NCBI GenBank assembly: GCA_021205305.1
Contig: JAJPXU010000011.1
Coordinates: 10,553 to 74,552 of the forward strand
DNA length: 64,000 bases
DNA from: Lachnospiraceae bacterium
Lineage (GTDB): Bacteria > Bacillota > Clostridia > Lachnospirales > Lachnospiraceae
Direction of reading: 5' to 3'
In this document: piece after piece, positions 1-64,000 of the stretch
Numbering within the stretch: position 1 is the first letter of the stretch
How the letters are laid out: each line of letters begins with the position of its first letter
The notes under the pieces: generated by a model
What the model was told of the DNA's origin: nothing
Database searches by the model: none
Seen by the model: the letters and a program-made list of their open reading frames with translations, nothing else
Position numbers and translations under genes: made by a program

Positions 1-1070
1 TTGCTGCCGCTGATCGTCTGCCAGCCGGTCTGCATCACACCAGTCGACGAGAAATAATACGTAGCGCCATTGATCGTCTGCCAGCCGGTGAAAGCTGCAC
101 CATACGTTTTTCCGGATCCGGTGGTGTTAAAATAATACTTGCTGCCGTCAATGGTCTTCCAGCCCGTCTTCATCTTACCCACAGAACTAAAATAGTAGCG
201 ATAGCTGCCAATCTTAATCAGACCGGTCGCTGCCGCGCCCTGCTTCCCGCTCGAGCTGCTTTTCAGGAAATAATACTTATTGCCATTGATGGTCTTCCAA
301 CCCATCTTCATCTTACCTGTAGATGAAAAATAATAGCGATAGCTGCCGACCTTAACCAAACCGGTCGCCGCTGCTCCCTTCGGCGCAGAACCTTTCGCAC
401 TCTTATAGAAATAATAAGTAGATTTCCCTACTGTCTGCCAGCCCGTCTGCATCACGCCGTCCGCAGAAAAATAATAGAGATAGACGTCAATCTTCAGCAA
501 ACCGGTCGCTGCGGCGCCTTTCGGTACAGAACCTTTTGCAGTCTTATAAAAATAGTAAACAGACTTTCCTACCGTCTGCCAGCCCGTCTGTGCCACGCCA
601 TCCACATAATAATACATATAGCCGTCCGCAGTCACAAGCCCCTGCAGCAGTACTTCCGTCTCAGACTCTGATTCTGTGGAGATTTCCGACTCGGCCGCTG
701 TCTCCGTCTCAGATGCCGTCTCGCTTTCCGTCTCAGTTTCAGTCGTTGTCTCTGTTGCCGTCTCGGTCTCAGATTCAGCCGTTGTCTCTGTTGCCGTCTC
801 TGTCTCGGACTCAGCCGTTGTCTCGGTCACCGTCTCGGTCTCAGACTCGGTTGCCGTTTCTGCGGTCACCGCTGCTTCTTCCGCTTCTGTCCCAGTCACA
901 GTCTCTATAACAGCCGCCGCTGCTTTCTCAGTCTCTGCTGCAATCGTCTCCGCGTCAGCCTCCACAGCTGTTTCCGAAACAGCTTCTGCGGCATATACCG
1001 GACATCCCATGCCAAAAGGCAGACCGGAAATCATCACGGTAGTCAACAATAAGATCAGTTTTTTCTTCAT
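1..1070 (-). CDS. Secreted cell-wall/choline-binding repeat protein (partial, runs off the window start)
   Basis: Not in the ORF track; translated by hand. ATG at 1070 after GGAGGAG; signal peptide MKKKLILLLTTVMISGLPFGMGCPVYA; Glu/Thr-rich linker; then repeated GWQTVGKSVYYF / GWKTINGNKYYF / GLIKIGSYRYYF units. Confidence 0.88.
   Translation of the reverse strand, partial: MKKKLILLLTTVMISGLPFGMGCPVYAAEAVSETAVEADAETIAAETEKAAAAVIETVTGTEAEEAAVTAETATESETETVTETTAESETETATETTAESETETATETTTETETESETASETETAAESEISTESESETEVLLQGLVTADGYMYYYVDGVAQTGWQTVGKSVYYFYKTAKGSVPKGAAATGLLKIDVYLYYFSADGVMQTGWQTVGKSTYYFYKSAKGSAPKGAAATGLVKVGSYRYYFSSTGKMKMGWKTINGNKYYFLKSSSSGKQGAAATGLIKIGSYRYYFSSVGKMKTGWKTIDGSKYYFNTTGSGKTYGAAFTGWQTINGATYYFSSTGVMQTGWQTISGS
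715..870 (-). repeat. Coding tandem repeat (about 36 nt, ATETTAESETET) in the acidic linker
   Basis: Repeated gccgttgtctctgttgccgtctc units on the plus strand. Confidence 0.75.
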
Positions 1071-1173
1071 TATGTCTCCTCCCCTTCTAGGATCTTATAA
1101 ATAGACTCATGAAGAACATATTACCATATTTTCCTTTTTCCTGTCTACCACTTAGGAAAATCTTCATATTTCC

Positions 1174-2043
1174 TTACGGTTTTCCGTCGCCCGGATAAAT
1201 ACATTTCACTCCTGCCCGCTCAAAATCGCGCATCCACGCTGCGGGCGGCTGCTCATCCGTGACAACAATATCCACATCCCGCAGATCACTCACGATCGCA
1301 AACGCGTCCCGGTCAAATTTTGTACTGTCTACTGCCAGGATTCTTGTCTTCCCGGACGAAAGCATTGACTTCTTTATTTCAGCGAGAGAATCTTTTGATT
1401 CCATATAGCCTCGCTCCCGGCTGAAAGCTTTGCAGGAAAAAATAACCTTGTCTGCGTAATGTGCACGAATCGACCGTTCTGCCTCGATCCCGATAAACGT
1501 CAGATACCGCTCGTCCATCACCCCGCCGGTAGAAATAATTTCCCACTCCGGCGCATCCGTCAGGGACAGCAGAATCTCCATCGAGTTCGTAAGAACGGTC
1601 AGGCGGCTTTTCGTTTCCTTCAGAGCCTTTGCCACAAACACAGCCGTACTGCTGGCATCGAGGATGATATGCTCCCCCTCTTCCACCAGGGAAGCCGCAA
1701 GCTCCGCAATCTTCTGTTTTCCCTGTACATTCTGGTTTTTCCTGATATTAAACGGAAGATCAATACCAGTATCCTCATTGATTACAGCGCCGCCGTAACT
1801 TTTGGTAGCATACCCTTCCTTTTCCAGCTTATCCAGATCCCGTCGTATCGTTTCTTCCGAAACACCGTACTGCTGACTGAGTTCTGAGACCACCACACGC
1901 TTCTCGATTTGCAGCTTTTCCAGGATTTCATTTCGTCTTTCCAGTGCCAACATTTTTCTTTTCCTCCCCGACACAGAACCTTTTCCGTCATTTTCCGTTA
2001 CAGAATCTCCACTGTTCTTCTCTGTCACAGGATTTTTCATCAC
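1174..2043 (-). CDS. DeoR/GlpR-family transcriptional regulator of the BMC locus (true start may be 1953, MLALERR)
   Basis: HTH motif VSEETIRRDL..L and DeoR C-terminal sensor domain (IILDASST, VLTNS, DSTKF). Confidence 0.92.
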   Translation of the reverse strand: MMKNPVTEKNSGDSVTENDGKGSVSGRKRKMLALERRNEILEKLQIEKRVVVSELSQQYGVSEETIRRDLDKLEKEGYATKSYGGAVINEDTGIDLPFNIRKNQNVQGKQKIAELAASLVEEGEHIILDASSTAVFVAKALKETKSRLTVLTNSMEILLSLTDAPEWEIISTGGVMDERYLTFIGIEAERSIRAHYADKVIFSCKAFSRERGYMESKDSLAEIKKSMLSSGKTRILAVDSTKFDRDAFAIVSDLRDVDIVVTDEQPPAAWMRDFERAGVKCIYPGDGKP

Positions 2044-2064
2044 ATCATCCGGCTCTGCCCGGTC

Positions 2065-2613
2065 TTAAAGAAGCTTCTCCACCATCTTCCGATCCGGATG
2101 CGCAATCACGGAGGAATCCAGGTACATCCCTTTTTCTGCCACCAGCTGTTTTGCCCTCTCGATGGATGCCTCTACGGCCGACACTTCCCCGGTGATCAGC
2201 ATATAAGATTTCCCGCACATACCTTTTGCAATACGCAGCTCAATCAGTTCTACAATCGCCGTCTTTGCTGCCTGATCCGCCGCCTCAATGATAGACGCCG
2301 CATCGTAAGTCTCCAGAATGCCCAGCGCACTGATATCCTTTACCTGAGAGGTGCCATAGATTGCCGGGAAAATCGATTCGTGCGGATTTCCAAGGACAAA
2401 GCTGTCAATGCACTTGTCTTCAAAGGAAGTCACCGCTGTCTCTACTGCCGCCTTGACCGCGCTCAGATCTCCGGCAATGATGGCGATATATTTTCCGGGA
2501 CATACGGTCTGCGCCTCGATCAGCTCCACCTCAGCTGTTTTTACCATAGCGTCCGCCGCGGTAATACCGGCGGCAGTCGTCTTAAACTCTATCATTCCAA
2601 TCGCTTTACTCAT
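2065..2613 (-). CDS. pduT: PduT-like tandem-domain BMC shell protein (BMC-T)
   Basis: Two BMC domains and the CPGKY Fe-S ligand motif; start MSKAIG after GGAAAGGA. Confidence 0.88.
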   Translation of the reverse strand: MSKAIGMIEFKTTAAGITAADAMVKTAEVELIEAQTVCPGKYIAIIAGDLSAVKAAVETAVTSFEDKCIDSFVLGNPHESIFPAIYGTSQVKDISALGILETYDAASIIEAADQAAKTAIVELIELRIAKGMCGKSYMLITGEVSAVEASIERAKQLVAEKGMYLDSSVIAHPDRKMVEKLL

Positions 2614-2698
2614 CGCTGTGCTGTCCTTTCCGTTGCGCGCTGCCATTTATATGCCTGAACGATCCGCTTTTCCACTCAAAATGGCAGATCAAGAAACA

Positions 2699-4030
2699 TT
2701 AAGAAATCGCTGCAATCACAATATGGCGGTCTGTCACTTCTGTCACCTTCCCGCTAATCGACGCGTGAATCCCGACACTTAACCCCTGCGCGGGTTCAGC
2801 AATCATCTGTCCCCGGCTCACCTCATCTCCTGGCTTTACAATCGCCTTTGCCGGAACACCAATGTGCTGGCTCAGAAGAATTTTCACTTTGGAAACCGAC
2901 GCCAGGGCTTCATCCATCGGAGCATCCACATCGTACCTTGAAAGCCCCAGACGCGCCATCAAGCGCTCCTCCGGTACCTTTCTGTATTCCCTGGAAGAAA
3001 TCACCGGCGCGGCCTGTACATTTTGCGGCGGCCGCACGCCCGCCTGCCGCAGACCAGCCTTCATATCCGCAAGCAGAGACCTTGGGGCAAGGCTCTGTGG
3101 ACAGGCATACATTTCACAGACACCGCAGGAGCTGCAAAAGGAAGCGTCCAGATACGGATTCAGATCCCGGAAATCCTGATTCGACGCTGCCCTCATGAAT
3201 CTTGCCGGGTCAATCGGATGCCCAAGGGCATGACGCGGGCAAAGATCCGTGCAGGTGCTGCACTGGCAGCAGATGGAAGCCGCCCGCTTCAGGTCAATCG
3301 AGGAGGTTCTCTGTTTTTTTCTGACAATCGTGTGATCCTTTGGGAGAACCAGGATCGCATTCGTCGTTTTTGTGACCGGCTCATCGCCGCTGCCAATGCG
3401 TCCCATCATCGGTCCGCCGACAAAATAGACCGGATCGCTGACCGTAACTTTTCCGGCAAGCGCAACCACATCATCCAGCGTACAGCCAATCGGCACCCGC
3501 ACCGTTACCGGCTGGCTGACTTCCGCCACAACCGATACGTATTTGTCTGTCACCGGTTTTTTCTGCTCCAGCGCCCGGTACACATTATAAACGGTCTCTA
3601 CATTAAATACCGCAACACCCTGCTCGATCGGCAGTCCGCCTGGCCGCACGACACGCCCGGTGGCTTCATAGATCAGCACCACCTCGTCACCCATCGGATA
3701 GACCTCATCCAGCAGATGAAGACGCATCCCGGGAAATTCCTCGATGTGCTGCTGCAGTGCTTTTACTGTCTGTATATAGGATTTTTTCACACCAATGATT
3801 GCCTCGGACGCACCCACCGTCTGCGCAATCAGATGAAATGTTTTCATAATCTCATACGCATGACGCTCCAAAAGCTGCCGATGCAGCTTTAAAAGCGGCT
3901 CACACTCCGCACAGTTCATGAGAATAGTATCTGCTTTGTCTGTCAGCTTCGCGTAGGTCGGGAAACCGGCTCCTCCGGCGCCCACCACACCACATGACTG
4001 AATGATGTCCTGAAGTTCTTTTATTTCCAT
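2699..4030 (-). CDS. pduS: PduS/RnfC-like flavin Fe-S oxidoreductase
   Basis: GVVGAGGAGFPT, NCAECEP, SLBB region GGPMMG, two ferredoxin motifs (CCQCSTCTDLCP, CSSCGVCEMYACP); start MEIKELQ. Confidence 0.88.
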   Translation of the reverse strand: MEIKELQDIIQSCGVVGAGGAGFPTYAKLTDKADTILMNCAECEPLLKLHRQLLERHAYEIMKTFHLIAQTVGASEAIIGVKKSYIQTVKALQQHIEEFPGMRLHLLDEVYPMGDEVVLIYEATGRVVRPGGLPIEQGVAVFNVETVYNVYRALEQKKPVTDKYVSVVAEVSQPVTVRVPIGCTLDDVVALAGKVTVSDPVYFVGGPMMGRIGSGDEPVTKTTNAILVLPKDHTIVRKKQRTSSIDLKRAASICCQCSTCTDLCPRHALGHPIDPARFMRAASNQDFRDLNPYLDASFCSSCGVCEMYACPQSLAPRSLLADMKAGLRQAGVRPPQNVQAAPVISSREYRKVPEERLMARLGLSRYDVDAPMDEALASVSKVKILLSQHIGVPAKAIVKPGDEVSRGQMIAEPAQGLSVGIHASISGKVTEVTDRHIVIAAIS

Positions 4031-4067
4031 AATGATACTCCATTTACAGGAAACGATATTCGTCGTT

Positions 4068-4334
4068 TCACAACAGTTCACTGGCATCGTCGATAATGCC
4101 GACGATTGCTGCGTCCACTGGCGCGTTATCCACCCCACAGCCTATCCTGGCGGCACTTCCCTGCGCCACAAGCACATATTCTCCGATCCCGGCGCCGATA
4201 ATATCAATCGCTACCAGCTGCCCCTGACCGGATGCCATGCACTGCACAGGCTCTACAATCATGAATTTGCTCCCGATTAATTTTTCGCTTTTGCGCGTGG
4301 AGACCACGCTGCCCACTACTTTCCCTACAATCAT
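4068..4334 (-). CDS. eutN: EutN/CcmL/PduN pentameric vertex shell protein
   Basis: MIVGKVVGSVVST...VAIDIIGAGIGEYVLVAQGSAAR...DAAIVGIID. Confidence 0.95.
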   Translation of the reverse strand: MIVGKVVGSVVSTRKSEKLIGSKFMIVEPVQCMASGQGQLVAIDIIGAGIGEYVLVAQGSAARIGCGVDNAPVDAAIVGIIDDASELL

Positions 4335-4391
4335 TTCACGCCTCCCCGCACCATTTCATCAGACAGGGCAAAGCCTCTCACCCTTTTCACC

Positions 4392-4446
4392 GCACCCGGC
4401 TCGCGCGGCTTTAGCCGCAGAACTTCCCTGCCCGGCTCTGCGCATA
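4392..4446. repeat. Dispersed palindromic repeat, family E (GCGGC-TTTA-GCCGC core), copy with inverted left arm
   Basis: Shares GCGGCTTTAGCCGCA...CCCGGCTCTG(C/T)GCATA with 62053-62106 and a degenerate copy at 14270-14324. Confidence 0.8.
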
Positions 4447-4470
4447 TCTAATAAAGCATCAGCTTACGCG

Positions 4471-5142
4471 TCAACCCACAATCGTCACCAGATCCCCCGT
4501 AGCAATCTGCGCCGCGTTCGCCTCATCCGTATCAATGTGCATCTCCAGCGTAAAGCTTTCATCTACACGGATTTTTACGTGATCAAAGGTGGTGCCGCGC
4601 TCGTTATCCGCCTTAACGGAAACAAAATCACCGTCTCTGACTCCGGCTGCCTGCGCGTCAGCAGGAGACATATGGATATGACGCATGGCGACAATGCAGC
4701 CCTCATTGAGATAAATGGCTCCTTTTGGTCCGACGATTGCGATTGGCGCACTGCCCTTAATGTCGCCGGACTCCCGTACCGGCACTTTCATTCCAAGCCG
4801 GATCGCGTCCGTCGCGGAAACCTCCACCTGCGATGCTTTGCGCACCGGGCCAAGCACACGGACGTTCTCGATCGCGCGCAGCTTCAGGCCCACAATCGTC
4901 ACTGTCTCATTGGAGGCAAACTGTCCGCCCATCAGTTCTTTGCGTTTTGTAAGCTGATACCCTGAACCAAACAGGGCTTCTACATGCTCCTGCGTCAGAT
5001 GAACATGCCTTGCGGAGACACCGACCGGCACGGCAAACCCACTGCTTTTCTTTTCTATCTCCATCCGGTTGACCGCTTCGATCACCAGTCTCGTGATTTG
5101 TTCCACATTTGCTGTTTCCAAGGGTACACCTGCTTTCTGCAA
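4471..5142 (-). CDS. pduL: PduL phosphate propanoyltransferase with N-terminal encapsulation peptide
   Basis: VPVGVSARHVHL, RHIHMS, EMHIDTDEANAA; start uncertain (TTG near 5121-5142). Confidence 0.93.
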   Translation of the reverse strand: MQKAGVPLETANVEQITRLVIEAVNRMEIEKKSSGFAVPVGVSARHVHLTQEHVEALFGSGYQLTKRKELMGGQFASNETVTIVGLKLRAIENVRVLGPVRKASQVEVSATDAIRLGMKVPVRESGDIKGSAPIAIVGPKGAIYLNEGCIVAMRHIHMSPADAQAAGVRDGDFVSVKADNERGTTFDHVKIRVDESFTLEMHIDTDEANAAQIATGDLVTIVG

Positions 5143-5232
5143 CCGTGAAAAATGTCCACCTCTAAAGAGAATTCATTCCGCTTTCCTGCTCACATCCGGT
5201 TGTCAAAACCGATGTGGCCGGAAAGCAGAACC

Positions 5233-5394
5233 TAGTACCTCGTCTCCAAATTATCTCGACTTTATACTTGCCTGAATTTCCATCTGCTTCGTTGTCATCA
5301 GTCGACGTAGCCACCGCTACGCCTCCTTCTTCCGCCTTGCATATGAAAATTCATTCTGCGTCTAAAGTCGAGCTACTTGGAAGACGATGTACTA
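5233..5394. mobile_element. Fold-back (MITE-like) element with 32-bp imperfect terminal inverted repeats
   Basis: Left arm TAGTACCTCGTCTCCAAATTATCTCGACTTTA; right arm TAAAGTCGAGCTACTTGGAAGACGATGTACTA; central hairpin CGTAGC-CACC-GCTACG at 5306-5321. Confidence 0.6.
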
Positions 5395-5399
5395 AATTC

Positions 5400-5831
5400 T
5401 TATTTCAATGTCGGAAGGATCTTCTCCACATCGGTGTGCGGTCTCGGGATGACATGGGTTGCTACCAGCTCGCCCAGTCTGGACGCAGCCGCGCTGCCGC
5501 TCTCTACCGCGGATTTTACCGCGCCCACATCGCCGCGCACCATTACGGTTACCAGGCCGGAGCCGATCTTCTCGGTGCCTACGAGCGTTACGTTTGCAGC
5601 CTTACACATCTGATCCGCTGCCTCAATTGCCGCTGTCAGTCCTCTGGTTTCAATCATTCCCAATGCTTCCTGTGTCATTTTCTTTTCCTCCTTGTTGGAT
5701 GTTGTATAGTTTGTTTCCTGATTCACAGTTTCCACTTCCGCAGCCTTTTGTGCTGCTTTTGCCGTCCGTCTCGGCGCAGCTGCTTTTTTCGAAGCCGCTG
5801 TATCGGATGCTGCTTTTTTTTCGTCAGCCAT
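5400..5831 (-). CDS. BMC-H shell protein (PduA/PduJ-like) with N-terminal Ala/Lys-rich extension; second start at 5678
   Basis: [27 protein letters not shown]...[20 protein letters not shown]; RBS-like sequence before both MADEKK and MTQEAL. Confidence 0.92.
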
Positions 5832-5889
5832 GCTTCTTTTCCTCATATCCCATATCCCGGTGTAAACGAGAAATCAAAAATACTTCCGG

Positions 5890-6201
5890 TCACTCTCCGT
5901 CCGTCGTACCGCCCTGCGTTCTCCATCTGGCCGCGCTCAGCTCCACAATCCGGACAATCTCCTCATGGGGACGCGCAATCACTGCCTGGCAGACCGGCTT
6001 TTTGATTCCATTCGCGGCGGCAGCCTCCACCGCCTCTGTAACGGCAGCCACATCGCCCTGAACGATCACGGTCACAAGCCGCCCGCCGAGCTTGCGCTCC
6101 CAGGAGACCAGCTCAACGCCTGCCGTTTTGCACATAATGTCCAGCGCGTCAATCGCCGCTACCACACCCGAGACTTCTATAAAGCCATACGATTTATCCA
6201 T
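5890..6201 (-). CDS. BMC-H shell protein (divergent)
   Basis: YGFIEVSGVVAAIDALDIMCK...LGGRLVTVIVQGDVAAV...VIARPH. Confidence 0.9.
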   Translation of the reverse strand: MDKSYGFIEVSGVVAAIDALDIMCKTAGVELVSWERKLGGRLVTVIVQGDVAAVTEAVEAAAANGIKKPVCQAVIARPHEEIVRIVELSAARWRTQGGTTDGE

Positions 6202-6283
6202 GAGTAAATTCCCTCTGTCAAAAGTTTTCGTGCCCTTTGCCGGCCTGATTTACGCCACAGACTCCAGCTTTCAAATTCCATTC

Positions 6284-6559
6284 TCAGATCTTCGGCAGAA
6301 TCTTCTCCACATCACTGTGTGGTCTCGGAATCACATGTGCAGCTACCAGCTCGCCCAGTCTGGATGCCGCCGCGCTGCCGCTCTCTACCGCAGCCTTTAC
6401 CGCGCCAACATCACCGCGCACCATCACAGTCACCAGACCGGAGCCGATCTTCTCTGTGCCGGCCAGCGTCACCTCCGCTGATTTTGTCATCGCATCGGCC
6501 GCCTCAATCGCCGCCGTCAGTCCTCTGGTTTCAATCATTCCCAATGCTTCCTGTGCCAT
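6284..6559 (-). CDS. pduA: BMC-H shell protein PduA-like
   Basis: [13 protein letters not shown]...[20 protein letters not shown]...HVIPRPH. Confidence 0.93.
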
Positions 6560-6582
6560 GGTTTTTTACCTCCGCTCATTTT

Positions 6583-6897
6583 TTAATCTTTATCCAAACC
6601 GCTGATTTTCAGCATCTTCTCTGTCCCATCCTCCGGGTTCGGAATGATATGATGCTGCACAACGCCCGTCATACTCTCAGCTACCCGCAGCCCCGCGTCC
6701 ATCGCTGCCGTTACATCGGCTACGCTGCCGCGGAATTTTATGCAGACAAGAAGCGGTACCGGAAGCGCGTCTGCGTTGGCTGGTTTGTTTTTATCAAAAA
6801 CCTCCAGACGAACATTCGCCGCTTTGCATGCCGCGTCAGCCGCCACAAAGGCTGTCGTCAGCCCGTAAACCTCTAAAATTCCCGCCGCCTCTGCCAT
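6583..6897 (-). CDS. BMC-H shell protein (divergent, with loop insertion)
   Basis: AAGILEVYGLTTAFVAADAACKAANV...FRGSVADVTAAM...HIIPNP. Confidence 0.88.
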   Translation of the reverse strand: MAEAAGILEVYGLTTAFVAADAACKAANVRLEVFDKNKPANADALPVPLLVCIKFRGSVADVTAAMDAGLRVAESMTGVVQHHIIPNPEDGTEKMLKISGLDKD

Positions 6898-6998
6898 ACG
6901 GTTCGTGCCTCCTTACGTTTATGATACTATCTGTTTCTGATTATATATCTTCCCAACGGACAGGGCAAGCCCTCTCCTTACAGTATATGGTAATGCAC

Positions 6999-8213
6999 TC
7001 AATCGTTTATAATTGCGATCTTCAGACCAGTCATTGCCAGGTTCGTCTGAAGCGCCTCGTTGATCTGATCAAGCGGGAACCGGTCGGTAATCAGGTCCGA
7101 AATCGGAAGCCCGATCGCCTTTGCTCTCCGCAGGAAATCAAAGGTCGTCGCATAGTCGCGCAGAGTGTATACCCAGGAGCCCACGATCGTGATTTCCTTT
7201 GAACAAATGTCAAAATGCGGGTTGATTGTCGCGTCGCCGCCGTTTACGAAGAAGCCCAGCTCGCAGAGCCCGCCGCCGTTGCGGATAAATTTATAGATAT
7301 TAGAATGTCCGCCCGGCGCGCCGGTACACTGGAACGCGAAATCCGCCAGATGTCCGCCGAATGCGTCTTTCACGCCGCCTGCCAGGGCTTCGATTCCCTT
7401 GAAGTTTTTGAAGTTAACAGAGGTTTCCGCACCCATCTTTTTCGCAAACGCCAGCCGTCCTTCGTTGCCATCCACCGCGCAGATATTTTCCACGCCCATC
7501 GTGCGCAGCACCGCAATGCACAGAAGGCCAATCGGGCCGCAGCCCTGCACGACCACTCTGCTGTTAAAGCGGAGGATGCCGGTGGTCTTCGCTCGCTCTA
7601 CCGCGTGCACCAGCACTGCCGACGGCTCAATCAGGATTCTCGAATCCAGATCCAGGTCGCTCACGTTGAAAAAGGTGGAGCCAAACCCGCCGCCGCGGAT
7701 AAAGATATAATCGGAAAACCAGCCGTTCAGGTGAATGTCATCGTCCGGCAGAAGCCCATACACATCCGAGCCGCCCACATTTTTCTTATTCAGATCAAAC
7801 ATCGTGATTTCCGGGTCATCCTTGAAAATCATACAGGTAACGATCTTATCGCCGATTTTCACCGGTTTTCCTGCTGTATCGGTCTTTACATTTTTTCCCA
7901 TCGCCACGATCTCGCCGGTGCCCTCGTGTCCCAGCGCGACCGGAATCAGGCCAAAGGGGTCATTTTTGAACTCATGCGCGTCTGTCCCGCAGACACCGCA
8001 GCCCTCTACCTTTACCAGAATATCATCATCACCCACCGGCGGAATCGGATATTCCTTCACATCAAAATGATTCTTCGCCGTCAGCACCGCAACATGCGCC
8101 GTCTTCGGGATGCCGCCGCGCGCTGCGCCTGCAGAAGCCGCTGCCGTGCTGCCATTCATCCCGGCAAGAACCTGTCTGACAATCTCTTCTATGTTTGCAC
8201 TGTTCATTTCCAT
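6999..8213 (-). CDS. Zn-dependent (MDR) alcohol dehydrogenase, propanol-forming, with N-terminal encapsulation peptide
   Basis: CGVCGTDAHE, GHEGTG, GCGPIG; N-terminal NIEEIVRQVLAGM. Confidence 0.92.
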   Translation of the reverse strand: MEMNSANIEEIVRQVLAGMNGSTAAASAGAARGGIPKTAHVAVLTAKNHFDVKEYPIPPVGDDDILVKVEGCGVCGTDAHEFKNDPFGLIPVALGHEGTGEIVAMGKNVKTDTAGKPVKIGDKIVTCMIFKDDPEITMFDLNKKNVGGSDVYGLLPDDDIHLNGWFSDYIFIRGGGFGSTFFNVSDLDLDSRILIEPSAVLVHAVERAKTTGILRFNSRVVVQGCGPIGLLCIAVLRTMGVENICAVDGNEGRLAFAKKMGAETSVNFKNFKGIEALAGGVKDAFGGHLADFAFQCTGAPGGHSNIYKFIRNGGGLCELGFFVNGGDATINPHFDICSKEITIVGSWVYTLRDYATTFDFLRRAKAIGLPISDLITDRFPLDQINEALQTNLAMTGLKIAIIND

Positions 8214-8228
8214 AAATTCTATTACCTC

Positions 8229-9638
8229 CTACCGGATACACAGACTGTCTGTCATCACACAGCGTCTTCTCTTCGTAAAGGTACTGGCGCTGGTAAGTCC
8301 CTCGCCGGTGCGGCTCGCGATGGTGAAAGTACAGAAGCCCTCGCCGCCAAAACCAATGGCGGAGTAGGACGGCCCGTTTTTCACCAGAATGGCCGTGTCA
8401 ATCGCTTTCGCATATTTCGTAATGTTGTCCACATTCTTAGAATGAATGTGCGCGGAATGGCGGTTGCCATGCTCCAGCCAGACGGCCTGCTCCACCGCGT
8501 CGTCAAAATCCTTCGCCCGCACCATTCCGAGAATCGGCATCATCAGCTCCGTCGTAATCAGCGGATGCTCCTTCGGTCCCTCAAAAACGATACAGCGGAT
8601 GTTTGCCGGGGCGTCCACACCGATCATGGCAAGCAGGGTGCGCGCATCGCGTCCCACGCATTTGCGGTTCAGCTTTCCGCCCTCAAGCACGACTGCCGTG
8701 AGCGCGTCCTGCTGCTCTTTCGATGCCAGATAGCAGTCATTTTCCGTGATCAGATAGTGCATCAGCTCATCCGCGATGGAGGACACCGCTACGATCTCCT
8801 TCTCCGCGATACAGGGCAGATTGTTGTCAAAGGTACAGCCATTCACAATATCCCGCGCCGCTTTGCGGACATCCGCAGTCTCGTCTACCAGCGCCGGAGG
8901 ATTGCCCGCGCCTGCGCCGATGCCGCGTTTACCGGAGGAAAGCACCGCCGTCACCACACCCGGACCGCCGGTCGCAGCAATCAGGGGGATGTCCTTGTGC
9001 TTCATCATGACATTGCTGGTCTCCAGCGTCGGCTTCTCTACGGTCACGCAGACGTTATCCGGGCCGCCCGCTTCCAGGGAAGCTTCATTAATCAGATTGA
9101 TCGCGTAAATCGACGTCTGAATTGCCTGCGGGTGCGGGTTAAATACCACCGTGTTGCCGCCCGCCAGCATTCCGATTGTATTGCAAAGGACGGTCTCGCT
9201 CGGATTCGTACACGGTGTAATCGCACCGATCACACCAAACGGCCCCATCTCAATCAGGGTCAGCCCCCGGTCGCCGGACCAGGCGGTCGTCGTGATATCC
9301 TCCGTACCGGGCGTCTTATCCGCCACCAGATGATGCTTCAGAATCTTGTCGCCGACATTGCCCATGCCGGTCTCTTCCACACCCATGCGCGCCAGTATTT
9401 CCGCATTCTCATGGATTTTCTTTCTTATACAGGAGATAATTTTTTCACGCTGGTCCATGGACATGACCCGCACGATCTTCTGCGCGCTCTTCGCGGCCTC
9501 AATCGCCTCATTCATATCCTTGAAAATACCGTGTTTTCCCGCGGAACCGGTATTTCCCCCGCTCGTCTGACCCTGCGCGTCCAGATTTTTCAGCACTGCC
9601 TGTACAATCTCCTGTACCATCGTTTCATTGATTGGCAT
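8229..9638 (-). CDS. pduP: CoA-acylating propionaldehyde dehydrogenase (PduP/EutE)
   Basis: PCTNPSET, ATGGPGVV, GAGAGNPP, catalytic NNLPCIAEKE; N-terminal MVQEIVQAVLKNL. Confidence 0.95.
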   Translation of the reverse strand: MPINETMVQEIVQAVLKNLDAQGQTSGGNTGSAGKHGIFKDMNEAIEAAKSAQKIVRVMSMDQREKIISCIRKKIHENAEILARMGVEETGMGNVGDKILKHHLVADKTPGTEDITTTAWSGDRGLTLIEMGPFGVIGAITPCTNPSETVLCNTIGMLAGGNTVVFNPHPQAIQTSIYAINLINEASLEAGGPDNVCVTVEKPTLETSNVMMKHKDIPLIAATGGPGVVTAVLSSGKRGIGAGAGNPPALVDETADVRKAARDIVNGCTFDNNLPCIAEKEIVAVSSIADELMHYLITENDCYLASKEQQDALTAVVLEGGKLNRKCVGRDARTLLAMIGVDAPANIRCIVFEGPKEHPLITTELMMPILGMVRAKDFDDAVEQAVWLEHGNRHSAHIHSKNVDNITKYAKAIDTAILVKNGPSYSAIGFGGEGFCTFTIASRTGEGLTSASTFTKRRRCVMTDSLCIR

Positions 9639-9650
9639 GCGCTCTTCCTC

Positions 9651-10505
9651 CTAGGCACCCAGCTGCTCCAGTACCTGCTTTGTAATCTTCGCCACCAGCT
9701 CCGGATCTACGCCGTCCGCTTTTTTCTCAGACGAATTCTTCCCTACAAAATCATACTGATAGCCCGGAAACTGCTTGTAATCCTCATCCGCGCAGATGCC
9801 GCAGTTGTGGCAGTTCTTTCCATCCTTATTCTGGCAAAGGTTCGCCGGATGCTTGCCTGCCATGCCGAATTTGCGACGAATCGCGTAGAGCTTCTCAATG
9901 TTCTTCTCATCAAATTCCTTCGGGCCGCCCAGCATCTTCGACTGGTAAAGAAGCTGTGCGTAAAACTCTACCGACTCCATCTTCATATAGGCTGCGTTCA
10001 GATCGGTCGACCAGGTCAGCGCGCCGTGGTTCTCCAACAGCACTGCGTCGAAATACGGAAGGTATTTCTCCAGGCGGTCCGGAATCTCATTCGTCGACGG
10101 TGTGCCGTACTCCGCGATCGGCACACAGCCAAGCGCAATAACCGCCTCCGGCATAATCGGCTGCGTCAGCGGAATCCCCGCGATCGCGAAAGAAGTCGCG
10201 TAGATCGGATGCGCGTGTACCACGCTTCCGACATCCGGTCTTTTCTCATAGACTCTCATGTGCATCTTGATCTCGGAAGACGGCTTGAACCCCGGGTTCG
10301 CCTGAATCACTTCGCCCTTCGCATTCACCTTGCAGATGAAGTCCGGGGTCATAAAGCCCTTTGAAACACCGGTTGGCGTGCAGAGGAACTCATTGTCATT
10401 CAGCTTAACGGAAATATTTCCGTCATTCGCCGCTACCATGTTGCGATCATAGATACGCTTTCCAATGTCGCAAATCTGTTTTTTGATCTCATACTCATTT
10501 ACCAT
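9651..10505 (-). CDS. Class II aldolase (fuculose/rhamnulose-phosphate aldolase-like) with C-terminal encapsulation peptide
   Basis: GNIS, PSSE, HAHP and NHG Zn motifs; C-terminal LVAKITKQVLEQL. Confidence 0.92.
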   Translation of the reverse strand: MVNEYEIKKQICDIGKRIYDRNMVAANDGNISVKLNDNEFLCTPTGVSKGFMTPDFICKVNAKGEVIQANPGFKPSSEIKMHMRVYEKRPDVGSVVHAHPIYATSFAIAGIPLTQPIMPEAVIALGCVPIAEYGTPSTNEIPDRLEKYLPYFDAVLLENHGALTWSTDLNAAYMKMESVEFYAQLLYQSKMLGGPKEFDEKNIEKLYAIRRKFGMAGKHPANLCQNKDGKNCHNCGICADEDYKQFPGYQYDFVGKNSSEKKADGVDPELVAKITKQVLEQLGA

Positions 10506-10547
10506 GATTCTGCCTCCGTGTGATTTGTTTACTTTTTTCTAGCATCT

Positions 10548-10576
10548 ATCCTACAACACTCCACACAATCCGTCAA
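10548..10576 (-). promoter_or_regulatory. Internal sigma-A-type promoter upstream of the aldolase
   Basis: TTGACG-17 nt-TAGGAT on the minus strand. Confidence 0.6.
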
Positions 10577-10694
10577 GTATTTCTTGTTGATTTTTGTTGG
10601 ATTTTCTGTGTTTTTGTGTTGGTTTTCGTTTTGTTTCACAGTTCCGGACAGCAGTTCCGCCGGCGGCCTGCCGTTTGGAGGAACCGCTTCTTCT

Positions 10695-11486
10695 CTATCC
10701 CCCGTTCTGGCAATCCAGAGTGCAGACCGCGTGCACCGCCTTTTTCAGCGTATCCATATGCTCTGCGGTCGGCGGAAGAATTTCTTTCATCTGATATTCC
10801 CGGCCCAATCCATCGTATTTGTCCTGCCCCAGCCGATGGTACGGCAAAAGATGAATCTTCCGCACCCCGGGCAGCGTCGCGGCAAAGCGCGCAATTGCCT
10901 GAATCTCTTCCACTGAATCATTGAAGGTGGGGATGACCGGCACGCGGATGATCAGCTCCGTCTGTCCGGAAAGCGCTACCTTTCTGGCATTTTCCAGCAT
11001 CAGGGCATTGTCCCTGCCTGTAAATTCCTTGTGCTTCGCCCCGTTCATGTGCTTGATATCCATCAGATAACGGTCCAGCCAGGGAAGAATCGCCTCGATC
11101 TTCTCCCAGGACGCGCAGGCCATACTCTCAATCGCGGTATTGATGCCATGCTCCTTCGCCGCCCGCAAAAGAGCTGCGGTAAACTCCGGCTGGCAGAGAC
11201 ATTCCCCGCCGGAGAGCGTCATCCCGCCGCCGGAGCGGTAGTAATACGGACGATCCTGCTCCACCTCGGAGAGCATCTCACGCACCGTCACATCCCTGCC
11301 GATCGTCTTCTCCGTTCCCTGCACCTTCATCGTCTGGATCCGGTACTCCTGCGATTCCGGATTGCAGCACCAGCGGCAGCGGAGCACGCAGCCTTTCAAA
11401 AACACAATTGTACGGATTCCCGGACCATCATGAATGGAATACCGCTGAATATCAAAAACGCGGCCGGTCGTGTCTAAATAATCCAT
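10695..11486 (-). CDS. Glycyl-radical enzyme activating protein (radical SAM)
   Basis: HDGPGIRTIVFLKGCVLRCRWCCNPE (CX3CX2C), GGMTLSGGE; start MDYLDTT after GGAGAGGAGG. Confidence 0.95.
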   Translation of the reverse strand: MDYLDTTGRVFDIQRYSIHDGPGIRTIVFLKGCVLRCRWCCNPESQEYRIQTMKVQGTEKTIGRDVTVREMLSEVEQDRPYYYRSGGGMTLSGGECLCQPEFTAALLRAAKEHGINTAIESMACASWEKIEAILPWLDRYLMDIKHMNGAKHKEFTGRDNALMLENARKVALSGQTELIIRVPVIPTFNDSVEEIQAIARFAATLPGVRKIHLLPYHRLGQDKYDGLGREYQMKEILPPTAEHMDTLKKAVHAVCTLDCQNGG

Positions 11487-11519
11487 GTCGTCCTCCTCTC
11501 CCGCAACTGCCGCCGCCAT

Positions 11520-14045
11520 TTAGAATCCTTGTTCTGTACGATTAATAATATCATCCTGTAAAGAACGGGAAAGCGTCGTGAACAAAGCACTGTAACCCGC
11601 GACACGCACCACCAGCTGCTTATAATTCTCCGGATGCTCCTGCGCGTCCAGCAGCGTCTCACGGCTGACCACATTGAACTGCATATGCATGCCCTTCTGG
11701 TCAAAGAACCCGCGGATCAGCGCCACAAACTTCTCCAGTCCTTCCCGGCCGGAAAGCGCGGACGGATGGAATTTCTGGTTAAACAGGGTGCCGTTCGATA
11801 CAATAAAATGATCCAGCCGCGCCACGGAGCTTGCCGCTGCGGTCGGTCCTTTTACATCTCGGCCCGCGGATGGGGAAACGCCGTCCGCCACTGGTGTGTG
11901 CGCGTACCGTCCGTCCGGAGTGGCGCCCGTCTGTGCGCCGAGCGGCACATTCGCAGAAACCGGATACAGGCCTGCCTGATACCATCCGCCTCTTGGATTA
12001 CGAAAGGTCTGAACCGGCTTTGTATAATAGTAAGCCATCTCCCGCGCCAGCTGGTCGACCTCAGGAATGTTGTTGCCATACTTTGGAACAGCCTCAATCA
12101 GAGAATGAATCTCTTCATAGCGCGCCAGCTTTGCCGGTTCCGGCTTCGTGTTCAGCACCGTCCGCAGCACCGTCTCGGCCGTATTCGCATCAACCGTCTG
12201 CCCGGAGGCCTGCGCTTCTCTTAGAATCGTTGTCGTCAGGTCTGCGGCTGAGCGCTCATCCAGCCCCTTGCCGTAATTCCAGGCAAGCGCTTCTTTGAGT
12301 TCCTGCATGGTGAATTTTTTCTGCTCATAGACCAGGGTGCGGACCGCGTAGAAGGAATCCGCAATGTTCGCAATGCCGAAGCCCTGCGGGCCGGTAAAGT
12401 TGTACCTTGCCCCGCCCTCCTGCAGAGATTTCCCGCTTTTCAGGCAGTCATCCACCAGACAGGATTCAAACGGAAGCGGGCAGCGCTCGGCGTGCGCCAC
12501 ATCGATGGCATTGTCCGCGTTCACCAGCAGGGAAATGCAGTAATCCATCTGTTTTTTGTAGGCATCGCAGAATTCCTCGAAGGTCTCCATCTTCGTGACA
12601 TCGCCCGTCTCAATTCCCACCAGCTCGCCCTTGTCCCAGCCATTGGAAAAGACCAGCTCCAGCGGGCGGCACATATTGAAGAATGCCGCGTCATGCCAGC
12701 CGTCCGTCCTGCCTGCCTTCTGCGGCTCCACACAACCGATGATGCAGTAATCCCGCGCCTCTTCCAGAGAGAGTCCCCGGTTCTGCAAAGACGGAATGAT
12801 CACCTCGTCATTATAATAGGCCGGCTGCCCGAGGCCTGTCCGGGTCAGCTCCGCCGCCTTAATCAGGAATTCATGCGGCGAACCGTTCCAGACGCGGATG
12901 GAAAACGACGGCTGCGGCAGATGCACATGCTTCGATGCCTGAATACACATAAAGGAAAGATCATTGGTCGCATCCTCTCCGTTTTCATCCTGCCCGCCGG
13001 CAATCAGGTTCTGGAACAGACTGTAGCCCGCAAAACCTTCCGCAGACACGCCGTCGCGGCACTTATTCAGGTCATTTAACTTCACCCATACGCAGTCCAT
13101 CAGCTCCTGTGCAAATTCACGGGTGATCTTACCCTGCTCCATGTCCTTCTTATAATAAGGGTACATATACTGGTCGAACCGCCCCGGAGAAATCGAGTGT
13201 CCGCTTGACTCCATCTGCAGCAGCTGCTGGACAAACCAGAACGACTGGCAAGCCTCATAAAAACCACGCGCCCCTTTTGCCGGAACCCGATCGCAATTTG
13301 CCGCAATCGTCAAAAGTTCCTGCCGTCTGACGGGATCCGCGCACTGTCCTGCCATCTCTCTGGCCAGCGCCGCATAGCGGCTGGCGTACTCTATCACCGC
13401 CTGACAGCTTAAAATCACTGCCCGAAGAAAACTCGATTTTTTTGCGTAATCGCCATCCCCCACACGGCAAGAGGCCAGCTCCGCCTCTGTCTTTTTGATG
13501 ATCCCCTCACAGCCAATTTCCAGCACTTCCCAATACTTGACGGTAATATGTCCGATCCCGTTGTAGTAATAATTTCCGGGCGTAAAAATGCCGTGTTCGA
13601 TCGCCCGGGCTGCCTCCGGTGCCATATAAGCGGATGCCAGCTCACTGGTAGTCTTGCCCTTCCAGTATTTATGTACTTCCTTAAACTCTGCCTTCGTCTC
13701 CTCCGCGATATAAAACGGATCCGCCGCGCGTGTCGCCACGGTGTCAAACTCCGCCTCCAGCCACTCGTAAGAATACTCCGGAAACGTCTGGCAGCCGCGG
13801 GGCGCCAGAGTGCTGCTTCCCACAATCAGCTCCTGGTCACGGATCGTAATCGGGATATACCGCAGAATATGCGCAAACGCTTTCGCCCTGCGCATAATGA
13901 TCGGCTCCCCCTCTGTCTCCTTATAAGACTCCGTCACCAGCTTCGCCCTGGCCGACTCAATCACCGGCATATTCGCAAACAGGTCGTCAATCAGCTTCGT
14001 GATCCGCTCCGTCTTCGGAAGATCAACAATGTGAAACCTCTCCAT
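11520..14045 (-). CDS. Glycyl radical enzyme, B12-independent 1,2-propanediol dehydratase
   Basis: GCVEP catalytic Cys loop, RVAGYS glycyl loop, GHSISPGRFDQY; BMC context with aldolase and PduP/PduL. Substrate inferred from locus type. Confidence 0.88.
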   Translation of the reverse strand: MERFHIVDLPKTERITKLIDDLFANMPVIESARAKLVTESYKETEGEPIIMRRAKAFAHILRYIPITIRDQELIVGSSTLAPRGCQTFPEYSYEWLEAEFDTVATRAADPFYIAEETKAEFKEVHKYWKGKTTSELASAYMAPEAARAIEHGIFTPGNYYYNGIGHITVKYWEVLEIGCEGIIKKTEAELASCRVGDGDYAKKSSFLRAVILSCQAVIEYASRYAALAREMAGQCADPVRRQELLTIAANCDRVPAKGARGFYEACQSFWFVQQLLQMESSGHSISPGRFDQYMYPYYKKDMEQGKITREFAQELMDCVWVKLNDLNKCRDGVSAEGFAGYSLFQNLIAGGQDENGEDATNDLSFMCIQASKHVHLPQPSFSIRVWNGSPHEFLIKAAELTRTGLGQPAYYNDEVIIPSLQNRGLSLEEARDYCIIGCVEPQKAGRTDGWHDAAFFNMCRPLELVFSNGWDKGELVGIETGDVTKMETFEEFCDAYKKQMDYCISLLVNADNAIDVAHAERCPLPFESCLVDDCLKSGKSLQEGGARYNFTGPQGFGIANIADSFYAVRTLVYEQKKFTMQELKEALAWNYGKGLDERSAADLTTTILREAQASGQTVDANTAETVLRTVLNTKPEPAKLARYEEIHSLIEAVPKYGNNIPEVDQLAREMAYYYTKPVQTFRNPRGGWYQAGLYPVSANVPLGAQTGATPDGRYAHTPVADGVSPSAGRDVKGPTAAASSVARLDHFIVSNGTLFNQKFHPSALSGREGLEKFVALIRGFFDQKGMHMQFNVVSRETLLDAQEHPENYKQLVVRVAGYSALFTTLSRSLQDDIINRTEQGF

Positions 14046-14124
14046 GCTTCTCCTTTCCCATGAATGCCTTCCGGCATGCCATGCCATTTTTTGTATTACG
14101 GTAGTAGATCAAATTCTGATATCG

Positions 14125-14153
14125 ATTATACTCGTATTTAGTGGGCATGTCAA
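14125..14153 (-). promoter_or_regulatory. Consensus sigma-A promoter of the GRM operon
   Basis: TTGACA-17 nt-TATAAT on the minus strand. Confidence 0.85.
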
Positions 14154-14269
14154 CACAACCCAACGCATATATTTGTTATTTTATGTTGTTTTTTGATATG
14201 TTTTTTGTGGTATTTTGTTGAACTCACGATATAGTTGCAAAATGCATGCCATTCACCCCCTGCTTGCCC

Positions 14270-14324
14270 GCGTGAGCCGGGTGCGGCATCAGCCGCAAAG
14301 CACCTTGCCCGACTTGTGCGCATA
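14270..14324. repeat. Family E palindromic repeat, degenerate copy
   Basis: GAGCCGGGTGCGGC-ATCA-GCCGCAAA...TTGCCCGACTTGTGCGCATA. Confidence 0.7.
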
Positions 14325-14599
14325 GAAAAATCCGGCCATTCCGAAGCATTGCTTCAAAACAGCCGGGTCTTCCTCATTTGTACTTTTTGTATTCCTTTGC
14401 AGTTTAAAATCTTTTGTGTCTTAAAATCTTTTTTCTTCCGTTTCTTAAAATCTTACGTATCTTACCGTCTTATGTACTCCACCATCTTCTGTACTTTCTC
14501 TGCCATCTGTGACACACTCTCTTTTGTACATTTCAAAGCTTTCTCGTCTTTTGTATTCTTCAAGTCTTTTGTACTCTCCGGCATCTTTCGTAAAAGTGG

Positions 14600-14624
14600 A
14601 GTAAAACGACTTACGTCGTTTACT
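14600..14624 (-). terminator. Likely intrinsic terminator after ppdK
   Basis: AGTAAACGAC-GTAA-GTCGTTTTACT hairpin 12 nt after the stop codon. Confidence 0.55.
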
Positions 14625-14636
14625 ATTATCCAAAGA

Positions 14637-17267
14637 TCACGCTTTCTTATCCGCGATCGCTGCCTGCGCTGCCGCAAGTCTCGCAATCGGTACACGGAAA
14701 GGTGAGCAGGATACATAGTCAAGACCGATCTTATGGCAGTATTCTACAGAAGACGGATCGCCGCCGTGCTCGCCGCAGATACCGAAATGCAGATCCGGGT
14801 TTGCCGGACGGCCAAGCTCGATCGCCATCTCCATCAGCTTGCCGACACCATTCTGGTCGAGCTTCGCAAACGGGTCGTTCTCGAAAATCTTCGCGTCATA
14901 GTAAGAGGTCAGGAACTTGCTCGCATCGTCACGGGAGAAGCCATAGCACATCTGTGTCAGGTCATTCGTACCGAAGCAGAAGAAGTCTGCCTCTTTCGCG
15001 ATATCCGATGCCGTCAGCGCCGCACGCGGGATCTCAATCATCGTACCAACTTCGTACTTCAATTCAACGCCGGCAGCCTTAATTTCCTTCTCAGCTACTT
15101 CTACAACGGTCTTCTTTACAAACTTCAGCTCTTTCGCGTCGCCTACGAGCGGGATCATAATCTCCGGAACAACATTCCAGTCCGGATGCTTCTTCTGTAC
15201 ATTGATCGCCGCGCGGATAACTGCCATCGTCTGCATCTTCGCAATCTCAGGGAAGGTAACGTCCAGACGGCAACCGCGGTGACCCATCATCGGGTTGAAT
15301 TCTTTCAGCGCGTCAATCTGCTTGCGGATATGCTCCATGCTCTTGTGCTGCGCGTCCGCAAGCTTCCGGATGTCTTCCTCCTCGGTCGGAACGAACTCAT
15401 GAAGAGGCGGATCCAGGAAACGGATGGTGACCGGATTGCCTTCCATCGCCTCATAGAGTGCCTCGAAGTCTGCCTGCTGATATGGAAGAATCTTCTCCAG
15501 GGCAGCTTCTCTCTCTTCGGTCGTCTCCGCGCAGATCATCTCACGGAAAGCGTCGATTCTCTCTTCGCCGAAGAACATATGCTCGGTACGGCACAGGCCA
15601 ATGCCTTCCGCGCCAAGCTCACGCGCCTTGCGCGCATCTCTCGGCGTATCAGCGTTCGTTCTTACTTTCAGCTTTCTGTACTGGTCAGCCCAGGTCATAA
15701 TACGGCCGAACTCTCCTGCGATCGTCGCGTCAACGGTCGGGATCAGACCCTCATATACGTTACCGGTCGAACCATCGATTGAAATCTCATCGCCCTCATG
15801 GAATTCCTTGCCGTTTACCGTAAACTTCTTATGCAGCTCGTCCATCACGATATCGCCGCAGCCGGATACACAGCAGGTACCCATACCACGCGCTACCACT
15901 GCTGCATGACTCGTCATACCGCCGCGAACCGTCAGGATACCCTGCGCGTTCTTCATGCCCTCAATATCTTCCGGCGAGGTCTCCAGGCGAACCAGGACAA
16001 CCTTCTCACCTCTCGCTGCCCATTCCTTTGCGTCTTCCGCCGAGAAAACAATTCTGCCGCACGCAGCTCCCGGTGAAGCACCCAAGCCTCTGGTGAGCGG
16101 CACTGCCTTGTGCAGAATATAAGAATCGAACTGCGGGTGAAGCAGGGTGTCAAGGTTCCGCGGGTCGATCATCGCAACCGCCTCTTCCTCGGTTCTCTTG
16201 CCCTCATCTACCAGATCGCAGGCAATCTTCAGAGCCGCCTGCGCGGTTCTCTTGCCGTTACGGGTCTGCAGCATATACAGCTTATTATTCTCTACGGTAA
16301 ACTCCATATCCTGCATATCGCGGTAATGATCTTCCAGGATACTGCAAACGGAGGTAAACTGTGCAAACGCCTCTGGGAACTTCTGCTCCATCTCGCTGAT
16401 GTGCATCGGGGTACGGACACCTGCTACTACGTCCTCGCCCTGTGCGTTTGTCAGGAACTCACCAAACAGGCCCTTCTTGCCGGTCGCCGGATCACGTGTA
16501 AATGCCACGCCGGTACCGCAGTCATCACCCATATTGCCAAAGGCCATCATCTGTACGTTTACCGCAGTACCCCAGGAATACGGGATATCATTGTCGCGGC
16601 GGTATACGTTCGCACGCGGGTTGTCCCAGGAACGGAACACAGCCTTGATCGCCTCTACCAGCTGTACCTTCGGATCTGTCGGGAAATCGCTGCCGATCTT
16701 TGCTTTATACTCAGCCTTAAACTGATAAGCCAGCTCCTTCAGGTCGTCCGCATCCAGCTCTACATCGTGGACAACGCCCTTCTTCGCCTTCATCTTATCG
16801 ATCAGCTCTTCGAAATACTTCTTGCCAACTTCCATCACGACGTCAGAGAACATCTGAATGAAACGGCGATAGCAGTCCCACGCCCAGCGCGGATTGCCGG
16901 ACTTCTTGGAAAGCACCTCTACAACGTCTTCATTCAGTCCTAAGTTCAGGATCGTATCCATCATGCCCGGCATAGATGCTCTCGCGCCGGAACGGACAGA
17001 AACAAGCAGCGGGTTCTCAATATCTCCGAACTTCTTTCCTGTAATCTCTTCCATCTTGCCGATCGCTTCTACGATCTGGTCCATAATCTCGTCATTGATC
17101 TGGCGGCCATCCTCGTAATACTGCGTGCAGGCTTCTGTCGTAATTGTAAAGCCCTGCGGTACCGGCAGACCCAGGTTGGTCATTTCCGCGAGGTTCGCGC
17201 CCTTGCCACCGAGCAGGTTCCGCATATTCGCATTGCCCTCGGTGAACATATAAACCCATTTGTTCAT
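14637..17267 (-). CDS. ppdK: Pyruvate, phosphate dikinase
   Basis: LGGKGANLAEM, SVRSGA, GGMTSHAAVVARG (phospho-His), ICGEHGGDP; start MNKWVY after GAGGA. Confidence 0.98.
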   Translation of the reverse strand: MNKWVYMFTEGNANMRNLLGGKGANLAEMTNLGLPVPQGFTITTEACTQYYEDGRQINDEIMDQIVEAIGKMEEITGKKFGDIENPLLVSVRSGARASMPGMMDTILNLGLNEDVVEVLSKKSGNPRWAWDCYRRFIQMFSDVVMEVGKKYFEELIDKMKAKKGVVHDVELDADDLKELAYQFKAEYKAKIGSDFPTDPKVQLVEAIKAVFRSWDNPRANVYRRDNDIPYSWGTAVNVQMMAFGNMGDDCGTGVAFTRDPATGKKGLFGEFLTNAQGEDVVAGVRTPMHISEMEQKFPEAFAQFTSVCSILEDHYRDMQDMEFTVENNKLYMLQTRNGKRTAQAALKIACDLVDEGKRTEEEAVAMIDPRNLDTLLHPQFDSYILHKAVPLTRGLGASPGAACGRIVFSAEDAKEWAARGEKVVLVRLETSPEDIEGMKNAQGILTVRGGMTSHAAVVARGMGTCCVSGCGDIVMDELHKKFTVNGKEFHEGDEISIDGSTGNVYEGLIPTVDATIAGEFGRIMTWADQYRKLKVRTNADTPRDARKARELGAEGIGLCRTEHMFFGEERIDAFREMICAETTEEREAALEKILPYQQADFEALYEAMEGNPVTIRFLDPPLHEFVPTEEEDIRKLADAQHKSMEHIRKQIDALKEFNPMMGHRGCRLDVTFPEIAKMQTMAVIRAAINVQKKHPDWNVVPEIMIPLVGDAKELKFVKKTVVEVAEKEIKAAGVELKYEVGTMIEIPRAALTASDIAKEADFFCFGTNDLTQMCYGFSRDDASKFLTSYYDAKIFENDPFAKLDQNGVGKLMEMAIELGRPANPDLHFGICGEHGGDPSSVEYCHKIGLDYVSCSPFRVPIARLAAAQAAIADKKA

Positions 17268-17405
17268 TTTACAATTCCTCCTGATTGGTTTCCCGTGTGG
17301 ATATATGATTTTGCTGACAGCCACTTTCTGACGAGACTTACGATATCTGAAGTCCCTGACATCTCTGCACTTTTGTGGCAGGCAACATTTCCCACCTCTG
17401 TATCA

Positions 17406-17433
17406 ATTGTAACATATTTCCTACATCAGTCAA
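17406..17433 (-). promoter_or_regulatory. ppdK promoter
   Basis: TTGACT-16 nt-TACAAT with extended TG on the minus strand. Confidence 0.55.
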
Positions 17434-17633
17434 GAAAATCCTTGTCCGATTTTTGAGTTTTTTGTGCATAATCTTTGAAAGTTTCGTGACGGGCGGTCAA
17501 TTTTTGTCATTTTCGTGGATTTCCGTCAAAAATCATTTGTGACATATCGTCGTGATACGCACTACAATCCGGGACGCTAAATTCAAAGATTCCTTCCGTA
17601 TCTTCACAATTCCGTGGAAGCCACGATTCTTTT

Positions 17634-18374
17634 TTAACATAAGACAAAATAGCCTGCTTTCTTATAATAAAATTCCTGCTCTGTCTCAAACAGCTCTTCC
17701 AGCTTCGATACATCCCGATTCTCACGATATAATTTCAGACCTTCTAAATAAAGTTCCCGCTTTTCGTCTTCTATCACAACCGGACAAATCCCGTGTGTCA
17801 GACATTCCCGAAACAGAATCAGCCGCCCGGTTCGTCCGTTTCCATCCTGAAACGGATGAATGCTCTCATATCTGGCATGAAACTCCGCCAGCACCGCCAG
17901 ATTCACGGGCTGATCAGAATACCAGGAAAGGAGCCGTTCCATTTCTTCCGGCACATCCGCAGGCAGAACAGTCGGATAAATCCCAATGATATTCGCTCTC
18001 TTTTTATAATCCCCAATCGCGTAGCCATTCGCCCGGTCCTCAAAAACTCCCGACTTAAGCTCATAGTGAAACGCCTTAATCAATTCCTGCGACAGCGGCT
18101 CCTCCAGCGTGTCCAGCATCCGGTTAAACATAAGGAAATGACCATTCATCTCTTCTACATCTTTTGCCCGATAACAGTCATCCGATTTTGGAAGCGTTCC
18201 CTGGTCAAACAAAGAAGCCGTCTGCTCTTCCGTCAGCGTACTTCCCTCAATCTTGTTCGAGTTATACGCCAAAAGCCGCTGGGTGAACGCATACACACCA
18301 GAGCGGTCAAACCGTTTTCGTTCTATTGCAAACCGTTCCAGAAGAAATGTTAAAAAATCCGAATCATTGACCAC
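17634..18374 (-). CDS. Fic-domain protein (class II, N-terminal inhibitory motif)
   Basis: HPFQDGNGRTGR Fic motif; SNKIEG matches (S/T)xxxE(G/N); GTG start after GGAGG. Confidence 0.92.
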   Translation of the reverse strand: MVNDSDFLTFLLERFAIERKRFDRSGVYAFTQRLLAYNSNKIEGSTLTEEQTASLFDQGTLPKSDDCYRAKDVEEMNGHFLMFNRMLDTLEEPLSQELIKAFHYELKSGVFEDRANGYAIGDYKKRANIIGIYPTVLPADVPEEMERLLSWYSDQPVNLAVLAEFHARYESIHPFQDGNGRTGRLILFRECLTHGICPVVIEDEKRELYLEGLKLYRENRDVSKLEELFETEQEFYYKKAGYFVLC

Positions 18375-18604
18375 GACTTACACCTCCCCTGCTCAAAAAC
18401 GCACTATGATTTCTGTCGGATTCTCCGCCTAAACATCCGATGATTTCACAACCATAACAAACCATAGCAAAAGCCGCTGCTCACCGCGTCCGGCGATTCT
18501 CACAGTTAAGAAATACGCCTGCACGGCAACGACAGCGGCTCCCATTTCAAAAGTTATATCAAAAACTAAATCAAATACACTTTCCGCTATATATCACTCT
18601 GACA

Positions 18605-19852
18605 TTACTGTCTGTAAGCGCTGCGGTTCAGCACCAGATGCTTCGGAACACCGTTTACCATCAGCGGAGTCAGTTCGCCAAGAATCAGCGGACGCGCATA
18701 TTCCACATAGCCCTCTCCGATGTCTGTACCATCGTTGATGATCCACTCTGCCGGAACCGGTCTCTCTACGTTCGCGATCGCGTGAATATCATAGATGCTG
18801 TAGCCAACCTGATACGGGCTGCGCTCCTTGACATCGATGGTAATCATCATACCAGTCTGACCCTCGTCAGCTGCCTTGCATGCCAGATAGCCTACGTTAA
18901 ACGCCTCATTGATATCGTTCAGGGAGGCAATGTGTGTCGCTGCTCTCTGCAGTGTGGAGAACTCGATCGCACGGGTCTTCAGCCCTGTCTCTGCGGCAAT
19001 CTTGTTAGCCAGAACAACACCGCAGCCGGAAAGCTGCTTATGGCCAAATGCATCCACATAATCAGAACCCGCGCCCAGCTCGCACACGAAGCGGCCGTCC
19101 GCAATCTTGATACCTTCTGATACCGCGATCACTACAGAGCTCTTCTTCGCCGCCAGATCCTTCACTCTCGCCAGGAAATCATCCATATCAAAGGTCGATT
19201 CCGGCAGATAGATCAGATCCGGACCTTCACAATCCTCATCTCTTGAAAGTGCGGCAGCCGCGGTCAGCCAGCCAGCGTTACGTCCCATGATCTCCACGAT
19301 GCAGACGGTCGGCTTCTCAATACCGAAGCTCGCGTTGTCGCGGATAATCTCCTTCAGAGAGGTCGCGATGTATTTCGCTGCGGAACCGTAGCCCGGGCAA
19401 TGATCGGTAATCGGCAGGTCATTGTCAATCGTCTTCGGAACGCCCATGAAGCGCTGAGATTTACCCTTCAGAGCTGCATAATCGGAAAGCATCTTGATCG
19501 TATCCATCGAATCATTGCCGCCGATGTAGAACAGACACTCGATGTTATACTTCTCAAGAATCTCAAAAATCTTGTCATAAACCGCCTCATTGCCCTCGAT
19601 CTTCGGCAGCTTATAGCGGCAGGAGCCAAGGAACGCGGACGGCGTTCTCTTCAGAAGCTCGATGTCCTTGTCTTCCTTAATATACTCGCTCATGTCCACC
19701 AGATCCTCATTCAAAAAGCCCTGGATCCCATGATGCATACCATAAATCTTCTCCACGCCAAGCTCTCTCGCCTTGCTCACAACGCCCGCGAGACTGGAAT
19801 TGATCACAGCTGTCGGTCCGCCGGACTGACCTACTACAATATTTCCCTTCAT
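18605..19852 (-). CDS. pfp: 6-phosphofructokinase, PPi-dependent type
   Basis: GQSGGPTAVIN, GGNDSMDT (Asp rather than Gly), PKTIDND (Lys), EIMGRNAGW. Confidence 0.85.
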   Translation of the reverse strand: MKGNIVVGQSGGPTAVINSSLAGVVSKARELGVEKIYGMHHGIQGFLNEDLVDMSEYIKEDKDIELLKRTPSAFLGSCRYKLPKIEGNEAVYDKIFEILEKYNIECLFYIGGNDSMDTIKMLSDYAALKGKSQRFMGVPKTIDNDLPITDHCPGYGSAAKYIATSLKEIIRDNASFGIEKPTVCIVEIMGRNAGWLTAAAALSRDEDCEGPDLIYLPESTFDMDDFLARVKDLAAKKSSVVIAVSEGIKIADGRFVCELGAGSDYVDAFGHKQLSGCGVVLANKIAAETGLKTRAIEFSTLQRAATHIASLNDINEAFNVGYLACKAADEGQTGMMITIDVKERSPYQVGYSIYDIHAIANVERPVPAEWIINDGTDIGEGYVEYARPLILGELTPLMVNGVPKHLVLNRSAYRQ

Positions 19853-19885
19853 TGTAACTTCCTCCTGAAATTCTGTTTGTTTCAA

Positions 19886-19956
19886 TTCAGAACAGTATCA
19901 AATTGAAAAGACAGACTGTGCAGATTTATCTGCTAAAAGCGGCCTGCTGTTCTGAA
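19886..19956. repeat. Family D element with TTCAGAACAG...CTGTTCTGAA inverted ends
   Basis: Both ends and the internal GAAAAGACAG and GGCCTGCTGTTCTGAA are shared with 60159-60259. Confidence 0.75.
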
Positions 19957-20157
19957 TGGTTTCCTTTGAAAATACCGATTTCTTATAAAAAACAAACCGG
20001 ATTTTCCCGCAAAGCAGTATAGCAGAATTTTCCTGATACCGCAAGATGGAATCTGGAGATTTCACACTTTTTACTGACCTGTTTTCACTATTGCATTTCA
20101 CAGGCGATATCACCAGGTTCAATCGTCGGTATTTTTCAAAATACATACCTGCTTCGG

Positions 20158-20193
20158 CTTGCAGGCACAGCCTGCCGCGTGTTATACTGTCCG
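20158..20193 (+). promoter_or_regulatory. Promoter of the DMT gene
   Basis: TTGCAG-18 nt-TATACT with extended TG. Confidence 0.5.
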
Positions 20194-20218
20194 AAGCATA
20201 ATAAAATCGAACTGGGAG

Positions 20219-21130
20219 ATGACATTTTTGAAAAAAGCAATGAGTTATGGTATTTTAGCTTCGTTCTTTTTTGCGTTTACGTTTCTGCTTAACCGAAGCA
20301 TGAACCTGGCCGGAGGATACTGGCTCTGGAGCGCGTGTCTGCGCTATCTCTTTATGCTGCCAATGCTGGCTCTGCTGCTCTCCATCAGAAAAGGCAGCCA
20401 GATCAGACCTGTCTGTGCTGCCATTCAAAAGGCCCCCGCCCCCTGGCTTGCATGGAGTACGGTCGGCTTCGGCCTGTTCTATCTGCCGCTGACGCTGGCA
20501 TCCGTCTATGGAGAGTCCTGGCTTACGGCTGCTTCCTGGCAGATCACAATTGTGGCAGGCGTCCTTTTGACACCCCTGTTTGGGAAAAAAATCCCCCTGA
20601 AAAACCTGGCGATGTCCGCGCTCATTCTCGTTGGCGTCGCCATTCTCCAGCTGCCGCATATGTCAGGCCAGACGTTTCAGAACAACTGTGCCGCATTTGT
20701 GCCGATTCTGATCGCGGCCTTTAGCTATCCGCTCGGAAACCGCAAAATGATGCAGCTTTGCCCTCCGGAATTTGATACCCTCCAGCGAGTTTTTGGCATG
20801 ACGCTTTGCAGTACGCCATTCTGGATTTTATCTGCCATAGCCGCATTTGTGAAATCCGGTCCGCCCGCTGCCGGCCAGATCATCCAGTCACTGGGAGTCG
20901 CCCTTTTTTCCGGAGTGATCGCGACGATTCTTTTCTTCCACGCGACGGATCTCGTAAAGGAAAATCAGAAAAAGCTGGCCGCTGTGGAAGCCACCCAATG
21001 CGGAGAGGTGCTTTTTACACTGCTCGGAGGCATTCTCGTGCTCGGAGATCCCTTTCCCGGCCTGCTCAGTTTTCTCGGCATTATACTGATTATCATTGGA
21101 ATGATCGCTAACAGCCTGCTGGCAGGATAA
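20219..21130 (+). CDS. DMT-superfamily membrane transporter (B. subtilis YjlA-like)
   Basis: About ten hydrophobic segments; GILASFFFAFTFLLNRSM, YPLGNRKMM, EATQCGEV. Confidence 0.8.
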   Translation: MTFLKKAMSYGILASFFFAFTFLLNRSMNLAGGYWLWSACLRYLFMLPMLALLLSIRKGSQIRPVCAAIQKAPAPWLAWSTVGFGLFYLPLTLASVYGESWLTAASWQITIVAGVLLTPLFGKKIPLKNLAMSALILVGVAILQLPHMSGQTFQNNCAAFVPILIAAFSYPLGNRKMMQLCPPEFDTLQRVFGMTLCSTPFWILSAIAAFVKSGPPAAGQIIQSLGVALFSGVIATILFFHATDLVKENQKKLAAVEATQCGEVLFTLLGGILVLGDPFPGLLSFLGIILIIIGMIANSLLAG

Positions 21131-21165
21131 TCTTCTGTTGTAACTGTTCAGCACCTTCTGTTTTC

Positions 21166-22017
21166 TCATCGTTTCCTGCAAAGCTGCCAGAACGCCACCG
21201 CGCTCGCGGCAGCTACATTCAGTGAATCGACTCCATTTGACATCGGAATCCGCACGGTGTAATCGCATTTGGCAATCGTTGCCGATTTCAGCCCGTCCCC
21301 CTCGGTTCCCAGCACAACAGCCAGTCTTGGAATCTCATTTAAAGCCGGATCATCCAAAAAACAGGAATCCTCACACAAGGCCATAGCTGCGGTAGTGAAT
21401 CCGCAGCTATGCAGCTGTTCTGTCCAGTCGTCTTCTTCCAGCCATGCCCATGGGATCTGAAACACGGTTCCCATGCTGACACGCGCAGACCGGCGATAAA
21501 GCGGATCGCTGCATCCTTTCGTCAGCAAAACCGCTTCTACCCCCAATGCCGCGGCGGAGCGGAAAATCGCGCCCACATTCGTCGGGTTCATAACATCCTC
21601 CAGCACAGCAATCCGACGCGTCTTACTGCAAAGCTCCGCCGCTTTCGGAAGGGCTCTGCGCCGCATCAGACACAGAACGCCCCGCGTCATGGAATACCCC
21701 GTTATTTTCTCAAGCACAGCTTTATCCGCTGTATAGACAGGAACATCCAGATATTTTGCCAGCACTTCATCTATCACACCAGATAACTGCGCCTGTTCAA
21801 TCAGAAAAGAGAGCGGCGCATATCCGGCTTCCAGGGCGCGCATGATTACATTCGGACTTTCCGCGACGAACAGCCCCATCTCCGGTTCATTATAATGAAG
21901 CAATTGCCTCTCAGAGAGCTGTGAAAAAGGCAGCAGCTCCGGTATATCTAAATCTGTGATTATTCTGCAATCCATTCTTTCCCTGCTTTCCAGTAAAATA
22001 TTTGCTATTCCTTCCAT
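21166..22017 (-). CDS. TrmH/SpoU-family RNA 2'-O-methyltransferase
   Basis: NPTNVGAIFRSAAALG, LGTEGDGL, VRIPM..VDSLNVAAASAV. Confidence 0.93.
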   Translation of the reverse strand: MEGIANILLESRERMDCRIITDLDIPELLPFSQLSERQLLHYNEPEMGLFVAESPNVIMRALEAGYAPLSFLIEQAQLSGVIDEVLAKYLDVPVYTADKAVLEKITGYSMTRGVLCLMRRRALPKAAELCSKTRRIAVLEDVMNPTNVGAIFRSAAALGVEAVLLTKGCSDPLYRRSARVSMGTVFQIPWAWLEEDDWTEQLHSCGFTTAAMALCEDSCFLDDPALNEIPRLAVVLGTEGDGLKSATIAKCDYTVRIPMSNGVDSLNVAAASAVAFWQLCRKR

Positions 22018-22202
22018 AAAATAAGGAATGCCATGTTTTCTCCCTGCCGCAAATACCGCAGGTCTCTTCGAGGCATATTATAACAATCCGAGCCACCGGA
22101 TTCAATCCTGATCCAGTCCTCCCCCGTGGAAAAAAATCAATTCGTTACTCGTTCTCTCCGCGCCCCGCAGCGGAGTGCGTGACGCGGATATGACATGTAA
22201 TT

Positions 22203-23765
22203 TCAATCCTCCAGTGACCGGAAATCGACATACCCCGTTGCCAGATCATCCGCGTAAATCAGATAGCTTCCGCCCTCCATGTTCAGATAGAGATACGGCA
22301 TCTCATCCACACGAACAATCCAGGCGACTGTAACCGTGACGGTCTCTCCTGCCAAAAGGTCGGTAATGTAATTGCTTCCGTTTGTTTCCTCTCCGCCGGC
22401 GGTATAATAGTCCATCGCATAGCCGCGGGGTATTGTCGCGTAATCCCAGTCACCCTCCTCAAGCGTGCTTCGGTCATAAATGGCTATCATGCCGTCCTCA
22501 TCCTCTGTCAGAGTGATCAGGTCTGCGTTATACAGAACATTGTGCAAGTCGGCCTCTCCGTTATTGGTATATTCAATGGTCGCGCAGATCAGCTTCTGTT
22601 CCGCTTCCTCCGTCTTTACCACGGTATTCAGAGAATTGACGCCGTCGCCTGCTTTCACGTAATCAATCTGCATCGGCAGCAGATTGCCGTCTTCGTCTGA
22701 ATACGTCTGCAGGTCATTGGTATAGATCCCGGAATCCAGTATGCTCTGCCAGTCGTCGCCCAAGGCGCTCATATTGTCTGACACCCAGACCCCGCTGACC
22801 CGGACACTGACCGTATGGAAAGACTCCTCATCTGCTTCACTATCCGAATAGGCAGATATCTCAAAGGAATCCCCGATCTGGTGTAGGTTTTCCTCCACAG
22901 CTGATGCTTCCACCGCCGTACAGGCGCCATCCTCCTCCGGATCATCGTCTATCTCTGGCAAATCATCTTCCTCGGGCAAGGCGTCCGCAAGGAGCGTTGT
23001 TTCTTCACTGCCGGTCACAATGAGTCCTTCCGCGACCGCAAGCAGCTCGTCCTTTGTCACTTTACCGCTCATTGAATAAATCCTGAGAATGCGCCAGACC
23101 TCCGGGTACAGGATATACAGCATCTGCGTCGTATTTTCAGAACCGTCATCCAGATACTCTTTTTCCAGCCAGACAGCGTAGTGACCGTTCAGCTCCAGTT
23201 CCTCGCTGTCCACCACATTGGTTTCCGAAATCTGCATTTCCGCGGGATTCTCACCCATGATCTCCTCTGCGATGCTGAAGCTTCCGCCCCAGAGATCGTC
23301 CTCGTAATCAATCTTCCAGCCGTCGTCGTACTGCACCATCCCCTCCGGGAGATAGGACGCTTCCACCGTCACACTTGCCGGAATCTCCTCCGGTACTTCC
23401 AGTTCGGCAAGCATCGCAGCCATCGAGCCTTCGGAGTCTGTCTCCGTCTCAGCTGAGCCGATGGTAATGTTTATTCCATAGTCTCCTTCTGTCTCTGTAA
23501 AAAACCGCGCTCGGATGGCAGTACCAGCCGCCACGGTCGTACACATGATGGCGGCAGCGGCGGCAACCAACAGAAACGTTTTTCCGGCCTTTTTCCGCCC
23601 TGTGCTTCTGCTTCGATTCTTTTGCGGATGCTCTGCCTTAGCATCGTCCAAATGCGCAGCGGAATGCGTTTCCACACTTATCTGCGATGCCACTTCACGC
23701 TCTATCATCGTTCGCATACTTTCCGGCATTTCCGGAAATTCTTCTCTCATATTTTCTAAGTTCAT
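22203..23765 (-). CDS. Membrane-anchored anti-sigma factor candidate with acidic extracellular region (DUF4367-like segment)
   Basis: Directly after the ECF sigma; short cytoplasmic N-terminus, one TM (FLLVAAAAAIMCTTVAAG), SYLPEGM motif. Confidence 0.65.
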   Translation of the reverse strand: MNLENMREEFPEMPESMRTMIEREVASQISVETHSAAHLDDAKAEHPQKNRSRSTGRKKAGKTFLLVAAAAAIMCTTVAAGTAIRARFFTETEGDYGINITIGSAETETDSEGSMAAMLAELEVPEEIPASVTVEASYLPEGMVQYDDGWKIDYEDDLWGGSFSIAEEIMGENPAEMQISETNVVDSEELELNGHYAVWLEKEYLDDGSENTTQMLYILYPEVWRILRIYSMSGKVTKDELLAVAEGLIVTGSEETTLLADALPEEDDLPEIDDDPEEDGACTAVEASAVEENLHQIGDSFEISAYSDSEADEESFHTVSVRVSGVWVSDNMSALGDDWQSILDSGIYTNDLQTYSDEDGNLLPMQIDYVKAGDGVNSLNTVVKTEEAEQKLICATIEYTNNGEADLHNVLYNADLITLTEDEDGMIAIYDRSTLEEGDWDYATIPRGYAMDYYTAGGEETNGSNYITDLLAGETVTVTVAWIVRVDEMPYLYLNMEGGSYLIYADDLATGYVDFRSLED

Positions 23766-23886
23766 AGATTACCTCTCAGTCTGTTTCTCTTTTTCACATG
23801 ATTTCCCTTGCTTCTAATCGCCAATTGCCCCTTCCCTGGCGTCCAATTCCTGTGATTCTATTTTACAGGCTGCGCTTTCAACCGTT

Positions 23887-24378
23887 CTACATGGATGCCA
23901 TGTCTGGAAAATCTCCCGTTTCCAGCTCCCTGCGCAGTCTTGCCTTTGCTCTCGAAAGGCGGCTTTTTACTGTATTTTCGTTCACTTCCAGAATGGATGC
24001 GATTTCCCGGATGCTGTAGCCCTCCATATAAAAAAGCGTTACGCAAATCCGCATTTCCTCAGGCAGAATTTCCAATGCCTCATACAAATCCGAGTAATCC
24101 CTTCCCGTTTCTTCCTGATCCGGCATGACCTGCTCCTCGATGGAAACCAGATGCTTCTGATTTCGCAAAATGTCATAGCATTCGTTAATCAGGATTCTGG
24201 TCAGCCATGTTTTCGCATACTCGTCCCTGCGGAGTGTGTGCAGCTTTGTAAAGGCGCTGACAATCGCTTCCTGTATCGCGTCTGCGCAGTCCGCATCCTC
24301 CCGCAGCAGAGTCTTTGCCACATGATACAGGGAATCCTCAGAAGCAAGGATCAGACGCCCCAATTGCTCTTTCGTCAT
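23887..24378 (-). CDS. ECF RNA polymerase sigma factor
   Basis: DCADAIQEA, WLTRILINECYD (region 2), YSIREIASILEVNENTVKSRLSRAK (region 4). Confidence 0.95.
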   Translation of the reverse strand: MTKEQLGRLILASEDSLYHVAKTLLREDADCADAIQEAIVSAFTKLHTLRRDEYAKTWLTRILINECYDILRNQKHLVSIEEQVMPDQEETGRDYSDLYEALEILPEEMRICVTLFYMEGYSIREIASILEVNENTVKSRLSRAKARLRRELETGDFPDMASM

Positions 24379-24449
24379 AAGTTTCGTTCCTCTCTGAACT
24401 TTTTTCTGTTTCGGTCATTCATGAATACCTTTATACCAGCTTACATTAT

Positions 24450-24478
24450 TTAGACGCACGAGAGGGCAAAAAAGTTCC
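24450..24478 (-). promoter_or_regulatory. ECF-type autoregulatory promoter
   Basis: GGAACT-16 nt-CGTCTAA on the minus strand, about 70 nt before the sigma start. Confidence 0.75.
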
Positions 24479-24705
24479 CTTTCGGCAAAAATTTTTCTGT
24501 TTCGTTTATAAAGAAAGAAGAACAGAAATGCAGCCCCCGCGGGTTTCAGAACCAACGTAGACTGCATTTTCTTAAATCAATGTTATTGTTGAAAGATCTT
24601 TTAAGCAGGCTCATAAAAGTCCTGCTGAACAACAAAAATATAAGGATAGATTTCTCTGGCTCCATCCGCTTTCTTATAAGACCTGGCCGATGTATCTAAA
24701 AAAAT

Positions 24706-24903
24706 TTATACATGATATATCACATAAACACCCACAATCACCAGCAGTACCGCTAACAACACGAAAAAAGCAATTTTCCCTGCGCGCTGTTTTCCTTTTG
24801 ACTTTTGTTCACCGGCATCCCGTTTTCTTTCATGCTCCAATGCATTTGTTTCCAAAGCCATATTTTGCATGATATTGTCTCTTCTTATTGGATTCATCCC
24901 CAT
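24706..24903 (-). CDS. Small single-TM protein, unknown function
   Basis: AGGAGGTG RBS; basic patch followed by a C-terminal hydrophobic helix. Confidence 0.6.
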   Translation of the reverse strand: MGMNPIRRDNIMQNMALETNALEHERKRDAGEQKSKGKQRAGKIAFFVLLAVLLVIVGVYVIYHV

Positions 24904-24920
24904 TATTCAAACACCTCCTG

Positions 24921-25055
24921 CTACACTGCCTCAGAATTATCTGATGATTCTTTGAAGAATTCCTGCAGCATTCTCGTTTTATCCACAAAATACGGCTTTT
25001 TTGTTTCACTCTCATAAAGCGAAAGCAACAACGGGTTATTCAAATAGTACCCCAT
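24921..25055 (-). pseudogene. 44-codon remnant resembling the N-terminus of AAA-ATPase-like (PD-(D/E)XK-associated) proteins
   Basis: Hand translation MGYYLNNPLLLSLYESETKKPYFVDKTRMLQEFFKESSDNSEAV*, GGAGGTG RBS; YLN...YFVDKT pattern recognised from memory. Confidence 0.6.
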
Positions 25056-25346
25056 ACTCTTACACCTCCATTCGCCTCTTGACGAGCATCACACTTTATA
25101 AAACATCATCACTGCTGTTGTCATTAATTATCATAGCACAGCAAGAGTAGGTATTCTACAAATATTTTTCTTATGATTTTCCTAATCCTCTTTTGCTTGC
25201 TACCAGAAGTTTAGTGATGCCTGTTGGATTACTACACTTCTTCCCGGGCATGTACAATTCCGGGGACGCCGCAATTCGTCTATACAACTACCTTTGTGGT
25301 CAATGGCATGGTTGCAATGCCGGAACAGTGAATATTGGTTCGTTTT

Positions 25347-26093
25347 TTATTCCATTCCAACCAGAAACCCGGCATCCGTCAGACTTTTCTCCGCAGCTTC
25401 AGCATTACCCTTCCCTTTTATCCGAAGCCAGACCAGATGCACAGATACAGAGCTTCCATAACCAGCGAGCCATGTGCGCATCTGAGCCGCATCCATATAG
25501 AGGCCGTCACCGGATACCAGACCGAGAAATTCCGCTGTATCCGCCGACGTATATCCGGAACCGCCTGAATTACCCGCTGAACCTGAGCTACCGGCAATAT
25601 TGGAAGCTTCCAATACGATCTGTGCCGTCAGGTTCTCGATAGATTCTGTCAAAATCTTCGATTGCCGTGCGGTAATCGCCGTTCCGTTTGCATCCGTCAT
25701 AGTGTTAAAAATTTCTTCCCCAACCAGAAGGAGCGGCGCAGAACCAAGCTTCTTTTCTCCGGTAGAGCGAACCAGTGTAAATGGAAATGTCTCCAGATCG
25801 ACTCCCATCAGGGTTATGGATATCTGCCAGTCTCCTACTGTCAGAGTGACTTCCGATTCCATAACGGTCCACAGTTCTTCAAAGCCGGCAAAACGGCTCA
25901 TGGATGTACACAGTTCTGTCGTAATCTCCTGTGAAGGCAGGCGGGCAGAAAAGATATATGTCTGCCGTTCCTGCCATTGTTCCAGTGCAAACTGTGCCAG
26001 GAGAAAAATCAGAGCAGCCGCTATGCCAGTCACGAAAACCACAGCGCTGACAAATGGCAGATATTTTCTTTTATTTGCTTTCCGTTTTGTCAT
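25347..26093 (-). CDS. Single-TM protein resembling the N-terminal/periplasmic part of a MacB-like ABC permease, possibly truncated
   Basis: One N-terminal TM, then ITLMGVD..FPFTLV..G..LLVGEE; no C-terminal TM bundle. Confidence 0.5.
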   Translation of the reverse strand: MTKRKANKRKYLPFVSAVVFVTGIAAALIFLLAQFALEQWQERQTYIFSARLPSQEITTELCTSMSRFAGFEELWTVMESEVTLTVGDWQISITLMGVDLETFPFTLVRSTGEKKLGSAPLLLVGEEIFNTMTDANGTAITARQSKILTESIENLTAQIVLEASNIAGSSGSAGNSGGSGYTSADTAEFLGLVSGDGLYMDAAQMRTWLAGYGSSVSVHLVWLRIKGKGNAEAAEKSLTDAGFLVGME

Positions 26094-26169
26094 GGCTTTC
26101 CATGTGCTTTCTTTTTCATGGTTTTATCTCCTATAAAAACGCCTATCGCAAAGTGATTCAAATTGGCAG

Positions 26170-26212
26170 CTCGCCATCGGGTGAAGTTCAATTCTAATCG
26201 GCAAGGTTCTCC
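26170..26212 (+). repeat. Degenerate family A palindrome overlapping the stop codon of the COG1361-like gene
   Basis: CTCGCCATCGGGTGAAGTTCAATTCTAATCGGCAAGGTTCTCC aligns with 28391-28430. Confidence 0.65.
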
Positions 26213-28233
26213 ATTCCTGCAAGCAGATCTTCCATCTGGCGGCTTTTTTTCGTGAGTTTCCAAATAAGCACTGCAATCAGAAGCAGAAAAAACAGAATCA
26301 TGATTACTATCGTCACTGCCCACCACTGGTTTGAAGTACTCTCTTCCTCTGCTTCAATGGAAAGTTCCACCACCTGCGGTGCTGCGATTGTTGTGGTAAA
26401 TTCCCGCGTATCGGTGTAAACTGTCCCGTAAGCATCCTCCCAGGTAAGAGTAAGCGTCCCTGTTGTGGAACCATATGCAGTCTCAGCATTAACATCATTG
26501 GCAGTGTCGGAGGCTTCTGTTCCCTGCGACGATTCATCTTTATCGTTTAAATTACTGACATAAATCTTAATCGTCCCATCGTTGGAAGTCCCTGCTTCCA
26601 TGTTTCCGGCATAAACCGTGTTCGTTGCGATCAGTCCGTCCGCTTCCAAAGATACCTGTACATTGTAAACCGGTCCGCGCCCGGTATTGCGAACCTCCAG
26701 TGTCGCCGTTACTGTCTCCAACGAATACACAGAATCGGACAGGTTAAAATTTTCGATGGAAACCTGCGTTTCCTGGCTGATGTCAAAAAACAGTTCTTCC
26801 GAATCGCTTAAGGACGTTCCGTCCGAAGTTTCATACACGAAAGAATAGTTTAAAGCAGCAATTTTTTGTGTCGCTGCGGCTGAAGCGGCAATCGTGTTTT
26901 CCAGCGTGATCACTTCCTGCGGGGCAATCTGATCATAATAGTAAGAGGTGGATGAAAGCGCAACATTCTCATCTGCTGTATTTACCGTGATTTTCAGACT
27001 ATACACGGTCTGGTCATCGCTCGTATTCTGGAAGCTTGTGATAAAATCCATCTGCTCCCCTGCCGGAAGCAAAGCTCCGCTAAGTGAGCATTCTTTCAGC
27101 AAAATATGCGGCTGGTGCTTCACCGCACTGCTGCTTGCACTGCCACTGTAACTGCTCCCGGAAGAATAATACGTCGTTACAGCTTCCATTTCTGTTTCAG
27201 ATTCTGTCTCCGTTTCGGATTCTGTCTCCGTTTCGGGTTCCGATTCTGACCCGGATTCTGTCTGAAACTCCGGCTCTGGTTCCGTAACAATCAGCGCGTC
27301 CGTCTCTGATTCTGGTTCCCAATTCGTTTCGCTCTCTGTCTGTTGCCGGGAATCGGATTCCAGGGTCACTGTCATCCGGCAGGTCATCTCAGATTTCACA
27401 CCGGAAGCAGAATAAGCGACCGCTTTCACTGTAACCGGATACTGCCCTGACTGGTAATCATCCGCAAGTGTAAATTCAGCTTGAAAGAGGTATGCGTCCA
27501 CGCTTTCCAAAGTACCGTCCAGATGCGAAGCATTTTCCTCAATGGATGGCACCTGATAAGTCAGTAAAAACACTTCCTCCTCATACTCCGCCTTTTCAAA
27601 AGGGGAATCCAGAGCAGATTCCACCGTTACCGTCAGCTTATTCTCCAATACCGGAGCATCTGCCACAAATGGAATTACAAGAGAAACCGTATTTTCTTTT
27701 ATCGATGGAACATATCCCTCTATATAAGATAATTCCATTCCTTCATACACATGATATACATCAATAGAAAGAGAAATCTGTGAAAATTCTGCCCCTGCAT
27801 CCGAATTTCCAGTGTCTGCATTTCCCATATCGTCAGCTACAGAAGCAATCGTGCCTGTTTCGTTATTATACATCGTGTTTTCCTGATTGGTTATCGATTC
27901 CAAAGCAGAATCCGGAATAGCGGAGGACGGCACCTCTTCCATGCTGTCGATTTGGAGAGCCTCGCCATTCTGAATCGAGCTCTGCTCGATGGCGAGGCCT
28001 TCGTCCTCGATTCTCTGCGAGAATCGGGACATGTTTTGGAGAGCCTCGCCATTCTGAATCGAGCTTTGCTCGATGGCGAGGCTCTCTGTTTCCTGCCCTT
28101 CCAGCACAACCGCTTCCTCAGCCAGTGCAATCCAGCGGAAAGATACTACGGCCGAAGCAAAAACAAGGACAGCCAAAAAAGCTGCAAGTATCCTGTATCG
28201 TATGGCATTCTTCTCGCTGCTCATATACCGCAT
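26194..28233 (-). CDS. COG1361-like surface protein (signal/TM, Ig-like domains, C-terminal TM)
   Basis: N-terminal hydrophobic leader, QPHILLK...NTG..PVYNVQV..GNMEAG motifs, C-terminal WWAVTIVIMILFFLLLIAVLIWK. Confidence 0.7.
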   Translation of the reverse strand: MRYMSSEKNAIRYRILAAFLAVLVFASAVVSFRWIALAEEAVVLEGQETESLAIEQSSIQNGEALQNMSRFSQRIEDEGLAIEQSSIQNGEALQIDSMEEVPSSAIPDSALESITNQENTMYNNETGTIASVADDMGNADTGNSDAGAEFSQISLSIDVYHVYEGMELSYIEGYVPSIKENTVSLVIPFVADAPVLENKLTVTVESALDSPFEKAEYEEEVFLLTYQVPSIEENASHLDGTLESVDAYLFQAEFTLADDYQSGQYPVTVKAVAYSASGVKSEMTCRMTVTLESDSRQQTESETNWEPESETDALIVTEPEPEFQTESGSESEPETETESETETESETEMEAVTTYYSSGSSYSGSASSSAVKHQPHILLKECSLSGALLPAGEQMDFITSFQNTSDDQTVYSLKITVNTADENVALSSTSYYYDQIAPQEVITLENTIAASAAATQKIAALNYSFVYETSDGTSLSDSEELFFDISQETQVSIENFNLSDSVYSLETVTATLEVRNTGRGPVYNVQVSLEADGLIATNTVYAGNMEAGTSNDGTIKIYVSNLNDKDESSQGTEASDTANDVNAETAYGSTTGTLTLTWEDAYGTVYTDTREFTTTIAAPQVVELSIEAEEESTSNQWWAVTIVIMILFFLLLIAVLIWKLTKKSRQMEDLLAGMENLAD
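27952..28082 (-). repeat. In-frame A-B-A palindromic repeat mosaic inside the coding sequence
   Basis: Two 47-nt copies (27952-27998, 28036-28082; one mismatch, 84-nt offset) encode LAIEQSSIQNGEALQ twice around a CGATTCTC-GCA-GAGAATCG hairpin. Confidence 0.9.
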
Positions 28234-28313
28234 CCTCCTTCTTTCCTTTCAGCACTTTCCACGGGTACGTTCCTCTGTCTGATTTTCTATTCTTTCTGTA
28301 ATCTTTCTCATTA

Positions 28314-28430
28314 CATGTCCATGATTTGCGAAGCAAATCATGAACGAAGGCAATGTTCCGATTTTCGCAGAAAATCGAGAACGGTACCGAGCCATCGAGC
28401 GAAGCTCGATTTATAATGGCGAGGCTCTCC
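28314..28430 (+). repeat. Intergenic B-B-A palindromic mosaic
   Basis: ATGATTTGC-GAA-GCAAATCAT, CGATTTTC-GCA-GAAAATCG, ATCGAGC-GAA-GCTCGAT...ATGGCGAGGCTCTCC. Confidence 0.85.
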
Positions 28431-29061
28431 GCATCACGCCGCCATCCATCTCAAACACCCGGTCGCAAAGGATACGAATATCCTCACTGTTATGACTCGC
28501 AAGCAGGATTGTTTTTCCCTTTTGCTTCTGGGCAAGCAGCAGTCTGCGAATCTCCGCAACGCCATGGCGGTCAAGACCGTTAAACGGTTCATCGAGGATC
28601 AGAAGCTCCGGCTCTTCCATAATCGCCTGCGCAATGCCCAGCCGCTGCCGCATCCCCAGTGAATATTTTGCGACCGGCTTTTTCAATTCTGGATCAAGGC
28701 CGACACGCATAAGAACGGACGTGATTTCCTTTCTTCCGATCTGTCCACGCAAATCCGCCAGAATTTCCAGGTTTCTCCGCCCGCTTAAATTAGAAAGGAA
28801 TCCCGGTGTCTCGATGATCACCCCAAGGCTCTCCGGAAAGTCTACATCATAGCCAATCCGTTTCCCGCCAACTGTGATCTGCCCTTCCGTCACCGGCAGA
28901 AAACCGCAGATGCATTTCATGAGAACCGTTTTTCCGGAGCCATTGTTCCCACAGATACCGTAAGTCCTGCCCCGTTCCACTGCAAAATCCAGAGGTTTTA
29001 ACACTTCCTCCGCGCCAAAACATTTTCGCACATGGCGCAGCTGAATATAATAATCTGTCAT
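28411..29061 (-). CDS. ABC transporter ATP-binding protein (BcrA/LanF-like export type)
   Basis: Walker A GNNGSGKT, signature YSLGMRQRLG, Walker B LLILDEP, ASH; start MTDYYI. Confidence 0.93.
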   Translation of the reverse strand: MTDYYIQLRHVRKCFGAEEVLKPLDFAVERGRTYGICGNNGSGKTVLMKCICGFLPVTEGQITVGGKRIGYDVDFPESLGVIIETPGFLSNLSGRRNLEILADLRGQIGRKEITSVLMRVGLDPELKKPVAKYSLGMRQRLGIAQAIMEEPELLILDEPFNGLDRHGVAEIRRLLLAQKQKGKTILLASHNSEDIRILCDRVFEMDGGVMRRASPL

Positions 29062-29185
29062 AATTTTTTCACTCCCTCCCGTTGCTTCCCTGTGTCTTTT
29101 ACGAAAATTTTTCTCATATCCATTTCTGTCTTTTTTACTCGTTTTCCTGCGATTAATCATTTCTTTCACAGTTACATTTTTTCTT

Positions 29186-29914
29186 TTATATCTCTCTCAA
29201 CTCCCATTTCAGCACGATCCAGTGCAGCACGGCACAGAATAACGCGAGTAAAAGCAGAAACATCCAGAGCCCCATCTGGTTGCTTCCCCAGTCATTTTCT
29301 GCCATAATCCATTCCGTTGGGTCAATGCAGTAAAGCGCTTCAAAATAACGCTCCCGCAGGATGATGCAGGCATACCATAAAAGAAAAGGAACGCCGAACG
29401 CCAGATACACGCTGCCGCCAAGGGCACCGGCAACTGCGGAAAGACTGGCAAGCGATGAAGCCGAAAGCAGGATGCGTCCCAGCGTGGCAAGCAAAGTAAA
29501 AATCGTACTCATCGGCCAGTTCCACAGTGCTTCGCGGCTGAAAAAAAGCAAAAAAAAGAAAAGCCCCGCGAAAAATGCCCCCAAAAACCAGACAATCGCT
29601 CCGGAAAGCGCGGTCGTCACCACCTTGTCCAGACAGTAAACCGCTTTGCTCCGACGAATAATCAGGAAGCGCAAAAAACGGGAATCCTTTTCCCGCAGAT
29701 ACTCCTCTCCGCAGGGCAGGACGGCAGCGAGCGGCAAAATAAAAAGCACGGTCTGAGACTGCAGGGAACTGTTCAGCAGCTCCAGAAAGGTACCGCAAGC
29801 CAGAGGCGAATCTTTTTTCGTCTCCGGCCAGACGGTTCCGGCTATGATAGCCGCCACGGAAAGCAGCACCGCCAGATAGAATTTTTTCTCATGCAGCATT
29901 CTGGTAAAATCCAT
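29186..29914 (-). CDS. ABC-2-type membrane subunit (putative)
   Basis: About six hydrophobic segments; adjacent to the ATPase. Confidence 0.7.
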   Translation of the reverse strand: MDFTRMLHEKKFYLAVLLSVAAIIAGTVWPETKKDSPLACGTFLELLNSSLQSQTVLFILPLAAVLPCGEEYLREKDSRFLRFLIIRRSKAVYCLDKVVTTALSGAIVWFLGAFFAGLFFFLLFFSREALWNWPMSTIFTLLATLGRILLSASSLASLSAVAGALGGSVYLAFGVPFLLWYACIILRERYFEALYCIDPTEWIMAENDWGSNQMGLWMFLLLLALFCAVLHWIVLKWELREI

Positions 29915-31564
29915 CTAATACCCCAGACTGCGGTCGATGATCGTGCCGTCCGCCGCATTAATCGTCAGGAAGCTATTGCCCGGATAATCAATATAGCTCG
30001 TATATTCTACTCCATCGTATGTACTGTGTGTTTCCTCGCTTCCGAAGAAATCCCACACCGGCACAAGCGTTCCGCTGCGGCTGTCCGCGCCCGGATCATA
30101 GATGCGCATATATCCAAGAGTGACTTCTGTAATTTCCAGACTTGCGGAATCCTCGTAGCTGTCTGTGTGCTGGATCACGATCATCTGCTCAAATATTTCT
30201 GCTATTTCGGAGAAAGAAAGCATATCCACGTTCTCATACTTCTTTTCTCCGACCTCGTACAGATTCTGAATCTCTGCTTCCTGCAGGCCATCTGCATTCA
30301 CAATAAAGGTCACTAATTCATAGCACCACGGTTCCGTCGTGCTTTCCATGGATTCCAGTCCGCCGCCCTCTTTCATCTCGTAGGTAACGGGGATCCCGTC
30401 GAGTGTCCGTGTGTAAACAATGTACCAGCCTCCGTCGATGCAGCTTGCCGTGTACGTATATGATGTAAAGAGATCACTCTCCAGGCTCCGCCACGCATGC
30501 GTCGTGAAGCCCACAGAGAATTCGTCAGACAGCCCCAGCTGCTCCATATACGTGTCTGTAACTGCGATTGCCTCCTCCACCGTGATTCCCGCCAGTTCCT
30601 CACACTTCTCCTGCGTTGGTCGATAAGCATTGGAAGCATAAGCTTCTGAATCGTAGCAGGTTTCCTTCCAGCTGACATTCTCTGCCAGCTCTTCCTTATC
30701 AGCATAGCGGGAAATTTTAATCGACATCGGTGTAGGGGATGAACTCTTCAAAATATAGGAAAAAAGACCGTCCTCCGTTTCCACGAATCCGTTAAAATAA
30801 CCTTCATAGTACACCGTGTTTCCATTCTCATCCTCGTAAGAGGTTACGCCAAAACCGGGCGTGACTTCCGTCTTTTCCACCGTTTCCGGAGCTTCCGCAT
30901 AAACCTGCTCCCACTCATCAATCTCTTCCTGAAGGTTGAAGATATCATCCTCCGTGACAGACCCATCCTCAAATGCGCCGCTTTCTCTTGCAGCTTCGAT
31001 ATAACCGTATGGATCTGTATTGCCCTCCGCTTGATACTCCTTCAGCTCATTTAGTTTCTCCAATGCCTCTGTCTTTGTCGTCTGATAGTAATAAGCATAA
31101 TCGTAAACCGGGTTTTCTCCGAAAAAAGCTTCAGTTACCAGGTCAATAAATTCCTGAGTGAATTCCATCTGAGAAACCGAGTAAACCGGCACCTGTGAGA
31201 CATCCGGCACCTCAACCATAGCGTTGTTACTGGTCATAGTGAAGCTTCCGTCGGATGTGGAGGCTGCCGCGGTGTAGGTGTCCGGCACGCCAAGGCGGGT
31301 GGCGAGGACATTTTCAGCATTACCGCTAACGGTATCTTCCTGGTCAATGCTTCCTGTGTCCGGTTCATCCTCTAACGATACTTCAACTCCAGAAACATTC
31401 TGCGTCTCACCCGTCTCTTCAGATGAACCGTCATCCGCCTCACGGTAATTATCCTGACTCTGGCTTCCCTTCTGCCGCACAATGCTGCTATCCGGTGTGG
31501 CAGCGCAGCCCGATAACAACATTGCGCTAAGCAACAGGGCAAGGTAACGTCTTCTATTTTTCAT
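29915..31564 (-). CDS. Acidic lipoprotein (DUF6034-like)
   Basis: Lipobox LLSGC; C-terminal LVPVWDFFG...LTINAADGTIIDRSLGY. Confidence 0.75.
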   Translation of the reverse strand: MKNRRRYLALLLSAMLLSGCAATPDSSIVRQKGSQSQDNYREADDGSSEETGETQNVSGVEVSLEDEPDTGSIDQEDTVSGNAENVLATRLGVPDTYTAAASTSDGSFTMTSNNAMVEVPDVSQVPVYSVSQMEFTQEFIDLVTEAFFGENPVYDYAYYYQTTKTEALEKLNELKEYQAEGNTDPYGYIEAARESGAFEDGSVTEDDIFNLQEEIDEWEQVYAEAPETVEKTEVTPGFGVTSYEDENGNTVYYEGYFNGFVETEDGLFSYILKSSSPTPMSIKISRYADKEELAENVSWKETCYDSEAYASNAYRPTQEKCEELAGITVEEAIAVTDTYMEQLGLSDEFSVGFTTHAWRSLESDLFTSYTYTASCIDGGWYIVYTRTLDGIPVTYEMKEGGGLESMESTTEPWCYELVTFIVNADGLQEAEIQNLYEVGEKKYENVDMLSFSEIAEIFEQMIVIQHTDSYEDSASLEITEVTLGYMRIYDPGADSRSGTLVPVWDFFGSEETHSTYDGVEYTSYIDYPGNSFLTINAADGTIIDRSLGY

Positions 31565-31657
31565 AATGCTCCCCTTTCAATGCAGCAGTAACTGCCTTAC
31601 GTTTTCTTCTTACGATCACAGTATATCAGGAAAGATGTTGCCAAGTCCTTGCCAAGT

Positions 31658-31678
31658 TGTAACCAAATTGTAAACGTT
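31658..31678 (-). promoter_or_regulatory. Candidate OmpR-family operator upstream of the lipoprotein/ABC operon
   Basis: TGTAACCAAATTGTAAACGTT, identical to 35014-35034; 33 nt from a TATACT -10 (31620-31625). Confidence 0.75.
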
Positions 31679-31700
31679 ATAGGCGAATCAGATTTCACTT

Positions 31701-32630
31701 TCACGTCCCCAAAAACGTAAAGTTATACTTCTTCACCGCCCTCCAGGAAATGATAATTCCAGCTGCCAGTATTCCTCCAAAAATCAGCAGAGACTGCGCG
31801 ATGGACGGCAGGTTGTCATATCCGAAATCATGCATCCCATAGACCGCGTTGTTCAGCGGACTGATCCAGCCGACAATGCTGCGGACACGATAGAGCTCCC
31901 AGGTCTCAAACCCCAGTATTTTCCCTAATACATCCGGGTCGAGCAGAAATCCATACAGGCTGTAAAGCAGAGCAAAAAACATCCCTGCCTTTTTTCCGAA
32001 CAGCAGATTGCCCGGCAGAATCAGAAATCCAAGCGTCAGGCTGTAAGCAAACATCAGCAGTGCAACCTGCGCCATACAGCCGATGGGGGTAATGCTCTCC
32101 ATTACCTTGACGGTAGATGGAACATTCAGCTGATCGCCTAAAGAGGAATATCCAAGGATGGCCGCCGTCTCACTCCACAGATCTCCTGTGTAGGAATATT
32201 TCATGCAGAGCACGACTGTGACAATCAGGATAAAGAGAATGTACAGCGCTGTGCAGAGCATGATATAGAGCAGCTGCGAAATCAGCCAGCGGCTTTTCGT
32301 TGTCCGCATCAGGTGAAACGGCGTAAATGGCGTCAGCTTCGGCAGATCAGAAAACAAAAAGATCAGAAGCATAGAAATCAGCAGAATTGCAGTAGAATCA
32401 CCGAATGTCCAGATAAATGGCTCCGCTGCCTGCATGGTTGTCCCGTAATATTCAGCCACCTCTGTGACACGGCTGCTCAGCAAAAAACAGAGCACTACGC
32501 CGAAAAGGAAGAGGATGATTGTCCTCGGGTTTCGGAAAAAACCGAGGAAGCAGCAGCGTGTGGCAGAAAGTATCTGGTGAGCCTTCCCTCTAAAGTTTAA
32601 CCCTTTCCTCTCATTTTGTTTGAAAAACAT
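31701..32630 (-). CDS. Second ABC-2-type membrane subunit (putative)
   Basis: About six TM segments; LIFLFSDLP...MRTTKSRW pattern; 5' end overlaps the kinase stop. Confidence 0.7.
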   Translation of the reverse strand: MFFKQNERKGLNFRGKAHQILSATRCCFLGFFRNPRTIILFLFGVVLCFLLSSRVTEVAEYYGTTMQAAEPFIWTFGDSTAILLISMLLIFLFSDLPKLTPFTPFHLMRTTKSRWLISQLLYIMLCTALYILFILIVTVVLCMKYSYTGDLWSETAAILGYSSLGDQLNVPSTVKVMESITPIGCMAQVALLMFAYSLTLGFLILPGNLLFGKKAGMFFALLYSLYGFLLDPDVLGKILGFETWELYRVRSIVGWISPLNNAVYGMHDFGYDNLPSIAQSLLIFGGILAAGIIISWRAVKKYNFTFLGT

Positions 32631-34200
32631 TCCACCTCACCCCAATCCGGCTGCCTTCTCCCGGCACGCTTTGCACTTCCATCCTGCCGCCATGCAGTCT
32701 GGCAATCTGCGCACACAAAGCCAGTCCCAGTCCAGCACCGCCTTCCCGGCGTGTTCTGGCTTTATCCGCCATGTAAAATGGTTCCAGAATCTTTTCCTGT
32801 TCCTCCGATGCGACGCCGCAGCCCTCATCCTGAACAAACAACCCTTCCGGAGAAGCAATCAATGTAATGGTGCTGCCCTGCGGGCTGGCTTTCCTTGCAT
32901 TGTCAATCAGATTGGTCAGCAAAGAGAGCAGCAAATCCTCATCTCCGGTGACAATCAGGGAAGAATCCTTTTGCAGCGGCCCGCTTCCCGATCGCTCCAA
33001 CTGCTCCGCATCGTTTTGATTTGGCGCGTCCTGAATCATAAATCGCAGCAAAATCTCTTTTTCCTCCAGTCGTTTCTGAACGATGTCTTTTGCTTTCGAG
33101 AAAAGTGTTTCAACGGAAATATCCTGCGATTCGATATCGGATTCATCCGACAGGTCAATCAATTGAAGCATTTTTACGGACAGGCGTGAAAGCCGCCGGC
33201 TTTCCTGCTCGATATAATTCAGCGCAGACACCTGACGTTCCGGGGAAAGCGAAACGCGCTGCAGCAGCTCCGCATATCCCTGAATGCTGGTCATCGGTGT
33301 CTTCAGTTCATGGGAAAGCGCGCCGAGCAGCATTCGCTGTTTCTCATTCATTTGGGCTAATGTCCGGATATGTTCGTCCACATTCTCTGCCATGCGATTG
33401 AAGGCCAGTGCGATTTCCGTGACTTCATCTTCCTTTTTTCCTGTGTTCCTCTTCAACAGAACACGTCCTTCATACTGTCCATCCGCAATGACATTGGCCG
33501 CGTCCTTCAACTGATAAAGCGGCGCAAAAAGTCTGCGTATAATCAGAGTCAGTGCGCATCCCAAAATCACCGCAAGAACCAGCGAAACAAGGATTCCGCG
33601 CACAAAAAGAAGCCTGCTTTCCCGGAAAACAGCTGTGACATCGCGATAATGCAAAAGGGCAAATCCATTTTCTGAACGATACGAAGCTTCCTCTATGTAA
33701 GTAACCACAAGAATACTCCCGTTTACCCTGGCAAGATAGGCGGCAGTGTCATTGAAATGGTACGCACTGGAGAGCGCATATTTCTCGTACTTTTCATCAA
33801 GAGGCGTCCCCGCTTCCAGGTCAAACTCATAGGGTGTGCTGTTCACAAGTATCTCGCCATCATAATAAAGTACAGCATCCGTACTGTAGGAGCTCAGGAA
33901 AACAGACCGCGCCGCGGCCGGTATCCAGCGGTCGTCCGTGATGCCAAGCTTTGAAAGCTGCTTCGAAAAAGCGCTCATATCAGAAGAAAGTGCCGTCTGT
34001 TCATCTCCAAGCACAACACCAATCATCCGCATCTGCGTCTCATACAGGTTCCAGATGGAAAAAATCTGAGATAATACAAGAAGCAGCAGCGCTGACACGA
34101 CTGATAGTTTTGTTCTTAAAAGCCACCCTGGGCGAACAGGCCTGGAATGAACAGCATTTCCTGCCTCTGGATGAAGCGGATCTGTATTTTCGCGTCTCAT
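32611..34200 (-). CDS. HAMP-domain sensor histidine kinase
   Basis: Two TMs, HAMP, HELKTP H-box, NLIDNARK, DEGCG, GLGL. Confidence 0.95.
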   Translation of the reverse strand: MRRENTDPLHPEAGNAVHSRPVRPGWLLRTKLSVVSALLLLVLSQIFSIWNLYETQMRMIGVVLGDEQTALSSDMSAFSKQLSKLGITDDRWIPAAARSVFLSSYSTDAVLYYDGEILVNSTPYEFDLEAGTPLDEKYEKYALSSAYHFNDTAAYLARVNGSILVVTYIEEASYRSENGFALLHYRDVTAVFRESRLLFVRGILVSLVLAVILGCALTLIIRRLFAPLYQLKDAANVIADGQYEGRVLLKRNTGKKEDEVTEIALAFNRMAENVDEHIRTLAQMNEKQRMLLGALSHELKTPMTSIQGYAELLQRVSLSPERQVSALNYIEQESRRLSRLSVKMLQLIDLSDESDIESQDISVETLFSKAKDIVQKRLEEKEILLRFMIQDAPNQNDAEQLERSGSGPLQKDSSLIVTGDEDLLLSLLTNLIDNARKASPQGSTITLIASPEGLFVQDEGCGVASEEQEKILEPFYMADKARTRREGGAGLGLALCAQIARLHGGRMEVQSVPGEGSRIGVRWNVFQTK

Positions 34201-34216
34201 GTATCAGCCTCCTCAC

Positions 34217-34885
34217 TCATTGGGAATTTAGTCGGTAACCGATGCGGGGCACAGTCTGAATCACATCCTGGAAATCCAGTTTTTTCCGCAGTCTCGCAAT
34301 ATGCACATCAATCGTGCGCGTCTCGCCGTCAAAATCCACACCCCACAGCGCATTGATCAGCTGTTCACGACTGAGAGCGATGTTTTTATATTTCACAAGC
34401 TGTAGCAGACAGTCAAATTCCATTGGTTTCAGAGAAATCTCCCTTCCTGCTTTCGTTACCCGCCGCTCCTCCGGAAAAATCTCGACATCCCGCACCACGA
34501 AGATTTCCGCCTCCTTTCGGTACCGCGCCAGCACTTTTTCCACACGCACAAGCAGCTCCAGCATTTCAAACGGCTTAACGATATAGTCCTCCGCCCCGTC
34601 CTTTAAGCCATGAATCTTGCTGTTCAGGTCGCCCTTAGCCGTCAGAAAAATCACCGGAATTTTCAATGCGCGCAACTGGGGTAGCAGCGCGAAACCGTCT
34701 TTACCCGGAAGCATGACATCCAGGAGTGCCAGATCGATCCACGGATTCTTCTCGTCATGAAGCCATACACTGACCGCATCGCCGTCCCAGAATGGCATCG
34801 GCTCATACCCCGCCGTCTCCAGATTGATACAAATCAGTTCATTGATTGCCGCCGAATCCTCAATGACCAGTATTCTTTCTTTCAT
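34217..34885 (-). CDS. OmpR-family response regulator
   Basis: ILVIED, LLDVMLP, FLTAK, KPF, winged helix RTIDVHIARLRKK, GYRL; start MKERIL. Confidence 0.96.
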   Translation of the reverse strand: MKERILVIEDSAAINELICINLETAGYEPMPFWDGDAVSVWLHDEKNPWIDLALLDVMLPGKDGFALLPQLRALKIPVIFLTAKGDLNSKIHGLKDGAEDYIVKPFEMLELLVRVEKVLARYRKEAEIFVVRDVEIFPEERRVTKAGREISLKPMEFDCLLQLVKYKNIALSREQLINALWGVDFDGETRTIDVHIARLRKKLDFQDVIQTVPRIGYRLNSQ

Positions 34886-35013
34886 ATACACACACGCTTC
34901 CCCAATAAATAAATTTTGGCAGGAACGCAGCTGTTCGTTTTTCACAATTTCAAACAAACTGCTTTCCTGCCATTTACTATAATACGGGCTGGCTTGTTTT
35001 TCAATGGATGGGA

Positions 35014-35034
35014 TGTAACCAAATTGTAAACGTT
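35014..35034 (-). promoter_or_regulatory. Candidate autoregulatory operator upstream of the response regulator
   Basis: Same 21-mer as 31658-31678; 33 nt from a TATAGT -10 (34976-34981), with TTGAAA -35 at 34998-35003. Confidence 0.75.
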
Positions 35035-35138
35035 TTTTATCACACCAGTCTGATCTTTATACTCTTTTTTCCCTGGCTGCTTATATAATAAGGCCGAACA
35101 TCAATCTATAAAGTAAGCACAAAGAAGTTCCATAGTTG

Positions 35139-36527
35139 TCAGTTGGAAACTCCCCGCATTGGCTCCCGGAAGATCCTTCCCAGCAAAATCACAGCCGCAA
35201 TCGCCAGCACAAGCTCTGCACAGGGCTGGGCGTAGGCAAGCCCGTACAGCGGCCAGAGCCAGTTCAGCAAAAACAATGCCGGTATCTCCAGCACGACCTT
35301 CCTCAAAATAGCAAATACCAGCGACTTTCTCCCCATGCCGCAGGCCTGAAAGACTCCGACTGCCAGGAAATCGACATTCAAAAAAACCAGTTCCAGACAC
35401 ATTCCCTGAAGGAAACGGCTGCCATAGGTGACCACCTCTTCATTTTTCATAAACAGGCGAATCAGACCCTCGGAGCCCGCAAAATATACTACAGTCATCA
35501 GCAGCATAAATGTCACGCTGATTTTCGCGGTAAAGGTAATCGCCTTTTTCATACGCTCCCGGTTCCCGCTGGCATAATTGTAGCCGACCAGCGGCATAAT
35601 GCCCTGTGAAACGCCCATCGCGATATACATGGGAATCATATTGATTTTCTGGGTGATCCCCATCGCGGCAACCGCATTGGAGCCGTAGGAAGCAGTAAAG
35701 TTATTCAGCACCGTCATGCTGGTCACGTTCAGCAGATTCTGAATCGCGGCAGGCACGCCGACCGCGCAGATTCCTTTGAGAATCGCGGAGTCAAAAGAAA
35801 ACATGCGCGGGTTCACACACACCAGCGTCTTCCTGCGGCGCACCCACAGCAGGACAAAAAAGTAAATACAGGCCACACAGTTGGAAAGAAAGGTAGCCAG
35901 TCCCGCACCGGCTGCCCCCATACCAAACCCCGTGGGCAGGATAAAGATCGGATCCAGCACAATATTCAGCAGACAGCCGCTCATGGTTCCGATGCTGGCA
36001 TGAAGGGAGGCTCCCTCCGAGCGCACCAGATTGGCCAGCACGACATTCAGGATCGCCGGAACCGCGCCGCACAGAGTCGTCCAGCGAAGGTACTGCCAGG
36101 CAGCCGCCTCGGTATCACTGGTGGTTCCCAGAATTCCCAGCAGCTGTGCGTGGAAAATGCCGGCCATCAGTGAAAATAAAACAGAAAAAGCGAGAGCACA
36201 ATAAAAGCTGATCGCAGAGCTTTTTCGCACCGATTCGTACTCTTTTTTCCCAAGATAGCGGCTCATCAGGCTGGAGCCGCCAACCCCGAACAGGTTAATG
36301 ATGGCGTTAAACGCCAGCAGCACCGGCGCAGCCAGTGTGACCGCGGCATTTTCGACGGGATCGTTTAACATGCCCACAAAATACGTGTCCGCCAGGTTAT
36401 AGATCACCATGACAAGAGAACTAAGTACCGTGGGAACCGCCATTTTCATGACCGCCCGCGGAATCGGCGTCCGCTCAAACAACTCGACTTTCTGTTCTTC
36501 TATTGACTGTTCTTTTTCGTCAGGCAT
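35139..36527 (-). CDS. MATE-family efflux transporter
   Basis: MAVPTVLSSLVMVIYNLADTYFVG, LNIVLDPIFI, GAAGAGLAT; about 12 TMs. Confidence 0.95.
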   Translation of the reverse strand: MPDEKEQSIEEQKVELFERTPIPRAVMKMAVPTVLSSLVMVIYNLADTYFVGMLNDPVENAAVTLAAPVLLAFNAIINLFGVGGSSLMSRYLGKKEYESVRKSSAISFYCALAFSVLFSLMAGIFHAQLLGILGTTSDTEAAAWQYLRWTTLCGAVPAILNVVLANLVRSEGASLHASIGTMSGCLLNIVLDPIFILPTGFGMGAAGAGLATFLSNCVACIYFFVLLWVRRRKTLVCVNPRMFSFDSAILKGICAVGVPAAIQNLLNVTSMTVLNNFTASYGSNAVAAMGITQKINMIPMYIAMGVSQGIMPLVGYNYASGNRERMKKAITFTAKISVTFMLLMTVVYFAGSEGLIRLFMKNEEVVTYGSRFLQGMCLELVFLNVDFLAVGVFQACGMGRKSLVFAILRKVVLEIPALFLLNWLWPLYGLAYAQPCAELVLAIAAVILLGRIFREPMRGVSN

Positions 36528-36597
36528 AGTACTCCTCTCAAAAACACACTCTGCTTCTCCCACGATCCGTTAAAAAATTCAGGACACACCCTTACAC

Positions 36598-37119
36598 TTA
36601 CCACCGTTCAAAATGCACCTGGCTCTCTTCATAATCCGGGTGCTCACCTTCCCTTTCCTCCGCCGGGTAACCGAACGCAATAACAGAATGCGGCACTACC
36701 GTCTCCGGCAGGGAAAACAGCTCTCTCTGCTTCTCCACCCGATCCATCTGCGGCCAGGTGCCAAGCCACACGGAGCCAATGCCGAGCCCTTCAGCCGCAA
36801 GAATCATGTTCTGTCCCGCAATCGCGCCGTCAATCACCCAATACTCCTTCGCCGGTGGGAACGCACGCTCCAGATCTCCCAAAATCAGAATTCCCACATC
36901 GCAATGGCAAAGAGGCTGAGCATATCTTCCATTGGCTTCCGCCATCTTACGCAGTGTCTCTTTATCCCGTACCACAAGAAAGCTCCAGTCGCGGGTGTTT
37001 GCGCAGCTTGGCCCAGTCATACCCGCCCGAAGTATCGTGTGAAGCTCCTCGTCTGTTATCCTCTGCTCCGTAAAAGAACGGATGCTTCGTCTCTTTAAAA
37101 CGCCTTCTGTCAATTCCAT
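36598..37119 (-). CDS. Nitroreductase-family protein
   Basis: KRRSIRSF, GPSCANTRDW, AAEGLGIGSVW, IAFGYP. Confidence 0.93.
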   Translation of the reverse strand: MELTEGVLKRRSIRSFTEQRITDEELHTILRAGMTGPSCANTRDWSFLVVRDKETLRKMAEANGRYAQPLCHCDVGILILGDLERAFPPAKEYWVIDGAIAGQNMILAAEGLGIGSVWLGTWPQMDRVEKQRELFSLPETVVPHSVIAFGYPAEEREGEHPDYEESQVHFERW

Positions 37120-37134
37120 AATTGTAATTTCCTC

Positions 37135-38043
37135 CTATTTTGACCTCATATCTGCATTTAACACTCTGTAAAACGCTTCGTTTTGCGGAACCAAAATACC
37201 ATATTTACGCCCCATGGCGCATACCGTTCCGGCAAACAGCTCCACTTCCGTCTGCCGCCCTGCCAGGACGTCCTGCCGCATCGAAGGCTGACCGTTTGGC
37301 GAAAGGCCATCAATGACATCCACCCAGCCCCACAATTCTTCCTCTGTCAGAAGGATCCCTTCCGCGGCGGCCACACTTCTGGCCTCTTCCATCGCAGTCA
37401 CCATGATATTCCGAAGCTCTCCAGGTCTCTGCACGCCCTCATAATCCACATCAAAGACCGCACAGGTCTGGTTTACTCCCACATTCAGCATCCATTTGCT
37501 GTAAATCTGATGGCGAATATCCTCCGGCACCTGATAAGCTAGGCCGGTTCGTCCAAAAAACGCCTCCGCCTCACAGACAGCTTCGCTTCGGGAGGAATCT
37601 CTTTCGCCAAATGCGATATAGCCTGTTTTGCTGTATGTGACCTGCCGACCTTTTCTGGTCGCGTCCATCCCCTGTACGCAGGAATACAGCAGCCGCTTTG
37701 GCTTCAGAACCTCTTCCAGCATCTGCTCCGAGGACACCCCATTTAAAAACGACATCACAATCGTCTGCTCCCCGCAAAAAGGACGCGCCATCCTGGCCGC
37801 TTCCGCCAGAGCCATATACTTCGTGGTGAAAATGAGTAAATCCACCGGTCGGCCTTCTTCCGGCGCCGCATAGTGGAACTCGCATTTTTTCCCATTCGCA
37901 TATACCCCTTCCGCCTGATACCGGCAGATGCGGTCTTCCTCCGCAATGATCAGCAGATCTTCCCTGTCCATTTTTTCCAACAGCAGGCTCCCATAAAGTA
38001 CGCCCAGGGCGCCCAGTCCTACAATTCCAACTGTTTTGATCAT
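37135..38043 (-). CDS. panE: Ketopantoate reductase-family protein
   Basis: GLGALG, FTTKY, FLNG, KWMLNVGVN, PSMRQD, E.ELFAG. Confidence 0.85.
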   Translation of the reverse strand: MIKTVGIVGLGALGVLYGSLLLEKMDREDLLIIAEEDRICRYQAEGVYANGKKCEFHYAAPEEGRPVDLLIFTTKYMALAEAARMARPFCGEQTIVMSFLNGVSSEQMLEEVLKPKRLLYSCVQGMDATRKGRQVTYSKTGYIAFGERDSSRSEAVCEAEAFFGRTGLAYQVPEDIRHQIYSKWMLNVGVNQTCAVFDVDYEGVQRPGELRNIMVTAMEEARSVAAAEGILLTEEELWGWVDVIDGLSPNGQPSMRQDVLAGRQTEVELFAGTVCAMGRKYGILVPQNEAFYRVLNADMRSK

Positions 38044-38155
38044 AATATCTTCTCTCCCGCTCTTCTGCCTTACTGTTCCTGTTTTTTCTTCTCTGGCTTT
38101 GGGGAGCAAATTCACGTTTTTTGCAAAATAATTTGTTCCCCAAAATGATAGTAAT

Positions 38156-38299
38156 TTAGGATTGCATCGTTCTCCAACAATTCTTTTTCATAAAAGCGGC
38201 AATAATCGAAATGTCTTCGCCCTCATAGTATTTTACAAGCAACTGTTTGAACTCCGACACATGGTTTTCGGGAATCACCAGAAATCCTCCGCCATGAGC
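38156..38299 (-). pseudogene. C-terminal fragment resembling a Fic-family protein
   Basis: Hand translation AHGGGFLVIPENHVSEFKQLLVKYYEGEDISIIAAFMKKNCWRTMQS*; no start; similarity recalled, not searched. Confidence 0.5.
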
Positions 38300-38371
38300 G
38301 GTAAAACAGAACCATTCCGATGAAGACAGCCACTACTTCCAGGAGCCCCCAGGATACCAATCGATTTCCGG

Positions 38372-39103
38372 TTACTGTAGTTCCACACAAATGGCCTCCC
38401 CTTTTTTCAAAGACAGCGGCAGCATCAGCGTTCCGAATGACAAACGTTTCAAATAGAGCACTTCATTTCCAACGGCATGAAACATCCGCCTCACCTGATG
38501 ATAGCGTCCCTCCTGAATCGTCAGAAGAGCTACGCGCCCTGTATCCTCACATACCCGGTATTCCTCCGGCAAATAGTCAAGCTCCGGGCGCTCACTGTCA
38601 CAAATCACAAGCCTGGCAGGAAGTGTCGGCGTATCATCACCGATGTCCACACCCGCAGAAAAAAGAGTCATATACGCCTTTTCGGCCGGATGGTCAAGCA
38701 CGGCCAGATATGTTTTATCCACGTGCCTGCGCGGGGAAAGCATGCGGTGCGCCATCCCGCCGTCATTGGTAATCAGAAGCAGCCCTTCCGTGTCCTTGTC
38801 CAGTCTGCCCACCGGAAACAGATCCCTGTTTTGCGGCACAAGCTCCATCACCGTTGGAAAGCGGTCATCCGTTACCGCGCAGACGTAGCCGGCCGGCTTA
38901 TGCAGCATATAGGTTACAGAGCCGCGCATTGTCACAAGATTCCCATTTACGGCAACCTCATCTTCATCCGGAATAATCTTGATCTCCGGTTTTGCGGCAC
39001 AGGCTCCGTTGACAGTAACCGCTTTCCTTTTTATGAGATTTTTTACTTCGCTTCTCGTCCCGATTCCGGCATCCGCCAGAAACTTGTCCAATCGTATCTG
39101 CAT
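38372..39103 (-). CDS. rsuA: RsuA-family rRNA pseudouridine synthase
   Basis: S4 domain RLDKFLA..G.GTRSE; GRLDKDTEGLLL; EGRYHQVRRMF. Confidence 0.9.
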   Translation of the reverse strand: MQIRLDKFLADAGIGTRSEVKNLIKRKAVTVNGACAAKPEIKIIPDEDEVAVNGNLVTMRGSVTYMLHKPAGYVCAVTDDRFPTVMELVPQNRDLFPVGRLDKDTEGLLLITNDGGMAHRMLSPRRHVDKTYLAVLDHPAEKAYMTLFSAGVDIGDDTPTLPARLVICDSERPELDYLPEEYRVCEDTGRVALLTIQEGRYHQVRRMFHAVGNEVLYLKRLSFGTLMLPLSLKKGEAICVELQ

Positions 39104-39147
39104 AGGTCTCCCTCGTTTTCCAAAAAAGCCATCCGTTTCGCATGGCT

Positions 39148-39918
39148 TTATATGTCCAGGTGTTCTTCTACCTTCAGCCCGTACTTTTCCACCATCCTCA
39201 TTGCCCTGTCATACACCCCCTGCTCGCAAATCTGCGCTGGATGGTGCGCGTCAACGCCCAGAACGACCCGGTTCCCTGTCCGGCCCGCGAGCTTCCAGAA
39301 GCGCTCCGCGGGATAATGGCGGTGCTGCATAAGCCCTTGGAGATTGATTTCCAGGGGAATCCGAAGATCGTACAGGGCTTCGCAGAGACGGGTCATTTCC
39401 TTCTCGTACACAGTTTCCTCTCCTTCATAGTTGATCAGATCCGGATGGGCAAGGTAAAGGAATGCCCCGGTCTCCATGCCGGCAATGACGGTGTCGACAT
39501 ACTCTTTCAGAAAGGTATCATTTTTCGTAGGTGCGCCGGTATAAGTTCCGCCTGGCTCACATCCCAGGAAATGCTGTCCCATGATCAGATAGTCGCCTTT
39601 CACGCGGCGCATCATCTCCATCTGCGCATCGAAATATTCTGGCGTATATTCTGCTTCAAAACCTGCGAATAAACGGATTTTTCCCTCATATTCATGCGCC
39701 AGGGAACGGATTATGCGCACATATTCGTCGGCCTGTTCCATATCCATACGGATGTTCGAGACATAACCGTCTGTGAACGGACAGGGAATGTGGTCGGAAA
39801 AGCCAAGAATGTCCATCCCCATGGAAATCGCAGCTTCGATATAATCGCGTTCCGTACCCTCCGCGTGCTTACAGCGGGTGGTATGTGTGTGATAGTTTGC
39901 TTTCATATAGCCGTTCAT
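39148..39918 (-). CDS. PHP-domain phosphatase (histidinol-phosphatase family)
   Basis: NYHTHT..CKHA, GFSDH, GFEAEY, AHPD, GVDAH. Confidence 0.88.
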   Translation of the reverse strand: MNGYMKANYHTHTTRCKHAEGTERDYIEAAISMGMDILGFSDHIPCPFTDGYVSNIRMDMEQADEYVRIIRSLAHEYEGKIRLFAGFEAEYTPEYFDAQMEMMRRVKGDYLIMGQHFLGCEPGGTYTGAPTKNDTFLKEYVDTVIAGMETGAFLYLAHPDLINYEGEETVYEKEMTRLCEALYDLRIPLEINLQGLMQHRHYPAERFWKLAGRTGNRVVLGVDAHHPAQICEQGVYDRAMRMVEKYGLKVEEHLDI

Positions 39919-39945
39919 TTTTATCCTCTTTCTGTATCCCAATGA

Positions 39946-39977
39946 AAGCCCCGGATGTGCTGATCCGGGGCCTTCTG
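39946..39977 (-). terminator. Terminator-like hairpin downstream of glyQS
   Basis: GCCCCGGAT-CAGCAC-ATCCGGGGC followed by TTT on the minus strand. Confidence 0.55.
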
Positions 39978-40047
39978 TTCTTTTTTCGCGTGGTGTCCTC
40001 TCCACGCGGTTGATTACCGATTCCCTATCACCGGCCAACCATTTGGT

Positions 40048-41436
40048 TTACCACGCAAATTTCTCCTCAAAATACGCTTTCAGATCTTCGATCTTCACGC
40101 GCTCCTGCTCCATACTGTCGCGGTCGCGCACGGTCACGGCACCGTCCGTTTCAGAGTCAAAGTCATAGGTCACGCAGAACGGAGTACCGATCTCGTCCTG
40201 TCTGCGGTAGCGCTTGCCGATGTTGCCGCGGTCGTCAAACTCACAATTGTAATATTTGGAAAGCTCCGTGTATACCTTTTCCGCCCCCTCGTTGAGCTTC
40301 TTGGAGAGCGGCAGTACGCCAATCTTGACCGGAGCGATGGCCGGATGGAAATGAAGCACGGTACGCATATCCCCGCCCTCAAGTTCTTCCTCGTCATAGG
40401 CGCTGCAAAGGAACGCCAGCACAACACGATCCGCGCCAAGGGACGGCTCGATAACGTATGGAATGTATTTTTCCTTCTTTTCTTCGTCAAAGTAGGTCAT
40501 ATCCTGACCGGATGTATTCTGATGCTGCGTCAGGTCATAATCGGTGCGATCCGCAATGCCCCAAAGCTCGCCCCAGCCAAACGGGAACAGGAACTCAATG
40601 TCGGTCGTGCCCTTGCTGTAGAAGCAAAGCTCCTCCGGGTCATGGTCACGCAGACGCAGCTCGCTTTCCTTCATGCCCAGCTTCTTCAGCCACTCGAAGC
40701 AGAAGCTTCTCCAGTACTGGAACCAGTCGAGATCCGTACCCGGCACGCAGAAGAACTCCAGCTCCATCTGCTCGAACTCGCGGGTGCGGAAGGTAAAGTT
40801 GCCCGGCGTGATCTCGTTGCGGAAGGATTTTCCGATCTGTGCGATGCCGAACGGAAGCTTCTTGCGGGAGGTACGCTGTACGTTTTTAAAGTTTACAAAA
40901 ATGCCCTGTGCGGTCTCCGGACGCAGATAAACGGTATTTTTCGCGTCTTCCGTCACGCCCTGGAAGGTCTTGAACATCAGGTTGAACTGGCGGATGTCCG
41001 TAAAATTGTGCTTGCCGCAGGATGGGCAGGGAATCTTGTGATCCTCAATGTAATCCCGCATCTCTTCCTGTGAAAAAGCATCGATCGGCTTGTCCAGCGT
41101 CAGCCCCTGCTCTGCGCAGTAGTCTTCAATGACCTTATCCGCGCGGAAACGCTCGTGGCATTCCTTGCAGTCCATCAGCGGATCCGCAAAGCCGCCCAAA
41201 TGGCCGCTCGCCACCCAGGTCTGCGGATTCATCAGAATCGCGCAGTCTACGCCGACGTTATACGGATTTTCCCGCACAAACTTCTGCCACCAGGCCTGCT
41301 TCACATTGTTCTTGAGCTCCACGCCAAGGTTCCCGTAGTCCCAGGTATTCGCCAGGCCGCCGTAAATCTCAGAGCCCGGGTACACAAACCCTCTCCCTTT
41401 CGCGAGCGCTACGATTTTGTCCATTGTCTTTTCCAT
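40048..41436 (-). CDS. glyQS: Glycine--tRNA ligase (alpha2 type)
   Basis: [40 protein letters not shown], anticodon domain [12 protein letters not shown]. Confidence 0.98.
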
Positions 41437-41557
41437 AATGTTCTCCTCTCCATTTTCCTTTCTTATTTCTGCACAAAGTAATTCCTGTCTTACGAATTAC
41501 CCCCTGACAAAACTGCGTCTGATCTCCGCTGGTATATAATGGCAGCCAGACTGTTTC

Positions 41558-42259
41558 TCATTCACAAATGATATACACGCGGTTCGCCTCTTTCTGTTCC
41601 GCGTATGTCGTCTCCTCGCCTTCATATACCTTGCTGGACGGAAGTACCAGGGCCTCTGTCTCTTCCTGCTCTCCGCTCGCATTTACCGTATTAGCTGAAA
41701 GCATATCGGCATTTGTGCTGACAAACGTCACTTCACTGTCTTCGAAATGTACTTCCATCGGCGCCTGAACGATCACAACCGTCGCAGACATATCCTCAAA
41801 AACCTTGGTGTAGCTTACCGTACTGCCGGACGCTTCTCCATCGGTCACCCGATAAAAGGACACATCAAACAAATAGCCTTCCAGCTGTGCATTGATAATG
41901 GAACCGCAGTAAAACTCTACATTATTAAACTCTGCGTAATCATCGGCTGACGAAAACCGTAGCTTTAACGTCACTGTGCTGCCGTCATTGCCAAATTCCT
42001 CAACTGTGATAGAATCCGCGCCATGCTCAGAATTATACTCCGCCACTTCCGTATTGATCATCGACTCCAGTTCTGTCACATCATAGTAAGACTGATCCAA
42101 CGTCTCCTGTACGATCTCGGTGATACTCCCATCCGCCGCAATCGAAATCGCGTCGGAGGACTCCGGCGTCCATTCTGTCTGATTCACAATATCGCAGCCG
42201 CCGAGCAGCATCACCGCCGCCGCAAGCACTGCCGCTACAGCTCTTTTCTTCGCCCTCAC
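41558..42259 (-). CDS. Lipoprotein, unknown function
   Basis: Lipobox LLGGC after a hydrophobic leader. Confidence 0.8.
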   Translation of the reverse strand: MRAKKRAVAAVLAAAVMLLGGCDIVNQTEWTPESSDAISIAADGSITEIVQETLDQSYYDVTELESMINTEVAEYNSEHGADSITVEEFGNDGSTVTLKLRFSSADDYAEFNNVEFYCGSIINAQLEGYLFDVSFYRVTDGEASGSTVSYTKVFEDMSATVVIVQAPMEVHFEDSEVTFVSTNADMLSANTVNASGEQEETEALVLPSSKVYEGEETTYAEQKEANRVYIICE

Positions 42260-42341
42260 TGAACAATTTCCTCCTGGTTCCTGTCAATATCAATAATGCA
42301 TTATATCGTTAAATGGCCGCTGTTTCAACCATTTTTTCCAC

Positions 42342-42377
42342 CAGTTTAGAACATCTGTGGCCTGCTGTTCTGAACTG
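42342..42377. repeat. Internally deleted family D hairpin
   Basis: CAGTTTAGAACA-TCTGTGGCCTGC-TGTTCTGAACTG; 19 nt identical to 60241-60259. Confidence 0.7.
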
Positions 42378-42380
42378 ATG

Positions 42381-43049
42381 CTATCCTGCAATCTGCCGCA
42401 GTATTTCCAGCGATTTAAATTTACGGTCGATCGAAATACTGTTATAGTGATCCTGCACCCGGCGGAATTCCGCAAAGACCTCCGGCTGCAGTGTGAACCG
42501 ATACAATTTCTGCACCGGCGCGTGTATGACATAGGAAAGCGCATAACGCGTTGACTCCTGCAAAGACGGGTCCGATGCCGTCTCATAAGGATATTCCCCA
42601 TTTTGCACCATCGCTCTCATCTCAAAGATACAGCGGATGAGCTCATTGTCCGGCTCCGGCTTCGGCAGCGCACGCAGGGTCGCGTACAACAGATTCAGCA
42701 TCTGCGAAGCATCCAGATTTTCCCTCGTGTAATATTCCGCCAGTTCCATGAAATAGCAGGCATAGCAGGAGGCGACCATGTCCTCCCGCACTTCGCGGAA
42801 ATAATCGGAAATCTCTGCCTGCACCAGTGTATAGGCATTTCTTCCCTCATAAACGGTAAAAGTACCCAGCGCAAATGGAGTCGCCGCCGCCAGAAGGGGA
42901 CTGTTGGGTTTGCGCGCGCCCCGCGCAAATGCGGTGATCTTGCCACGCTCTTTGGTTAAAAGGACGGTGCGCTTGTCGTATTCCCCCGCAGGTACAGCCG
43001 AAAGCACCATGCCTGTTACTCTCAAAGGGTCGCTCATTACAGCCGCCAT
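42381..43049 (-). CDS. recO: DNA repair protein RecO
   Basis: GEYDKRTVLLTKERGKITAFARGARKP; follows era. Confidence 0.95.
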   Translation of the reverse strand: MAAVMSDPLRVTGMVLSAVPAGEYDKRTVLLTKERGKITAFARGARKPNSPLLAAATPFALGTFTVYEGRNAYTLVQAEISDYFREVREDMVASCYACYFMELAEYYTRENLDASQMLNLLYATLRALPKPEPDNELIRCIFEMRAMVQNGEYPYETASDPSLQESTRYALSYVIHAPVQKLYRFTLQPEVFAEFRRVQDHYNSISIDRKFKSLEILRQIAG

Positions 43050-43054
43050 CCTTT

Positions 43055-43085
43055 CCTGTCTTTTCGATGCTGTTCTGAACTGTTA
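43055..43085 (-). repeat. Family D left end between era and recO
   Basis: Reverse complement TAACAGTTCAGAACAGCATCGAAAAGACAGG matches 60153-60188 with a 5-nt gap. Confidence 0.75.
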
Positions 43086-43092
43086 CAACAAA

Positions 43093-44322
43093 TCATACAA
43101 GATCCGTCTTATCGTAGCCAAAATTTTTAATCATATAATCACTGTCGCGCCAGTCCTTCTTTACCTTCACCCAGAGCTGCAGATTGACCGGTTCTTCCAG
43201 CATCTGCTCAATTTCATAGCGCGCCTGTGAGCCGATTTTGCGCAGCATCGCGCCCTGCTTGCCGATCACCATGCCTTTGTGAGACTCTTTTTCGCAGATA
43301 ATCGTCGCCTCAATATCCATGATCCAGTCTGAAGTCTCACGCACATCCACTTCCGCCTGTTCACGGCGGCTGAGCGTATCATCCACATTCGTCCGGGTTT
43401 CCGTCAGCGTCCTTCCATTCTTTTTACCCTGGAAGTCCTTCCTCTCCTCATTCGGCAGCAAGCCAGGCTGCCCATTCTGCTCCACTTCTCGTGAGACAGT
43501 CTTTTTCGCATGTTCATGGCGGTGTTTCTTCCGCACGGCCTCGGCCCGTTTCTCCCTGTGCTTCTGGCTGCCCGCAGGCCGCTCCTTCATCACTTCGATT
43601 GAAACCGCGATCCCATGTGGAATCTCCTCCTCCATGCAGCGCAGCGTCTTCTCCCGGATCAGCTCCGCCACAATCTGTTTCTGCGGCTGGTCGGTCACGG
43701 TATCATCGTCGTAATATTTCGGTCCGTATGGCAGACAGCGGAATATTGCGCTGATCACCTCGTCCATATGCAGACCCCGCAGTGCGCAGACCGGTATCAC
43801 AGCATCAAAATCCAAAAGCTCCCGGTAGACATCCAGATAACGCGGAATCTCACTTTTCGCCACGGTATCCATTTTATTCAGAATCAGGATCACCGGAATC
43901 TTCGTGGAGCGGTATTGCCCCCTCCCTTCGGTCGGCGGCAGGTCGGGCTGCCCATTCCAATGCGCTGTGCGCGGGGCAGCCGCTCGGAGCATCTGCGCAA
44001 TATGCTGATCCCCTCCGCCAACCGAATCCGTCGGCTCAACCAGCCATAATACCACATCCACTTCCCGCAGCGTGGACTCCGCTGCCGTCACCATATATTC
44101 GCCCAGCTTATTTTTGGCCTTATGGATACCGGGCGTGTCCAGAAAAATAATCTGCCCCTGTTCGGAGGTATAAACCGTCTGAATCCTGTTTCGCGTCGTC
44201 TGCGGTTTGTTCGACGTAATCGCGATTTTCTGGCCGATCAAGTGATTCATCAATGTCGACTTTCCAACGTTCGGCCGCCCGATCAGAGTCACAAAACCGG
44301 ATTTAAAATTTGCGTTTTCCAT
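43093..44322 (-). CDS. era: GTPase Era with two unusual insertions
   Basis: GRPNVGKST, PQTTRN, DTPG, NKMD, KH-domain VIGKQGAMLRKIG; 409 aa. Confidence 0.97.
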   Translation of the reverse strand: MENANFKSGFVTLIGRPNVGKSTLMNHLIGQKIAITSNKPQTTRNRIQTVYTSEQGQIIFLDTPGIHKAKNKLGEYMVTAAESTLREVDVVLWLVEPTDSVGGGDQHIAQMLRAAAPRTAHWNGQPDLPPTEGRGQYRSTKIPVILILNKMDTVAKSEIPRYLDVYRELLDFDAVIPVCALRGLHMDEVISAIFRCLPYGPKYYDDDTVTDQPQKQIVAELIREKTLRCMEEEIPHGIAVSIEVMKERPAGSQKHREKRAEAVRKKHRHEHAKKTVSREVEQNGQPGLLPNEERKDFQGKKNGRTLTETRTNVDDTLSRREQAEVDVRETSDWIMDIEATIICEKESHKGMVIGKQGAMLRKIGSQARYEIEQMLEEPVNLQLWVKVKKDWRDSDYMIKNFGYDKTDLV

Positions 44323-44344
44323 GATCGTTCCTCTACCTGTTTCC

Positions 44345-47300
44345 TTACGCAATATCTGTCCCGGCAAGCGGCCGGATAGAGCCAAAGAGCTCTGCCGCTC
44401 CCTTTATCTTCTCTTCGTTTCCGACCACGCAGATCGCCTCCGCGTCGAGAACGCTCTGCACCAACGGCGCAAGCGCGCGAATCTGCTCTGGAGTCGCAGA
44501 GAGAACCTCATCCCGCTCCCGCTGTACATCCGCTTCCGTAATCTGTGAAAAATACGCATTCAGAGAACGAGAACCCTTCATCGCCGGTGTCAGCGGCGTA
44601 TCCAGATCACTGATCGCCCCAATCACGTATTTTGTCATCTCACGCTCGTCCGCGTCAAAGTCGCGCAGATAAGCCGGAACAGCCTCAAAAATTTCATTTG
44701 TTCCGCCCAGATGCGGATCCCGGTACGAGACAAAATATGCGTCGCCTCTTCGGGAGAAGGAGCACATACATCCATACGCGCCGCCTTTTACGCGGATATT
44801 TACCCAGAGATATTCATAGCTCATCAGCACCTTCAGAATATGAAGAGCGCCTGTGTACGTGAATCCCGCGTCTTTAAAGTTCCCCACACGGGCCACATAC
44901 TGTACCTGACCTGGTGTAGTAAATCCCTCGTTCTTCTTTTCCAGATGAAATTTCCTGCAGGAGGAAGCGCCATTCTTTAAACGGGCAGTCTCTGCTTTCC
45001 CTTCACACACACTGCTCTTATCTTCTGCCCCAGTGGAGATTACAGGTAAGCTCCGTGCAAATGCAAGCAACGGATTCTGCAGCAATTTCAGCCCCTCCTG
45101 GTCGGATGTCACGCTGACGAACAGATTGTCTCTCGTAAACAACAGGTCACAGAGTGTGCGAAGCTTTTCTTTCAGTGCTTCTTTTTTCTCCTCAAAATGC
45201 TTCTCCAGATCCGCAACCAGATCATAGTAAGCAATCCCGGTCACGGCGTCATTAAACGCGCTGAACTCTGACAGATAGGAAAGTGCCCGTCCGACCGCGG
45301 CCTGATGGCCTGCGGAAGCCAGCTGCATGGAAAGACGCGATTCCAGCTTCGCAATGATCTCATAAAGCCGCTTATCATCGTCAAACCTCGAAGTAAGAAT
45401 TTCCTTCGACATTTCCAGCGCATATGGCAGTTTCTCGTAGAGTACCCTTGACCGAATCCCCATATAGGCTTTGACCGTTGTATTCCTCTTTCCAGCCATA
45501 ATCTCTGACTGACTGGCAAAAGCCCCCTCCTCCGGAACGGCAGTCGGAACAGGAAATACACTGATTCCCACAGAAATGCCGCCGGTATTCATATTGATAT
45601 CATTATTCAGGTCACTGTATGTGAAATGCTCTGTGTCAACCATACCGAGCACCGCTTTGAGTATACCCAGATAGCCCAGATCATCCGTGGAAACCGCATC
45701 CGCGTCAAAAAGCAGATCCAGGTAGGAAATTCCATTTGTAAACACATCGTGGTGCAGAACCTTCAACCCGTCCCAGTCAAGCTCCGTATTTTCAAAAGGC
45801 GCAGCCTTTTTCCCAATATCCGCACGGGTCAGCATCGGCAGCTTCTTCAATTCCTCTGGTGTGGACGGAGTCTCCTGGAACTCGCGCAGCCGACCGGTCG
45901 CTGCGATCATCTCTTCCAGCTGTGCCTCACTCAAGGTTGCTTTGTATGTCTGCAATTTCTCACGCAGGGCAGCATCGGTCTTCGCCGTCAGGCCGCGCTC
46001 CGGGGCAAGCGTTACCAGAGAAGCATGCGTATTATCCAACAAATACTTCTGAATCAGATCCTCAAAATAAGAAGTTTCCACGCGCTCACGCAAATCGGCA
46101 TACACATCCAGCTGCTTCAGATAAGAAAATGCCGCGTCATCGTCATACAGCCAGCTGTCAAAGGTATCCAGCCCATAAATCAGACCTTTCGGCGCGGAGC
46201 CATAATCCGCCTCGCGGAATTTAAATTCCATTGAATTGATGCCCGCATACAGCGCCTTTTTATCGATGCCTTCTTTTACAATTTCCTCAAGTGTCTCACG
46301 AATAACCGTAAGAAAGCGCTCCGCATCCGCTTCGTTCGCGTTTTTGGCAATAATTCCCATATAAGGCTGATAAAGTCCGCTCTCATAATCGCCCATGATG
46401 TCATTGCCAATCCCGGCATCCAGCAGAGCCTGCTTTAACTTCGCGCCCGGCGCGGATAAAAGGGCATATTCCAACACCGCAAACGCATTAGAAAGCTCCA
46501 CCTCCGGTCCTGTCCCAATGACGGCATTCCAGGAAAGATACGTATTGTTTTCCAGTTCGTCATCCTCCGAAATCGGGTAACTCCGACGCACACGGCGCAG
46601 CTCCCCAAACGGCTTCTGAAGCGCAATCGTCGGTACTTCACCTTCCGCACCAGACGGCAGATCAAACGCGCTCAGATATTCCCGATCCAGCCAGAGCAAC
46701 CGCTCCTCAATATCCATGTTCCCATAAAAATAGATATAACTGTTCGACGGATGATAATACTTTTTATGAAAAGCCAGATAGTCCTCATACGTCAGTTCCG
46801 GGATATTCTGCGGATTTCCGCCCGAATCCACACCATACACGGTATCCGGAAACAGGCTGTTCATAATCTCTCGCTCCAGCACATCCTCCGGAGAAGAATA
46901 CGCGCCCTTCATTTCATTGTAAACAACGCCGTTAATCTCAATCTCGTCCGCTGCGTCCTCCAGCTGATAGCTCCAACCCTCCTGGTGGAAAATCTGCTCA
47001 TTCTGATAAATGTTCGGGTAAAATACCGCGTCCAGATAGACATCCATCAGGTTACAAAAATCCTTATCATTGCAGCTTGCAATCGGATAAACGGTCTTAT
47101 CCGGATAAGTCATCGCGTTCAAAAAGGTATTCAGGGAACCCTTCACCAACTCCACAAACGGATCCTTCATCGGGAATTTCCGGCTGCCGCAAAGCACACT
47201 GTGCTCCATAATGTGCGGCACACCCGTGCTGTTCGTCGGCAATGTCTTAAACGCAATGTCAAACACCTTATTCTCGTCATCGTTCTGGAGCACCAGAATG

Positions 47301-47404
47301 CGCGCCCCACTTTTTTTATGGCGAAGCAGATAACCGTCTGAGTGAACATCCCCAATCCACTCATGCTGCAGCAGCTCATACTGCGGAAGTAACTCCATAT
47401 TCAT
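44345..47404 (-). CDS. M16C metallopeptidase (PreP/insulinase family)
   Basis: HIMEHSVLCGS inverted zincin, FLNAMTYPDKT, RVKGGAYG, SYRDP. Confidence 0.93.
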   Translation of the reverse strand: MNMELLPQYELLQHEWIGDVHSDGYLLRHKKSGARILVLQNDDENKVFDIAFKTLPTNSTGVPHIMEHSVLCGSRKFPMKDPFVELVKGSLNTFLNAMTYPDKTVYPIASCNDKDFCNLMDVYLDAVFYPNIYQNEQIFHQEGWSYQLEDAADEIEINGVVYNEMKGAYSSPEDVLEREIMNSLFPDTVYGVDSGGNPQNIPELTYEDYLAFHKKYYHPSNSYIYFYGNMDIEERLLWLDREYLSAFDLPSGAEGEVPTIALQKPFGELRRVRRSYPISEDDELENNTYLSWNAVIGTGPEVELSNAFAVLEYALLSAPGAKLKQALLDAGIGNDIMGDYESGLYQPYMGIIAKNANEADAERFLTVIRETLEEIVKEGIDKKALYAGINSMEFKFREADYGSAPKGLIYGLDTFDSWLYDDDAAFSYLKQLDVYADLRERVETSYFEDLIQKYLLDNTHASLVTLAPERGLTAKTDAALREKLQTYKATLSEAQLEEMIAATGRLREFQETPSTPEELKKLPMLTRADIGKKAAPFENTELDWDGLKVLHHDVFTNGISYLDLLFDADAVSTDDLGYLGILKAVLGMVDTEHFTYSDLNNDINMNTGGISVGISVFPVPTAVPEEGAFASQSEIMAGKRNTTVKAYMGIRSRVLYEKLPYALEMSKEILTSRFDDDKRLYEIIAKLESRLSMQLASAGHQAAVGRALSYLSEFSAFNDAVTGIAYYDLVADLEKHFEEKKEALKEKLRTLCDLLFTRDNLFVSVTSDQEGLKLLQNPLLAFARSLPVISTGAEDKSSVCEGKAETARLKNGASSCRKFHLEKKNEGFTTPGQVQYVARVGNFKDAGFTYTGALHILKVLMSYEYLWVNIRVKGGAYGCMCSFSRRGDAYFVSYRDPHLGGTNEIFEAVPAYLRDFDADEREMTKYVIGAISDLDTPLTPAMKGSRSLNAYFSQITEADVQRERDEVLSATPEQIRALAPLVQSVLDAEAICVVGNEEKIKGAAELFGSIRPLAGTDIA

Positions 47405-47517
47405 ATAGTTTTTCCTTCTTTCTTTTTCTATAATCATTTTCATTATAGTTACTAATTTTCTTTTTCACCGCACAGACCTGTACGGCTTTCCCTTGCCTTT
47501 CTGCAGAAAACAATGTA

Positions 47518-48249
47518 TTATATTTTCTTAACTGCCGCCCGGGTCAATCGCCCATACAGCACCCCTGTCAGTATTCCACCCAGGAACAAAATTAACAGGA
47601 TCGCCGCGGCACAGTGTGCGAAAAATTCATCCGGCAGAATCAGGATTACCGGATCGGTCGCCGGGTCGAACAGCCAGTAGTCATTGTTAAAAAAGAGTTC
47701 ATGAAAGCGCACAAAAAAAGAATCCCAATTTGCAGCCGCCAAAATGCCCAAAACAATCGGAATCGCGAATGTAAAAACAGACAGCAGCTTCAGAGCTCCC
47801 ACATTCGCCGCAAGCCGGGATTGCTGCGATCGCTGAGGCTGGCTTATCTTTTCCGGCTGTATTTCTTTCCGAAATCTCCTTCGTCGGATAAGAATCGCCG
47901 CACAGACCCCTGCCAAAACCGCACCGGTCACAGGAAGCAAAATCTGCAGCGCCACAAAAATCTGCTTTACCTCTCTGAAATGCGTCGCCGCGTTCTCCGA
48001 CATCGGAAAATCCGGAAATTCCAGTTCATCCACACCCTTGTACAGCAGATTATAATCAATCAGAGCATCGTAATTCGCACGAATCACTTCTTCTGAATAG
48101 CCTGTCTCACTCTCCAGATTCAGATAGCCAATGTCAAAATAATAGATACAGCGAAGATTTAGCACCAAAGTCACGGAAAGACTCGTCATAAACAGAAAGC
48201 CGATCAGCGCCAGCACAATATTACCTAACGTCAGAGTCCTTTTTTTCAT
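47518..48249 (-). CDS. TIGR01906-like integral membrane protein
   Basis: HFREVKQIF; FVRFHELFFNNDYWLFDP..DPVI.ILP..FF; four TMs. Confidence 0.82.
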   Translation of the reverse strand: MKKRTLTLGNIVLALIGFLFMTSLSVTLVLNLRCIYYFDIGYLNLESETGYSEEVIRANYDALIDYNLLYKGVDELEFPDFPMSENAATHFREVKQIFVALQILLPVTGAVLAGVCAAILIRRRRFRKEIQPEKISQPQRSQQSRLAANVGALKLLSVFTFAIPIVLGILAAANWDSFFVRFHELFFNNDYWLFDPATDPVILILPDEFFAHCAAAILLILFLGGILTGVLYGRLTRAAVKKI

Positions 48250-48408
48250 GCAGCACTTCCTTTCCCGCTCTGTCCCCAAATTTTTCTATTTCCAAATTTT
48301 TCTGTTCCCAAATCTTTCTGACCCAGGTCTTTACGTGTTTCTTTTTATTTCATCTCCTGCATTGTCTCCAGGCTATAGTATCACAAAAAGGGGCTCTTGT
48401 AAAACAGA

Positions 48409-48521
48409 AATCGGACAGAATGTATGTTCACATTCTGTCCGATTATTGTCCATGATTTGCGCAGCAAATCGTGGACACAACCCTCGCCATCGCAGAGCAA
48501 TTTTAAATGGCGAGGCTTTCC
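48409..48521 (+). repeat. Intergenic C-B-A palindromic mosaic
   Basis: AATCGGACAGAATGT/ACATTCTGTCCGATT, TGTCCATGATTTGC-GCA-GCAAATCGTGGACA, CCTCGCCAT...ATGGCGAGGCTTTCC. Confidence 0.85.
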
Positions 48522-48550
48522 GAATGGTTATCCGCTTCTATTCTAATTCA

Positions 48551-51307
48551 TTATCTCTCACTTCTTCTTCTGCGGATAAATACAACCAGCAGAATAATGA
48601 AGATCAGGCAGGCCACGACCGCCACTGCCGCTACTGCAAGGAGCGGGGTCGAATCGCCGGTCTCTACGGATTCAAGCGAAGTCACAATATTGAATGTGAC
48701 TGAGGTCGTAGATGTCGTTCCATCCGCCACCCAGGAGCTGCCGTCATAAACCTGTCTCGCAAACGTCACATTCAGCGTATACTCACCGGTCGACTTGATC
48801 GACATCGAGGTCTCATACGGAGATGATGACCAGGTATTGGAAACATTGCCAATCGAATATCCCGTCGGTACATAGCGGATGTCGCCCGGATTCGGGTTGG
48901 TATTTGACATACCTGCGCCCACCGGCGTAAAGGTAAGCTTCTCATTTGCCACATAAGAGCCGCCCGAGGTGATACCACTGATGTAGTTATCCGATGCAGT
49001 CGGGCCATCCTCATAGGTTGCTGAAACAGTTACATCGCTTGCCGGCATCGTGAAAGACGTCGTTGCTCTGGACGCATCCGCAAATGTCACATTGCCGCTC
49101 GTCGCTGTCCATGTACTGAATTCCTTCCCGCTCGCCGGATAATTCGAGGAAATGGTAACCGTATCCCCATAGTAATAATAGGTCTGGCTTGTGCTGCCAT
49201 TTTCCACTGTAACTTTATACTGTACCTGCTTATAAACGGCCGTCAGAGTCACATTTGCGGACGGCATCGTGAAGGTCGTCGCAGAAGCAGACGCATCTGT
49301 GAGAGTCACATTCTGCGTATCTACCGTCCAGTAATCAAAGGCATAGCCCGCAGCCGGTTCCGCAGCTGTAATTGTAATTACTGTCCCTGCAACACTCTCG
49401 GTATAATCGGCCGTGCCGTTTGTCAGGGTGACACTGTAAGTCACACCCGTATAATTCGCCACAAAAGTCATATCCTCTGTAACTGTCACCGTAATGGTAG
49501 AGGAAGCCGCGTCATCGCCAAGATCATACGCACCGTCATTGACCGTCCAGCCGGAGAATTCCTCCCCGCTCGCACTCGCGTTTGCCGTTACAGTTACCTG
49601 TGTACCTTCCTCATAAGAATGCTCAGTATAAGAACCGTCCAGGAGACCGTTGGAAACCTTTACCGTATACGTATTCGGCAGGCTTACATAAACCGCCGTA
49701 ACTTCCACATCACCGTCCGGCATTGTAAAAGTGGTCGTCGCTGAGGTTTCATTTGCGAATGTCACTTCCGTCGAACCGGAATTCGACCAGTGATCAAACT
49801 CCATCCCTTCCGGAGCTGTCTCAGCGGCAATGCTCACGGTACTGCCGTACTCAAATGTACCTGTGGTCGCACCTGAACCGGTCGTCCCACTGACTACTGT
49901 CACTGTGTGGGTAGCCACATCAAAGATCGAAGAAAGGGATACCTCCCCCGCCGGCATCGTGAATGTCCATGTTCCGTCGCCAACAGCGGTCAGGGTAATC
50001 GCCGCGTCATTCGTAATCATCCAGCTGGAAAATACCGTTCCGGCAGAAGCTGCCGGCTGCGCTACTGTCACCGTATCGCCAACCGCGTAATTACCTACGA
50101 GTGTGCCATCCACAGTCACCGCGTACGTTGCCGCTGTCTCAGACTCTGTAGCCGTCTCAGATTCTGCCGCCGTCGTCTCAGCAGCTGCCGCTTCATCTGT
50201 CACATCAATCACTACGATATCTTCTGCATTCTCCGCCGTATAGCTGGCCAGGATCGTTACATTCTCCGACGGCATCGTAAAGGTGATCGTCTGCTGCGTC
50301 AAATCCTCCAGCGCCACATTCAAAGAGGCTACGTACCAGGAAGAAAATGTATAACCATCCAGATCTTCTGCGGTTAAAGTAACCGCAGCACCCTCCGCGT
50401 AGGTAACGGTCTCTGTCTTCGCATATTCGTCCGCGCCTGTATCATAATTTACCGTCAGAGCCGCATAGACAATATCTGCTGCCGCAGGGGTGTCATCGCC
50501 AATCACTACCACCTCCGTGGAAGCAGGCGCAGATGTCTCTGCTGTTACATTAGAACTGCCGGAATCCGTCACCGCTGCCGTTGTCTCCGACTGGCTTTCA
50601 ACAACCGCATTTGAATTATCGACGGCTGCTCCCGTCTCCGTTTCTTTCACTGCAATCTCCTGATAGGTTGCGGTAACCGTCATTTTCGTACCAGGCATAG
50701 TAATGGTCGTCTCAGCACTGGACGGATCGGTAATCACTACATCATCCTCTGAGTCAATCACCCATTCCACAAACTCATAGCCCTCATCCGGATCCGCCGC
50801 CGTGATCGTCACAGTCTCGCCGCTCTGGTAATACGCGATATCTTTACTCGGATCCTCTTCCGTCATGGCAGCTTTTTCTTCATCCGTGAATTTGTAATGA
50901 TTCTCCGTCGTCGCACCCTGTTCTGATGTCCATGCAGACACGGATGTACCATCCACCACAGTCAGAACATAGCCTGCCGGAGCCAGCTGGATCGATGCGG
51001 GAGTGACCGTACCATCCTCCGCATTCACAGCCTCCGTATAAGTCACCTGATAAACCGTGTCCTTATCCTCAGGATTCGTCCAGGTGCCATTCTCCGCACT
51101 AAGCGTTCCTTCCTCATTTGTAATCGAAATCACCGTGCCGTCCGCAATCCCTGTCAGGCTGTCGCCCGGGAAAAGCACCGTCTTCTGCTCATTTGCGTTC
51201 ACAGCAGAAGCTTCATAAGAAGTCGCCGCCATCACCTGCGCCGCCGGAACGCACCCCATCACGCAGCAAAGCAGCAGGCTCAGAATCTTTCTCTGCATTT
51301 TTTTCAT
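48551..51307 (-). CDS. Cell-surface protein with about seven divergent InlB-B-like repeats and a sortase-like anchor
   Basis: Signal peptide; repeats VTITA....GY.F..W......T.FTMP..DVTVTA.Y; C-terminal VETGD, TM and RRRR. Confidence 0.85.
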   Translation of the reverse strand: MKKMQRKILSLLLCCVMGCVPAAQVMAATSYEASAVNANEQKTVLFPGDSLTGIADGTVISITNEEGTLSAENGTWTNPEDKDTVYQVTYTEAVNAEDGTVTPASIQLAPAGYVLTVVDGTSVSAWTSEQGATTENHYKFTDEEKAAMTEEDPSKDIAYYQSGETVTITAADPDEGYEFVEWVIDSEDDVVITDPSSAETTITMPGTKMTVTATYQEIAVKETETGAAVDNSNAVVESQSETTAAVTDSGSSNVTAETSAPASTEVVVIGDDTPAAADIVYAALTVNYDTGADEYAKTETVTYAEGAAVTLTAEDLDGYTFSSWYVASLNVALEDLTQQTITFTMPSENVTILASYTAENAEDIVVIDVTDEAAAAETTAAESETATESETAATYAVTVDGTLVGNYAVGDTVTVAQPAASAGTVFSSWMITNDAAITLTAVGDGTWTFTMPAGEVSLSSIFDVATHTVTVVSGTTGSGATTGTFEYGSTVSIAAETAPEGMEFDHWSNSGSTEVTFANETSATTTFTMPDGDVEVTAVYVSLPNTYTVKVSNGLLDGSYTEHSYEEGTQVTVTANASASGEEFSGWTVNDGAYDLGDDAASSTITVTVTEDMTFVANYTGVTYSVTLTNGTADYTESVAGTVITITAAEPAAGYAFDYWTVDTQNVTLTDASASATTFTMPSANVTLTAVYKQVQYKVTVENGSTSQTYYYYGDTVTISSNYPASGKEFSTWTATSGNVTFADASRATTSFTMPASDVTVSATYEDGPTASDNYISGITSGGSYVANEKLTFTPVGAGMSNTNPNPGDIRYVPTGYSIGNVSNTWSSSPYETSMSIKSTGEYTLNVTFARQVYDGSSWVADGTTSTTSVTFNIVTSLESVETGDSTPLLAVAAVAVVACLIFIILLVVFIRRRRSER

Positions 51308-51435
51308 AGTATACCCCTACCTTTCGTCTCATTTCATGCAAATTGGTCTCGCATTTGAGATACTGCGATTATAGCATAGCATCAGGGAAAACAAATGATG
51401 GTTTTTCTGTGATTTTCTTAAGAAATGGTTAAAAT

Positions 51436-51815
51436 GTAAGCGGGACGATAAGCCGGGTTCTGTCGTGGGTGATCATCTATCCAGGCCTGTCGTTGCCGAC
51501 AGGCTCGAGCGACCTACCTGAGGCTGACGGGCCGTCTGCTTCCTGCCCCGGTCTGGCCGGGGCAGGGGGTTCGCCTCGATGCGGTCTTGCTTCGGATGGG
51601 GTTTACATATGCCGTCTCTGTTGCCAGAAACACGGTAGTCTCTTACACTGCCCTTCCACCCTTACCGACTCGAAAGTCGGCGGTTCATTTCTGTTGCACT
51701 ATCCCTGGAGTCGCCTCCGCCGGACGTTATCCGGCATCCCTGCCCTGTGAAGCCCGGACTTTCCTCGTCTGGCGTCTTTCGACTTCTGCCAGCCGCGATC
51801 ACCTGTCCCACTTAC
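51436..51815 (-). ncRNA. rnpB: RNase P RNA (type A)
   Basis: Minus strand has GAGGAAAGTCCGGGC, AGTGCAACAGAAA, AAACCCC..CCGAAGCAAG and ACAGAACCCGGCTTA conserved regions with paired ends. Confidence 0.97.
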
Positions 51816-51822
51816 GTGGCGT

Positions 51823-51851
51823 ATTCTATCATATCCGATTTTTTTTGTAAA
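51823..51851 (-). promoter_or_regulatory. rnpB promoter
   Basis: TTTACA-17 nt-TAGAAT with extended TG. Confidence 0.7.
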
Positions 51852-51869
51852 TGAAAACTTCTTCTGTCT

Positions 51870-53606
51870 TTATTTCTCGAAGCACCCACCTCCGATAAAT
51901 TCACGAATCAGAGAATGATTCGGAATCGCGTCGCTCGGAATCGGCAGGAAATAATCCAGAAATTTCAGCAGACGTTTGGCTTCCTCGTACTCCGGCTCAT
52001 CCGGCCGAATCGAAAAAAGAAGTGGTTCCGCATACTGTTTTAACACAGCAAGTTCGTATATCAGCGTCGAATTAAAAATATAATCCGCGGATTCCTGGAA
52101 TGGGAAAATATAATTGGATTCGCCCCGGCGCACGGACGGCCACATGGCAATCGTCCCCCGTGCATCTGTGCCGCGCATACGGGCATCCCGCACCATCCGG
52201 CGAAGAAGGCGGCCATCCGTCGTAGGGATTCGATTGTGTTCATCAATGTTCAGCTGTGTGAGGGCACTGATATAAATCTTTACCTTATGGTCCGCATCCA
52301 GGCGCCAGGTCAGCTGGTCGTTCAGGCAGTGGATACCCTCTATAATCAGGATATCCTGTTCTCCCAGCTTTGTCTTATTCCCTTTGTACTCACGCCTGCC
52401 GGTCTTGAAATTAAACGTCGGAAGTTCCACACACGCTCCCTGAAGAAGCGCGAGCATATCTTCATTCAGTTTTTCCACATCGATTGCTTCCAGACATTCA
52501 TAGTCCGGTTTTCCATCTGCATCAATGGGGGTACGCTCCCGGTCTACAAAATAATTATCTGCCTCGATCGGATGCGGCTTCAGGCCGTGTACAGAAAGCT
52601 GCGTAGAAAGCCGGTGGGAAAAAGTCGTTTTCCCGGAAGAAGACGGCCCCGCAATCAGAATCACCCGCTTTTCTGGCGACGCTGCGATTTGTGCTGCCAT
52701 TTCGGCAATCTTCTTTTCGTGATATGCTTCCTGAATCATAATCAGGTCTTTCACACGATGGTTTACAATATATGTATTCAGTGCGCCGACCGTCGGAATG
52801 CCCAGACGCTCGCCCCATTCCATCGAGTCTTTCTGCGTCTTCCAGATCTTATGATGTGGGATATGAACGGCCTGTGCTTTCTTTTGAGCGCCTGTATCAG
52901 GCGGTTCTGTCGGCGGCAGGTTCTTTGAAAGCTTGCCCGGCTCCATCTGCGACGGGAAACACAAAAGGAAGCCATCTTCGAACAGGCGAAGGTCAAAGCA
53001 GGTCAGATAAGAGGCATCCGGAAGCATATATCCGTAATAATAATCCTCGAAATTCTCAAGATTGTAAATATTTACCTTCGAAGAGCGACGGTAGCGGAAC
53101 AATTCTTCCTTATCATACATCCGGTATTCATGAAATCTTTCACACGCCTCCCAGGTCTCAATGGTTTCCTTGCGGATGGGAGCCGCTTTGCGTACCAGCG
53201 TTTCCATATACTGCCTGACTTCATTTAAAAATGTTTCCGTCAGCGCGACACGCCCCTGCATCGTGCAGTAATAGCTGTCTCCCACTGAAAAGTGAACACT
53301 GACGCAATCAAGATTCCGGTTATCCCCGACTACGTAATACATACTTTTTAACATCAAAAGTACCAGAGAACGCCGATAGGTCTCACAGCCAGCCTTATCC
53401 TGCAGCGTCACAAAGCGCACCTGTGCGCCGTCCCCTGGGGTTTTTACGAGTTCACGCAGTCTCCCGTTTTCGTTTACCAGCACAATCGGGTACGGAAAAT
53501 TCTTCTGATGTGCGGCCGCAATCTCCCGAAATGTCACATCTGCCGGATAGCTTTCCGGTATTCCTTCTATATATACTGTGATTGATTTTTCTTTGTTCTC
53601 ATCCAT
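51870..53606 (-). CDS. Nucleoside/uridine kinase-family protein with ThrRS-like N-terminal domains
   Basis: C-terminal IAGPSSSGKTTFS, IEGIH, DGRLLRRMVRD; N-terminal TGS/editing-like region. Confidence 0.85.
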   Translation of the reverse strand: MDENKEKSITVYIEGIPESYPADVTFREIAAAHQKNFPYPIVLVNENGRLRELVKTPGDGAQVRFVTLQDKAGCETYRRSLVLLMLKSMYYVVGDNRNLDCVSVHFSVGDSYYCTMQGRVALTETFLNEVRQYMETLVRKAAPIRKETIETWEACERFHEYRMYDKEELFRYRRSSKVNIYNLENFEDYYYGYMLPDASYLTCFDLRLFEDGFLLCFPSQMEPGKLSKNLPPTEPPDTGAQKKAQAVHIPHHKIWKTQKDSMEWGERLGIPTVGALNTYIVNHRVKDLIMIQEAYHEKKIAEMAAQIAASPEKRVILIAGPSSSGKTTFSHRLSTQLSVHGLKPHPIEADNYFVDRERTPIDADGKPDYECLEAIDVEKLNEDMLALLQGACVELPTFNFKTGRREYKGNKTKLGEQDILIIEGIHCLNDQLTWRLDADHKVKIYISALTQLNIDEHNRIPTTDGRLLRRMVRDARMRGTDARGTIAMWPSVRRGESNYIFPFQESADYIFNSTLIYELAVLKQYAEPLLFSIRPDEPEYEEAKRLLKFLDYFLPIPSDAIPNHSLIREFIGGGCFEK

Positions 53607-54501
53607 CTGTCATACCCCCGTTCTCTCCATATAACCGCAGTGCCTCATCCATCTGCCTGATGCAGCGCTGTACCTCCAGCTCCCGCATCCTGGCTGTTTC
53701 GCTTTTCCCCTGCTTCAGAGATTTCAAAACGTTCTCCTGCGTCGCACGTTCATGCAGCATAAACTGACGCAAAACAGGATGGCGCATTTCCAGCAGCCTG
53801 GGGCCAAAAAGCAGCTCTGTCTCACGCATCGCTGAACCCAAAGGGTACCATTTCGCTTTCATCATTGGATAATACTTTCCGTCCTCGAAAATCATATCCT
53901 CCCGCACGATTTTCCATCCGTTTTGCTCTAACCAGGAACGCACCAGCGAAATTTCCGACTGAGGCTGCAAAATCAGCTCTGTAGTGCTTGCCAAACACGC
54001 AGTGCTTGCCAAACGCGCAGCGTTTCTTAAATTGCAAGCGCGATCTGCCCTCGCCGGGTGGCATCCTCGCCCTTCGGGCGGGATATCCGCCGAAGCGCAG
54101 CGAGGGGGCGTTTCCAAAGCATTTCCTAAATCGCCGACGCGATGCTCCCCTGTCTGAATTACACCGTCCTTCCTCCCGTTCTCCAGAATTCGAATCGTCA
54201 GTGCGCCGCCCATCCCGGCAATCACTATACTCTGTGCCTCATTCGGCGCAAATGCCTTCAGGCCATCGGAAAGCCTGGTCTCGATTTTTTTTTCCAGAGC
54301 GTGTTCCCGGATGTGCGCGTCAGCACGCGCAAGCGGACCGCGGTTGATATCCGCCGCGATTGCGCGCGGGATAATCTGCTGTTCCATCAGATAAATCGGT
54401 ATGTATGCATGGTCCGTCCCGATGTCCGCAAGGACAAGCCCGGGCGTCACCATGTCTGCGACTGCCGCCAGTCGTTTTGATAACTGCATAAAATCCTCCA
54501 T
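53599..54501 (-). CDS. trmK: tRNA (adenine22-N1)-methyltransferase with a large insertion
   Basis: DIGTDHAYIP, RLSDGL, IAGMGG, ILQPQS; follows rpoD. Confidence 0.93.
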   Translation of the reverse strand: MEDFMQLSKRLAAVADMVTPGLVLADIGTDHAYIPIYLMEQQIIPRAIAADINRGPLARADAHIREHALEKKIETRLSDGLKAFAPNEAQSIVIAGMGGALTIRILENGRKDGVIQTGEHRVGDLGNALETPPRCASADIPPEGRGCHPARADRACNLRNAARLASTACLASTTELILQPQSEISLVRSWLEQNGWKIVREDMIFEDGKYYPMMKAKWYPLGSAMRETELLFGPRLLEMRHPVLRQFMLHERATQENVLKSLKQGKSETARMRELEVQRCIRQMDEALRLYGENGGMTDG

Positions 54502-54571
54502 CTATTGGCGCACTAACTGTTCAGCATCCTGCACCGCTTCCTGCGCAAATCACAGGCTCTAAAATCTTACC

Positions 54572-55558
54572 TCATCCATCCAGATAATCTCTCAGTTTCC
54601 GGCTGCGGCTCGGATGGCGCAGCTTGCGCAGCGCTTTCGCCTCGATCTGACGGATACGTTCCCGCGTCACGCAAAATTCTTTGCCGACCTCTTCCAGCGT
54701 CCGCGCCCGGCCATCATCCAGACCAAACCGCAGGCGCAGTACCCGCTGTTCCCGCTCTGTCAGCGTCGAAAGGACTTCCACCAACTGCTCCTGCATCACA
54801 GTAAAAGTCGCCGCCTCCGCCGGCACCAGCGCGCTGTCGTCACTGATAAAATCACCCAGATGCGTATCCTCCTCATCCCCAATCGGCGTTTCCAGTGAAA
54901 CCGGTTCCTGCGCAATCCTTAAAATCTCGGCAACCCGCTCCGGCTCCATGGCAATCTCCGCAGCAATCTCTTCCGCCGTCGGTTCCCGCCCCAGATCCAG
55001 AAGCAGCTGCCGCGAAGTCCGGGTCACACGATTCATAGTCTCTACCATATGCACCGGAATCCGGATGGTTCGCGCCTGATCCGCGATCGCACGGGTGATT
55101 GCCTGACGAATCCACCAGGTCGCGTAAGTGCTGAATTTATAGCCCTTGCGGTAGTCAAACTTGTCCACCGCTTTCATCAAGCCTAAATTTCCCTCCTGCA
55201 CCAGATCAAGCAGCTGCATTCCATGTCCGCTGTAACGCTTCGCAATGCTGACCACCAGCCGCAGATTTGCCTCAGCCAGACAGGCTTTCGCGGTCTCATC
55301 GCCCTCACTCATCCGCTTTGCGAGGAGCATTTCCTCTCCAGCGCTCAGAAGACGGATTCGTCCAATTTCTTTTAGATACATCCTCACAGGGTCATCCAGT
55401 GCAATCCCATCCAAACCTTCTGATGCAGAAATCATATCCAGGTTGTCCACATCATCAAGTGCTTCCAGGCTGTCTGTATCGGCAAGCACCTCCAGGTCAT
55501 CCGTCCGCTTTCGTAATCCGCCCGTTTCGCTTTCGGGAATTGTTTTCTGCGTATCCAT
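54572..55558 (-). CDS. rpoD: RNA polymerase sigma factor RpoD/SigA, short N-terminus
   Basis: [64 protein letters not shown]; start MDTQ after GCAGGAG. Confidence 0.95.
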
Positions 55559-55589
55559 CCAACTCCTGCCTTTAAATGAATTCCTTCTA

Positions 55590-57371
55590 TCATTCTTTCC
55601 GTTCCGGAAGAGAAATATGCAGGTGCGACAGCCCTTCCAGGCGCTTTTTTGCCGCAATCAGCGCCTGCAGTCCCTGCAAATCGCCCGGAGCAAGCGCAGC
55701 ATTCTTCTGCTCTACCGCTCCCGTCATCACCTTGCGAATCGTATCCGCAACTGCTTTCTCCTCCTCTTCTCTGGAAGTAACCGGCACCTCTGTATTAAAA
55801 ATCTGGGCAACCGTCCGCTGCTGCTCGGGGTCCATAAAATGATTCACAATCCGCGCCGGGTTCCGCTCCTTCTTTGCAAGCTGTTCAAACAGCATTGACG
55901 CCACGTCCCGGTACAGGGAATCTGTAAAATCCTCCGGGCTGATATAGGATGACACCGCCGGATATAGCTCCGGATATTCCACCAGCCAGGTCAGAAGCAG
56001 ACGCTGGGATTTCAAAAGTCCATCGTCCTTCTCCGTGCGGCGTTCCCGTTCCAGAGAGCGCGGCGCGGTGCGCACCGGAGCACCCTGCATGAGAACATTC
56101 AGCACCATTTTGCGCATTCCCTCATAGGATGTCTGATAGCGCTCCACCACCGCCTCAATATAATTTTCCCGCTCGATCTCAAGCTCCAGCCCGGCGATTT
56201 TCGCCGCCACCGCCTGGAAAAAACGGGTCTTACCGTCCGGGTCTTTCATATCGTATGACTTCTCCATCACAGACAATTCAAACAGAAAACTGTTTTCCGC
56301 CTGCGCGATCCGCTCCCGAAAGGCATCTGTTCCCAACGCCTTGATAAACTCATCCGGGTCCTTATAGGGAGCCATGTGAAGCACACGCGTAGACACACCC
56401 GCTTCCTTTAAAAGCGGAATCGCCCGCAGCGCCGCCTTGACGCCCGCCTCATCGCTGTCATATGTCAGAATCACTTCGTCCGTATAGCGTTTCAAAATGG
56501 AGGCATGACGGCTGGTCAGCGCCGTGCCAAGCGAAGCCACCGCATTCGTAAACCCGGCCTGATGCATGGAAATGACGTCCATATACCCCTCGCACACCAG
56601 CAGGTTCTTCTCCTTCGACGTCCGCGCAAAATTCAGTCCGTAAAGATTCCGGCTTTTGTCAAAAACAACCGTTTCCGGAGAGTTCAGATATTTGGGCTTA
56701 CCGTCTCCCATCACGCGCCCGCCAAAGCCGATGACTTTATTATTCACATCCATGATGGGAAAAATCACCCGGTTCCAGAACTTGTCATACATCCCCTGCC
56801 GTTCATTCACCTGCATCAGCCCGGAATCCTTTAAAAGTGCGTCCGAATAGCCCTTTTTTTTCAGATAACGGTACAGCATACTGCCGTCCGGCCCGGCGTA
56901 CCCCAGGCCAAAGTGTTTCATTGTCTCATCAGAGAGCGCCCGGTTCTTCAGATATTCCATGCCGCGCTGCCCCTGCGGAGAACGCAGCTGAAAATAATAA
57001 AACTTTGCCGCGATCTTATTCAGTTCCAGCACACTGCTCCTTTTGTCCCGCTCTCTTCTGGCTTCCTCCGAATACTCCTCCTCCGGAAGCGAAATGCCCG
57101 CGCGGTCCGCCAGAAAACGCACCGCCTCCGGAAAGGTGTAATTTTCATACTCCATAATAAAATTGAAGACACCGCCGCCTGCACCGCAGCCAAAGCAGTA
57201 ATACATCTGCTTGCCCGGGCTGACGGAAAAGGAGGGAGATTTCTCATTATGAAACGGGCAGAGACCAAAATAGTTACTCCCCCGCCGCTGCAGCTTCACA
57301 TAACCAGAGACAACGCTCACAATGTCGCTGCGCAGGCGCACTTCTTCAATCACATCATCTGAATAATACAT
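55590..57371 (-). CDS. dnaG: DNA primase
   Basis: [11 protein letters not shown] Zn finger, [32 protein letters not shown]. Confidence 0.98.
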
Positions 57372-57461
57372 CGTCTCATTCTCCTCACCAGAGTCCGCTT
57401 TGTCTGACTTGTCCCTTTCCAGTCACATCTTTTTCCACGCATTTTGGAAAAATAGCAACGA

Positions 57462-57479
57462 TTCAGGACAGCAGGCCGC
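57462..57479 (-). repeat. Family D right-end fragment
   Basis: Reverse complement GCGGCCTGCTGTCCTGAA is one mismatch from 19939-19956. Confidence 0.55.
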
Positions 57480-57480
57480 A

Positions 57481-58494
57481 TCACGTCTGCCAGGACTGCG
57501 GCACAAAAAGCTCCGTGTACTTTCGGATCGAGTAAAGATCCGTCATCCCCGCAATGTAATCGCAGACCACCTTTTCCTTCGGCTCTCCGCGTTTTTCCAT
57601 CAAATCCTGGTACTCCTGCGGCATCTGCTCCGGCTTTTCATTATAATAACGGTAAAGCTCCTGAAGCATCCGGATCGCTTTTCCTTCTTCACTTTTCGCC
57701 TCCGGATTCAGATAAACGCTCTGGAACATAAAGGCACGCAGGTCACGCATCGCCGTCTCCATCGTCTCCGACATCGCAATGTGATCCTGTCCTTCACTGT
57801 TATTCACCACATCATGAATCAACGCATTCAGGCGTTTTCTTGTCGTGTCGCCGATGAGTCGGCGGCTCTCTTCCGGAATATCTGACTCTTTCAGTATCCC
57901 TGCCCGCTCCGCATCGTCAATGTCATGATTTATGTACGCGATCTTATCACAATACCGCACCACCTGACCCTCCAGCGTATGCGGATGTCCCGCCGTGCGG
58001 TGATTCAAAATACCGTCCCGCACCTCCCAGGTCAGATTCAGACCCTCGCCTGCTTTTTCCAGCAGCTCCACAACGCGCACACTCTGCTGATAGTGCGCAA
58101 ATCCATACGGACATACCTCATTCAGCGCTTTCTCACCGGCATGTCCAAACGGCGTATGTCCCAGGTCATGGCCGAGTGCAATCGCGTCCGTCAGATCCTC
58201 ATTCAGCCGAAGCGCTTTCGCAATCGTGCGGGCCAGCTGGGAGACTTCCAGCGTATGCGTCATGCGCGTCCGGTAATGGTCGCCCTCCGGAATCAGAAAA
58301 ACCTGGGTTTTCTGCTTCAGCCGCCGGAACGATTTGCTGTGAATGATCCGGTCCCGGTCCCTCTGATATACTGTGCGGATATCGCACTGCGGCTCATCCC
58401 GCTCCCGTCCCCTGCTCTCCCGGCTGTAGGAAGCATAAGGACTAAATATCTGATATTCCAATTCTTCTGTTTGCTCGCGAATCGTCATGCGCAC
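57481..58494 (-). CDS. dgt: dGTP triphosphohydrolase (HD family)
   Basis: RDRDRIIHSKSFRRLK.KTQV, RTRMTHTLEV, HDLGHTPFGHAGE, DYIAGMTD. Confidence 0.95.
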   Translation of the reverse strand: MRMTIREQTEELEYQIFSPYASYSRESRGRERDEPQCDIRTVYQRDRDRIIHSKSFRRLKQKTQVFLIPEGDHYRTRMTHTLEVSQLARTIAKALRLNEDLTDAIALGHDLGHTPFGHAGEKALNEVCPYGFAHYQQSVRVVELLEKAGEGLNLTWEVRDGILNHRTAGHPHTLEGQVVRYCDKIAYINHDIDDAERAGILKESDIPEESRRLIGDTTRKRLNALIHDVVNNSEGQDHIAMSETMETAMRDLRAFMFQSVYLNPEAKSEEGKAIRMLQELYRYYNEKPEQMPQEYQDLMEKRGEPKEKVVCDYIAGMTDLYSIRKYTELFVPQSWQT

Positions 58495-58601
58495 ACCTTC
58501 TTTCTCTTATGCAGTGATTGTTCGCAATATGTCCCTTGTATCATTATATGCAAAAATCGGCGCAAAATACCACACTGTGGCAGTCTGCACCGTCTGCTCT
58601 T

Positions 58602-58835
58602 CTACTCTCTGGCCTCTTTCAGTTTCCGAATCATTTCCATGTCTTCCGCGCTCACACGGATATTGCTGCGAAGAACCTTTCCCTCGGAAGTCGTCATCTC
58701 AACCGCAATGACCGAGCCCTCATCCACCGCAGCAGCAGCAGCCTCTAAAAATGGAAAAAGCTTCGGATGGCTGTTTGTGAGCTGATCCTCCATACCCTTT
58801 AGCTGCATCAGCTTCATTGGGTTCATTTTCATCAT
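58602..58835 (-). CDS. Small hypothetical protein
   Basis: AGAGGAG RBS; MMKMNPMKLMQLK...HPKLFPFL. Confidence 0.75.
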   Translation of the reverse strand: MMKMNPMKLMQLKGMEDQLTNSHPKLFPFLEAAAAAVDEGSVIAVEMTTSEGKVLRSNIRVSAEDMEMIRKLKEARE

Positions 58836-59006
58836 TTCTGTCACTCCTCTTTCAGTACAAGCCGCATATTCGCATCCAACACCAAATTTCTCTCCAGACA
58901 GCACAACAAATGTTGCAGGTCACACCATAGCCAAATTTACCTTATGTCAGCCACTACAGGTGTGACCAGTATCCAGCTAGTACCCTGTCTGGTTTGAGAG
59001 ATGAGT

Positions 59007-59333
59007 TCACATCATGCTTACAATCCCGACACACACGATGAAAAACCAACCCACGATAGCCACTGTGCTTAAGATCATACCGGCTTTACCTGGCAGATTC
59101 GATTTGCAGTCATCACGAAAGCTGACAAATCCGTAGCGCAGTCCCAGCAATGCCATCACAATCCCTGTCACACCGCAGGCACCAATCCATGTACCGGCAC
59201 TGCCCTTCAGCCAATAGGAAATCAACAGTAACATCAGAAATAAAACAATGCTTACCGCACTCAATACCAACGATGCAATACCGTTCGAAGAATACTTTTT
59301 TTCTACAAAGGAATAAACTCTTTTATCCGCCAT
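59007..59333 (-). CDS. Small three-TM membrane protein (DUF6142-like)
   Basis: Three hydrophobic helices; GAGG RBS. Confidence 0.7.
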   Translation of the reverse strand: MADKRVYSFVEKKYSSNGIASLVLSAVSIVLFLMLLLISYWLKGSAGTWIGACGVTGIVMALLGLRYGFVSFRDDCKSNLPGKAGMILSTVAIVGWFFIVCVGIVSMM

Positions 59334-59394
59334 CTTTGTCCTCTTATTGTAACCGTTCCATACTGACAGAGTATCCTCTTATTTTCGCTTCTAA

Positions 59395-59922
59395 TCAGCC
59401 CTTGTCCCGGCATTTTTTAGCCCTTTGGCTCCCAATCGGAAGCGCCGCGCCGGATTTGCGCGTCTCAAACGACAGATACCAGCGGCTCATCACCCGAAAC
59501 GCCAGATACCCCAGCAGACCGCCAAGCGTATTCAGAATCATATCATCCACGTCAAAACAGCCCACATGAAAAATCAGCTGTGACACCTCCACAAGCACGC
59601 TGACCTCCAGACTCAGAAGCGTGATACGCCAGGCGCGCCTGGCTCCCCGGGCCATCAGCGGAACCAGGGCTCCAAACGGCAGAAAGCCGATCACATTTCC
59701 GAACAGATTGATCAGCACCGCCCGCGTTCCGAGCAGCTCCCGATAACGAATGTAGCGGATGATCTCCCGAAACGGGTAAATATTGTAATCATATTCTCCC
59801 ACACCGCCATGTCCGTAATCTTCAGACAGAAACAGAAAATAAACCAGCCCGGCCATATACAGCAGAAACAGGCACGCCCCCAACGCTTTAATCACTTTTC
59901 TCGGCAAAGCATTTCCTTTCAT
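59395..59922 (-). CDS. VanZ-family membrane protein
   Basis: YNIYPFREI, NLFGNVIGFLPFG, VEVSQL, FDVDDMILNTLGG. Confidence 0.92.
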   Translation of the reverse strand: MKGNALPRKVIKALGACLFLLYMAGLVYFLFLSEDYGHGGVGEYDYNIYPFREIIRYIRYRELLGTRAVLINLFGNVIGFLPFGALVPLMARGARRAWRITLLSLEVSVLVEVSQLIFHVGCFDVDDMILNTLGGLLGYLAFRVMSRWYLSFETRKSGAALPIGSQRAKKCRDKG

Positions 59923-60132
59923 TTACAGTCCCAGCCCGGTACCGGCCTTCCAAAGTCTCACCGCATTCAAAATCATCAGTACACCGGTCGCTACGCCTGT
60001 CACCAGTACAACGATGCCAAGTACCAGATTCCATACGCCTGCTTTCTCTGTCGCTCGTACCATCCGTTCATTCATGTCCAGATCCTCCTTGTCACCCCAT
60101 TCATCATATTCGGTTTCCATCATCCCATCCAT
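59923..60132 (-). CDS. Small membrane protein
   Basis: Hydrophobic hairpin; abuts the vanZ start. Confidence 0.65.
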   Translation of the reverse strand: MDGMMETEYDEWGDKEDLDMNERMVRATEKAGVWNLVLGIVVLVTGVATGVLMILNAVRLWKAGTGLGL

Positions 60133-60158
60133 CTCTTTTCATACATTTTCGTTAACAG

Positions 60159-60259
60159 TTCAGAACAGCATCGAAATGAAAAGACAGGTGCTGAGCGCCA
60201 GTGGCGCTCGCTTAGCGCCGACCGAAGCGAAGCGTAGACCTGTGGCCTGCTGTTCTGAA
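60159..60259. repeat. Family D element, longest copy
   Basis: TTCAGAACAG...CTGTTCTGAA ends; internal GAGCGCCA-G-TGGCGCTC hairpin and CGCCGACCGAAG. Confidence 0.78.
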
Positions 60260-60292
60260 TAGTTACCATTTTCGATATAACATATGCTGCGC

Positions 60293-60973
60293 TTACCTGG
60301 CACCGTATGTTTCATAATACGCGTCAATCGCAGCTTTTATCTCATCATCGATGACAACCCTGCCCTTGTATTTCTTTCCATACAGGTGTTCCACGACCTC
60401 AGCCATCGTAACAATAGCGGTGGTCTGTATTCCATAAGTCTCTTCAATCTGCCGCAGCGCACTCTTTTCTCCCGTACCGCGCTCCATACGGTCCACAGAA
60501 ACAACCAGGCCAAGCACCTCTACCTCTCCCTGTGCCCGGATAATCGGGAGCGTCTCCTGAATCGAAGTCCCCGCGGTCGTCACATCCTCGATAATCACCA
60601 CGCGGTCGCCATTACAGATCGGGCTGCCGAGCAAAATCCCCTTATCTCCATGATCCTTAACTTCCTTGCGGTTCGAGCAATAGCGGATATCTGCCTTATA
60701 TTTGTCGCTGATCGCCATAGTCGTTGCAACCGAAAGCGGAATCCCCTTATAGGCCGGTCCAAACAGCACATCAAAATCCAGGCCAAACTTTTCTTTGATC
60801 GCCTGCGCGTAATATTCGCCCAGCCTGCAAAGCTGCGCTCCCGTCCGGTAAAACCCGGTATTAATAAAAAACGGCGTCTTTCTCCCGCTCTTCGTCACAA
60901 AATCGCCGAAGCGAAGTACGTCACAATCTACCATAAACTCGATAAAGTCCTTTTTATAGGCTTCCATAGTCAT
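60293..60973 (-). CDS. pyrE: Orotate phosphoribosyltransferase
   Basis: LRFGDFVTKSGRKTPFF, FGPAYKGIP, NRKEVKDHG, IIEDVTTAGTS. Confidence 0.97.
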   Translation of the reverse strand: MTMEAYKKDFIEFMVDCDVLRFGDFVTKSGRKTPFFINTGFYRTGAQLCRLGEYYAQAIKEKFGLDFDVLFGPAYKGIPLSVATTMAISDKYKADIRYCSNRKEVKDHGDKGILLGSPICNGDRVVIIEDVTTAGTSIQETLPIIRAQGEVEVLGLVVSVDRMERGTGEKSALRQIEETYGIQTTAIVTMAEVVEHLYGKKYKGRVVIDDEIKAAIDAYYETYGAR

Positions 60974-61048
60974 AAATCTCCTTTGCAGTCATCACTCTCG
61001 TTATTTTTGTTCAGTATACCACAGAAAAACCTCCTGTTCCACACTTTT

Positions 61049-61939
61049 TTATTCTCTTCGGAACCTCGCTTCTACCTCGCGTGCTGCATCTTCCATTTTT
61101 CGGTCAAATTCTTTCTTTTCATCCGTCGTATGCGGCAAACCCGCGCACAGCTCATAAAGCTCCCGATACTCGTCCCGGATGCCCTGCGCGTGCGGCACAC
61201 GATAAGCACCGGCATCGCTGCCCGGCGCAATCTTCACCCCATATTGAAAGCCCTTTCGAATGATCGCACCCTGCCGCTCTTTAAGACGGCACAGCGACGC
61301 ATCGTCATAGCGCCCGCTTCCAATCAGATTGGAAATGGTCACAAAGGTCGGCACCCAGATCGTCCGGCTATCACGCAAGGCCAGCAGGCAGTCTTCATCC
61401 ATAAAATTGCCATGCTCGATGGAATCCACTCCCGCGTCGATCACCGCCCGCACCGCGTCGGCTCCGTTTGTGTGCGCCATCACGGCAAAGCCCTCCTCAT
61501 GGGCAATGTGAATCATTTCGCGGATTTCTTCCCGGTCAAGAGAGCTTTCTGTGAGCGCGCCCTCACGCTCAAAATCCAGGATGCCGGATACCATTATTTT
61601 AATAAAATCCGCCCCGGCCGCACCCGCTTCCTTTACCAGTTGATGGTATTCCTTCATCGTGTCAAATCCGCGCCCGACAATCTTACCGTAGTGACCGTTT
61701 TTGTGAATCCCAAAAATCGGAGTACGGTAGGTAATCCCGTACTCCGGTGCCAGCTTCGCCGCTAACGCCGACGCCCCATAATGATCGCCGCCATCGCGCA
61801 GGTAAATCACTCCGGCTTTGGCATAGGCAGCCAGCTTTTCGCGGATATCCGCCTCGTCCACGCCCAATTTGTAATGAGCCGCCGCCGCCCGGTAGTTCTC
61901 GCCGTTCATAAAAATATGCATATGACATTCGTAAAACAT
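61049..61939 (-). CDS. Amidohydrolase-family metalloenzyme
   Basis: ECHMH, IKIMVSG, MAHTNG, SIEHG, GSDAG. Confidence 0.88.
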   Translation of the reverse strand: MFYECHMHIFMNGENYRAAAAHYKLGVDEADIREKLAAYAKAGVIYLRDGGDHYGASALAAKLAPEYGITYRTPIFGIHKNGHYGKIVGRGFDTMKEYHQLVKEAGAAGADFIKIMVSGILDFEREGALTESSLDREEIREMIHIAHEEGFAVMAHTNGADAVRAVIDAGVDSIEHGNFMDEDCLLALRDSRTIWVPTFVTISNLIGSGRYDDASLCRLKERQGAIIRKGFQYGVKIAPGSDAGAYRVPHAQGIRDEYRELYELCAGLPHTTDEKKEFDRKMEDAAREVEARFRRE

Positions 61940-62018
61940 AGGAATCGCTCTCCTTTTCCTCTGAGTCATTATTTCCGTTCGCGATCGTGTGATCGAGCAG
62001 AAGGCAGTCCTGCACAAT

Positions 62019-62136
62019 CGGATAGGGAGAGTTCTCTCTCCCCTATCCGTCTGCGCGAGCCGGGTGCGGCTTTAGCCGCAAAACTCCTTACCCGGCTCTG
62101 TGCATAAATACGTAAGGGATGGGCAAGCCCATCCCC
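62019..62136. repeat. Cluster of three hairpins including a family E element (62053-62106)
   Basis: CGGATAGGGAGAG stem; GAGCCGGGT...ACCCGGCTC enclosing GCGGC-TTTA-GCCGC; GGGATGGGC-AA-GCCCATCCC. Confidence 0.8.
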
Positions 62137-62168
62137 TGCAAACGTGTTTACATCGCGTCACATATGTC

Positions 62169-63602
62169 TCAGGACAGCAATTCCCGCAGCATCGCGTTTA
62201 CGGCCGCCGGATTTGCCTTTCCCTTCATCGCTTTCATCGTCTGTCCAACGAGGAAGCCAAGCGCCTTTTCTTTACCGCCCTTATAATCCGCCACAGACTG
62301 CGGGTTTGCCGCAATCACGCCCTCCACGACTGTACGCAGCTCGCCTTCATCGTTGACCGTCTTCAGGCCATGCTCTTCCACATATGCTTCCGGATCTACA
62401 TCCTCGCGGAAAATCTGTTCGAAGACTTCCTTCGCGACGGTCTGATTGATGGTTCCGGCTTCTGCCAGATCGATCAGCTTCGCCAGATGCTTCGGTGAGA
62501 AATCCAGTGTCTCCGGCTCGCGGTTTTCTTCTTTGAGCAGTCGCAGCGTCTCGCCCATCAGCCAGTTGGACACCTTTTTCGGCTTGCCGCAGAGTGCGGT
62601 TGCCTCCTCAAAAATATCTGCCATGCGCTTGGATTCGGTGATGATGCCCGCATCGTATTCCGGTATGTCAAACTCTTTTTTGTACCGCGCCAATTTCTCC
62701 GTGCGCAGCTCCGGCTGGCGGTCTCTGACGGCCTGCAGCCACTCGTCGCTGATCACGATCGGCACCAGATCCGGATCCGGGAAATAGCGGTAATCGTGCG
62801 CATCCTCCTTGGAACGCATCGGATAAGAATATTCTTTGTTGTCATCCCAGCGGCGAGTCTCCTGAATCACCGGTTTGCCCTCTTCGAGCAGCTCGATCTG
62901 CCGTTCCCGCTCGCCGTCAATCGCGCGCGCGATTGCCTTGAAGGAGTTCAGGTTCTTCATTTCCGTCCGCGTCCCAAGCTTTTCTGTTCCCAGCTCCCGC
63001 ACAGAAAGATTGACGTCCGCACGCATGGAGCCCTCCTGCAGCTTGCAGTCGGAAGCGCCCAGATACTGGATGATCAGGCGCAGCTTTTCCAGATAAGCAA
63101 TGACCTCCTCCGCACTGCGCATATCCGGTTCGGAGACGATCTCAATCAGAGGCACGCCGCTGCGGTTATAGTCCACCAGAGAACAATCCTCCCACTCGTC
63201 GTGGATCAGTTTCCCGGCGTCCTCCTCCATATGGATTTCATGAATGCCGATTTTGCGCGTTCCGGCCGAGGTATCGACTTCCACATAGCCATCGTGGCAG
63301 ATCGGCAGGTAAAGCTGAGAAATCTGATAGTTCTGCGGATTATCCGGGTAAAAATAATTCTTGCGGTCAAACTTACAAAACTGGTGAATCTCGCAATTGG
63401 TCGCCAGGCCGACGGCCATCGCGTACTCCACCACCTGCTTATTCAGAACAGGAAGGGAACCCGGCATTCCGGTGCAGACCGGGCAGGTGTGCGCATTGGG
63501 CGCCGCACCGAAAGCGGTCGAACAGCCGCAGAAAATCTTGGTCTTTGTCGCCAGTTCTACATGAACCTCCAGTCCAATGACGGTCTCATATTGCTTCGCC
63601 AT
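62169..63602 (-). CDS. gatB: Asp-tRNA(Asn)/Glu-tRNA(Gln) amidotransferase subunit B
   Basis: IGLEVHVEL, FDRKNYFYPD, HMEEDAGK, DYNRSGVPLIEIVSEP, YRYFPDPDL. Confidence 0.98.
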   Translation of the reverse strand: MAKQYETVIGLEVHVELATKTKIFCGCSTAFGAAPNAHTCPVCTGMPGSLPVLNKQVVEYAMAVGLATNCEIHQFCKFDRKNYFYPDNPQNYQISQLYLPICHDGYVEVDTSAGTRKIGIHEIHMEEDAGKLIHDEWEDCSLVDYNRSGVPLIEIVSEPDMRSAEEVIAYLEKLRLIIQYLGASDCKLQEGSMRADVNLSVRELGTEKLGTRTEMKNLNSFKAIARAIDGERERQIELLEEGKPVIQETRRWDDNKEYSYPMRSKEDAHDYRYFPDPDLVPIVISDEWLQAVRDRQPELRTEKLARYKKEFDIPEYDAGIITESKRMADIFEEATALCGKPKKVSNWLMGETLRLLKEENREPETLDFSPKHLAKLIDLAEAGTINQTVAKEVFEQIFREDVDPEAYVEEHGLKTVNDEGELRTVVEGVIAANPQSVADYKGGKEKALGFLVGQTMKAMKGKANPAAVNAMLRELLS

Positions 63603-63603
63603 A

Positions 63604-64000
63604 TTATTCGCCCTCCTTGTCTGCCGCTGTTTTACAGTCTCCGGCTTTCTCGTTCTTCGCAATCTCCGGCACCAGGAACCGCCCGCGCGCCTGCTCAAAC
63701 GCATAAGCCGCGCGCAGAATCGCTTTTTCATTAAAGCAGTCGCCAATCATCTGCACACCGATCGGCAGACCCTTACTGTCCAACCGGCAGGGCACAGAAA
63801 TTCCGGGCAGCCCGGCCAGATTGACAGAAATCGTATAGATATCGCCGAGATACATCTTCAGCGGATCGCTTAAGCTCTTGCCGAGCTCCGGCGCAGTCGT
63901 CGGCGACGCCGGCGCCAGAATAATGTCATATTTTTCAAACGCGCGGTCAAAGGACTGCTTGATCAGCGCCTTGGTGCGCAGTGCTTTCAGATAATAGGCA
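63604..64000 (-). CDS. gatA: Amidotransferase subunit A (3' part only)
   Basis: [23 protein letters not shown]...LPIGVQMIG; the frame continues off the window end. Confidence 0.93.

Follow-up and report, generated by a model that had tools for sequence, protein, structure and literature searches.

The palindromic repeats in this stretch of Lachnospiraceae DNA are best read, with a probability of about 0.8, as a sample of clade-specific, small, non-autonomous mobile elements that propagate through hairpins, belong to at least three kinds and in some cases are compatible with coding sequence. The stretch, referred to here as the window, is 64,000 nt long and comes from a 3.1 Mb assembly that is 91% complete (G000). 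Its repeats are mobile, nest in one another, reside in frame within genes and are restricted to one clade. The first-pass annotation had described hairpin families recurring across the window as selfish, mobile and modular DNA, a description borne out by the target duplications of one family, empty sites, stepwise states, nesting and the one-clade restriction. It had also assigned them to a single REP/BIME-like system, which gives way to at least three mechanistic kinds. These would be a MITE with terminal inverted repeats and target-site duplications (T), REP-like hairpins at gene 3' ends (D, S58, S146), and hairpins that make no target duplication (GA-cis, P39, A/BC). Family letters are those of this analysis, in which the earlier D is T and the earlier E is D. 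Gene calls are ORF heuristics made for this analysis and the assemblies compared are short-read drafts.

All copies listed previously were found at their coordinates, and profile scans placed five copies of A, four of B, five of D and three of E in the earlier lettering. The families reach beyond the window, with 14 to 159 matches each in an nhmmer profile search of G000, and the genome-wide load of short repeats is 592 segments with at least four copies each, covering 58 kb or 1.9% of 3.1 Mb. The window contains seven occurrences of CCTCGCCAT, where 0.92 would be expected and none of 100 shuffles reaches seven, and GCGAAGC is ~6-fold enriched within the repeat fraction. The commonest hairpin loops are GAA/TTC, AGT/ACT, TAAA/TTTA and GCA/TGC, with GNA and TAAA loops predominating as the earlier reading had it. 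Two families in the window had not been named before: GA-cis (in era and trmK) and P39, a 39-nt module (in trmK).

T is a true MITE with swappable hairpin cargo. It ends in 19-bp inverted repeats (GTAACWRTTCAGAACAGCA), with 242 core matches and 49 close inverted pairs in G000, and it has quantised lengths of 162, 213, 263–265 and 314 nt that rise by one 51-nt module at a time. Perfect 8-bp AT-rich target duplications surround at least 14 full copies, the window copy included, giving T two of the features by which a MITE is recognised, terminal inverted repeats and a target-site duplication of fixed length. Copies are 93–99% identical between species and the flanking genes there 80–93%; in G018 the T-family pattern occurs 39 times versus 0 in the control. 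The window copy with M51 hairpin cargo (60190-60238) spans 60152-60266 (unstranded, profile match), and the 8-bp sequence CATTTTCG is repeated directly on either side of it, at 60144-60151 and 60267-60274. A short T MITE with inverted repeats lies upstream of a phosphofructokinase gene (19868-19967, unstranded; profile match 19881-19961), and a mini-T, consisting of two inverted termini with nearly no cargo, is found at the 3' end of recO (42343-42385, unstranded). The era-recO gap is filled by a T end, comprising a terminus and subterminal block (43047-43088, minus strand), within which the recO ribosome-binding site falls, while a solo terminus sits between dnaG and an HD-domain gene (57449-57480, minus strand).

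The T family presumably depends on a DDE transposase of the cut-and-paste type that acts in trans, and its GTAA... termini and 8-bp duplication would fit the IS66 family. Searches for an IS66 DDE domain (PF03050) gave no match in G000 or in the 100%-complete G018, G018 yielded no long element with T termini at its ends, and no autonomous partner was matched among plasmids or phages. This absence is weak evidence because the assemblies are short-read drafts.

Another kind of element is exemplified by GA-cis. The era copy (43907-43987, minus strand) scores 49.4 bits against the Rfam RF02987 covariance model, for which the gathering threshold is 34.7, and 51 copies in G000 lie above the Rfam threshold. 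It forms an in-frame 75-nt net insert in the era GTPase domain and is missing from 19 of 19 relatives compared. The KH region of era contains an older, decayed insert of ~82 residues (43324-43569, minus strand) with a GA-cis-like NGQPGLLPNEERK stretch, present only in the subclade of G000, G015, G018, G010 and G001. In a trmK-like ORF (53599-54501), a GA-cis copy with a nested 39-nt P39 (54049-54086) occupies 54001-54121 (plus strand; GA-cis and P39 together 54009-54114) and is read antisense, in frame, as ETPPRCASADIPPEGRGCHPARADRACNLRNAARL. Orthologues in relatives lack this segment, and its peptide occurs in only 6 proteins of 5.8 billion, all of them unrelated Lachnospiraceae enzymes.

Empty sites in relatives, which the first-pass annotation had suggested looking for, were found along with stepwise states. 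Clean empty sites were recovered for seven GA-cis loci, where the net insert measures 72, 75, 75, 78, 78, 78 and 78 nt, and locus C125:42890 runs across species from empty through GA-cis to GA-cis with P39. The 39-nt module lands at one defined internal site in GA-cis and in M51. GA-cis has a sharp 5' end, preceded by a host A in 9 of 9 junctions examined, and a 3' end that varies by 0–3 nt; the junctions compared have no target duplication, the target being just one or two bases. Selection acts on the structure: GA-cis stems display double compensatory changes at 13 of 20 base pairs (35 copies, one genome), and the two strands of GA-cis, D2, T and S58 differ in folding energy.

Within long ORFs lie 38 of 61 GA-cis copies (62%, versus 64% of random positions), with shares of 44% for P39, 36% for A and 4–9% for D, T and S58. 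Five to six reading frames contain no stop codon in GA-cis, P39 and A/BC, and the in-gene inserts measure multiples of three nt (36, 39, 72–78 and 84), which suggests that the host translates them as loops. The in-gene GA-cis copies fall into six frame/orientation classes; the preferred one, giving the peptide ETPPRxxSAAxR...ENAxxL, accounts for 20 of 38 copies, and the P39 peptide DIPPEGRGCHPAR is found in 10 of 14. Normal Pfam domains were present in all 20 insert-bearing host ORFs tested, including ValRS, PheT, LacZ and FeFe-hydrogenase. Judging from intact frames, the repeats that sit in frame in era, trmK, valS and pheT are likely read as extra peptide loops, which the host proteins would tolerate and which are probably surface-exposed. 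Earlier claims of translated in-frame copies, and of new peptide segments created by entry into coding sequence in the manner of Rickettsia palindromic elements (RPEs), gain support from the comparison with relatives. That annotation had also considered a match to an already described regulatory class as telling against mobility. One family does correspond to a catalogued motif, GA-cis, but a cis-regulatory leader role is contradicted here because most copies are inside ORFs. GA-cis does not keep to the non-coding positions expected of a cis-regulatory or small RNA; copies occur in both orientations, and many of those outside long ORFs abut gene ends.

The modules A, B and C, previously listed as separate families, are parts of one two-hairpin unit. 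A degenerate A module (26170-26213, plus strand; profile match 26170-26211) overlaps the stop codon (26194) of a surface-protein gene. The reported A-B-A order corresponds to an A-BC-A mosaic with an 84-nt period (27951-28086, minus strand; A 27955-28000 and 28039-28086, B/C 28004-28030), which reads in frame in ORF 26194-28233 as LAIEQSSIQNGEALQ-NMSRFSQRIEDEG-LAIEQSSIQNGEALQ. At this site there are 0 A modules in G010 and one in each of G031 and G015, and the surface-protein gene forms a stepwise series from none through A to A-BC-A. The C-B-A order was likewise recovered, as an intergenic mosaic (28316-28435, plus strand; B/C 28316-28346 and 28355-28382, A 28387-28429) whose 36-nt B hairpin (28352-28387) is missing in G015. 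An ABC ATPase gene takes its TAA stop (28411-28413) from the A copy of this mosaic; stop codons had been attributed to two copies, of which this one donor is backed by relatives. A further intergenic BC-A unit (48447-48521, plus strand; B/C 48447-48477, A 48482-48520) sits between a Lit-like gene and an InlB-repeat surface-protein gene. Ahead of this unit, at 48409-48444, lies a distinct hairpin with 15 bp of perfect pairing. Among AAA_35/PDDEXK paralogues, one has A-BC and GA-cis inserts and the other paralogous copies compared are without both.

The remaining kind comprises D, S58 and S146, REP-like hairpins collecting just 3' of genes. In D, a GTAG...CTAC head (GAGTAGGAG...CTCCTACTC) marks the first hairpin, and D alone combines the characters of a REP, namely a GC-rich imperfect palindrome, a GTAG-type head, extragenic position and location at gene 3' ends. 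The gene contexts of D2 are convergent in 22 cases, co-directional in 46 and divergent in 5. One D copy with an inverted left arm lies between pduL-like and RnfC-like genes (4390-4446, plus strand), where nhmmer matches D2 at 4390-4406 (minus) and 4404-4446 (plus). Another copy (14257-14336, plus strand; profile match 14270-14324), which lies upstream of a glycyl-radical enzyme gene, has the nested hairpin form GAGCCGGGT-GCGGC-loop-GCCGC-bulge-GCCCGACT. The two-hairpin element 3' of gatB (62015-62136, plus strand) consists of a D1-like hairpin (62018-62046) and D2 (62053-62108), and the orthologous site in G015 and G033 contains D sequence that matches. An additional hairpin lies beyond D2 at 62117-62136. 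The S146 hairpin AGTAAAACGAC-TTAC-GTCGTTTACT (14600-14629, plus strand; also delimited as 14600-14626) is directly 3' of a PPDK gene and has 28–42 genome copies, and the S58 element GTTGCAGGTCACACC...CAGGTGTGACCAGTA (58901-58975, plus strand; nhmmer profile match 58912-58971) has 67 nhmmer matches in the genome. A further repeat of ~186 nt with 47-nt inverted ends, F17, lies between BMC shell genes (5221-5406, unstranded; nhmmer on both strands) and has 18–32 genome copies.

All of the families are limited to a single genus, within which only one subclade is rich in GA-cis and T. GA-cis has 20–51 copies in seven congeners, 0–3 in the remaining ones and none across 16 further genera, and T and D are similarly restricted. 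A cognate transposase is missing from the window, as had been noted, and the Y1/HUH domain (PF01797) has no match in G000 or in G018. Despite lacking Y1 and IS66 DDE, G018 has 26 GA-cis copies plus T copies. At the Y1 loci of congeners, nhmmer placed none of 14 families within ~1.5 kb; the hairpin-flanked Y1 gene proposed as a check was therefore not found, and a REP/RAYT mechanism is unproven for these repeats.

It could be argued that the repeats are functional RNA signals selected at each locus, such as leaders, 3' stabilisers, terminators or small RNAs, which do not move, and that GA-cis is truly regulatory. Strong stem covariation and strand-asymmetric folding fit this, as do the positions of D, S58 and S146 3' of genes, the match between stable strand and mRNA strand in 35 of the 41 S58 cases, and several T copies that begin directly after -10-like boxes and ahead of ribosome-binding sites. 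This is nonetheless improbable, as the stable D2 strand is the antisense one in 35 of the 46 gaps between co-directional genes, GA-cis occupies ORFs in both orientations and six frame classes, most congeners have 0 GA-cis copies, close species differ in presence or absence at unrelated genes, and T makes target duplications. Exaptation of single copies is possible. It is scarcely credible that the in-frame copies are protein modules, recurrent functional peptides or linkers selected as protein and spread by recombination. One frame is indeed preferred in GA-cis and P39 and host frames stay open even in essential genes, but the same DNA is read in five more frame/orientation classes and lies between genes, conservation follows base pairing and not residues, orthologues lack the segment, the insert holds no Pfam domain, and the trmK peptide is exceedingly rare.

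Spread of GA-cis, P39, A/BC and M51 by hairpin-stimulated template switching, microhomology indels and gene conversion, with no dedicated transposase, is unlikely, although it would account for the short direct repeats at several junctions (CGGCGAKGG at C14:9724, CTTCG around a 39-nt A insert), the fuzzy 3' ends, the in-situ cargo difference at an orthologous T site, tandem arrays with 39-, 74- and 84-nt periods, and the failure of G000 and G018 to yield any candidate enzyme. New copies, however, appear in unrelated genes without homology to the donor, the 5' junction always follows a host A, and P39 takes an identical position in two different host modules. Together these observations suggest sequence-specific cleavage and joining. 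The GNA mini-hairpin loops point to a route through single-stranded DNA hairpins, and an enzyme acting in trans on GA-cis, P39 and A/BC may be HUH-like or of another type making no target duplication. Some sites are less simple. The 'empty' C125:42890 site in G015 keeps a 26-nt GA-cis-like stretch, C14:9724 holds half an element in G015 and G033, the A site in G010 keeps TGGAGAG...CTTCG, and an orthologous T site has a mini-T in G033 and a full T in G000. These non-naive empty sites and differing T cargo indicate that deletion, gene conversion and slippage add to diversity alongside, and sometimes instead of, transposition.

The elements share features with several known systems. T resembles bacterial MITEs (Correia, RUP and Nezha/Chunjie-type) in its inverted termini, 8-bp target duplication, length below 320 nt, lack of an ORF and high copy number, but its interior is made of variable, independently recurring hairpin modules and not of a deleted transposase gene. 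Like REP/BIME sequences, the repeats are imperfect GC-rich palindromes in mosaics, D having the GTAG...CTAC head and lying 3' of genes; they differ from REP/BIME-RAYT systems in that G000 and the complete G018 have no Y1 gene and the Y1 genes of congeners are unflanked by repeats. REPs are rarely found in coding sequence, whereas several families here reside there. GA-cis may resemble IS200/IS605-derived PATEs, given its subterminal hairpins, the lack of a target duplication at the junctions compared and its insertion after a fixed base A. It also has the two-hairpin consensus and covarying stems of Rfam GA-cis, a motif from a 224-motif survey (PMC5737381) that Rfam lists as a small or cis-acting RNA obtained by intergenic screening, but here most copies sit in ORFs and face either way, their presence differs between species, and they carry nested insertions.

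The closest parallel in behaviour is with RPEs (Ogata et al. 2000, 2002), summarised in PMC10969869 as short palindromic repeats in frame in unrelated, often essential genes and translated there as additional peptide segments, comprising several families of ~100–150 nt that are also intergenic and have no known mobilising enzyme. The present repeats likewise lie in frame in unrelated ORFs and between genes and appear to be translated. Their host is a free-living gut Firmicute and not an obligate intracellular alphaproteobacterium, they are shorter, at 36–84 nt, can sit inside one another and ride as MITE cargo, and their stop-freeness in five to six frames and gene occupancy equal to random expectation are documented. 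The likeness is one of working like RPEs and not of membership; the two are probably unrelated in sequence and are set apart by phylum and lengths. The evidence supports the presence in gut Firmicutes of repeats that act like RPEs, as selfish, modular, coding-invading DNA.

The hairpin repeats of this window belong to a population dispersed through the genome, a 3.12-Mb draft in 173 contigs (91% complete). Repeat finding, BLAST, and profile scans of the window recovered every copy listed in the first-pass annotation, and the repeats are not limited to the window, as self-comparison of the genome yields 592 short segments with at least four copies each (median 76 nt), totalling 58 kb or 1.9% of the genome. 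In iterated nhmmer searches of the draft, the most numerous family is T, a MITE family with 159 matches, 38 of them full length. The REP-like D family has 95 matches to its D2 hairpin and 53 to D1, the 51-nt hairpin module M51 has 71, the hairpin families S58 and S146 have 67 and 42, GA-cis (Rfam RF02987) has 65, A2 36, the 39-nt module P39 32, and A and B 14 each. Within the window, CCTCGCCAT occurs 7 times versus 0.92 expected. The loop bias remarked on earlier is real, with GAA/TTC, AGT/ACT, TAAA/TTTA, and GCA/TGC commonest, and 106 of the 871 GCGAAGC heptamers in the genome fall within the 1.9% repeat fraction. Of the 592 segments, 72 are close to contig ends; such repeats break MAG assemblies and also make proteins from gut metagenomes look more novel than they are.

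The window itself, C35:10553-74552, is ordinary chromosomal DNA, transcribed almost entirely off the minus strand. It carries a glycyl-radical-enzyme microcompartment locus, PPDK, PFK, a two-component/ABC/surface-protein cluster, era-recO, dnaG, gatB, and a full-length class A bacterial RNase P RNA (51433-51814, minus strand, 293 bits). Gene calls are ORF heuristics and the genome assemblies compared are drafts. Five elements had not been named previously: a GA-cis copy in era (43907-43987, 49.4 bits to RF02987), a GA-cis with a nested P39 in trmK (54009-54114), an S58 copy (58912-58971), an S146 copy (14600-14626), and a 186-nt element with 47-nt inverted ends (5221-5406). The hairpins A, B, and C had been listed as separate families; their sequences stand, their separateness does not, and they are parts of a single two-hairpin unit, A/BC, with the form ATGTCC..GGAC-GnAGG-CCnnGCCATCG..CGATTnnnnATGGCnnGG-CTCTCC. 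A subfamily has an additional B hairpin between both hairpins. The families called D and E in that annotation correspond, respectively, to T and D as named here.

Several other features of the sequence were observed alongside these families. GTCTC/GATTC low-complexity coding repeats at 652-863, 27182-27291, and 50130-50173 lie in three surface-protein genes, encode Ser/Asp/Thr/Glu-rich linkers, and have no relation to the hairpin families. The 549-nt gap 5' of the glycyl-radical enzyme gene contains about five TCTTTTGTAC/T and three CTTAAAATCTT repeats in the same orientation (14340-14600), which could be putative regulator sites for the microcompartment operon. In the same locus a 1049-codon plus-strand open frame (7215-10364) overlaps the minus-strand ORFs 6999-8213, 8229-9638, and 9651-10505, and is probably a shadow frame. 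Outside the window, an S58 copy at C93:17135-17285 contains the P39 5' arm together with an exact inverted copy of it (CCCTCGCCGGGTGGCATCC...GGATGCCACCCGGCGAGGG), and the two make up a long perfect palindrome.

The families differ in how they reside in genes. A copy was counted as genic when inside an open frame of at least 200 codons extending at least 50 codons either side. By this measure 38 of 61 internal GA-cis copies (62%) are genic, versus 64% for random positions, and most non-genic copies adjoin gene ends. The genic fraction is 44% for P39, 36% for A, and 33% for B, with D, T, S58, and F16 at 0-9%. Consensus sequences of GA-cis and A are free of stops in five of six frames and those of P39 and B in all six; stops occur in most frames of T and S58 (5/6) and in three of the six of D. 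Among the genic GA-cis copies six frame/orientation classes are in use, the preferred one, with 20 of the 38 copies, giving the peptide ETPPRxxSAAxR..ENAxxL, and P39 is read mostly as DIPPEGRGCHPAR.

Normal Pfam architecture was retained in all 20 host ORFs examined. Hosts include a GH2 beta-galactosidase with three copies, an FeFe-hydrogenase, PheT, a GH94 phosphorylase, ValRS, an AlaX-like protein, two BcrAD-type activases, ABC transporters, a rhamnosidase, an agmatine deiminase with P39 in tandem, SbcC, and an MFS transporter. A large serine recombinase of 728 codons (Resolvase + Recombinase + Zn_ribbon_recom, C112:6863-9046) carries an in-frame GA-cis::P39. P39 also forms head-to-tail arrays of 39-nt period at C54:55947-56175 (at least five units), C49:3670-3860, and C24:19443-19632, and two units each in an agmatine deiminase and a RelA/SpoT-domain gene produce tandem 13-residue peptide repeats. 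Removal of the inserts as introns was considered and rejected, since their multiple-of-three lengths and the use of stop-free frames argue for translation, and we infer that they are translated in the host proteins. In a set of 5.8 billion proteins, the peptide of the trmK insert recurs in just five more. All are unrelated enzymes, and those that are named come from Lachnospiraceae MAGs, source names that place the present organism in the same family.

Comparison with related genomes provides empty sites for several of these copies. Era has 305-330 codons in most congeners, and the 25-residue GA-cis insert is unique to this genome, with a second era insert of ~82 residues confined to one subclade. 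The trmK orthologues (245-272 codons) are without residues 111-169. When joined flanks were used as queries at multiple loci, most GA-cis sites aligned straight through in sister species, and base-level alignments gave net inserts of 72, 75, 75, 78, 78, 78, and 78 nt. The 5' end of GA-cis (GCGCC...) is sharp, with a host A preceding it in 9/9 junctions examined, and on the 3' side GTTTCC is followed by a further 0-3 nt. No target duplication was found at the junctions compared. The outer stems were also considered as copies of the target site, an idea prompted by C125 and the A locus; other junctions have no such relation and it was rejected. Some 'empty' alleles keep element fragments or have microhomology at their edges, hence slippage, deletion, and gene conversion clearly reshape resident copies.

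Stepwise states are preserved at two loci. At C125:42890, G015 has no element, G033 has GA-cis, and in the present genome the GA-cis is interrupted by P39 between CTG and CCGCCGA; P39 occupies an equivalent position in M51 modules, ahead of CACCGACCG. In a surface-protein gene of the window, the A module is absent from G010 and single in G031 and G015, and this genome has A-BC-A, the steps being 39 and 84 nt. The 36-nt B hairpin is missing from G015. The proposal that some copies donate stop codons is borne out at the ABC ATPase gene, which ends ...MMREITNRIE* in G031 and G010 and ...VMRRASPL* here and in G015, indicating that an A copy replaced the C-terminus and now supplies the stop. An A-BC-A-BC mosaic 94-98% identical to that of the window is found 40 kb away, outside the window, at C35:78975-79470. 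It is non-coding and sits in a 5' leader between a T-box/riboswitch terminator (T-box 69.5 bits, below gathering) and the ribosome-binding site of an aminoacyl-tRNA synthetase gene, in an orientation relative to its gene opposite to that of the window mosaic. The pair of mosaics reflects recent copying. One AAA_35/PDDEXK paralogue carries inserts of A-BC and of GA-cis, both absent from the other members of the family that were compared.

Seven congeners are rich in GA-cis, with 20-51 copies. The others, about 17 repeat-poor congeners, have 0-3 copies, and 16 further genera of the same order have none. Those seven are also rich in T, of which the rest of the genus has a few diverged copies, and D occurs in the seven and three others. 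In sister species, T copies match the consensus built from this genome at 93-99% identity, against 80-93% for the genes that flank them.

In its behaviour T resembles a cut-and-paste MITE of the DDE type. Its boundaries are GTAACWRTTCAGAACAGCA, its core TTCAGAACAGCA forms 49 close inverted pairs in the genome, and 8-bp AT-rich direct repeats flank at least 14 copies, with CATTTTCG on either side of the copy at window 60152-60266. Lengths are quantised at 162, then 213, 263-265, and 314 nt, each step being one M51 module. Internal helices covary among copies (e.g. CGAAATG/CATTTCG, CGAGAAG/CTTCTCG, CAAAAAG/CTTTTTG). At one orthologous site a 227-nt copy here corresponds to a 37-nt mini-T in G033, showing that T cargo changes in situ. 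Many copies lie directly 3' of -10-like boxes or directly 5' of ribosome-binding sites, and in the window the gap between era and recO (43047-43088) consists of a T end that includes the recO ribosome-binding site. Genome-wide, solo or truncated termini often follow immediately after -10-like hexamers, 20-40 nt ahead of ribosome-binding sites, so T may set mRNA 5' ends or leaders.

For GA-cis the conserved feature is base pairing. RNAalifold analysis of 35 copies, all from this genome, found 20 pairs, 13 with double compensatory changes, such as AU 20/GC 8/UA 6 and GC 12/AU 11/CG 6. GA-cis, D2, T, and S58 each fold with unequal energy on their two strands. In 26 of 38 genic GA-cis copies, the strand that folds better is antisense to the host mRNA; for D2 it lies opposite the adjacent genes in 35 of 46 co-directional gaps, and for S58 it is the mRNA strand in 35 of 41. 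GNA triloops of the GCGAAGC/GCGCAGC type are unusually stable DNA mini-hairpins, and their prevalence here may point to a single-stranded DNA form. Treating GA-cis as a regulator would mislead annotation.

Taken together, we favour the reading that the repeats are mobile, selfish, and tolerated in frame, at a probability of roughly 0.8. Assigning their movement to any specific enzyme class is doubtful. The GTAA... termini and 8-bp duplication of T fit the IS66 family; no IS66 DDE gene (PF03050) was found in this genome, G015, or G018, and the IS66 of one distant relative ends in GTAAGCG, unlike the T terminus. A search of the complete G018 for a long element between T termini found only solo or short copies, and the T consensus had no match in plasmid and phage collections. 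The long repeats of the genome were considered as insertion sequences and rejected, being AAA_35/PDDEXK-type paralogues and surface proteins. The main one comprises at least six paralogous genes of ~550 residues (MGYYLNPEDV...RPRRFGKS...) that are not recognisable as transposases, at C97:12253-15586, C50:27279-28986, C125:34256-35927, and on C110, C145, and C161. Permissive Rfam searches of the T, P39, D, and A-BC loci found only a T-box and nothing relevant. The families without target duplication bear some resemblance to HUH-type single-strand transposition in their fixed 5' junction after A, variable 3' end, hairpins, and site-specific nesting. However, no Y1 transposase gene (PF01797) was found in this genome or the complete G018, and the hairpin repeats were not found near the Y1 loci of congeners.

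More tentatively, and at slightly worse than even odds, GA-cis, P39, and A/BC would form a hairpin class specialised for coding sequence. Its members would be nearly stop-free and of multiple-of-three length, invade genes, essential ones among them, at the rate of unselected random insertion, insert site-specifically into one another, and be moved without target duplication by an undescribed ssDNA-hairpin machinery that is neither recognisable Y1/HUH nor IS66. The Rfam GA-cis 'RNA' would then be the footprint of this system, which would go on supplying the proteins of gut Lachnospiraceae with new peptide loops. In-frame palindromic elements of Rickettsia and occasional intragenic MITEs are known (PMC10969869). 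GA-cis is already in Rfam, and is not discussed in the main text of the 224-motif paper (PMC5737381). No earlier description of these elements in Clostridia was found in the literature. What is new here is an RPE-like system, comparable to the Rickettsia palindromic elements, in gut Firmicutes, whose modules nest at specific sites and have a MITE as carrier, together with a reinterpretation of GA-cis. To our knowledge, in-frame selfish palindromes are textbook for Rickettsia only, where we know of no mechanism ever having been found. The present elements offer a second, tractable example in a culturable gut Firmicute clade, with dozens of recent copies, sister-species intermediates, and nested site-specific insertions, which together make the mechanism and the effects on Era, ValRS, and PheT experimentally approachable.

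Follow-up and report, generated by a model that had tools for sequence, protein, structure and literature searches.

The closest known layout to that of the cassette described here is found in the LanRK/LanI/LanFEG loci (NisRK/NisI/NisFEG, SpaRK/SpaI/SpaFEG, and the orphan CprABC-CprRK of Clostridioides difficile). In these loci, as apparently in the cassette, the box of an autoregulated OmpR-type two-component system is a repeat present at two promoters, a lipoprotein gene heads the operon that encodes one ATPase and two different small ABC-2 membrane subunits, and the whole can stand without biosynthetic genes. LanI proteins are 165–245 aa long.

PmtCD exports the phenol-soluble modulins of Staphylococcus aureus (PDB 6xjh, 9q2n; PMC7527219, PMC12623860); the latter paper presents it as a type V exporter, which removes amphipathic peptides and shields the membrane. 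The WalRK-YycH/YycI systems of Bacillus and Staphylococcus have the same order of regulator, kinase and accessory outer protein as the cassette; PMC9210968 describes WalRK as essential and present in all Firmicutes, and the Wal operons, in its account, as not autoregulated. The BlaI/BlaR1 (MecI/MecR1) switches are related to the cassette through one locus, L033, in which two BlaI-BlaR1 pairs with a DUF6034 outer sensor precede the same ABC operon. Last, in NosDFYL and MacB/LolCDE, as in the cassette, a lipoprotein and partners on the outer face are encoded with the ABC unit.

In the window (the whole stretch of DNA that was analysed, 64,000 nt), the cassette forms two units, in the gene order given by the initial annotation: the genes of the regulator, the kinase and the membrane protein M309 (34957–31701), and those of the lipoprotein, the membrane protein M242 and the ATPase (31564–28411), followed by those of two surface or membrane proteins, S679 and T248 (28233–25347). 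All eight genes have orthologues in the cassettes of other genera. The cassette occurs in about 2–3% of the sampled genomes of the class, with a patchy, accessory-like distribution. The module was rightly called uncharacterised, the cassette being nowhere mentioned in the published literature, and it had also been said to lack biosynthetic genes: indeed none was found near it, nor is there any glycosyltransferase, polymerase or lipid-synthesis gene in or beside any cassette examined.

Table 1. Features of the cassette, in coordinates of the window
Feature	Position	Strand	Remarks
Box 1	35014..35034	-	Upstream of the regulator operon; then 9 nt, TTGAAA 35004–34999, 17 nt, TATAGT 34981–34976 (regulator promoter)
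Response regulator, OmpR/PhoB family	34217..34957	-	Pfam Response_reg and Trans_reg_C
Sensor histidine kinase	32611..34200	-	HAMP, HisKA, HATPase_c; two membrane helices
M309, type V (ABC-2) exporter membrane subunit	31701..32630	-	No Pfam family; overlaps the kinase stop by 20 nt
Box 2	31658..31678	-	Identical to box 1; 22 nt past the M309 stop; effector-operon promoter; then 9 nt, GGACTT (weak -35, 31648–31643), 17 nt, TATACT 31625–31620 (lipoprotein promoter)
DUF6034 lipoprotein, 549 aa	29915..31564	-	PF19499, E 1.5e-80
M242, polytopic membrane protein	29186..29914	-	5–6 hydrophobic segments; no Pfam family
ABC ATPase	28411..29169	-	PF00005; likely start ATG 29061, giving ~216 aa
Structured spacer, ATPase-S679	28234..28410	-	Three hairpins; this lineage only
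S679, acidic surface protein	26194..28233	-	N-terminal signal/anchor, C-terminal membrane anchor
T248, single-pass, N-terminal anchor	25347..26093	-	Outer domain like the MacB periplasmic core domain

The two copies of the 21-mer, TGTAACCAAATTGTAAACGTT when read on the + strand, are identical without a single mismatch, as first annotated. The window contains no further copy at up to 3 mismatches, shuffled windows yield no match at the same tolerance (0 of 100), and the 3.12 Mb draft genome contains no third copy at up to 4 mismatches. On the coding (minus) strand the box reads AACGTTTACAATTTGGTTACA, that is TTACA-N6-TTACA, which bears out the OmpR-type direct repeat with a period of 11 bp that had been proposed; the repeat is kept at both positions in orthologous cassettes. 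At both promoters 32 nt intervene between the last base of the box and the -10 hexamer (the 33 nt given previously is the same distance, counted from base to base), and the spacing between the box and the -35 position is also identical. The sequences that flank the 21-mer differ between the copies on both sides and the identity ends sharply, which rules out a segmental duplication as the source of the two boxes. When the whole genome is scanned with a position weight matrix, the box scores 28.5 bits, versus 17.6 for the runner-up site; the predicted regulon very probably consists of these two promoters alone, and would thus be self-contained.

The layout common to the genera is TTACA-N6-TTACA, 9 nt, the -35 position, 17 nt and the -10. 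Two boxes are present in L012 (Marvinbryantia formatexigens), L014, L016, L017, L018, L034 and L035, whose regulators are 61–75% identical. The regulator promoter of L035 has about 22 nt before the -10, versus 32 nt, and the lipoprotein promoter of L034 has no clear -10; the matrix also recovered the box before the L034 regulator gene, though this site had been left out of its training. In L010 (regulator 58% identical) the only box is that on the lipoprotein side. The second box lies within the 3' end of the kinase gene in four loci, and the flanks have diverged between genera. Sister ABC loci that do not have this two-component system (L032, L033, L029–L031) contain no site of at least 15 bits. 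Since the box is kept in the cassettes that have the regulator and is absent from the ABC loci that do not, it is very probably the site of the cassette's own regulator.

The open frame of the regulator begins at TTG 34957, the likely start being ATG 34885, which gives a protein of 222 aa that matches the orthologues; the phospho-acceptor aspartate sits in LLDVMLP, and the closest solved structures are those of MtrA, PhoP and RegX3. Its identity to the regulators encoded in cassettes of other genera is 67–75%. The kinase has the H-box LSHELKTP in its HisKA domain and a ~160-aa outer domain (residues ~44–202). This outer domain diverges faster than the cytoplasmic part (18–37% versus 43–56% identity), and the outward-facing parts are the fastest-evolving of the cassette.

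Judging from the relatives of the ATPase and from the modelled fold of M309, the transporter is an ABC-2/type V exporter, in line with the export module of the initial annotation. The ATPase, 76–80% identical between genera, has a Walker A (GNNGSGKT), a signature (YSLGMRQR) and a Walker B motif (LLILDEP), and its closest solved proteins are the nucleotide-binding domains of ABCA3/4/1, PmtC, NosF and Rv1218c. The AlphaFold2 model of M309 (pLDDT 80.5, pTM 0.84) has PmtD, NosY, Wzm and ABCG membrane domains as its top Foldseek matches; the M309 family comprises more than 1548 clusters, 57–73% identical. The "permease" annotated behind the kinase is thus a transporter subunit, but its position is peculiar to this lineage: in other genera the M309 gene follows the lipoprotein gene, and gene order indicates that it has been relocated. 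M242 is presumed to be the second membrane subunit. Its gene is always next to those of M309 and the ATPase in the cassettes examined, and the protein has no detectable similarity to M309 or any known permease, so that the two-subunit heterodimer is deduced from gene order.

The lipoprotein has the lipobox LLSGC, whose Cys20 is invariant across 39 homologues, and is strongly acidic (107 D+E versus 28 K+R), as the initial annotation had noted. Its structure model (pLDDT 82) matches 5coz (2e-11), YycH (9a5d_B, 1e-5) and YycI (2o3o, 9e-5) in Foldseek, the likeness to YycH/YycI being at the domain level only, with TM-scores of 0.2–0.36. DUF6034 and the M309 family strictly co-occur: the same 6 genomes of the 300 sampled have both, in adjacent genes. 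In the two-component cassettes outside this lineage the lipoprotein gene is always directly 3' of the kinase gene. Immediately upstream of the corresponding ABC operon, L033 encodes two BlaR1(M56)::DUF6034 fusions, each paired with a BlaI gene. In these fusions DUF6034 stands exactly at the position of the BlaR1 sensor domain, which shows that DUF6034 is able to occupy a sensor position.

The surface proteins annotated behind the second unit are present, and they are conserved members of the cassette rather than passengers. S679, which has orthologues in every cassette, contains a low-complexity acidic segment with many E, T, S and P residues (around residues 290–350) and one or more CARDB-like beta-sandwich regions (CARDB matches 4 orthologues out of 10, with E 1.9e-5 at best). 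T248 has no FtsX membrane bundle; its deep profile aligns with the MacB-type permease of a sister cassette in the core-domain region (hhalign probability 52%, E 1.5e-4), and PF12704 is matched by 4 of 77 family members. The spacer that precedes the S679 gene has a minimum free energy of -59.9 kcal/mol (z -3.6), whereas in distant cassettes the ATPase and S679 genes overlap.

The resemblance to LanFEG/LanI or BcrAB modules that had been proposed holds for the layout, but tests of family membership fail: TIGR03740, the lantibiotic-protection subfamily, is the top NCBIfam match of the ATPase, at 172 bits, under the cut-off of 309.75, and neither M309 nor M242 matches the LanE or LanG models. The cassette also differs from Lan loci in its 549-aa DUF6034 lipoprotein with a YycH/YycI-like fold and in its extra conserved proteins, S679 and T248; its box presumably differs from the nis and spa boxes. 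Structurally, M309 comes closest to PmtD (TM 0.55/0.63), at a sequence identity of only ~15%, but PmtCD is of the homodimeric type, serves the cell's own peptides and has no lipoprotein, surface partners or dedicated two-component system with this box. A WalRK orthologue is rejected (148 bits against the cut-off of 725 for the WalK model, 136 against 340 for YycF); the cassette is patchily distributed and apparently autoregulated, its accessory protein is lipid-anchored, whereas YycH/YycI are anchored by membrane helices through which they act, and its output is one ABC operon instead of cell-wall hydrolases. Unlike the BlaI/BlaR1 switches, it has neither M56 protease nor BlaI, its DUF6034 protein being a free lipoprotein and its switch a two-component system. 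It has no NosD-like beta-helix protein, NosL or NosZ, and no second ATPase.

We consider it rather likely that the cassette is a self-contained, positively autoregulated unit for envelope sensing and export, putatively a peptide-type defence with DUF6034 as a co-sensor. A head-to-tail dimer of the phosphorylated regulator would bind the box, centred at about -52, and recruit RNA polymerase. At the regulator promoter, whose -35 is good, binding would amplify a basal level of expression, while the poor -35 of the lipoprotein promoter would make expression dependent on the regulator. Outside the cell, the lipoprotein would bind a ligand and serve the kinase as co-sensor, a role proposed because of its YycH/YycI-like fold and because DUF6034 replaces the BlaR1 sensor domain elsewhere. 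The induced exporter and the two surface proteins would then remove or fend off a membrane-active compound, as LanFEG or PmtCD do.

Peptide defence is only one option, since glycans or lipids are the substrates of other type V ABC systems (Wzm/Wzt), and still others drive processes outside the cell (NosDFY). The unit could detoxify nothing and be a machine for surface assembly or mechanotransmission, which exports an envelope component (a lipid-linked polymer or a lipid) or powers DUF6034, S679 and T248 outside the membrane, like NosDFYL or MacB/LolCDE, the two-component system tuning it to the state of the envelope. The matches of M309 to NosY and Wzm and the proximity of NosF to the ATPase are consistent with this proposal, as are the three conserved outward-facing proteins, the MacB-like outer domain that is all T248 retains, and the full MacB/FtsX unit, together with another ATPase, in sister cassettes. 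We regard it as unlikely, however: the genes for making a polymer or a lipid are missing in and beside the cassettes examined, so low a frequency in the class is not what one expects of a core function of the envelope, and BlaI/BlaR1-type or autoregulated two-component switches typify inducible resistance. In a classical LanI-type scheme, which we find quite improbable, the lipoprotein would be a surface shield or binding protein that sequesters the toxin (as NisI and SpaI do) and passes it to the exporter, and the kinase would sense alone through its outer domain. Such a function fits a gene that comes first in the induced operon, immediately before the exporter genes, an acidity expected for the binding of cationic peptides, a strict association with the exporter and not with one type of regulator, and the tandem DUF6034 paralogues of L018. 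On the contrary, the place of DUF6034 in the L033 fusions, fold matches that are kinase accessory proteins and not LanI, and a gene order outside this lineage that is that of walK-yycH-yycI make a co-sensor of the YycH/YycI kind more likely than an immunity protein of the LanI type.

As for the box, on the + strand TGTAAC-N5-TGTAAA fits the Bacillus WalR consensus TGTWAH-N5-TGTWAH given in PMC9210968, so that another regulator, such as the WalR-type regulator of the genome, could in principle read it; alternatively, the box could be a neutral relic of a promoter duplication, the cassette's regulator acting elsewhere. The exact identity over 21 nt does extend somewhat beyond a minimal operator of two half-sites. 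Both proposals are nonetheless very improbable: BlaI/BlaR1 sister cassettes have no box while those with an orthologous regulator do, two genomic copies contrast with the many targets of a WalR regulon, the core is retained across genera despite divergent flanks, and autoregulation is not what PMC9210968 reports for Wal operons.

The cassette is an unstudied eight-gene sensor-and-exporter unit of a gut Lachnospiraceae bacterium and, by analogy with the LanRK/LanFEG/LanI systems, most likely works as an inducible envelope defence of the lantibiotic type.

The cassette comprises eight genes in two units, as the initial annotation proposed. One copy of a 21-nt box (box 1) precedes the genes of the response regulator, the histidine kinase and a 309-aa membrane protein (M309); the other (box 2) precedes those of the DUF6034 lipoprotein, a 242-aa membrane protein (M242) and an ABC ATPase, followed by those of two surface-side proteins of 679 and 248 aa (S679 and T248). 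The start of the M309 gene overlaps the stop of the kinase gene. M309 and M242 are both polytopic, T248 is a single-pass protein, and S679 is acidic with N- and C-terminal hydrophobic anchors.

Nine close relatives of the cassette (Lachnospiraceae MAGs, 82–99% lipoprotein identity) and a distant one were fetched. Homologues at 36–50% identity led to the complete loci of Marvinbryantia formatexigens DSM 14469 (L012) and of metagenome or MAG contigs (L014, L016, L017 and L018), and searches of genomes brought in L034 and L035, which belong to two further genera of the same family. The same eight genes are present in all these cassettes, and every one is orthologous by BLASTP against L012 and L014. 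On this comparison, S679 and T248 belong to the conserved gene set and are not passengers. Of 300 genomes drawn evenly from the class, 9 carry the cassette.

The gene order in L012, L014, L016–L018, L034 and L035 is regulator, kinase, DUF6034, M309, M242, ATPase and the S679 and T248 counterparts. Since these other cassettes place M309 after DUF6034, its gene has moved behind the kinase gene in the lineage of the window. M242 precedes M309 in L010, the most distant cassette, and in two cassettes of other families. Three arrangements of the membrane-subunit genes are thus seen (DUF6034-M309-M242, M242-M309, and M309 behind the kinase), and in the window's lineage the transporter subunits are divided between two transcription units. 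One close relative (L006) has lost M309, M242, the ATPase and most of S679 and has kept the regulator, the kinase and DUF6034. In two others (L001 and L004), two overlapping open frames take the place of M242, either through a frameshift or through an assembly error; the window has the gene intact.

The cassette had been described as devoid of biosynthetic genes, and indeed a search for neighbouring bacteriocin or glycan synthesis genes found none; the neighbours are MATE, nitroreductase, PanE, an ECF sigma/anti-sigma pair and housekeeping genes. The pair in the window lies about 1 kb beyond the downstream end of the cassette and consists of a 163-aa ECF-type sigma factor and, after it, a 520-aa protein with DUF4367 that is likely an anti-sigma factor; the L016 cassette is likewise adjoined by a sigma factor and DUF4179 pair. 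The 177-nt spacer between the ATPase and S679 genes can form three consecutive hairpins (minimum free energy −59.9 kcal/mol, z −3.6), one of which is a perfect 10-bp palindrome, CATGATTTGC-TTC-GCAAATCATG. A gap is also found there in close relatives, and the two genes overlap in distant cassettes; a role of the spacer in processing, stability or attenuation is conceivable. No Rfam match is found at 24000–36000.

Features of the cassette in transcription order, followed by neighbouring and comparison features; identities are to the window copy (BLASTP, L012 and L014)
Feature	Position	Strand	Identity
Window in the draft genome	C35:10553-74552
Box 1	35014-35034	-
Regulator		-	67-75%
Kinase		-	39-47%
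M309	31701-32630	-	57-71%
Box 2	31658-31678	-
DUF6034 lipoprotein	29915-31564	-	40-45%
M242		-	42-58%
ATPase	28411-29169	-	76-80%
177-nt spacer	28234-28410	-
S679		-	34-35%
T248		-	32-39%
Sigma factor and DUF4367 protein	22203-24378	-
M309 in L012	L012:9715-10596
M309 in L010	L010:5227-6123
M309 in L032	L032:9438-10334
Reduced cassette	L006:9692-15380
Diverged promoter copy	L006:479-560
Split M242	L001:9723-10450
Split M242	L004:9771-10500
Tandem DUF6034 genes	L018:2608-5845
BlaI and BlaR1::DUF6034 pairs	L033:10954-17154

A scan of the window confirms that the 21-mer TGTAACCAAATTGTAAACGTT is identical in its two copies. No third copy is present in the window at up to 3 mismatches (0 of 100 shuffles matched), and the draft genome (3.12 Mb in 173 contigs) contains no further copy at up to 4 mismatches; the bare TTACA-N6-TTACA pattern has only 9 instances genome-wide, both boxes among them. 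Read on the minus strand, the box, AACGTTTACAATTTGGTTACA, is the direct repeat that had been recognised, two TTACA half-sites with an 11-bp period, and the distance from the box to the −10 hexamer is the same in both copies, as also claimed; it is 32 nt, or the 33 nt given initially if counted base to base. Both promoters share the layout TTACA-N6-TTACA, 9 nt, −35 position, 17 nt, −10; the −10 of the lipoprotein gene is TATACT, and the regulator gene has TTGAAA-17-TATAGT. The sequences flanking the 21-mer are unlike on both sides, so it is not a duplicated segment; a segmental duplication is also ruled out by the conservation of the core between genera.

A site for an activator of the OmpR/PhoB family has its proximal half-site ending near −45, abutting the −35. 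The box occupies this position, and at both promoters it is a direct repeat beside the target −35 whose half-sites recur after roughly one helical turn, as in an operator of the OmpR/PhoB type. Because the −35 is good at the regulator promoter and poor at the lipoprotein promoter, the sequences suggest basal expression with positive feedback for the former and activator dependence for the latter. The plus-strand box also matches the Bacillus WalR consensus, TGTWAH-N5-TGTWAH, as quoted in PMC9210968.

Close relatives share an invariant 17-nt core at either position, and their upstream flanks have diverged. Of the eight two-component cassettes compared across genera, seven have two sites; the exception is L010, with the lipoprotein-side site only. 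On the regulator side, the box is followed by 9 nt, TTGAAA, TTGTAA or TTGCAA, 17 nt and the −10, and on the lipoprotein side by 9 nt, a GGACTT-like hexamer (a weak −35 with a conserved GAC), 17 nt and the −10. Two promoters deviate: that of the L035 regulator, with about 22 nt to the −10, and that of the L034 lipoprotein, which has no clear −10. The second box lies inside the last kinase codons in L014, L016, L018 and L035. A diverged copy of the lipoprotein promoter, whose box has 3 mismatches, precedes a nucleotidyltransferase-like gene in L006.

A position weight matrix was built from 15 distinct sites, which score at least 19.6 bits. The two sites in the window each reach 28.5 bits, compared with 17.6 bits for the next best site of the genome; the mismatch and matrix scans of the whole draft genome gave no third site, and a wider regulon was rejected on this ground. 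Each of the seven two-site cassettes has exactly two sites of at least 19.7 bits and none at 15–19.7 in the 12–19 kb scanned around it, and one match, upstream of the L034 regulator gene, falls outside the training set. In the sister ABC loci without this two-component system (L029–L033), no site reaches 15 bits. We conclude from these comparisons that the box is most probably the operator of the cassette's own regulator, which would bind it, and that the regulon would consist of these two promoters.

The regulator combines a receiver domain (PF00072, 1.1e-19) and a winged-helix Trans_reg_C domain (PF00486, 6.1e-23), and the kinase has HisKA, HATPase_c and HAMP domains (PF00512, PF02518 and PF00672), which is the composition of OmpR/PhoB-type two-component systems; the phospho-site residues can be read in the translations (Asp in LLDVMLP, His in SHELKTP). 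The kinase has two membrane helices with an outer domain of about 160 aa between them, and this outer domain diverges fastest. The system is not WalRK, since the WalK and YycF models score well below their cut-offs (NF033092, 148 bits vs 725; NF040534, 136 vs 340), only the 9 genomes mentioned carry it, and Wal operons are reported in PMC9210968 not to be autoregulated.

The ATPase has intact Walker A, signature and Walker B motifs. Its nearest relatives are the nucleotide-binding domains of ABCA3/4/1, PmtC, NosF and Rv1218c (E 8.8e-43 for ABCA3, 8.9e-34 for PmtC and 6e-31 for NosF), which places it among those of type V exporters (the ABC-2 or ABCA-ABCG-Wzm class). Its open frame reaches 36 codons upstream of the start of the orthologues (MTDYY..., ATG 29061), so that either the protein starts with a basic N-terminal extension or about 124 nt separate its gene from M242. 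M309 belongs to a large and unusually conserved family (>1548 clusters). Its AlphaFold2 model (29 homologues, pLDDT 80.5, pTM 0.84) matches PmtD (TM 0.55/0.63), NosY, Wzm and ABCG5/8 with probability 1.0 and TM-scores up to 0.63, and M309 is therefore, by predicted fold, a type V membrane subunit. M242 gives no signal as a paralogue of M309 by BLASTP or hhalign, and it has no similarity to any solved protein; sequence and profile searches of the PDB gave no match for M309, M242, T248 or S679. M242 is presumed to be the second membrane subunit because of its size, its hydrophobic segments and its constant adjacency.

A CARDB domain is matched in 4 of 10 orthologues of S679 (best E 1.9e-5). The family of T248 is compact, with about 130 representatives, and nearly all its members have 220–260 aa. 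A 77-sequence profile aligns the outer domain of T248 with the periplasmic core domain found in the MacB/FtsX-type permease of L033 (hhalign probability 52%, E 1.5e-4); a shallow profile gives no signal against MacB-type permeases, and PF12704 is matched by 4 of 77 family members, so that the similarity to the core domain is weak to moderate. T248 has one helix and no FtsX domain and is not itself a MacB-type (type VII) permease. Since a complete MacB-type permease, together with a second ATPase, holds the corresponding place in L032 and L033, T248 may be a reduced derivative of such a permease, a proposal for which the sequences give moderate support.

The lipoprotein has 549 aa and is acidic, as described initially; it is in fact very acidic, carries the lipobox LLSGC and matches PF19499 (E 1.5e-80, 271.9 bits vs a cut-off of 27) over model positions 1–481 of 481. 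The best match of its structural model (39 homologues, pLDDT 82, pTM 0.79) is 5coz, an uncharacterised protein from Eubacterium rectale (E 2e-11). The model also matches YycH (in a WalK-YycH model, E 1e-5) and YycI (E 9e-5) with Foldseek probability 1.0 and TM-scores of only 0.2–0.36; global TM-scores are low across matches (0.2–0.5), and the likeness is therefore at the level of domains only. The protein is anchored by a lipid, not by a helix as in accessory proteins of the YycH/YycI type. In the 300-genome sample, the six genomes with strong DUF6034 matches are also the six with strong M309 matches, and the two genes are adjacent there. The L018 cassette contains tandem DUF6034 genes, which shows that duplication of the lipoprotein gene inside the operon is possible.

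The C-terminal outer position of BlaR1 is that of the sensor domain. In L033, from another family of Clostridia, two tandem gene pairs code for BlaI and for a BlaR1 (peptidase M56) protein in which a full-length DUF6034 domain makes up the C-terminal outer part, and these pairs lie directly upstream of an operon of M242, M309, the ATPase, the second ATPase, the S protein and the FtsX-type permease. This position, together with the regulator-kinase-DUF6034 gene order, favours a role of the lipoprotein in ligand sensing or co-sensing over that of a pure LanI-like shield. A shield would fit with the strong acidity of the lipoprotein and with its being the first induced gene; no LanI protein is found among its fold matches, its family being PF19499, and we regard this reading as quite improbable. 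The likeness to LanFEG/LanI put forward in the initial annotation holds for the layout, which is that of LanRK/LanI/LanFEG, and fails for the families in all three comparisons: besides the lipoprotein, the best NCBIfam match of the ATPase is TIGR03740 (lantibiotic protection) at 172 bits vs a cut-off of 309.75, and M309 and M242 match neither LanE nor LanG (MutE/MutG) nor, like T248, any NCBIfam or Pfam family at E ≤0.01 or even ≤10. The same is true of the orphan CprABC-RK resistance loci, which are alike in layout and not in families. Systems of the BceRS-BceAB type combine a permease of the FtsX type, with about 10 helices and a large outer domain, and a kinase that senses within the membrane and lacks an outer domain; the cassette of the window, on the contrary, contains no FtsX domain, and its kinase has an outer domain.

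The main rival to sensing and export is a machine for surface assembly or mechanotransmission, such as NosDFYL or MacB. The matches to NosF, NosY and the MacB core domain recall such machines; we consider this reading unlikely. The sensing-and-export reading, the likeliest one, builds on what the sequences and models show: gene content, folds, and a box that is both conserved and exclusive. The kinase, probably with DUF6034, would detect a signal from outside or from the envelope; the phosphorylated regulator would then bind both boxes, boosting its own operon, which in this lineage includes M309, and switching on that of the lipoprotein, M242, the ATPase, S679 and T248, so that a type V exporter and its outer partners would remove or fend off a membrane-active compound. 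More tentatively, and with clear reservations, it may be that DUF6034 is a plug-in outer receptor for two unrelated membrane switches, a histidine kinase here and the BlaR1 protease in L033, both controlling a single undescribed envelope machine of gut Clostridia. In it, M309, M242 and the ATPase would form a very conserved type V ABC engine that captures and expels a membrane-active compound together with a CARDB surface protein and the MacB-derived T248. On this reading, and by analogy with BceB and BceS, the presence of the M309 gene in the kinase operon could mean that a transporter subunit joins the sensing complex.

Gut Lachnospiraceae are surrounded by bacteriocins, host peptides and bile, and to our knowledge their inducible envelope defences are almost unstudied. 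The regulatory logic of the cassette is ordinary and clearly readable; its effector machinery is the unstudied part. Five of its eight protein families (DUF6034, M309, M242, S679 and T248) have no known function, and a literature search found no paper naming DUF6034, PF19499, EUBREC_2869 or BRYFOR_07007. A single box at two promoters, with no other target, makes a clean reporter for any inducer screen, and M. formatexigens DSM 14469, with its cassette at ACCL02000008, is a cultured carrier. Last, the link of DUF6034 with kinases and with sensors of the BlaR1 type suggests a testable role for a large orphan family of lipoproteins.

Follow-up and report, generated by a model that had tools for sequence, protein, structure and literature searches.

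That hairpin repeats colonise genes in frame is textbook knowledge for Rickettsia, and the same has been listed for REPs in Proteobacteria and in a few further groups. Among the closest described systems are the Rickettsia palindromic elements RPE-1 to RPE-10 (Ogata et al. 2000 Science 290:347; Ogata et al. 2002 Genome Res 12:808), which are summarised in part of a review that also treats other MITEs making in-frame fusions (PMC10969869). GTAG- and CGTC-tagged REPs occur inside ORFs (Di Nocera et al. 2013, PMC3733652), according to a survey in which Firmicutes and Clostridia go unmentioned, and intragenic small mobile sequences of enterobacteria, the ERIC/RU elements, have also been described (Delihas 2007, PMC2759123). 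Both RPEs and intragenic REPs are understood as selfish DNA that is tolerated where the harm is small (PMC10969869, PMC3733652). For Lachnospiraceae or other gut Firmicutes, we found no description of in-frame hairpin repeats in the literature.

Here we report a family of hairpin repeats from a Lachnospiraceae MAG (91% complete), centred on a window of 64,000 nt, by which we mean the whole stretch of DNA analysed. A sequence-only reading of this window had proposed that an intergenic palindromic mosaic is translated in frame inside a surface protein, to which it adds about 45 residues. The in-frame position was confirmed: an A-B-A array of 132 nt at window positions 27951-28082, made up of two 48-nt A copies around a 36-nt B, lies inside a long ORF of the minus strand, directly after the conserved signal-anchor of the predicted protein. 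The gene, the array and the neighbouring copies are the following.

26194..28233, minus strand: host gene, ORF of 676/679 aa, with a likely start at ATG 28224 that gives 676 aa
28234..28238, minus strand: ribosome-binding site GGAGG, 9 nt ahead of the ATG (28224-28222)
28035..28082, minus strand: A module, copy nearest the gene 5' end, a two-stem hairpin encoding (S)LAIEQSSIQNGEALQ
27999..28034, minus strand: B module, a single hairpin encoding NMSRFSQRIEDE(G)
27951..27998, minus strand: A module, second copy, encoding LAIEQSSIQNGEALQ
28316..28430, plus strand: B'-B-A copy in opposite orientation, between an ABC ATPase gene and the host gene
26170..26213, plus strand: degenerate A-like copy, overlapping the final codons of the host gene and its stop (..MENLAD*)
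48447..48521, plus strand: non-coding B'-A unit

The two A copies are 98% identical, differing by one base, and their starts lie 84 nt apart; shuffles of the window yielded no such matches. This period preserves the frame, as had been claimed, given that 84 nt amount to 28 codons and that the length variants at the site all come in multiples of three. Translation of the minus strand over 27952-28083 gives SLAIEQSSIQNGEALQ-NMSRFSQRIEDEG-LAIEQSSIQNGEALQ, and the peptides predicted across the A-B junction include FSQRIEDEGLAIEQSSIQNGEALQIDSMEEVPSSAIPDSALESITNQENTMYNNETGTIASVADDMGNADTGNSDAGAEFSQISLSIDVYHVYEGMELSYIEGYVPSIK. The A module folds into a two-stem hairpin, with outer stem GCCTCGCCAT / ATGGCGAGGC and inner stem TCGAGC / GCTCGA, and B folds into a single hairpin (CCGATTCTC / GAGAATCG). 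As single-stranded DNA, a 146-nt stretch is predicted to form three local hairpins (-48.8 kcal/mol, z=-9.0), and the same stretch folded as RNA reaches -80.6 kcal/mol (z=-9.3). A stable mRNA structure of this sort, 150 nt into the host ORF, could affect expression.

Two further copies had been cited as non-coding counterparts of the array, and both exist: that at 28316-28430 is an inverted B'-B-A mosaic, and that at 48447-48521 is a B'-A unit (nhmmer E=6e-13) preceded by another hairpin at 48409-48446. The label non-coding did not hold for the A of the former (28391-28430), which provides the ABC ATPase gene with its final codons and stop (..MRRASPL*). The same copy is absent at the orthologous loci L015 and L016, and is present in L013 without its middle B. 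At the opposite end of the host gene, the C-terminus of the protein varies among orthologues, at the point where the degenerate A-like copy overlaps the gene end.

These sequences belong to a dispersed family that was observed directly throughout the genome. Its canonical unit is B-A, approximately 79 nt long, with the layout TGTCC..stem-loop..GGACG-N-AGGCC..two-stem hairpin..ATGGCGAGGCTCTCC. The 38 nhmmer profile matches in the genome, some of which overlap or are partial, were counted as approximately 30 copies; at least six of these lie inside long ORFs, and the others are intergenic or at gene ends. The modules appear in the orders A-B-A, B'-B-A, B'-A, B-A and B-A-B-A, as well as in the form of solo A and solo B, and in one copy an A encloses a third hairpin. 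GTAGGCC precedes many of the A stems; the tetranucleotide there varies among GTAG, GAAG and GCAG, with GAAG in the copies of the window. When 32 distinct units were considered under a three-helix structure, 92.5% of cells paired, against 31-37% with the partners slid by one to three columns. Changes on both sides were seen in 19 of the 25 pairs, a figure reached by none of 500 shuffles, and no shuffle attained any of the measures. The stems covary, which indicates that the hairpins themselves are conserved as their sequence drifts. Depending on the frame, 34-66% of the copies are open, versus 35% in shuffles, a modest difference in a family whose indels blur the definition of a frame. An Rfam search of window positions 25000-30000 at E<=1 returned no family and one sub-threshold chance match.

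Among the genomes of the genus that were searched, 7 of 25 carry the element, and BLAST gave 8-26 matches in each carrier. When one genome per species (185,579 species) was scanned for the exact pattern, the scan retrieved only related MAGs named 'Lachnospiraceae bacterium' and 'Clostridiales bacterium', along with scattered single matches in unrelated taxa that resemble chance. Judging from these patterns, the family occurs only in certain species of a single uncultured Lachnospiraceae clade. A phage origin was considered and set aside, as the A pattern had no match in viral contigs. The 44-aa peptide encoded by the array was compared with 1.84 billion representative proteins and found only one 72-aa ORF, the sequence of which matches a B-A-B-A array, and one chance TPR match. 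Because it is essentially absent from these representatives, we conclude that the peptide is not a protein motif.

The site of the array was compared among orthologues at the position after ..QETE. Variation in copy number had been predicted, and it is present across the orthologues, which display A', A'+A, A and A-B-A.

P0008 and P0009 (also L015): peptide NLTAEQNLNQSDEALQ; A' only, hairpin lost
P0003, P0004, P0006 and P0007 (also L016): SLTTEQNLNQNDEG followed by LAIEQS(T/S/L)IQN(G/D)EALQ; A' + A
P0005: A' partly deleted, plus A; A' remnant + A
P0001, P0002 and L009 (also L013): for example SLVIEQSSIQDGEALQ; single intact A
Window (present genome): A-B-A, unique in the series

In the more distant orthologues A' has decayed and lost the ability to fold into a hairpin, and it occurs there alone or next to a fresh A. 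The A' DNA of L015 is approximately 60% identical to A in an ungapped comparison, with A-like ends and unpaired stem positions, and we interpret it as the decayed remains of an old A copy. In the DNA of L013 the hairpin is intact. The alignment of orthologues proposed by the sequence-only reading did not refute it: in the closest orthologues (aligned identity 91-92%), exactly 28 residues are missing and a single A hairpin survives intact. At this site the present genome exceeds L013 by exactly 84 nt (28 aa), comprising one 79-nt B-A unit (ATGTCCCG...GGCTCTCC) and AAAAC, and the AAATC that follows the second A copy resembles the AAAAC that follows the first, as in a 5-nt flank duplication. Among the orthologues seen, the B module is in a translated frame only in the present genome. 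The gain of about 45 residues must accordingly be divided: of the 44 residues encoded by the element, the nearest relatives lack approximately 28, and the remaining 16 derive from an older copy common to the orthologue group.

The N-terminus of the host protein is conserved on the near side of the array. All nine full-length orthologues begin MS..(K/M)N.I.YRI.. at the equivalent ATG, and in all nine the signal-anchor MSSEKN.IRYRILAAFLAV...ALAEEAVVLE.QETE is conserved; the hydrophobic anchor and the motif A(E/D)EAVVLE.QETE immediately precede the repeat in 9/9. The start codon had been named as a point to check, and the ATG at 28224, its GGAGG and the anchor were all found upstream of the repeat, so this check did not refute the reading either. 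Based on this context, the repeat is very probably translated as part of the host protein. The designation surface protein is plausible in view of the signal-anchor, the beta-sandwich-like segments and the C-terminal membrane helix, and no family match backs the name: Pfam and NCBIfam gave low-complexity or sub-threshold matches only for the host protein, and no match for the neighbours of 248 and 242 aa. Membrane-anchored envelope protein is a fair description, and a surface location is putative.

The AF2 model of this protein, made from a 10-sequence alignment, has a mean pLDDT of 37.6. It places an N-terminal helix at residues 5-28, a low-confidence region at 22-176 that holds the insert, beta-rich segments, and a C-terminal membrane helix; block means of pLDDT are 22-32 for residues 31-170, insert included. 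The protein also has an acidic SE/TE low-complexity tract. The insert region is probably a non-globular or disordered stalk, a notion that the model grounds weakly because it is poor overall.

The family has entered other genes too, and the following further long ORFs, at least five in the genome, carry the B-A unit in frame.

C69: radical-SAM/SPASM enzyme
C78: TRAM + uracil-5-methyltransferase (RumA-like)
C35:74861-74933, just past the window: GatA-type amidase
C161: 507-aa ORF
C111: 567-aa membrane protein

All five have the element in the orientation opposite to that in the host gene and in one frame, which reads roughly ESLAMQN..S.CV.DS..ESGQ. The 507-aa ORF was considered as PDDEXK_9-like, for which Pfam gave no support at 1e-5. 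Empty sites were found for three of the genes. In the radical-SAM enzyme, the flanks are 98% identical in G018 and G001, which read PETVE(D/E)GMIYGGC, and the present genome, G000, has 26 extra residues there; the insert is also absent in G013 and is common to G019 and G021. In the RumA-like gene, the match skips 28 residues in 27 of the 29 other genomes of the genus with a match, including G021 and G015 (93-96% identity; 94-96% for G021). The remaining two, G022 and G009, match across the site, where G022 (L104) has unrelated sequence. The filled site of this gene resembles a 79-nt element plus a 5-nt duplication. For GatA, the G015 protein matches residues 1-269 at 100% identity and residues 294-521 at 96%, and precisely residues 270-293 are missing from it; the insert is absent from 25 other genomes too, and is present in G021. 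Empty sites in orthologues that are 94-100% identical indicate that the family entered genes recently and repeatedly, and among the intragenic insertions seen all outcomes preserve the frame.

Collectively, these observations are likely explained by a tolerated, selfish and non-autonomous hairpin repeat that inserted in frame in a non-globular stalk. The short dispersed repeat consists of A and B, each a hairpin, and we propose that an A copy long ago inserted near the 5' end of the membrane-protein gene, just past the signal-anchor. A further 84 nt would then have been added beside the old A in the present genome, as a B-A unit with a 5-nt flank duplication (AAAAC/AAATC). Alternatively, the gain may have come by gene conversion from an A-B-A donor, for instance the B-A-B-A array that lies 40 kb off at C35:78980-79143, is 95% identical, and sits upstream of an aspS/asnS-like gene. 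Another B-A copy is found at C76:1629-1711. By either route, the host site is a hotspot of repeat-driven in-frame change. As 84 nt make 28 codons in a frame without a stop, the ribosome would read through, with a gain of 44 element-encoded residues. The insert would be tolerated, and may be neutral, because the site is of low complexity and probably forms a stalk between the anchor and the folded beta-rich domains.

The manner in which the family moves was approached through its flanks and through candidate enzymes. Flank duplications measure 5 nt in the RumA-like gene and in the host gene and approximately 8 nt at the end of the ABC ATPase gene, and none is recognisable in the radical-SAM gene. 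Flank duplications this inconsistent point to no single insertion mechanism, and transposition or gene conversion may each account for the 84-nt gain. The ends of the unit, TGTCC.. and ..GGCTCTCC, are not inverted repeats, and no terminal inverted repeats were found. Mobilisation of the RAYT/IS200 type was rejected: PF01797 (Y1/RAYT-type) is absent from G000 and from the carrier G018 (100% complete, 14 element matches), and many genomes that lack the element do have it. The analysis identified no mobilising enzyme. A T-box leader as the target of insertion was also dismissed, since Rfam gave no T-box or other family at the B-A-B-A locus upstream of the aspS/asnS-like gene.

Four other explanations of the array were weighed against that of a tolerated insertion. 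In a MAG, A-B-A might be an artefact, a graph path threaded via other repeat copies during metagenome assembly, and approximately 50 nt of B and its flanks are indeed identical at two other loci; the interiors of B and A alone are likewise shared with other loci when checked by 33-mers. The 33-mers at all four junctions (flank-A1, A1-B, B-A2, A2-flank), however, occur once in the 3.12-Mb assembly. Since unique 33-mers cover every junction, a chimeric path is unlikely, and with the A copies differing by one base and each variant tied to its own flank we regard an artefact as very improbable. It is equally hard to believe that the repeat lies in a 5' untranslated region with the real start downstream of 27951. 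REPs annotated at ORF N-termini are often extragenic in other species (PMC3733652), and the present genome has a Met at IDSMEEV, the only one shortly downstream, but this residue is Ile in every orthologue. A downstream start is improbable because the conserved signal-anchor would be lost, and both the GGAGG placed 9 nt before ATG 28224 and a frame that stays open through four repeat configurations speak against it. A native peptide, selected at the protein level and with the non-coding look-alikes as gene fragments or derivatives, could draw on the distant orthologues, whose related 16-residue NLTAEQNLNQSDEALQ is encoded by DNA that no longer forms a hairpin. Against it stand the copies that lie, in either orientation, at dozens of unrelated sites both between and within genes, the covarying stems and the near absence of the peptide among 1.84 billion proteins. 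Moreover, the five other ORFs carry the opposite orientation and a different peptide (..S.AMQN..S...DS..ESG), and three of the five are confirmed host genes with empty orthologous sites. This reading is largely refuted, and we attach very little probability to it.

A regulatory role deserves slightly more credit, although we consider it unlikely. The inverted copies at 28316-28430 and 27951-28082 bracket the ribosome-binding site, the start and the anchor codons, so that inverted arms flank the start of the host gene, as they would in an inverton, and they might act through RNA pairing over approximately 75 nt (as an RNase III target or in translation control) or as an on/off switch by DNA inversion. 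Over 45-55 nt the arms show 82-87% complementarity, at a separation of 313-397 nt, and the minimum-energy fold of a 501-nt mRNA uses the long-range duplex of about 75 nt (-236.9 kcal/mol, z=-13.3). Compared with locus L013, B was gained in both copies in the present genome. Yet the modules are self-complementary, so that local hairpins should form first during transcription, as the three local hairpins of the predicted fold suggest; the L015 and L016 orthologues keep the gene without the intergenic copy; there is no invertase nearby; and at numerous unrelated sites the behaviour of the family is that of selfish DNA. Similarly doubtful is the combination of a switch by inverted copies with a family that is a currently active element, entering genes in frame via an enzyme of no recognised transposase type. 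If the switch were real, gain and loss of modules would tune or phase-vary a membrane-anchored envelope protein in a gut commensal.

The tolerated insertion of a selfish repeat, the reading that we prefer, has implications beyond this locus. The host gene offers an unusually clean natural series, with one gene in four repeat configurations across species, and three conserved enzymes (GatA, the RumA-like rRNA methyltransferase and the radical-SAM/SPASM enzyme) have both filled and empty sites with flanks that are 94-100% identical. These provide material for the study of how proteins tolerate sudden insertions of 25-28 residues, of how frame and site are chosen, and of a mover that works without RAYT. 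They also hold a warning to annotators, namely that odd insertions in the proteins of MAGs from this clade are real repeat insertions rather than frameshifts or misassemblies.

In comparison with known systems, the A/B family resembles most of them in part. Like the RPEs and the Wolbachia palindromic elements, as far as the RPE account in PMC10969869 extends, it consists of dispersed palindromes found between genes and in frame within unrelated genes, including housekeeping ones, with a preferred reading frame, insert-free orthologues and no evident transposase. In the present genome this likeness is seen in palindromic copies both intergenic and intragenic, in the frame being kept, and in the absence of the insert from orthologues (84 nt relative to L013). 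Within the scope of the same account, it is unlike the RPEs in its host, a gut Lachnospiraceae of the Bacillota, in the length of its unit (approximately 79 nt versus approximately 100-150), in having two separable hairpin modules with varying orders and tandem arrays, and in the occurrence of both orientations in predicted translated frames. This separation from RPE-1 to RPE-10, for which no relation is expected, is drawn from phylum and unit length as that account gives them.

Similarly to REPs and BIMEs, the units are GC-rich imperfect hairpins of similar size that combine in mosaics, often adjoin gene 3' ends and donate stop codons, and sometimes lie wholly inside ORFs; distinct hairpin modules in variable order and number, as in BIME-type mosaics, were found here. 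The GTAGGCC before many A stems recalls the GTAG head of GTAG-tagged REPs. The tag itself varies in the A/B family (G-T/A/C-AG). RAYT/Y1 is absent both in G000 and in the complete carrier; as the defining transposase was sought and not found, we do not class the family as a RAYT-mobilised REP. With ERIC/RU elements and MITEs it shares the features of small non-autonomous repeats that have open frames and are occasionally part of host proteins, and some sites here have short flank duplications. It departs from both in that its unit lacks terminal inverted repeats, its flank duplications are of inconsistent length, and a parent insertion sequence was not seen. The most economical reading, by analogy, is that the A/B family works like the RPEs and the intragenic REPs. 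The kind of element is already in print, and the novelty lies in the family and the clade that hosts it, in its assembly from A and B modules, and in the clean filled and empty sites offered by conserved enzymes.

In the genome from which the window comes (G000), units of the hairpin modules A and B also lie in frame within three genes beyond the membrane-protein gene:

Contig C35 (the window's own), 74861-74933, about 300 nt past the window's end: B-A insert in GatA (Glu-tRNA-Gln amidotransferase A, Pfam Amidase)
Contig C78, 16880-16957: A-B insert in the gene of a RumA-like rRNA uracil-methyltransferase
Contig C69, 3413-3487: A-B insert in the gene of a radical-SAM/SPASM enzyme

The GatA insert adds 24 residues (VSPSMQNRLAAMVGPASSIRGGES) and is common to G000 and its relative G021. 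It is missing from G015, where the flanks are 100% and 96% identical, and from 25 other genomes of the genus. The other two inserts add 26-28 residues, and near-identical orthologues are without them. The G021 copy of the radical-SAM gene (locus L020) carries an extra 39-nt hairpin nested within A, with the frame kept. In the RumA-like orthologues of G010 (contig C102) and G019 (C53), matches to the RumA-like gene are broken at another site, near residue 235, with open frames that span 543-624 aa versus about 460-490. This suggests that the gene harbors other in-frame insertions there.

Copies of A also supply the final codons and stop of two genes of one operon:

Window 28391-28430: A copy at the 3′ end of the ABC ATPase gene
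Window 26170-26213: degenerate A at the 3′ end of the membrane-protein gene

The ABC ATPase ends ..GGVMRRASPL* in the window versus ..GGVMREITNRIE* in the element-free loci L015 and L016, and about 8 nt (GTGATGAG) are duplicated at the filled site. The degenerate A contains the end of the membrane protein, ..MENLAD*; other orthologues end ..METLS or ..MEHSYDKTETK.

A second repeat family, likewise in frame, encodes the peptide ..(R)RQ.A(P/S)SIE(E/R)NASHLDG(A/T).. in four long ORFs of G000, namely the membrane protein, a 728-aa serine-recombinase-like ORF, an 871-aa ORF, and a 507-aa ORF (C161):

Window 27514-27552, (-) strand: peptide in the membrane protein
Contigs C112 (~8741), C116, and C161 (~11016): other sites in G000

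In the membrane protein, it amounts to 8 extra residues relative to orthologues P0003-P0009, and orthologues P0009 and P0010 carry the peptide at another position.

The minimum-energy mRNA fold of window 27940-28440, (-) strand, is predicted at -236.9 kcal/mol (z=-13.3). In it, the intergenic A-B and the intragenic B-A would form a duplex of about 75 nt that encloses both the start of the membrane-protein gene and its ribosome-binding site.

Outside the window, a tandem array is 95% identical to the window's A-B-A:

Contig C35, 78980-79143: B-A-B-A array, flanked on one side by a hairpin-rich leader and on the other by the start of an aspS/asnS-like gene

The array is open in the frame of this gene, yet lies upstream of its Met. 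Rfam detected no T-box at the locus. At the sequence level, P0015, a 72-aa ORF from another assembly, matches the array.

Finally, the A/B mosaic has a third module type attached to it:

Window 48409-48446: perfect hairpin (AATCGGACAGAATGT..ACATTCTGTCCGATT), immediately upstream of a B′-A unit

Follow-up and report, generated by a model that had tools for sequence, protein, structure and literature searches.

Modular expansion of the KH-domain variable loop of Era in a sub-clade of one Lachnospiraceae genus, and its apparent link to a hairpin repeat of the GA-cis type

The window analyzed here, a 64,000-nucleotide stretch from a Lachnospiraceae bacterium (GCA_021205305.1, JAJPXU010000011.1:10553-74552), carries on its minus strand an era gene whose product is 409 aa long, against 302 to 307 aa in related Lachnospiraceae Eras. 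The protein holds two extra segments, one of 85 aa (aa 249-333) in the KH domain and one of 25 aa (aa 113-137) in the GTPase domain. The features discussed below are as follows, in window coordinates.

43093-44322, minus strand: era gene, an open frame of 409 aa; the span includes the stop codon.
43907-43987, minus strand: second Era insert, an intact copy of the GA-cis motif; net gain 75 nt, 25 aa (aa 113-137), RAAAPRTAHWNGQPDLPPTEGRGQY.
43324-43578, minus strand: KH-domain insert, 85 aa (aa 249-333), in the betaA-betaB variable loop.
43504-43578, minus strand: N-arm of the KH insert, aa 249-273, PAGSQKHREKRAEAVRKKHRHEHAK; strongly basic and His-rich, conserved across the clade, predicted start of a long helix (aa 253-282).
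43431-43499, minus strand: putative decayed GA-cis-type copy in the linker, era nt 824-892, aa 275-298, VSREVEQNGQPGLLPNEERKDFQ; 69 nt, in frame.
43378-43428, minus strand: remainder of the linker, aa 299-315, GKKNGRTLTETRTNVDD; lineage-specific and predicted to be disordered; P0006 lacks it, and G165 and other relatives have another sequence in its place.
43324-43377, minus strand: C-arm of the KH insert, aa 316-333, TLSRREQAEVDVRETSDW; conserved across the clade, predicted helix (aa 319-330) running into strand betaB (IMDIEATI).
43252-43263, minus strand: GXXG motif of the KH domain (G354-K-Q-G357), intact in alignments.

The source is a metagenome-assembled genome (MAG, G000) of 3.1 Mb in 173 contigs, 91% complete and without the 16S 3' end, in which this gene is the sole Era homologue (one match). 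Its product belongs to the Era family of TRAFAC GTPases by domains and motifs alike: Pfam places MMR_HSR1 at aa 11-114 (9.5e-25) and KH_2 at aa 325-392 (1.4e-18), the GTPase motifs G1 (GRPNVGKS), G3 (DTPG) and G4 (NKMD) are intact, and the comparison with Era chains of the PDB gives an E value of 1.5e-80. The gene order M16 peptidase-era-recO-GlyRS is common to relatives, as is proper to a single-copy orthologue.

The original prediction of extra in-frame residues in the KH domain of an otherwise intact Era was borne out. The insert spans exactly 255 nt, or 85 codons, in frame (PAGSQKHREK...RETSDW), preceded by SIEVMKER and followed by IMDIEATI, and alignment with relatives of canonical length placed these 85 residues where the relatives have 4 to 7. 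On solved structures the site falls between residues 220 and 221 of 9jkp_B and within residues 222-230 of Escherichia coli Era (1EGA), in the loop joining the first two strands of the KH domain. The predicted location in the rRNA-binding domain of a ribosome-assembly GTPase stands, and it concerns the only Era of this genome.

Alignments resolve the insert into three modules. A conserved N-arm with the consensus PAGSQK(K/H)xxxRAEAVR(K/R)(K/R)xRHxH and a conserved C-arm with the consensus P/TxxRRxQAExxxRExSDW enclose a linker of about 0 to 100 aa. Even close species have linkers of unlike sequence and length, sometimes with internal tandem repeats. The C-arm is of mixed acidic and basic character and amphipathic. 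An AlphaFold2 model of the protein, built from a 50-sequence alignment and of moderate confidence overall (mean pLDDT 66.8), predicts a helix at aa 253-282 with pLDDT of about 70 to 80 over its conserved part, no confident structure for aa 272-314 (pLDDT below 50), and a second helix at aa 319-330 with pLDDT of about 80. Searches with the insert returned no Pfam match at E values up to 10, Hint/intein families included, no Rfam family at E values up to 10, intron families included, and no homologue beyond these Era proteins among 5.8 billion protein clusters.

The KH insert recurs in at least nine independent assemblies, in some with the linker seen here and in others with another one. Among them are those encoding P0002 (four contigs from three samples) and MAGs G171 and G165, and the insert is therefore not an assembly artefact. 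Its range is narrow. Within the GTDB genus it was found in 8 of 37 species (G000, G151, G160, G165, G168, G169, G171 and G179); 27 of the 37 have a loop of 4 to 7 residues, and the gene is cut by contig ends in the other two. None of 150 other genera sampled from the same family has it. Protein databases hold about 25 further clusters with the insert, of 333 to 455 aa, including a short-insert group (P0020-P0025, roughly 31 to 50 aa), so that insert length over the clade runs from 31 to about 160 aa. When the insert was left out of an Era tree, a single branch (SH-aLRT 98, one change) divided canonical from insert-bearing proteins, and a recO tree groups 14 insert-bearing genomes, with long and short inserts alike, into one clade (SH-aLRT 100) that is surrounded by canonical members of the genus. 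The KH insert therefore goes back to a single gain in the ancestor of this sub-clade. It is a feature of one monophyletic sub-clade, neither private to this genome nor genus-wide. The original prediction had set itself against a long-conserved, genus-wide feature with no repeat origin; the insert proved to be conserved across its clade, but only 8 of 37 species have it, and a portion appears to be repeat-derived.

Evolution within the insert is uneven. By the Nei-Gojobori method over 41 arm codons, dN/dS of the arms is 0.04 to 0.07 at dS of about 1 for the pairs G000-G165, G169-G168, G168-G160 and G169-G160, and 0.04 to 0.5 over all pairs, with the Era core at 0.06 at most; in P0006, 96 nt of linker have been lost and both arms kept. 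Because arm dN/dS is low and this deletion spares the arms, the comparison of coding sequences argues that the arms are translated and under purifying selection and that the linker is dispensable. Two changes in the KH core accompany the insert: all insert-bearing Eras have GKQG or GKNG at the GXXG motif where canonical relatives have GKGG, and M(K/Q)VNL is replaced by (E/M)PVNL.

These patterns bear on the main rival to a functional reading of the arms, namely that the entire insert, both arms as well as the linker, is filler of selfish or slippage origin tolerated at a permissive surface loop, with no function of its own, and that arm conservation merely reflects constraint from the KH fold or from RNA binding. 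The dispensability and fast turnover of the linker would fit such a passenger, as would the N-arm of G179, which is much more diverged than the others. The rRNA target fits it as well: the 3' end of 16S rRNA (h45 plus GGAUCACCUCCUU) is identical in G169, which has the insert, and in G152 and G173, which have canonical Eras, and the KH insert therefore does not track or compensate an altered target. However, the arm motifs RAEAVR, RHxH, RRxQAE and SDW have been kept in lineages with saturated synonymous sites, at dN/dS values as low as 0.04, and no lineage of the clade has lost the arms even though linker deletions are frequent. The changes from GKGG to GKQG or GKNG and from MKVNL to EPVNL or MPVNL, which co-occur with the insert, likewise speak against a mere passenger. 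On balance we consider this explanation unlikely, though it is the most serious competitor to a selected role for the arms.

The origin of the linker can be traced in part. The window contains two exact occurrences of the 12-mer GGCTGCCCATTC, one per Era insert (three matches when one mismatch is allowed, against 0.43 expected), and the 12-mer is the core of a 37-nt match of 78% identity between the two inserts. Searching the own genome with the full 255-nt insert recovered only this match and no other copy of the whole, and the idea that the entire KH insert is a genomic repeat was dropped, as only its centre is repeat-like. A repeat profile made from 45 genomic copies, with the era copies left out, gave two matches on era, both gapless over model positions 4-72 and alike in strand and codon phase: nt 344-412, in the GTPase-domain insert, with 47.2 bits, and nt 824-892, in the KH linker, with 15.0 bits (E 2.1e-5 over the gene). 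The peptide pattern NGQP..LPP/LLP..E is common to both inserts because the two copies lie in the same codon phase, and the NGQP-coding sequence to which the original prediction had drawn attention is thus a meaningful resemblance within one repeat family.

The repeat in the KH linker has lost its hairpins (folding z-score -0.7), and cmscan against RF02987, the Rfam model of GA-cis, found nothing in it at E values up to 10. Because only the sequence profile of genomic copies detects it, the linker repeat is best described as a decayed derivative of GA-cis and not as a member of the family, as far as sequence similarity can tell. It is also found in P0002 and G171, and the P0006 linker retains a better-preserved 5' stem, GGCTGCCTCACGCGAGGCG (E 0.018), with the rest missing; the copy therefore dates back to the common ancestor of this sub-lineage, and decay or partial deletion followed. 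The profile gave no significant match in the arms, in short inserts (P0021 locus) or in the linkers of other lineages. Descent of the arms from GA-cis was accordingly rejected as a candidate origin. The implied picture of a single, recent, repeat-derived insertion needs correction on both counts: the repeat-like part is limited to the central 69 nt (aa 275-298), which appear old and decayed, and the flanking arms, about 41 aa in all, are conserved and selected across the sub-clade, with no detectable repeat origin.

The second Era insert lies in the GTPase domain, between helix alpha3 and the G4 strand, where AlphaFold2 predicts disorder. It is a full member of the GA-cis family, scoring 49.4 bits against RF02987 (cut-off 34.7; E 8.4e-10) over model positions 1-88 of 88, and it folds into both hairpins of the family at -37.9 kcal/mol, with a z-score of only -1.7. 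GA-cis is catalogued among candidate cis-regulatory or structured RNAs (Weinberg et al. 2017, PMC5737381). This copy was found in the present assembly only; it is absent from P0002, whose gene shares 95.6% nucleotide identity, and from G171.

The GTPase-domain insert has further copies in its own genome. A profile search returned at least 60 (E below 1e-3) and the Rfam model 49, and those passing the gathering score carry both hairpins and the module GCCGCCGA..GAAG..GAGGGGGC. Compensatory changes are seen in the stems of the copies. Forty-four of the 60 (73%) lie inside open frames of at least 200 codons, 23 in sense and 21 in antisense orientation and in all six phases, against 80% of random 75-nt windows; the repeat therefore shows little avoidance of coding sequence. 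Host genes verified with Pfam encode valyl-tRNA synthetase (ValRS), an [FeFe]-hydrogenase, a GH94 phosphorylase and ABC ATPases. Such tolerance of in-frame copies in many essential genes of the same genome, together with a frequency in coding sequence about that of random positions, would also be expected if the KH insert were a passenger. The copies have a GC content of 62% (genome, 50%) and have on average 3.9 of six frames open, where random sequence has 2.9. A stop-free design of the element was considered and rejected, as no copy is open in all six frames; frames are kept open copy by copy.

Copies of the repeat differ in presence between relatives. Besides the GTPase-domain copy in era, one in valS adds a net 72 nt inside the CPKCG zinc knuckle of ValRS; G000 and G171 have this copy, and G211, G165, G151, G160 and others lack it. 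This valS copy is 100% identical in nucleotides between the two genomes, with flanks that differ by about 7%. Nucleotide constancy of intact in-gene copies finds slight support in this one comparison (0 changes against about 7%). Of the marks of a transposase-dependent miniature element (MITE), a target-site duplication was looked for at the two sites for which filled and empty states were compared, and none is consistent: era shows a possible GCTCC duplication and valS none. A mobilizing transposase partner was sought without success: the Y1 transposase domain PF01797 was not found in G000, G168 (100% complete) or G171, which hold 26 to 49 copies each, and Y1 counts do not follow GA-cis counts across genomes. 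Mobilization of the REP/RAYT type was rejected on these grounds.

GA-cis matches number 20 to 53 in each of the eight insert-bearing species (23 in the genome encoding P0002) and 0 to 8 in the other 29 species of the genus, and none were found in 24 other families of the order. This coincidence of repeat and KH insert within the genus amounts to a single phylogenetic event. Four other genera have 5 to 26 copies and a canonical Era, and the repeat is therefore not sufficient for the KH insert. In one genome of another genus with high-scoring copies (G068), the element is AT-richer and all 17 copies checked are intergenic. Our claim is limited to a contribution of the repeat to the KH linker here and to its continuing insertion into era; we do not claim it as the creator of the insert.

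The existence of an Rfam family raises the question of whether the inserts matter as RNA, that is, as cis-regulatory GA-cis structures in the era mRNA that act in protein binding or stability, the peptides being by-products. The listing of GA-cis as a structured RNA, the location of the GTPase-domain copy on the sense strand of era and its folding into both hairpins, and the invariance of the valS copy amid diverging flanks could all be read in this way. The KH insert itself fits poorly, however: its repeat copy is without structure, the two arms have folding z-scores of +0.8 and +0.9, and Rfam covariance models find nothing in it. The nearly equal numbers of antisense and sense copies within genes do not fit an mRNA element, and even the intact copy has an unexceptional folding z-score. 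We therefore regard an RNA-level role as improbable. Least credible of all is an intein, an intron, some other removed element or an artefact, which a large insert in a highly conserved protein from a fragmented MAG might bring to mind: as originally predicted, the insert has no intein ends (its first residues are Pro-Ala-Gly, its last are Ser-Asp-Trp and the next residue is Ile; there is neither a Cys/Ser/Thr start, a His-Asn end nor a nucleophile after it) and gives no Hint match, 85 aa with a low-complexity centre fall short of intein size, the Rfam intron families gave no match, flanks and synteny are conserved across the independent assemblies, and codon-level purifying selection on the arms implies translation.

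The explanation that we favor combines three elements, to which jointly we assign a probability of roughly 0.6: the arms would be an outgrowth, kept by selection, of the loop in contact with the 16S 3' tail, the linker would be repeat-derived filler, and the whole was gained once. The comparisons show a loop expansion with one origin, at the base of a small sub-clade within one Lachnospiraceae genus, and with two charged arms, predicted to be helical, that carry a disordered and dispensable linker at their tip. In the lineage of this species the linker contains an old in-frame copy of the GA-cis-type repeat. The repeat has multiplied in exactly this clade, where it lies in frame in dozens of genes, and a young, intact copy has landed in the GTPase domain of the same Era.

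The location of the arms suggests what they may do. The anti-SD tract CCUCC, which lies downstream of the GAUCA bound by GXXG, is bound by means of the betaA-betaB variable loop of Era, alphaC and betaC (Tu et al. 2009/2011, as summarized in PMC10582724), and in type II KH domains the variable loop lies at the bottom of the binding cleft (PMC11261784). Because this loop helps to hold the anti-SD tail in solved Era-RNA complexes, the basic arm pair most likely acts, by analogy with an expansion segment, as an additional RNA- or ribosome-contacting extension in 30S maturation. The linker is probably neutral filler at a tolerant site, where inserted repeats decay and where deletion and slippage also make and remake the sequence.

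A bolder extension of these ideas is more doubtful still than the passenger explanation. GA-cis might be a horizontally spreading, non-autonomous element and not a 5'-UTR regulator, whose copies in this clade are GC-rich and stop-poor enough to enter genes and so to feed new segments to Era and ValRS. The KH loop might have captured such material, its arms becoming domesticated as an rRNA-contacting appendage, and intact copies within genes might be constrained at the nucleotide level both as peptide and as DNA or RNA hairpin.

Era is among the most conserved ribosome-assembly factors, and this clade offers a natural experiment on the remodeling of the 30S maturation site, in which length variants from 31 to about 160 aa could be used for structure-function work. 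One protein displays three stages of hairpin-repeat input: a fresh copy in the GTPase domain, an apparently decayed and partly deleted copy in the KH linker, and conserved arms that show no similarity to the repeat. Moreover, a catalogued "cis-regulatory" RNA family lies mostly in coding sequence in one lineage, which matters for the reading of Rfam matches in annotation.

Among known systems, REP/REPIN elements (mobilized by RAYT, a Y1 transposase) and the PATEs of IS200/IS605 are likewise small hairpin repeats with tens of copies and compensatory stem changes. REPs are nearly always intergenic. The GA-cis copies differ from REP/REPINs and PATEs in that G000, G168 and G171 have no Y1 transposase, and they depart from the catalogued description of the motif in lying within genes at 73%, in both orientations and in all phases, which is the behavior of a mobile repeat and not of a 5'-UTR element.

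The closer likeness is to the Rickettsia palindromic elements (RPEs), which are non-autonomous, occur also in housekeeping genes, add surface peptides while protein function is kept, and vary in presence or absence between relatives. They were reportedly described by Ogata and colleagues in 2000 as short hairpin repeats lying in frame in protein genes. The GA-cis copies of this genome are RPE-like in the same sense: they are dispersed, multi-copy repeats with hairpins, they lie in frame in real genes, and they show insertion polymorphism between relatives. The likeness is one of kind; the sequence family and the host (Clostridia) are unrelated, and the GA-cis element is about 75 nt long and listed in Rfam.

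The KH insert, in turn, occupies the same place as the variable loop of type II KH domains, between the first two KH strands at the bottom of the nucleic-acid cleft. This loop is known to differ in length and sequence between KH proteins, and a review of Era makes no mention of an insertion in the betaA-betaB loop (PMC10582724). Solved Eras and canonical Lachnospiraceae Eras have 4 to 8 residues there, in contrast to the 85 found here, with two conserved helices and a disordered tip in the predicted structure. The KH insert is real and ordinary in kind, a lineage-specific loop expansion combined with RPE-like in-frame repeats; what is unusual is its place, its modular and selected build, and its visible link to a catalogued RNA motif.

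GA-cis, the dispersed hairpin repeat of Rfam family RF02987, also occurs within valS, where it sits in the CPKCG zinc knuckle of valyl-tRNA synthetase.

Own genome (G000), contig C172, 17831-17895: GA-cis copy of 72 nt in valS (valyl-tRNA synthetase), also found at locus L092 of comparison genome G171

The nucleotides of this copy are 100% identical between the two genomes, and the 351 nt around it are approximately 7% different, every difference being synonymous. An identical copy in diverged surroundings suggests either nucleotide-level constraint on the in-gene element or else its recent transfer. The G171 metagenome assembly carries two valS copies (100% and 82% amino acid identity to G000), and its era gene shares 91% nucleotide identity with ours. 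It may be a mixture of two related strains, which makes it a weak witness for lineage-level statements.

Several genes of G000 harbor more than one copy. A GH2 beta-galactosidase-like gene (C125:40266-43886; 1207 aa) contains at least three in-frame copies in antisense orientation, and an esterase-like ORF of 843 aa (C75:658-3186) contains four to five in sense; a tandem pair occurs in a ComF-like gene on contig C89. Tandem arrays with a period of approximately 78 nt are present on contig C52 of comparison genome G179. Within the window, the insert in TrmK (53980-54174) includes a weak match to the 3' module of the GA-cis profile at 54087-54117 (nhmmer E 0.058 genome-wide), covering model positions 50-79. 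This segment may be a further decayed or chimeric in-frame copy.

Era itself varies further in the clade with the KH-domain insert. An independent third insert reaches 38 aa and is enriched in Ala, Gly, Glu, and Thr. It falls in the GTPase domain, where it extends the alpha4-beta6 loop between the segments YRELF and DFADMIPV. L047 (G160) and database entries P0008, P0017, and P0018 carry it, and G168/P0010 has a shorter form. The insert is found in one sub-lineage of this clade and shows no similarity to GA-cis. The Era-like entry P0012 (448 aa) has two GTPase domains in tandem, which represent either a true duplication or an assembly artefact, an ambiguity due to its source contig of 4.4 kb.

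A second kind of repeat marks gene junctions of the window. The 13-mer CTGCTGTTCTGAA (one mismatch at most) occurs seven times against 0.04 expected, each time at a gene junction; among these sites are both ends of recO, which adjoins era, and both ends of a hairpin element at 60190-60240. It is an additional short intergenic repeat or signal, separate from GA-cis.

19944, 31994, 42362, 43067, 57462, 60159, and 60247: sites of the 13-mer, one mismatch at most
51433-51814, minus strand: bacterial RNase P RNA class A, full length, 293 bits

In G068, from a different Lachnospiraceae genus, the GA-cis copies (L106-L122) are close to identical among themselves, start with AGGAGG, have an AT-rich 5' hairpin, and are all intergenic. 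The part that they have in common with the in-gene copies of G000 is the 3' module GCCGCYGACCGAAGGGNGGGGGCAATAC.
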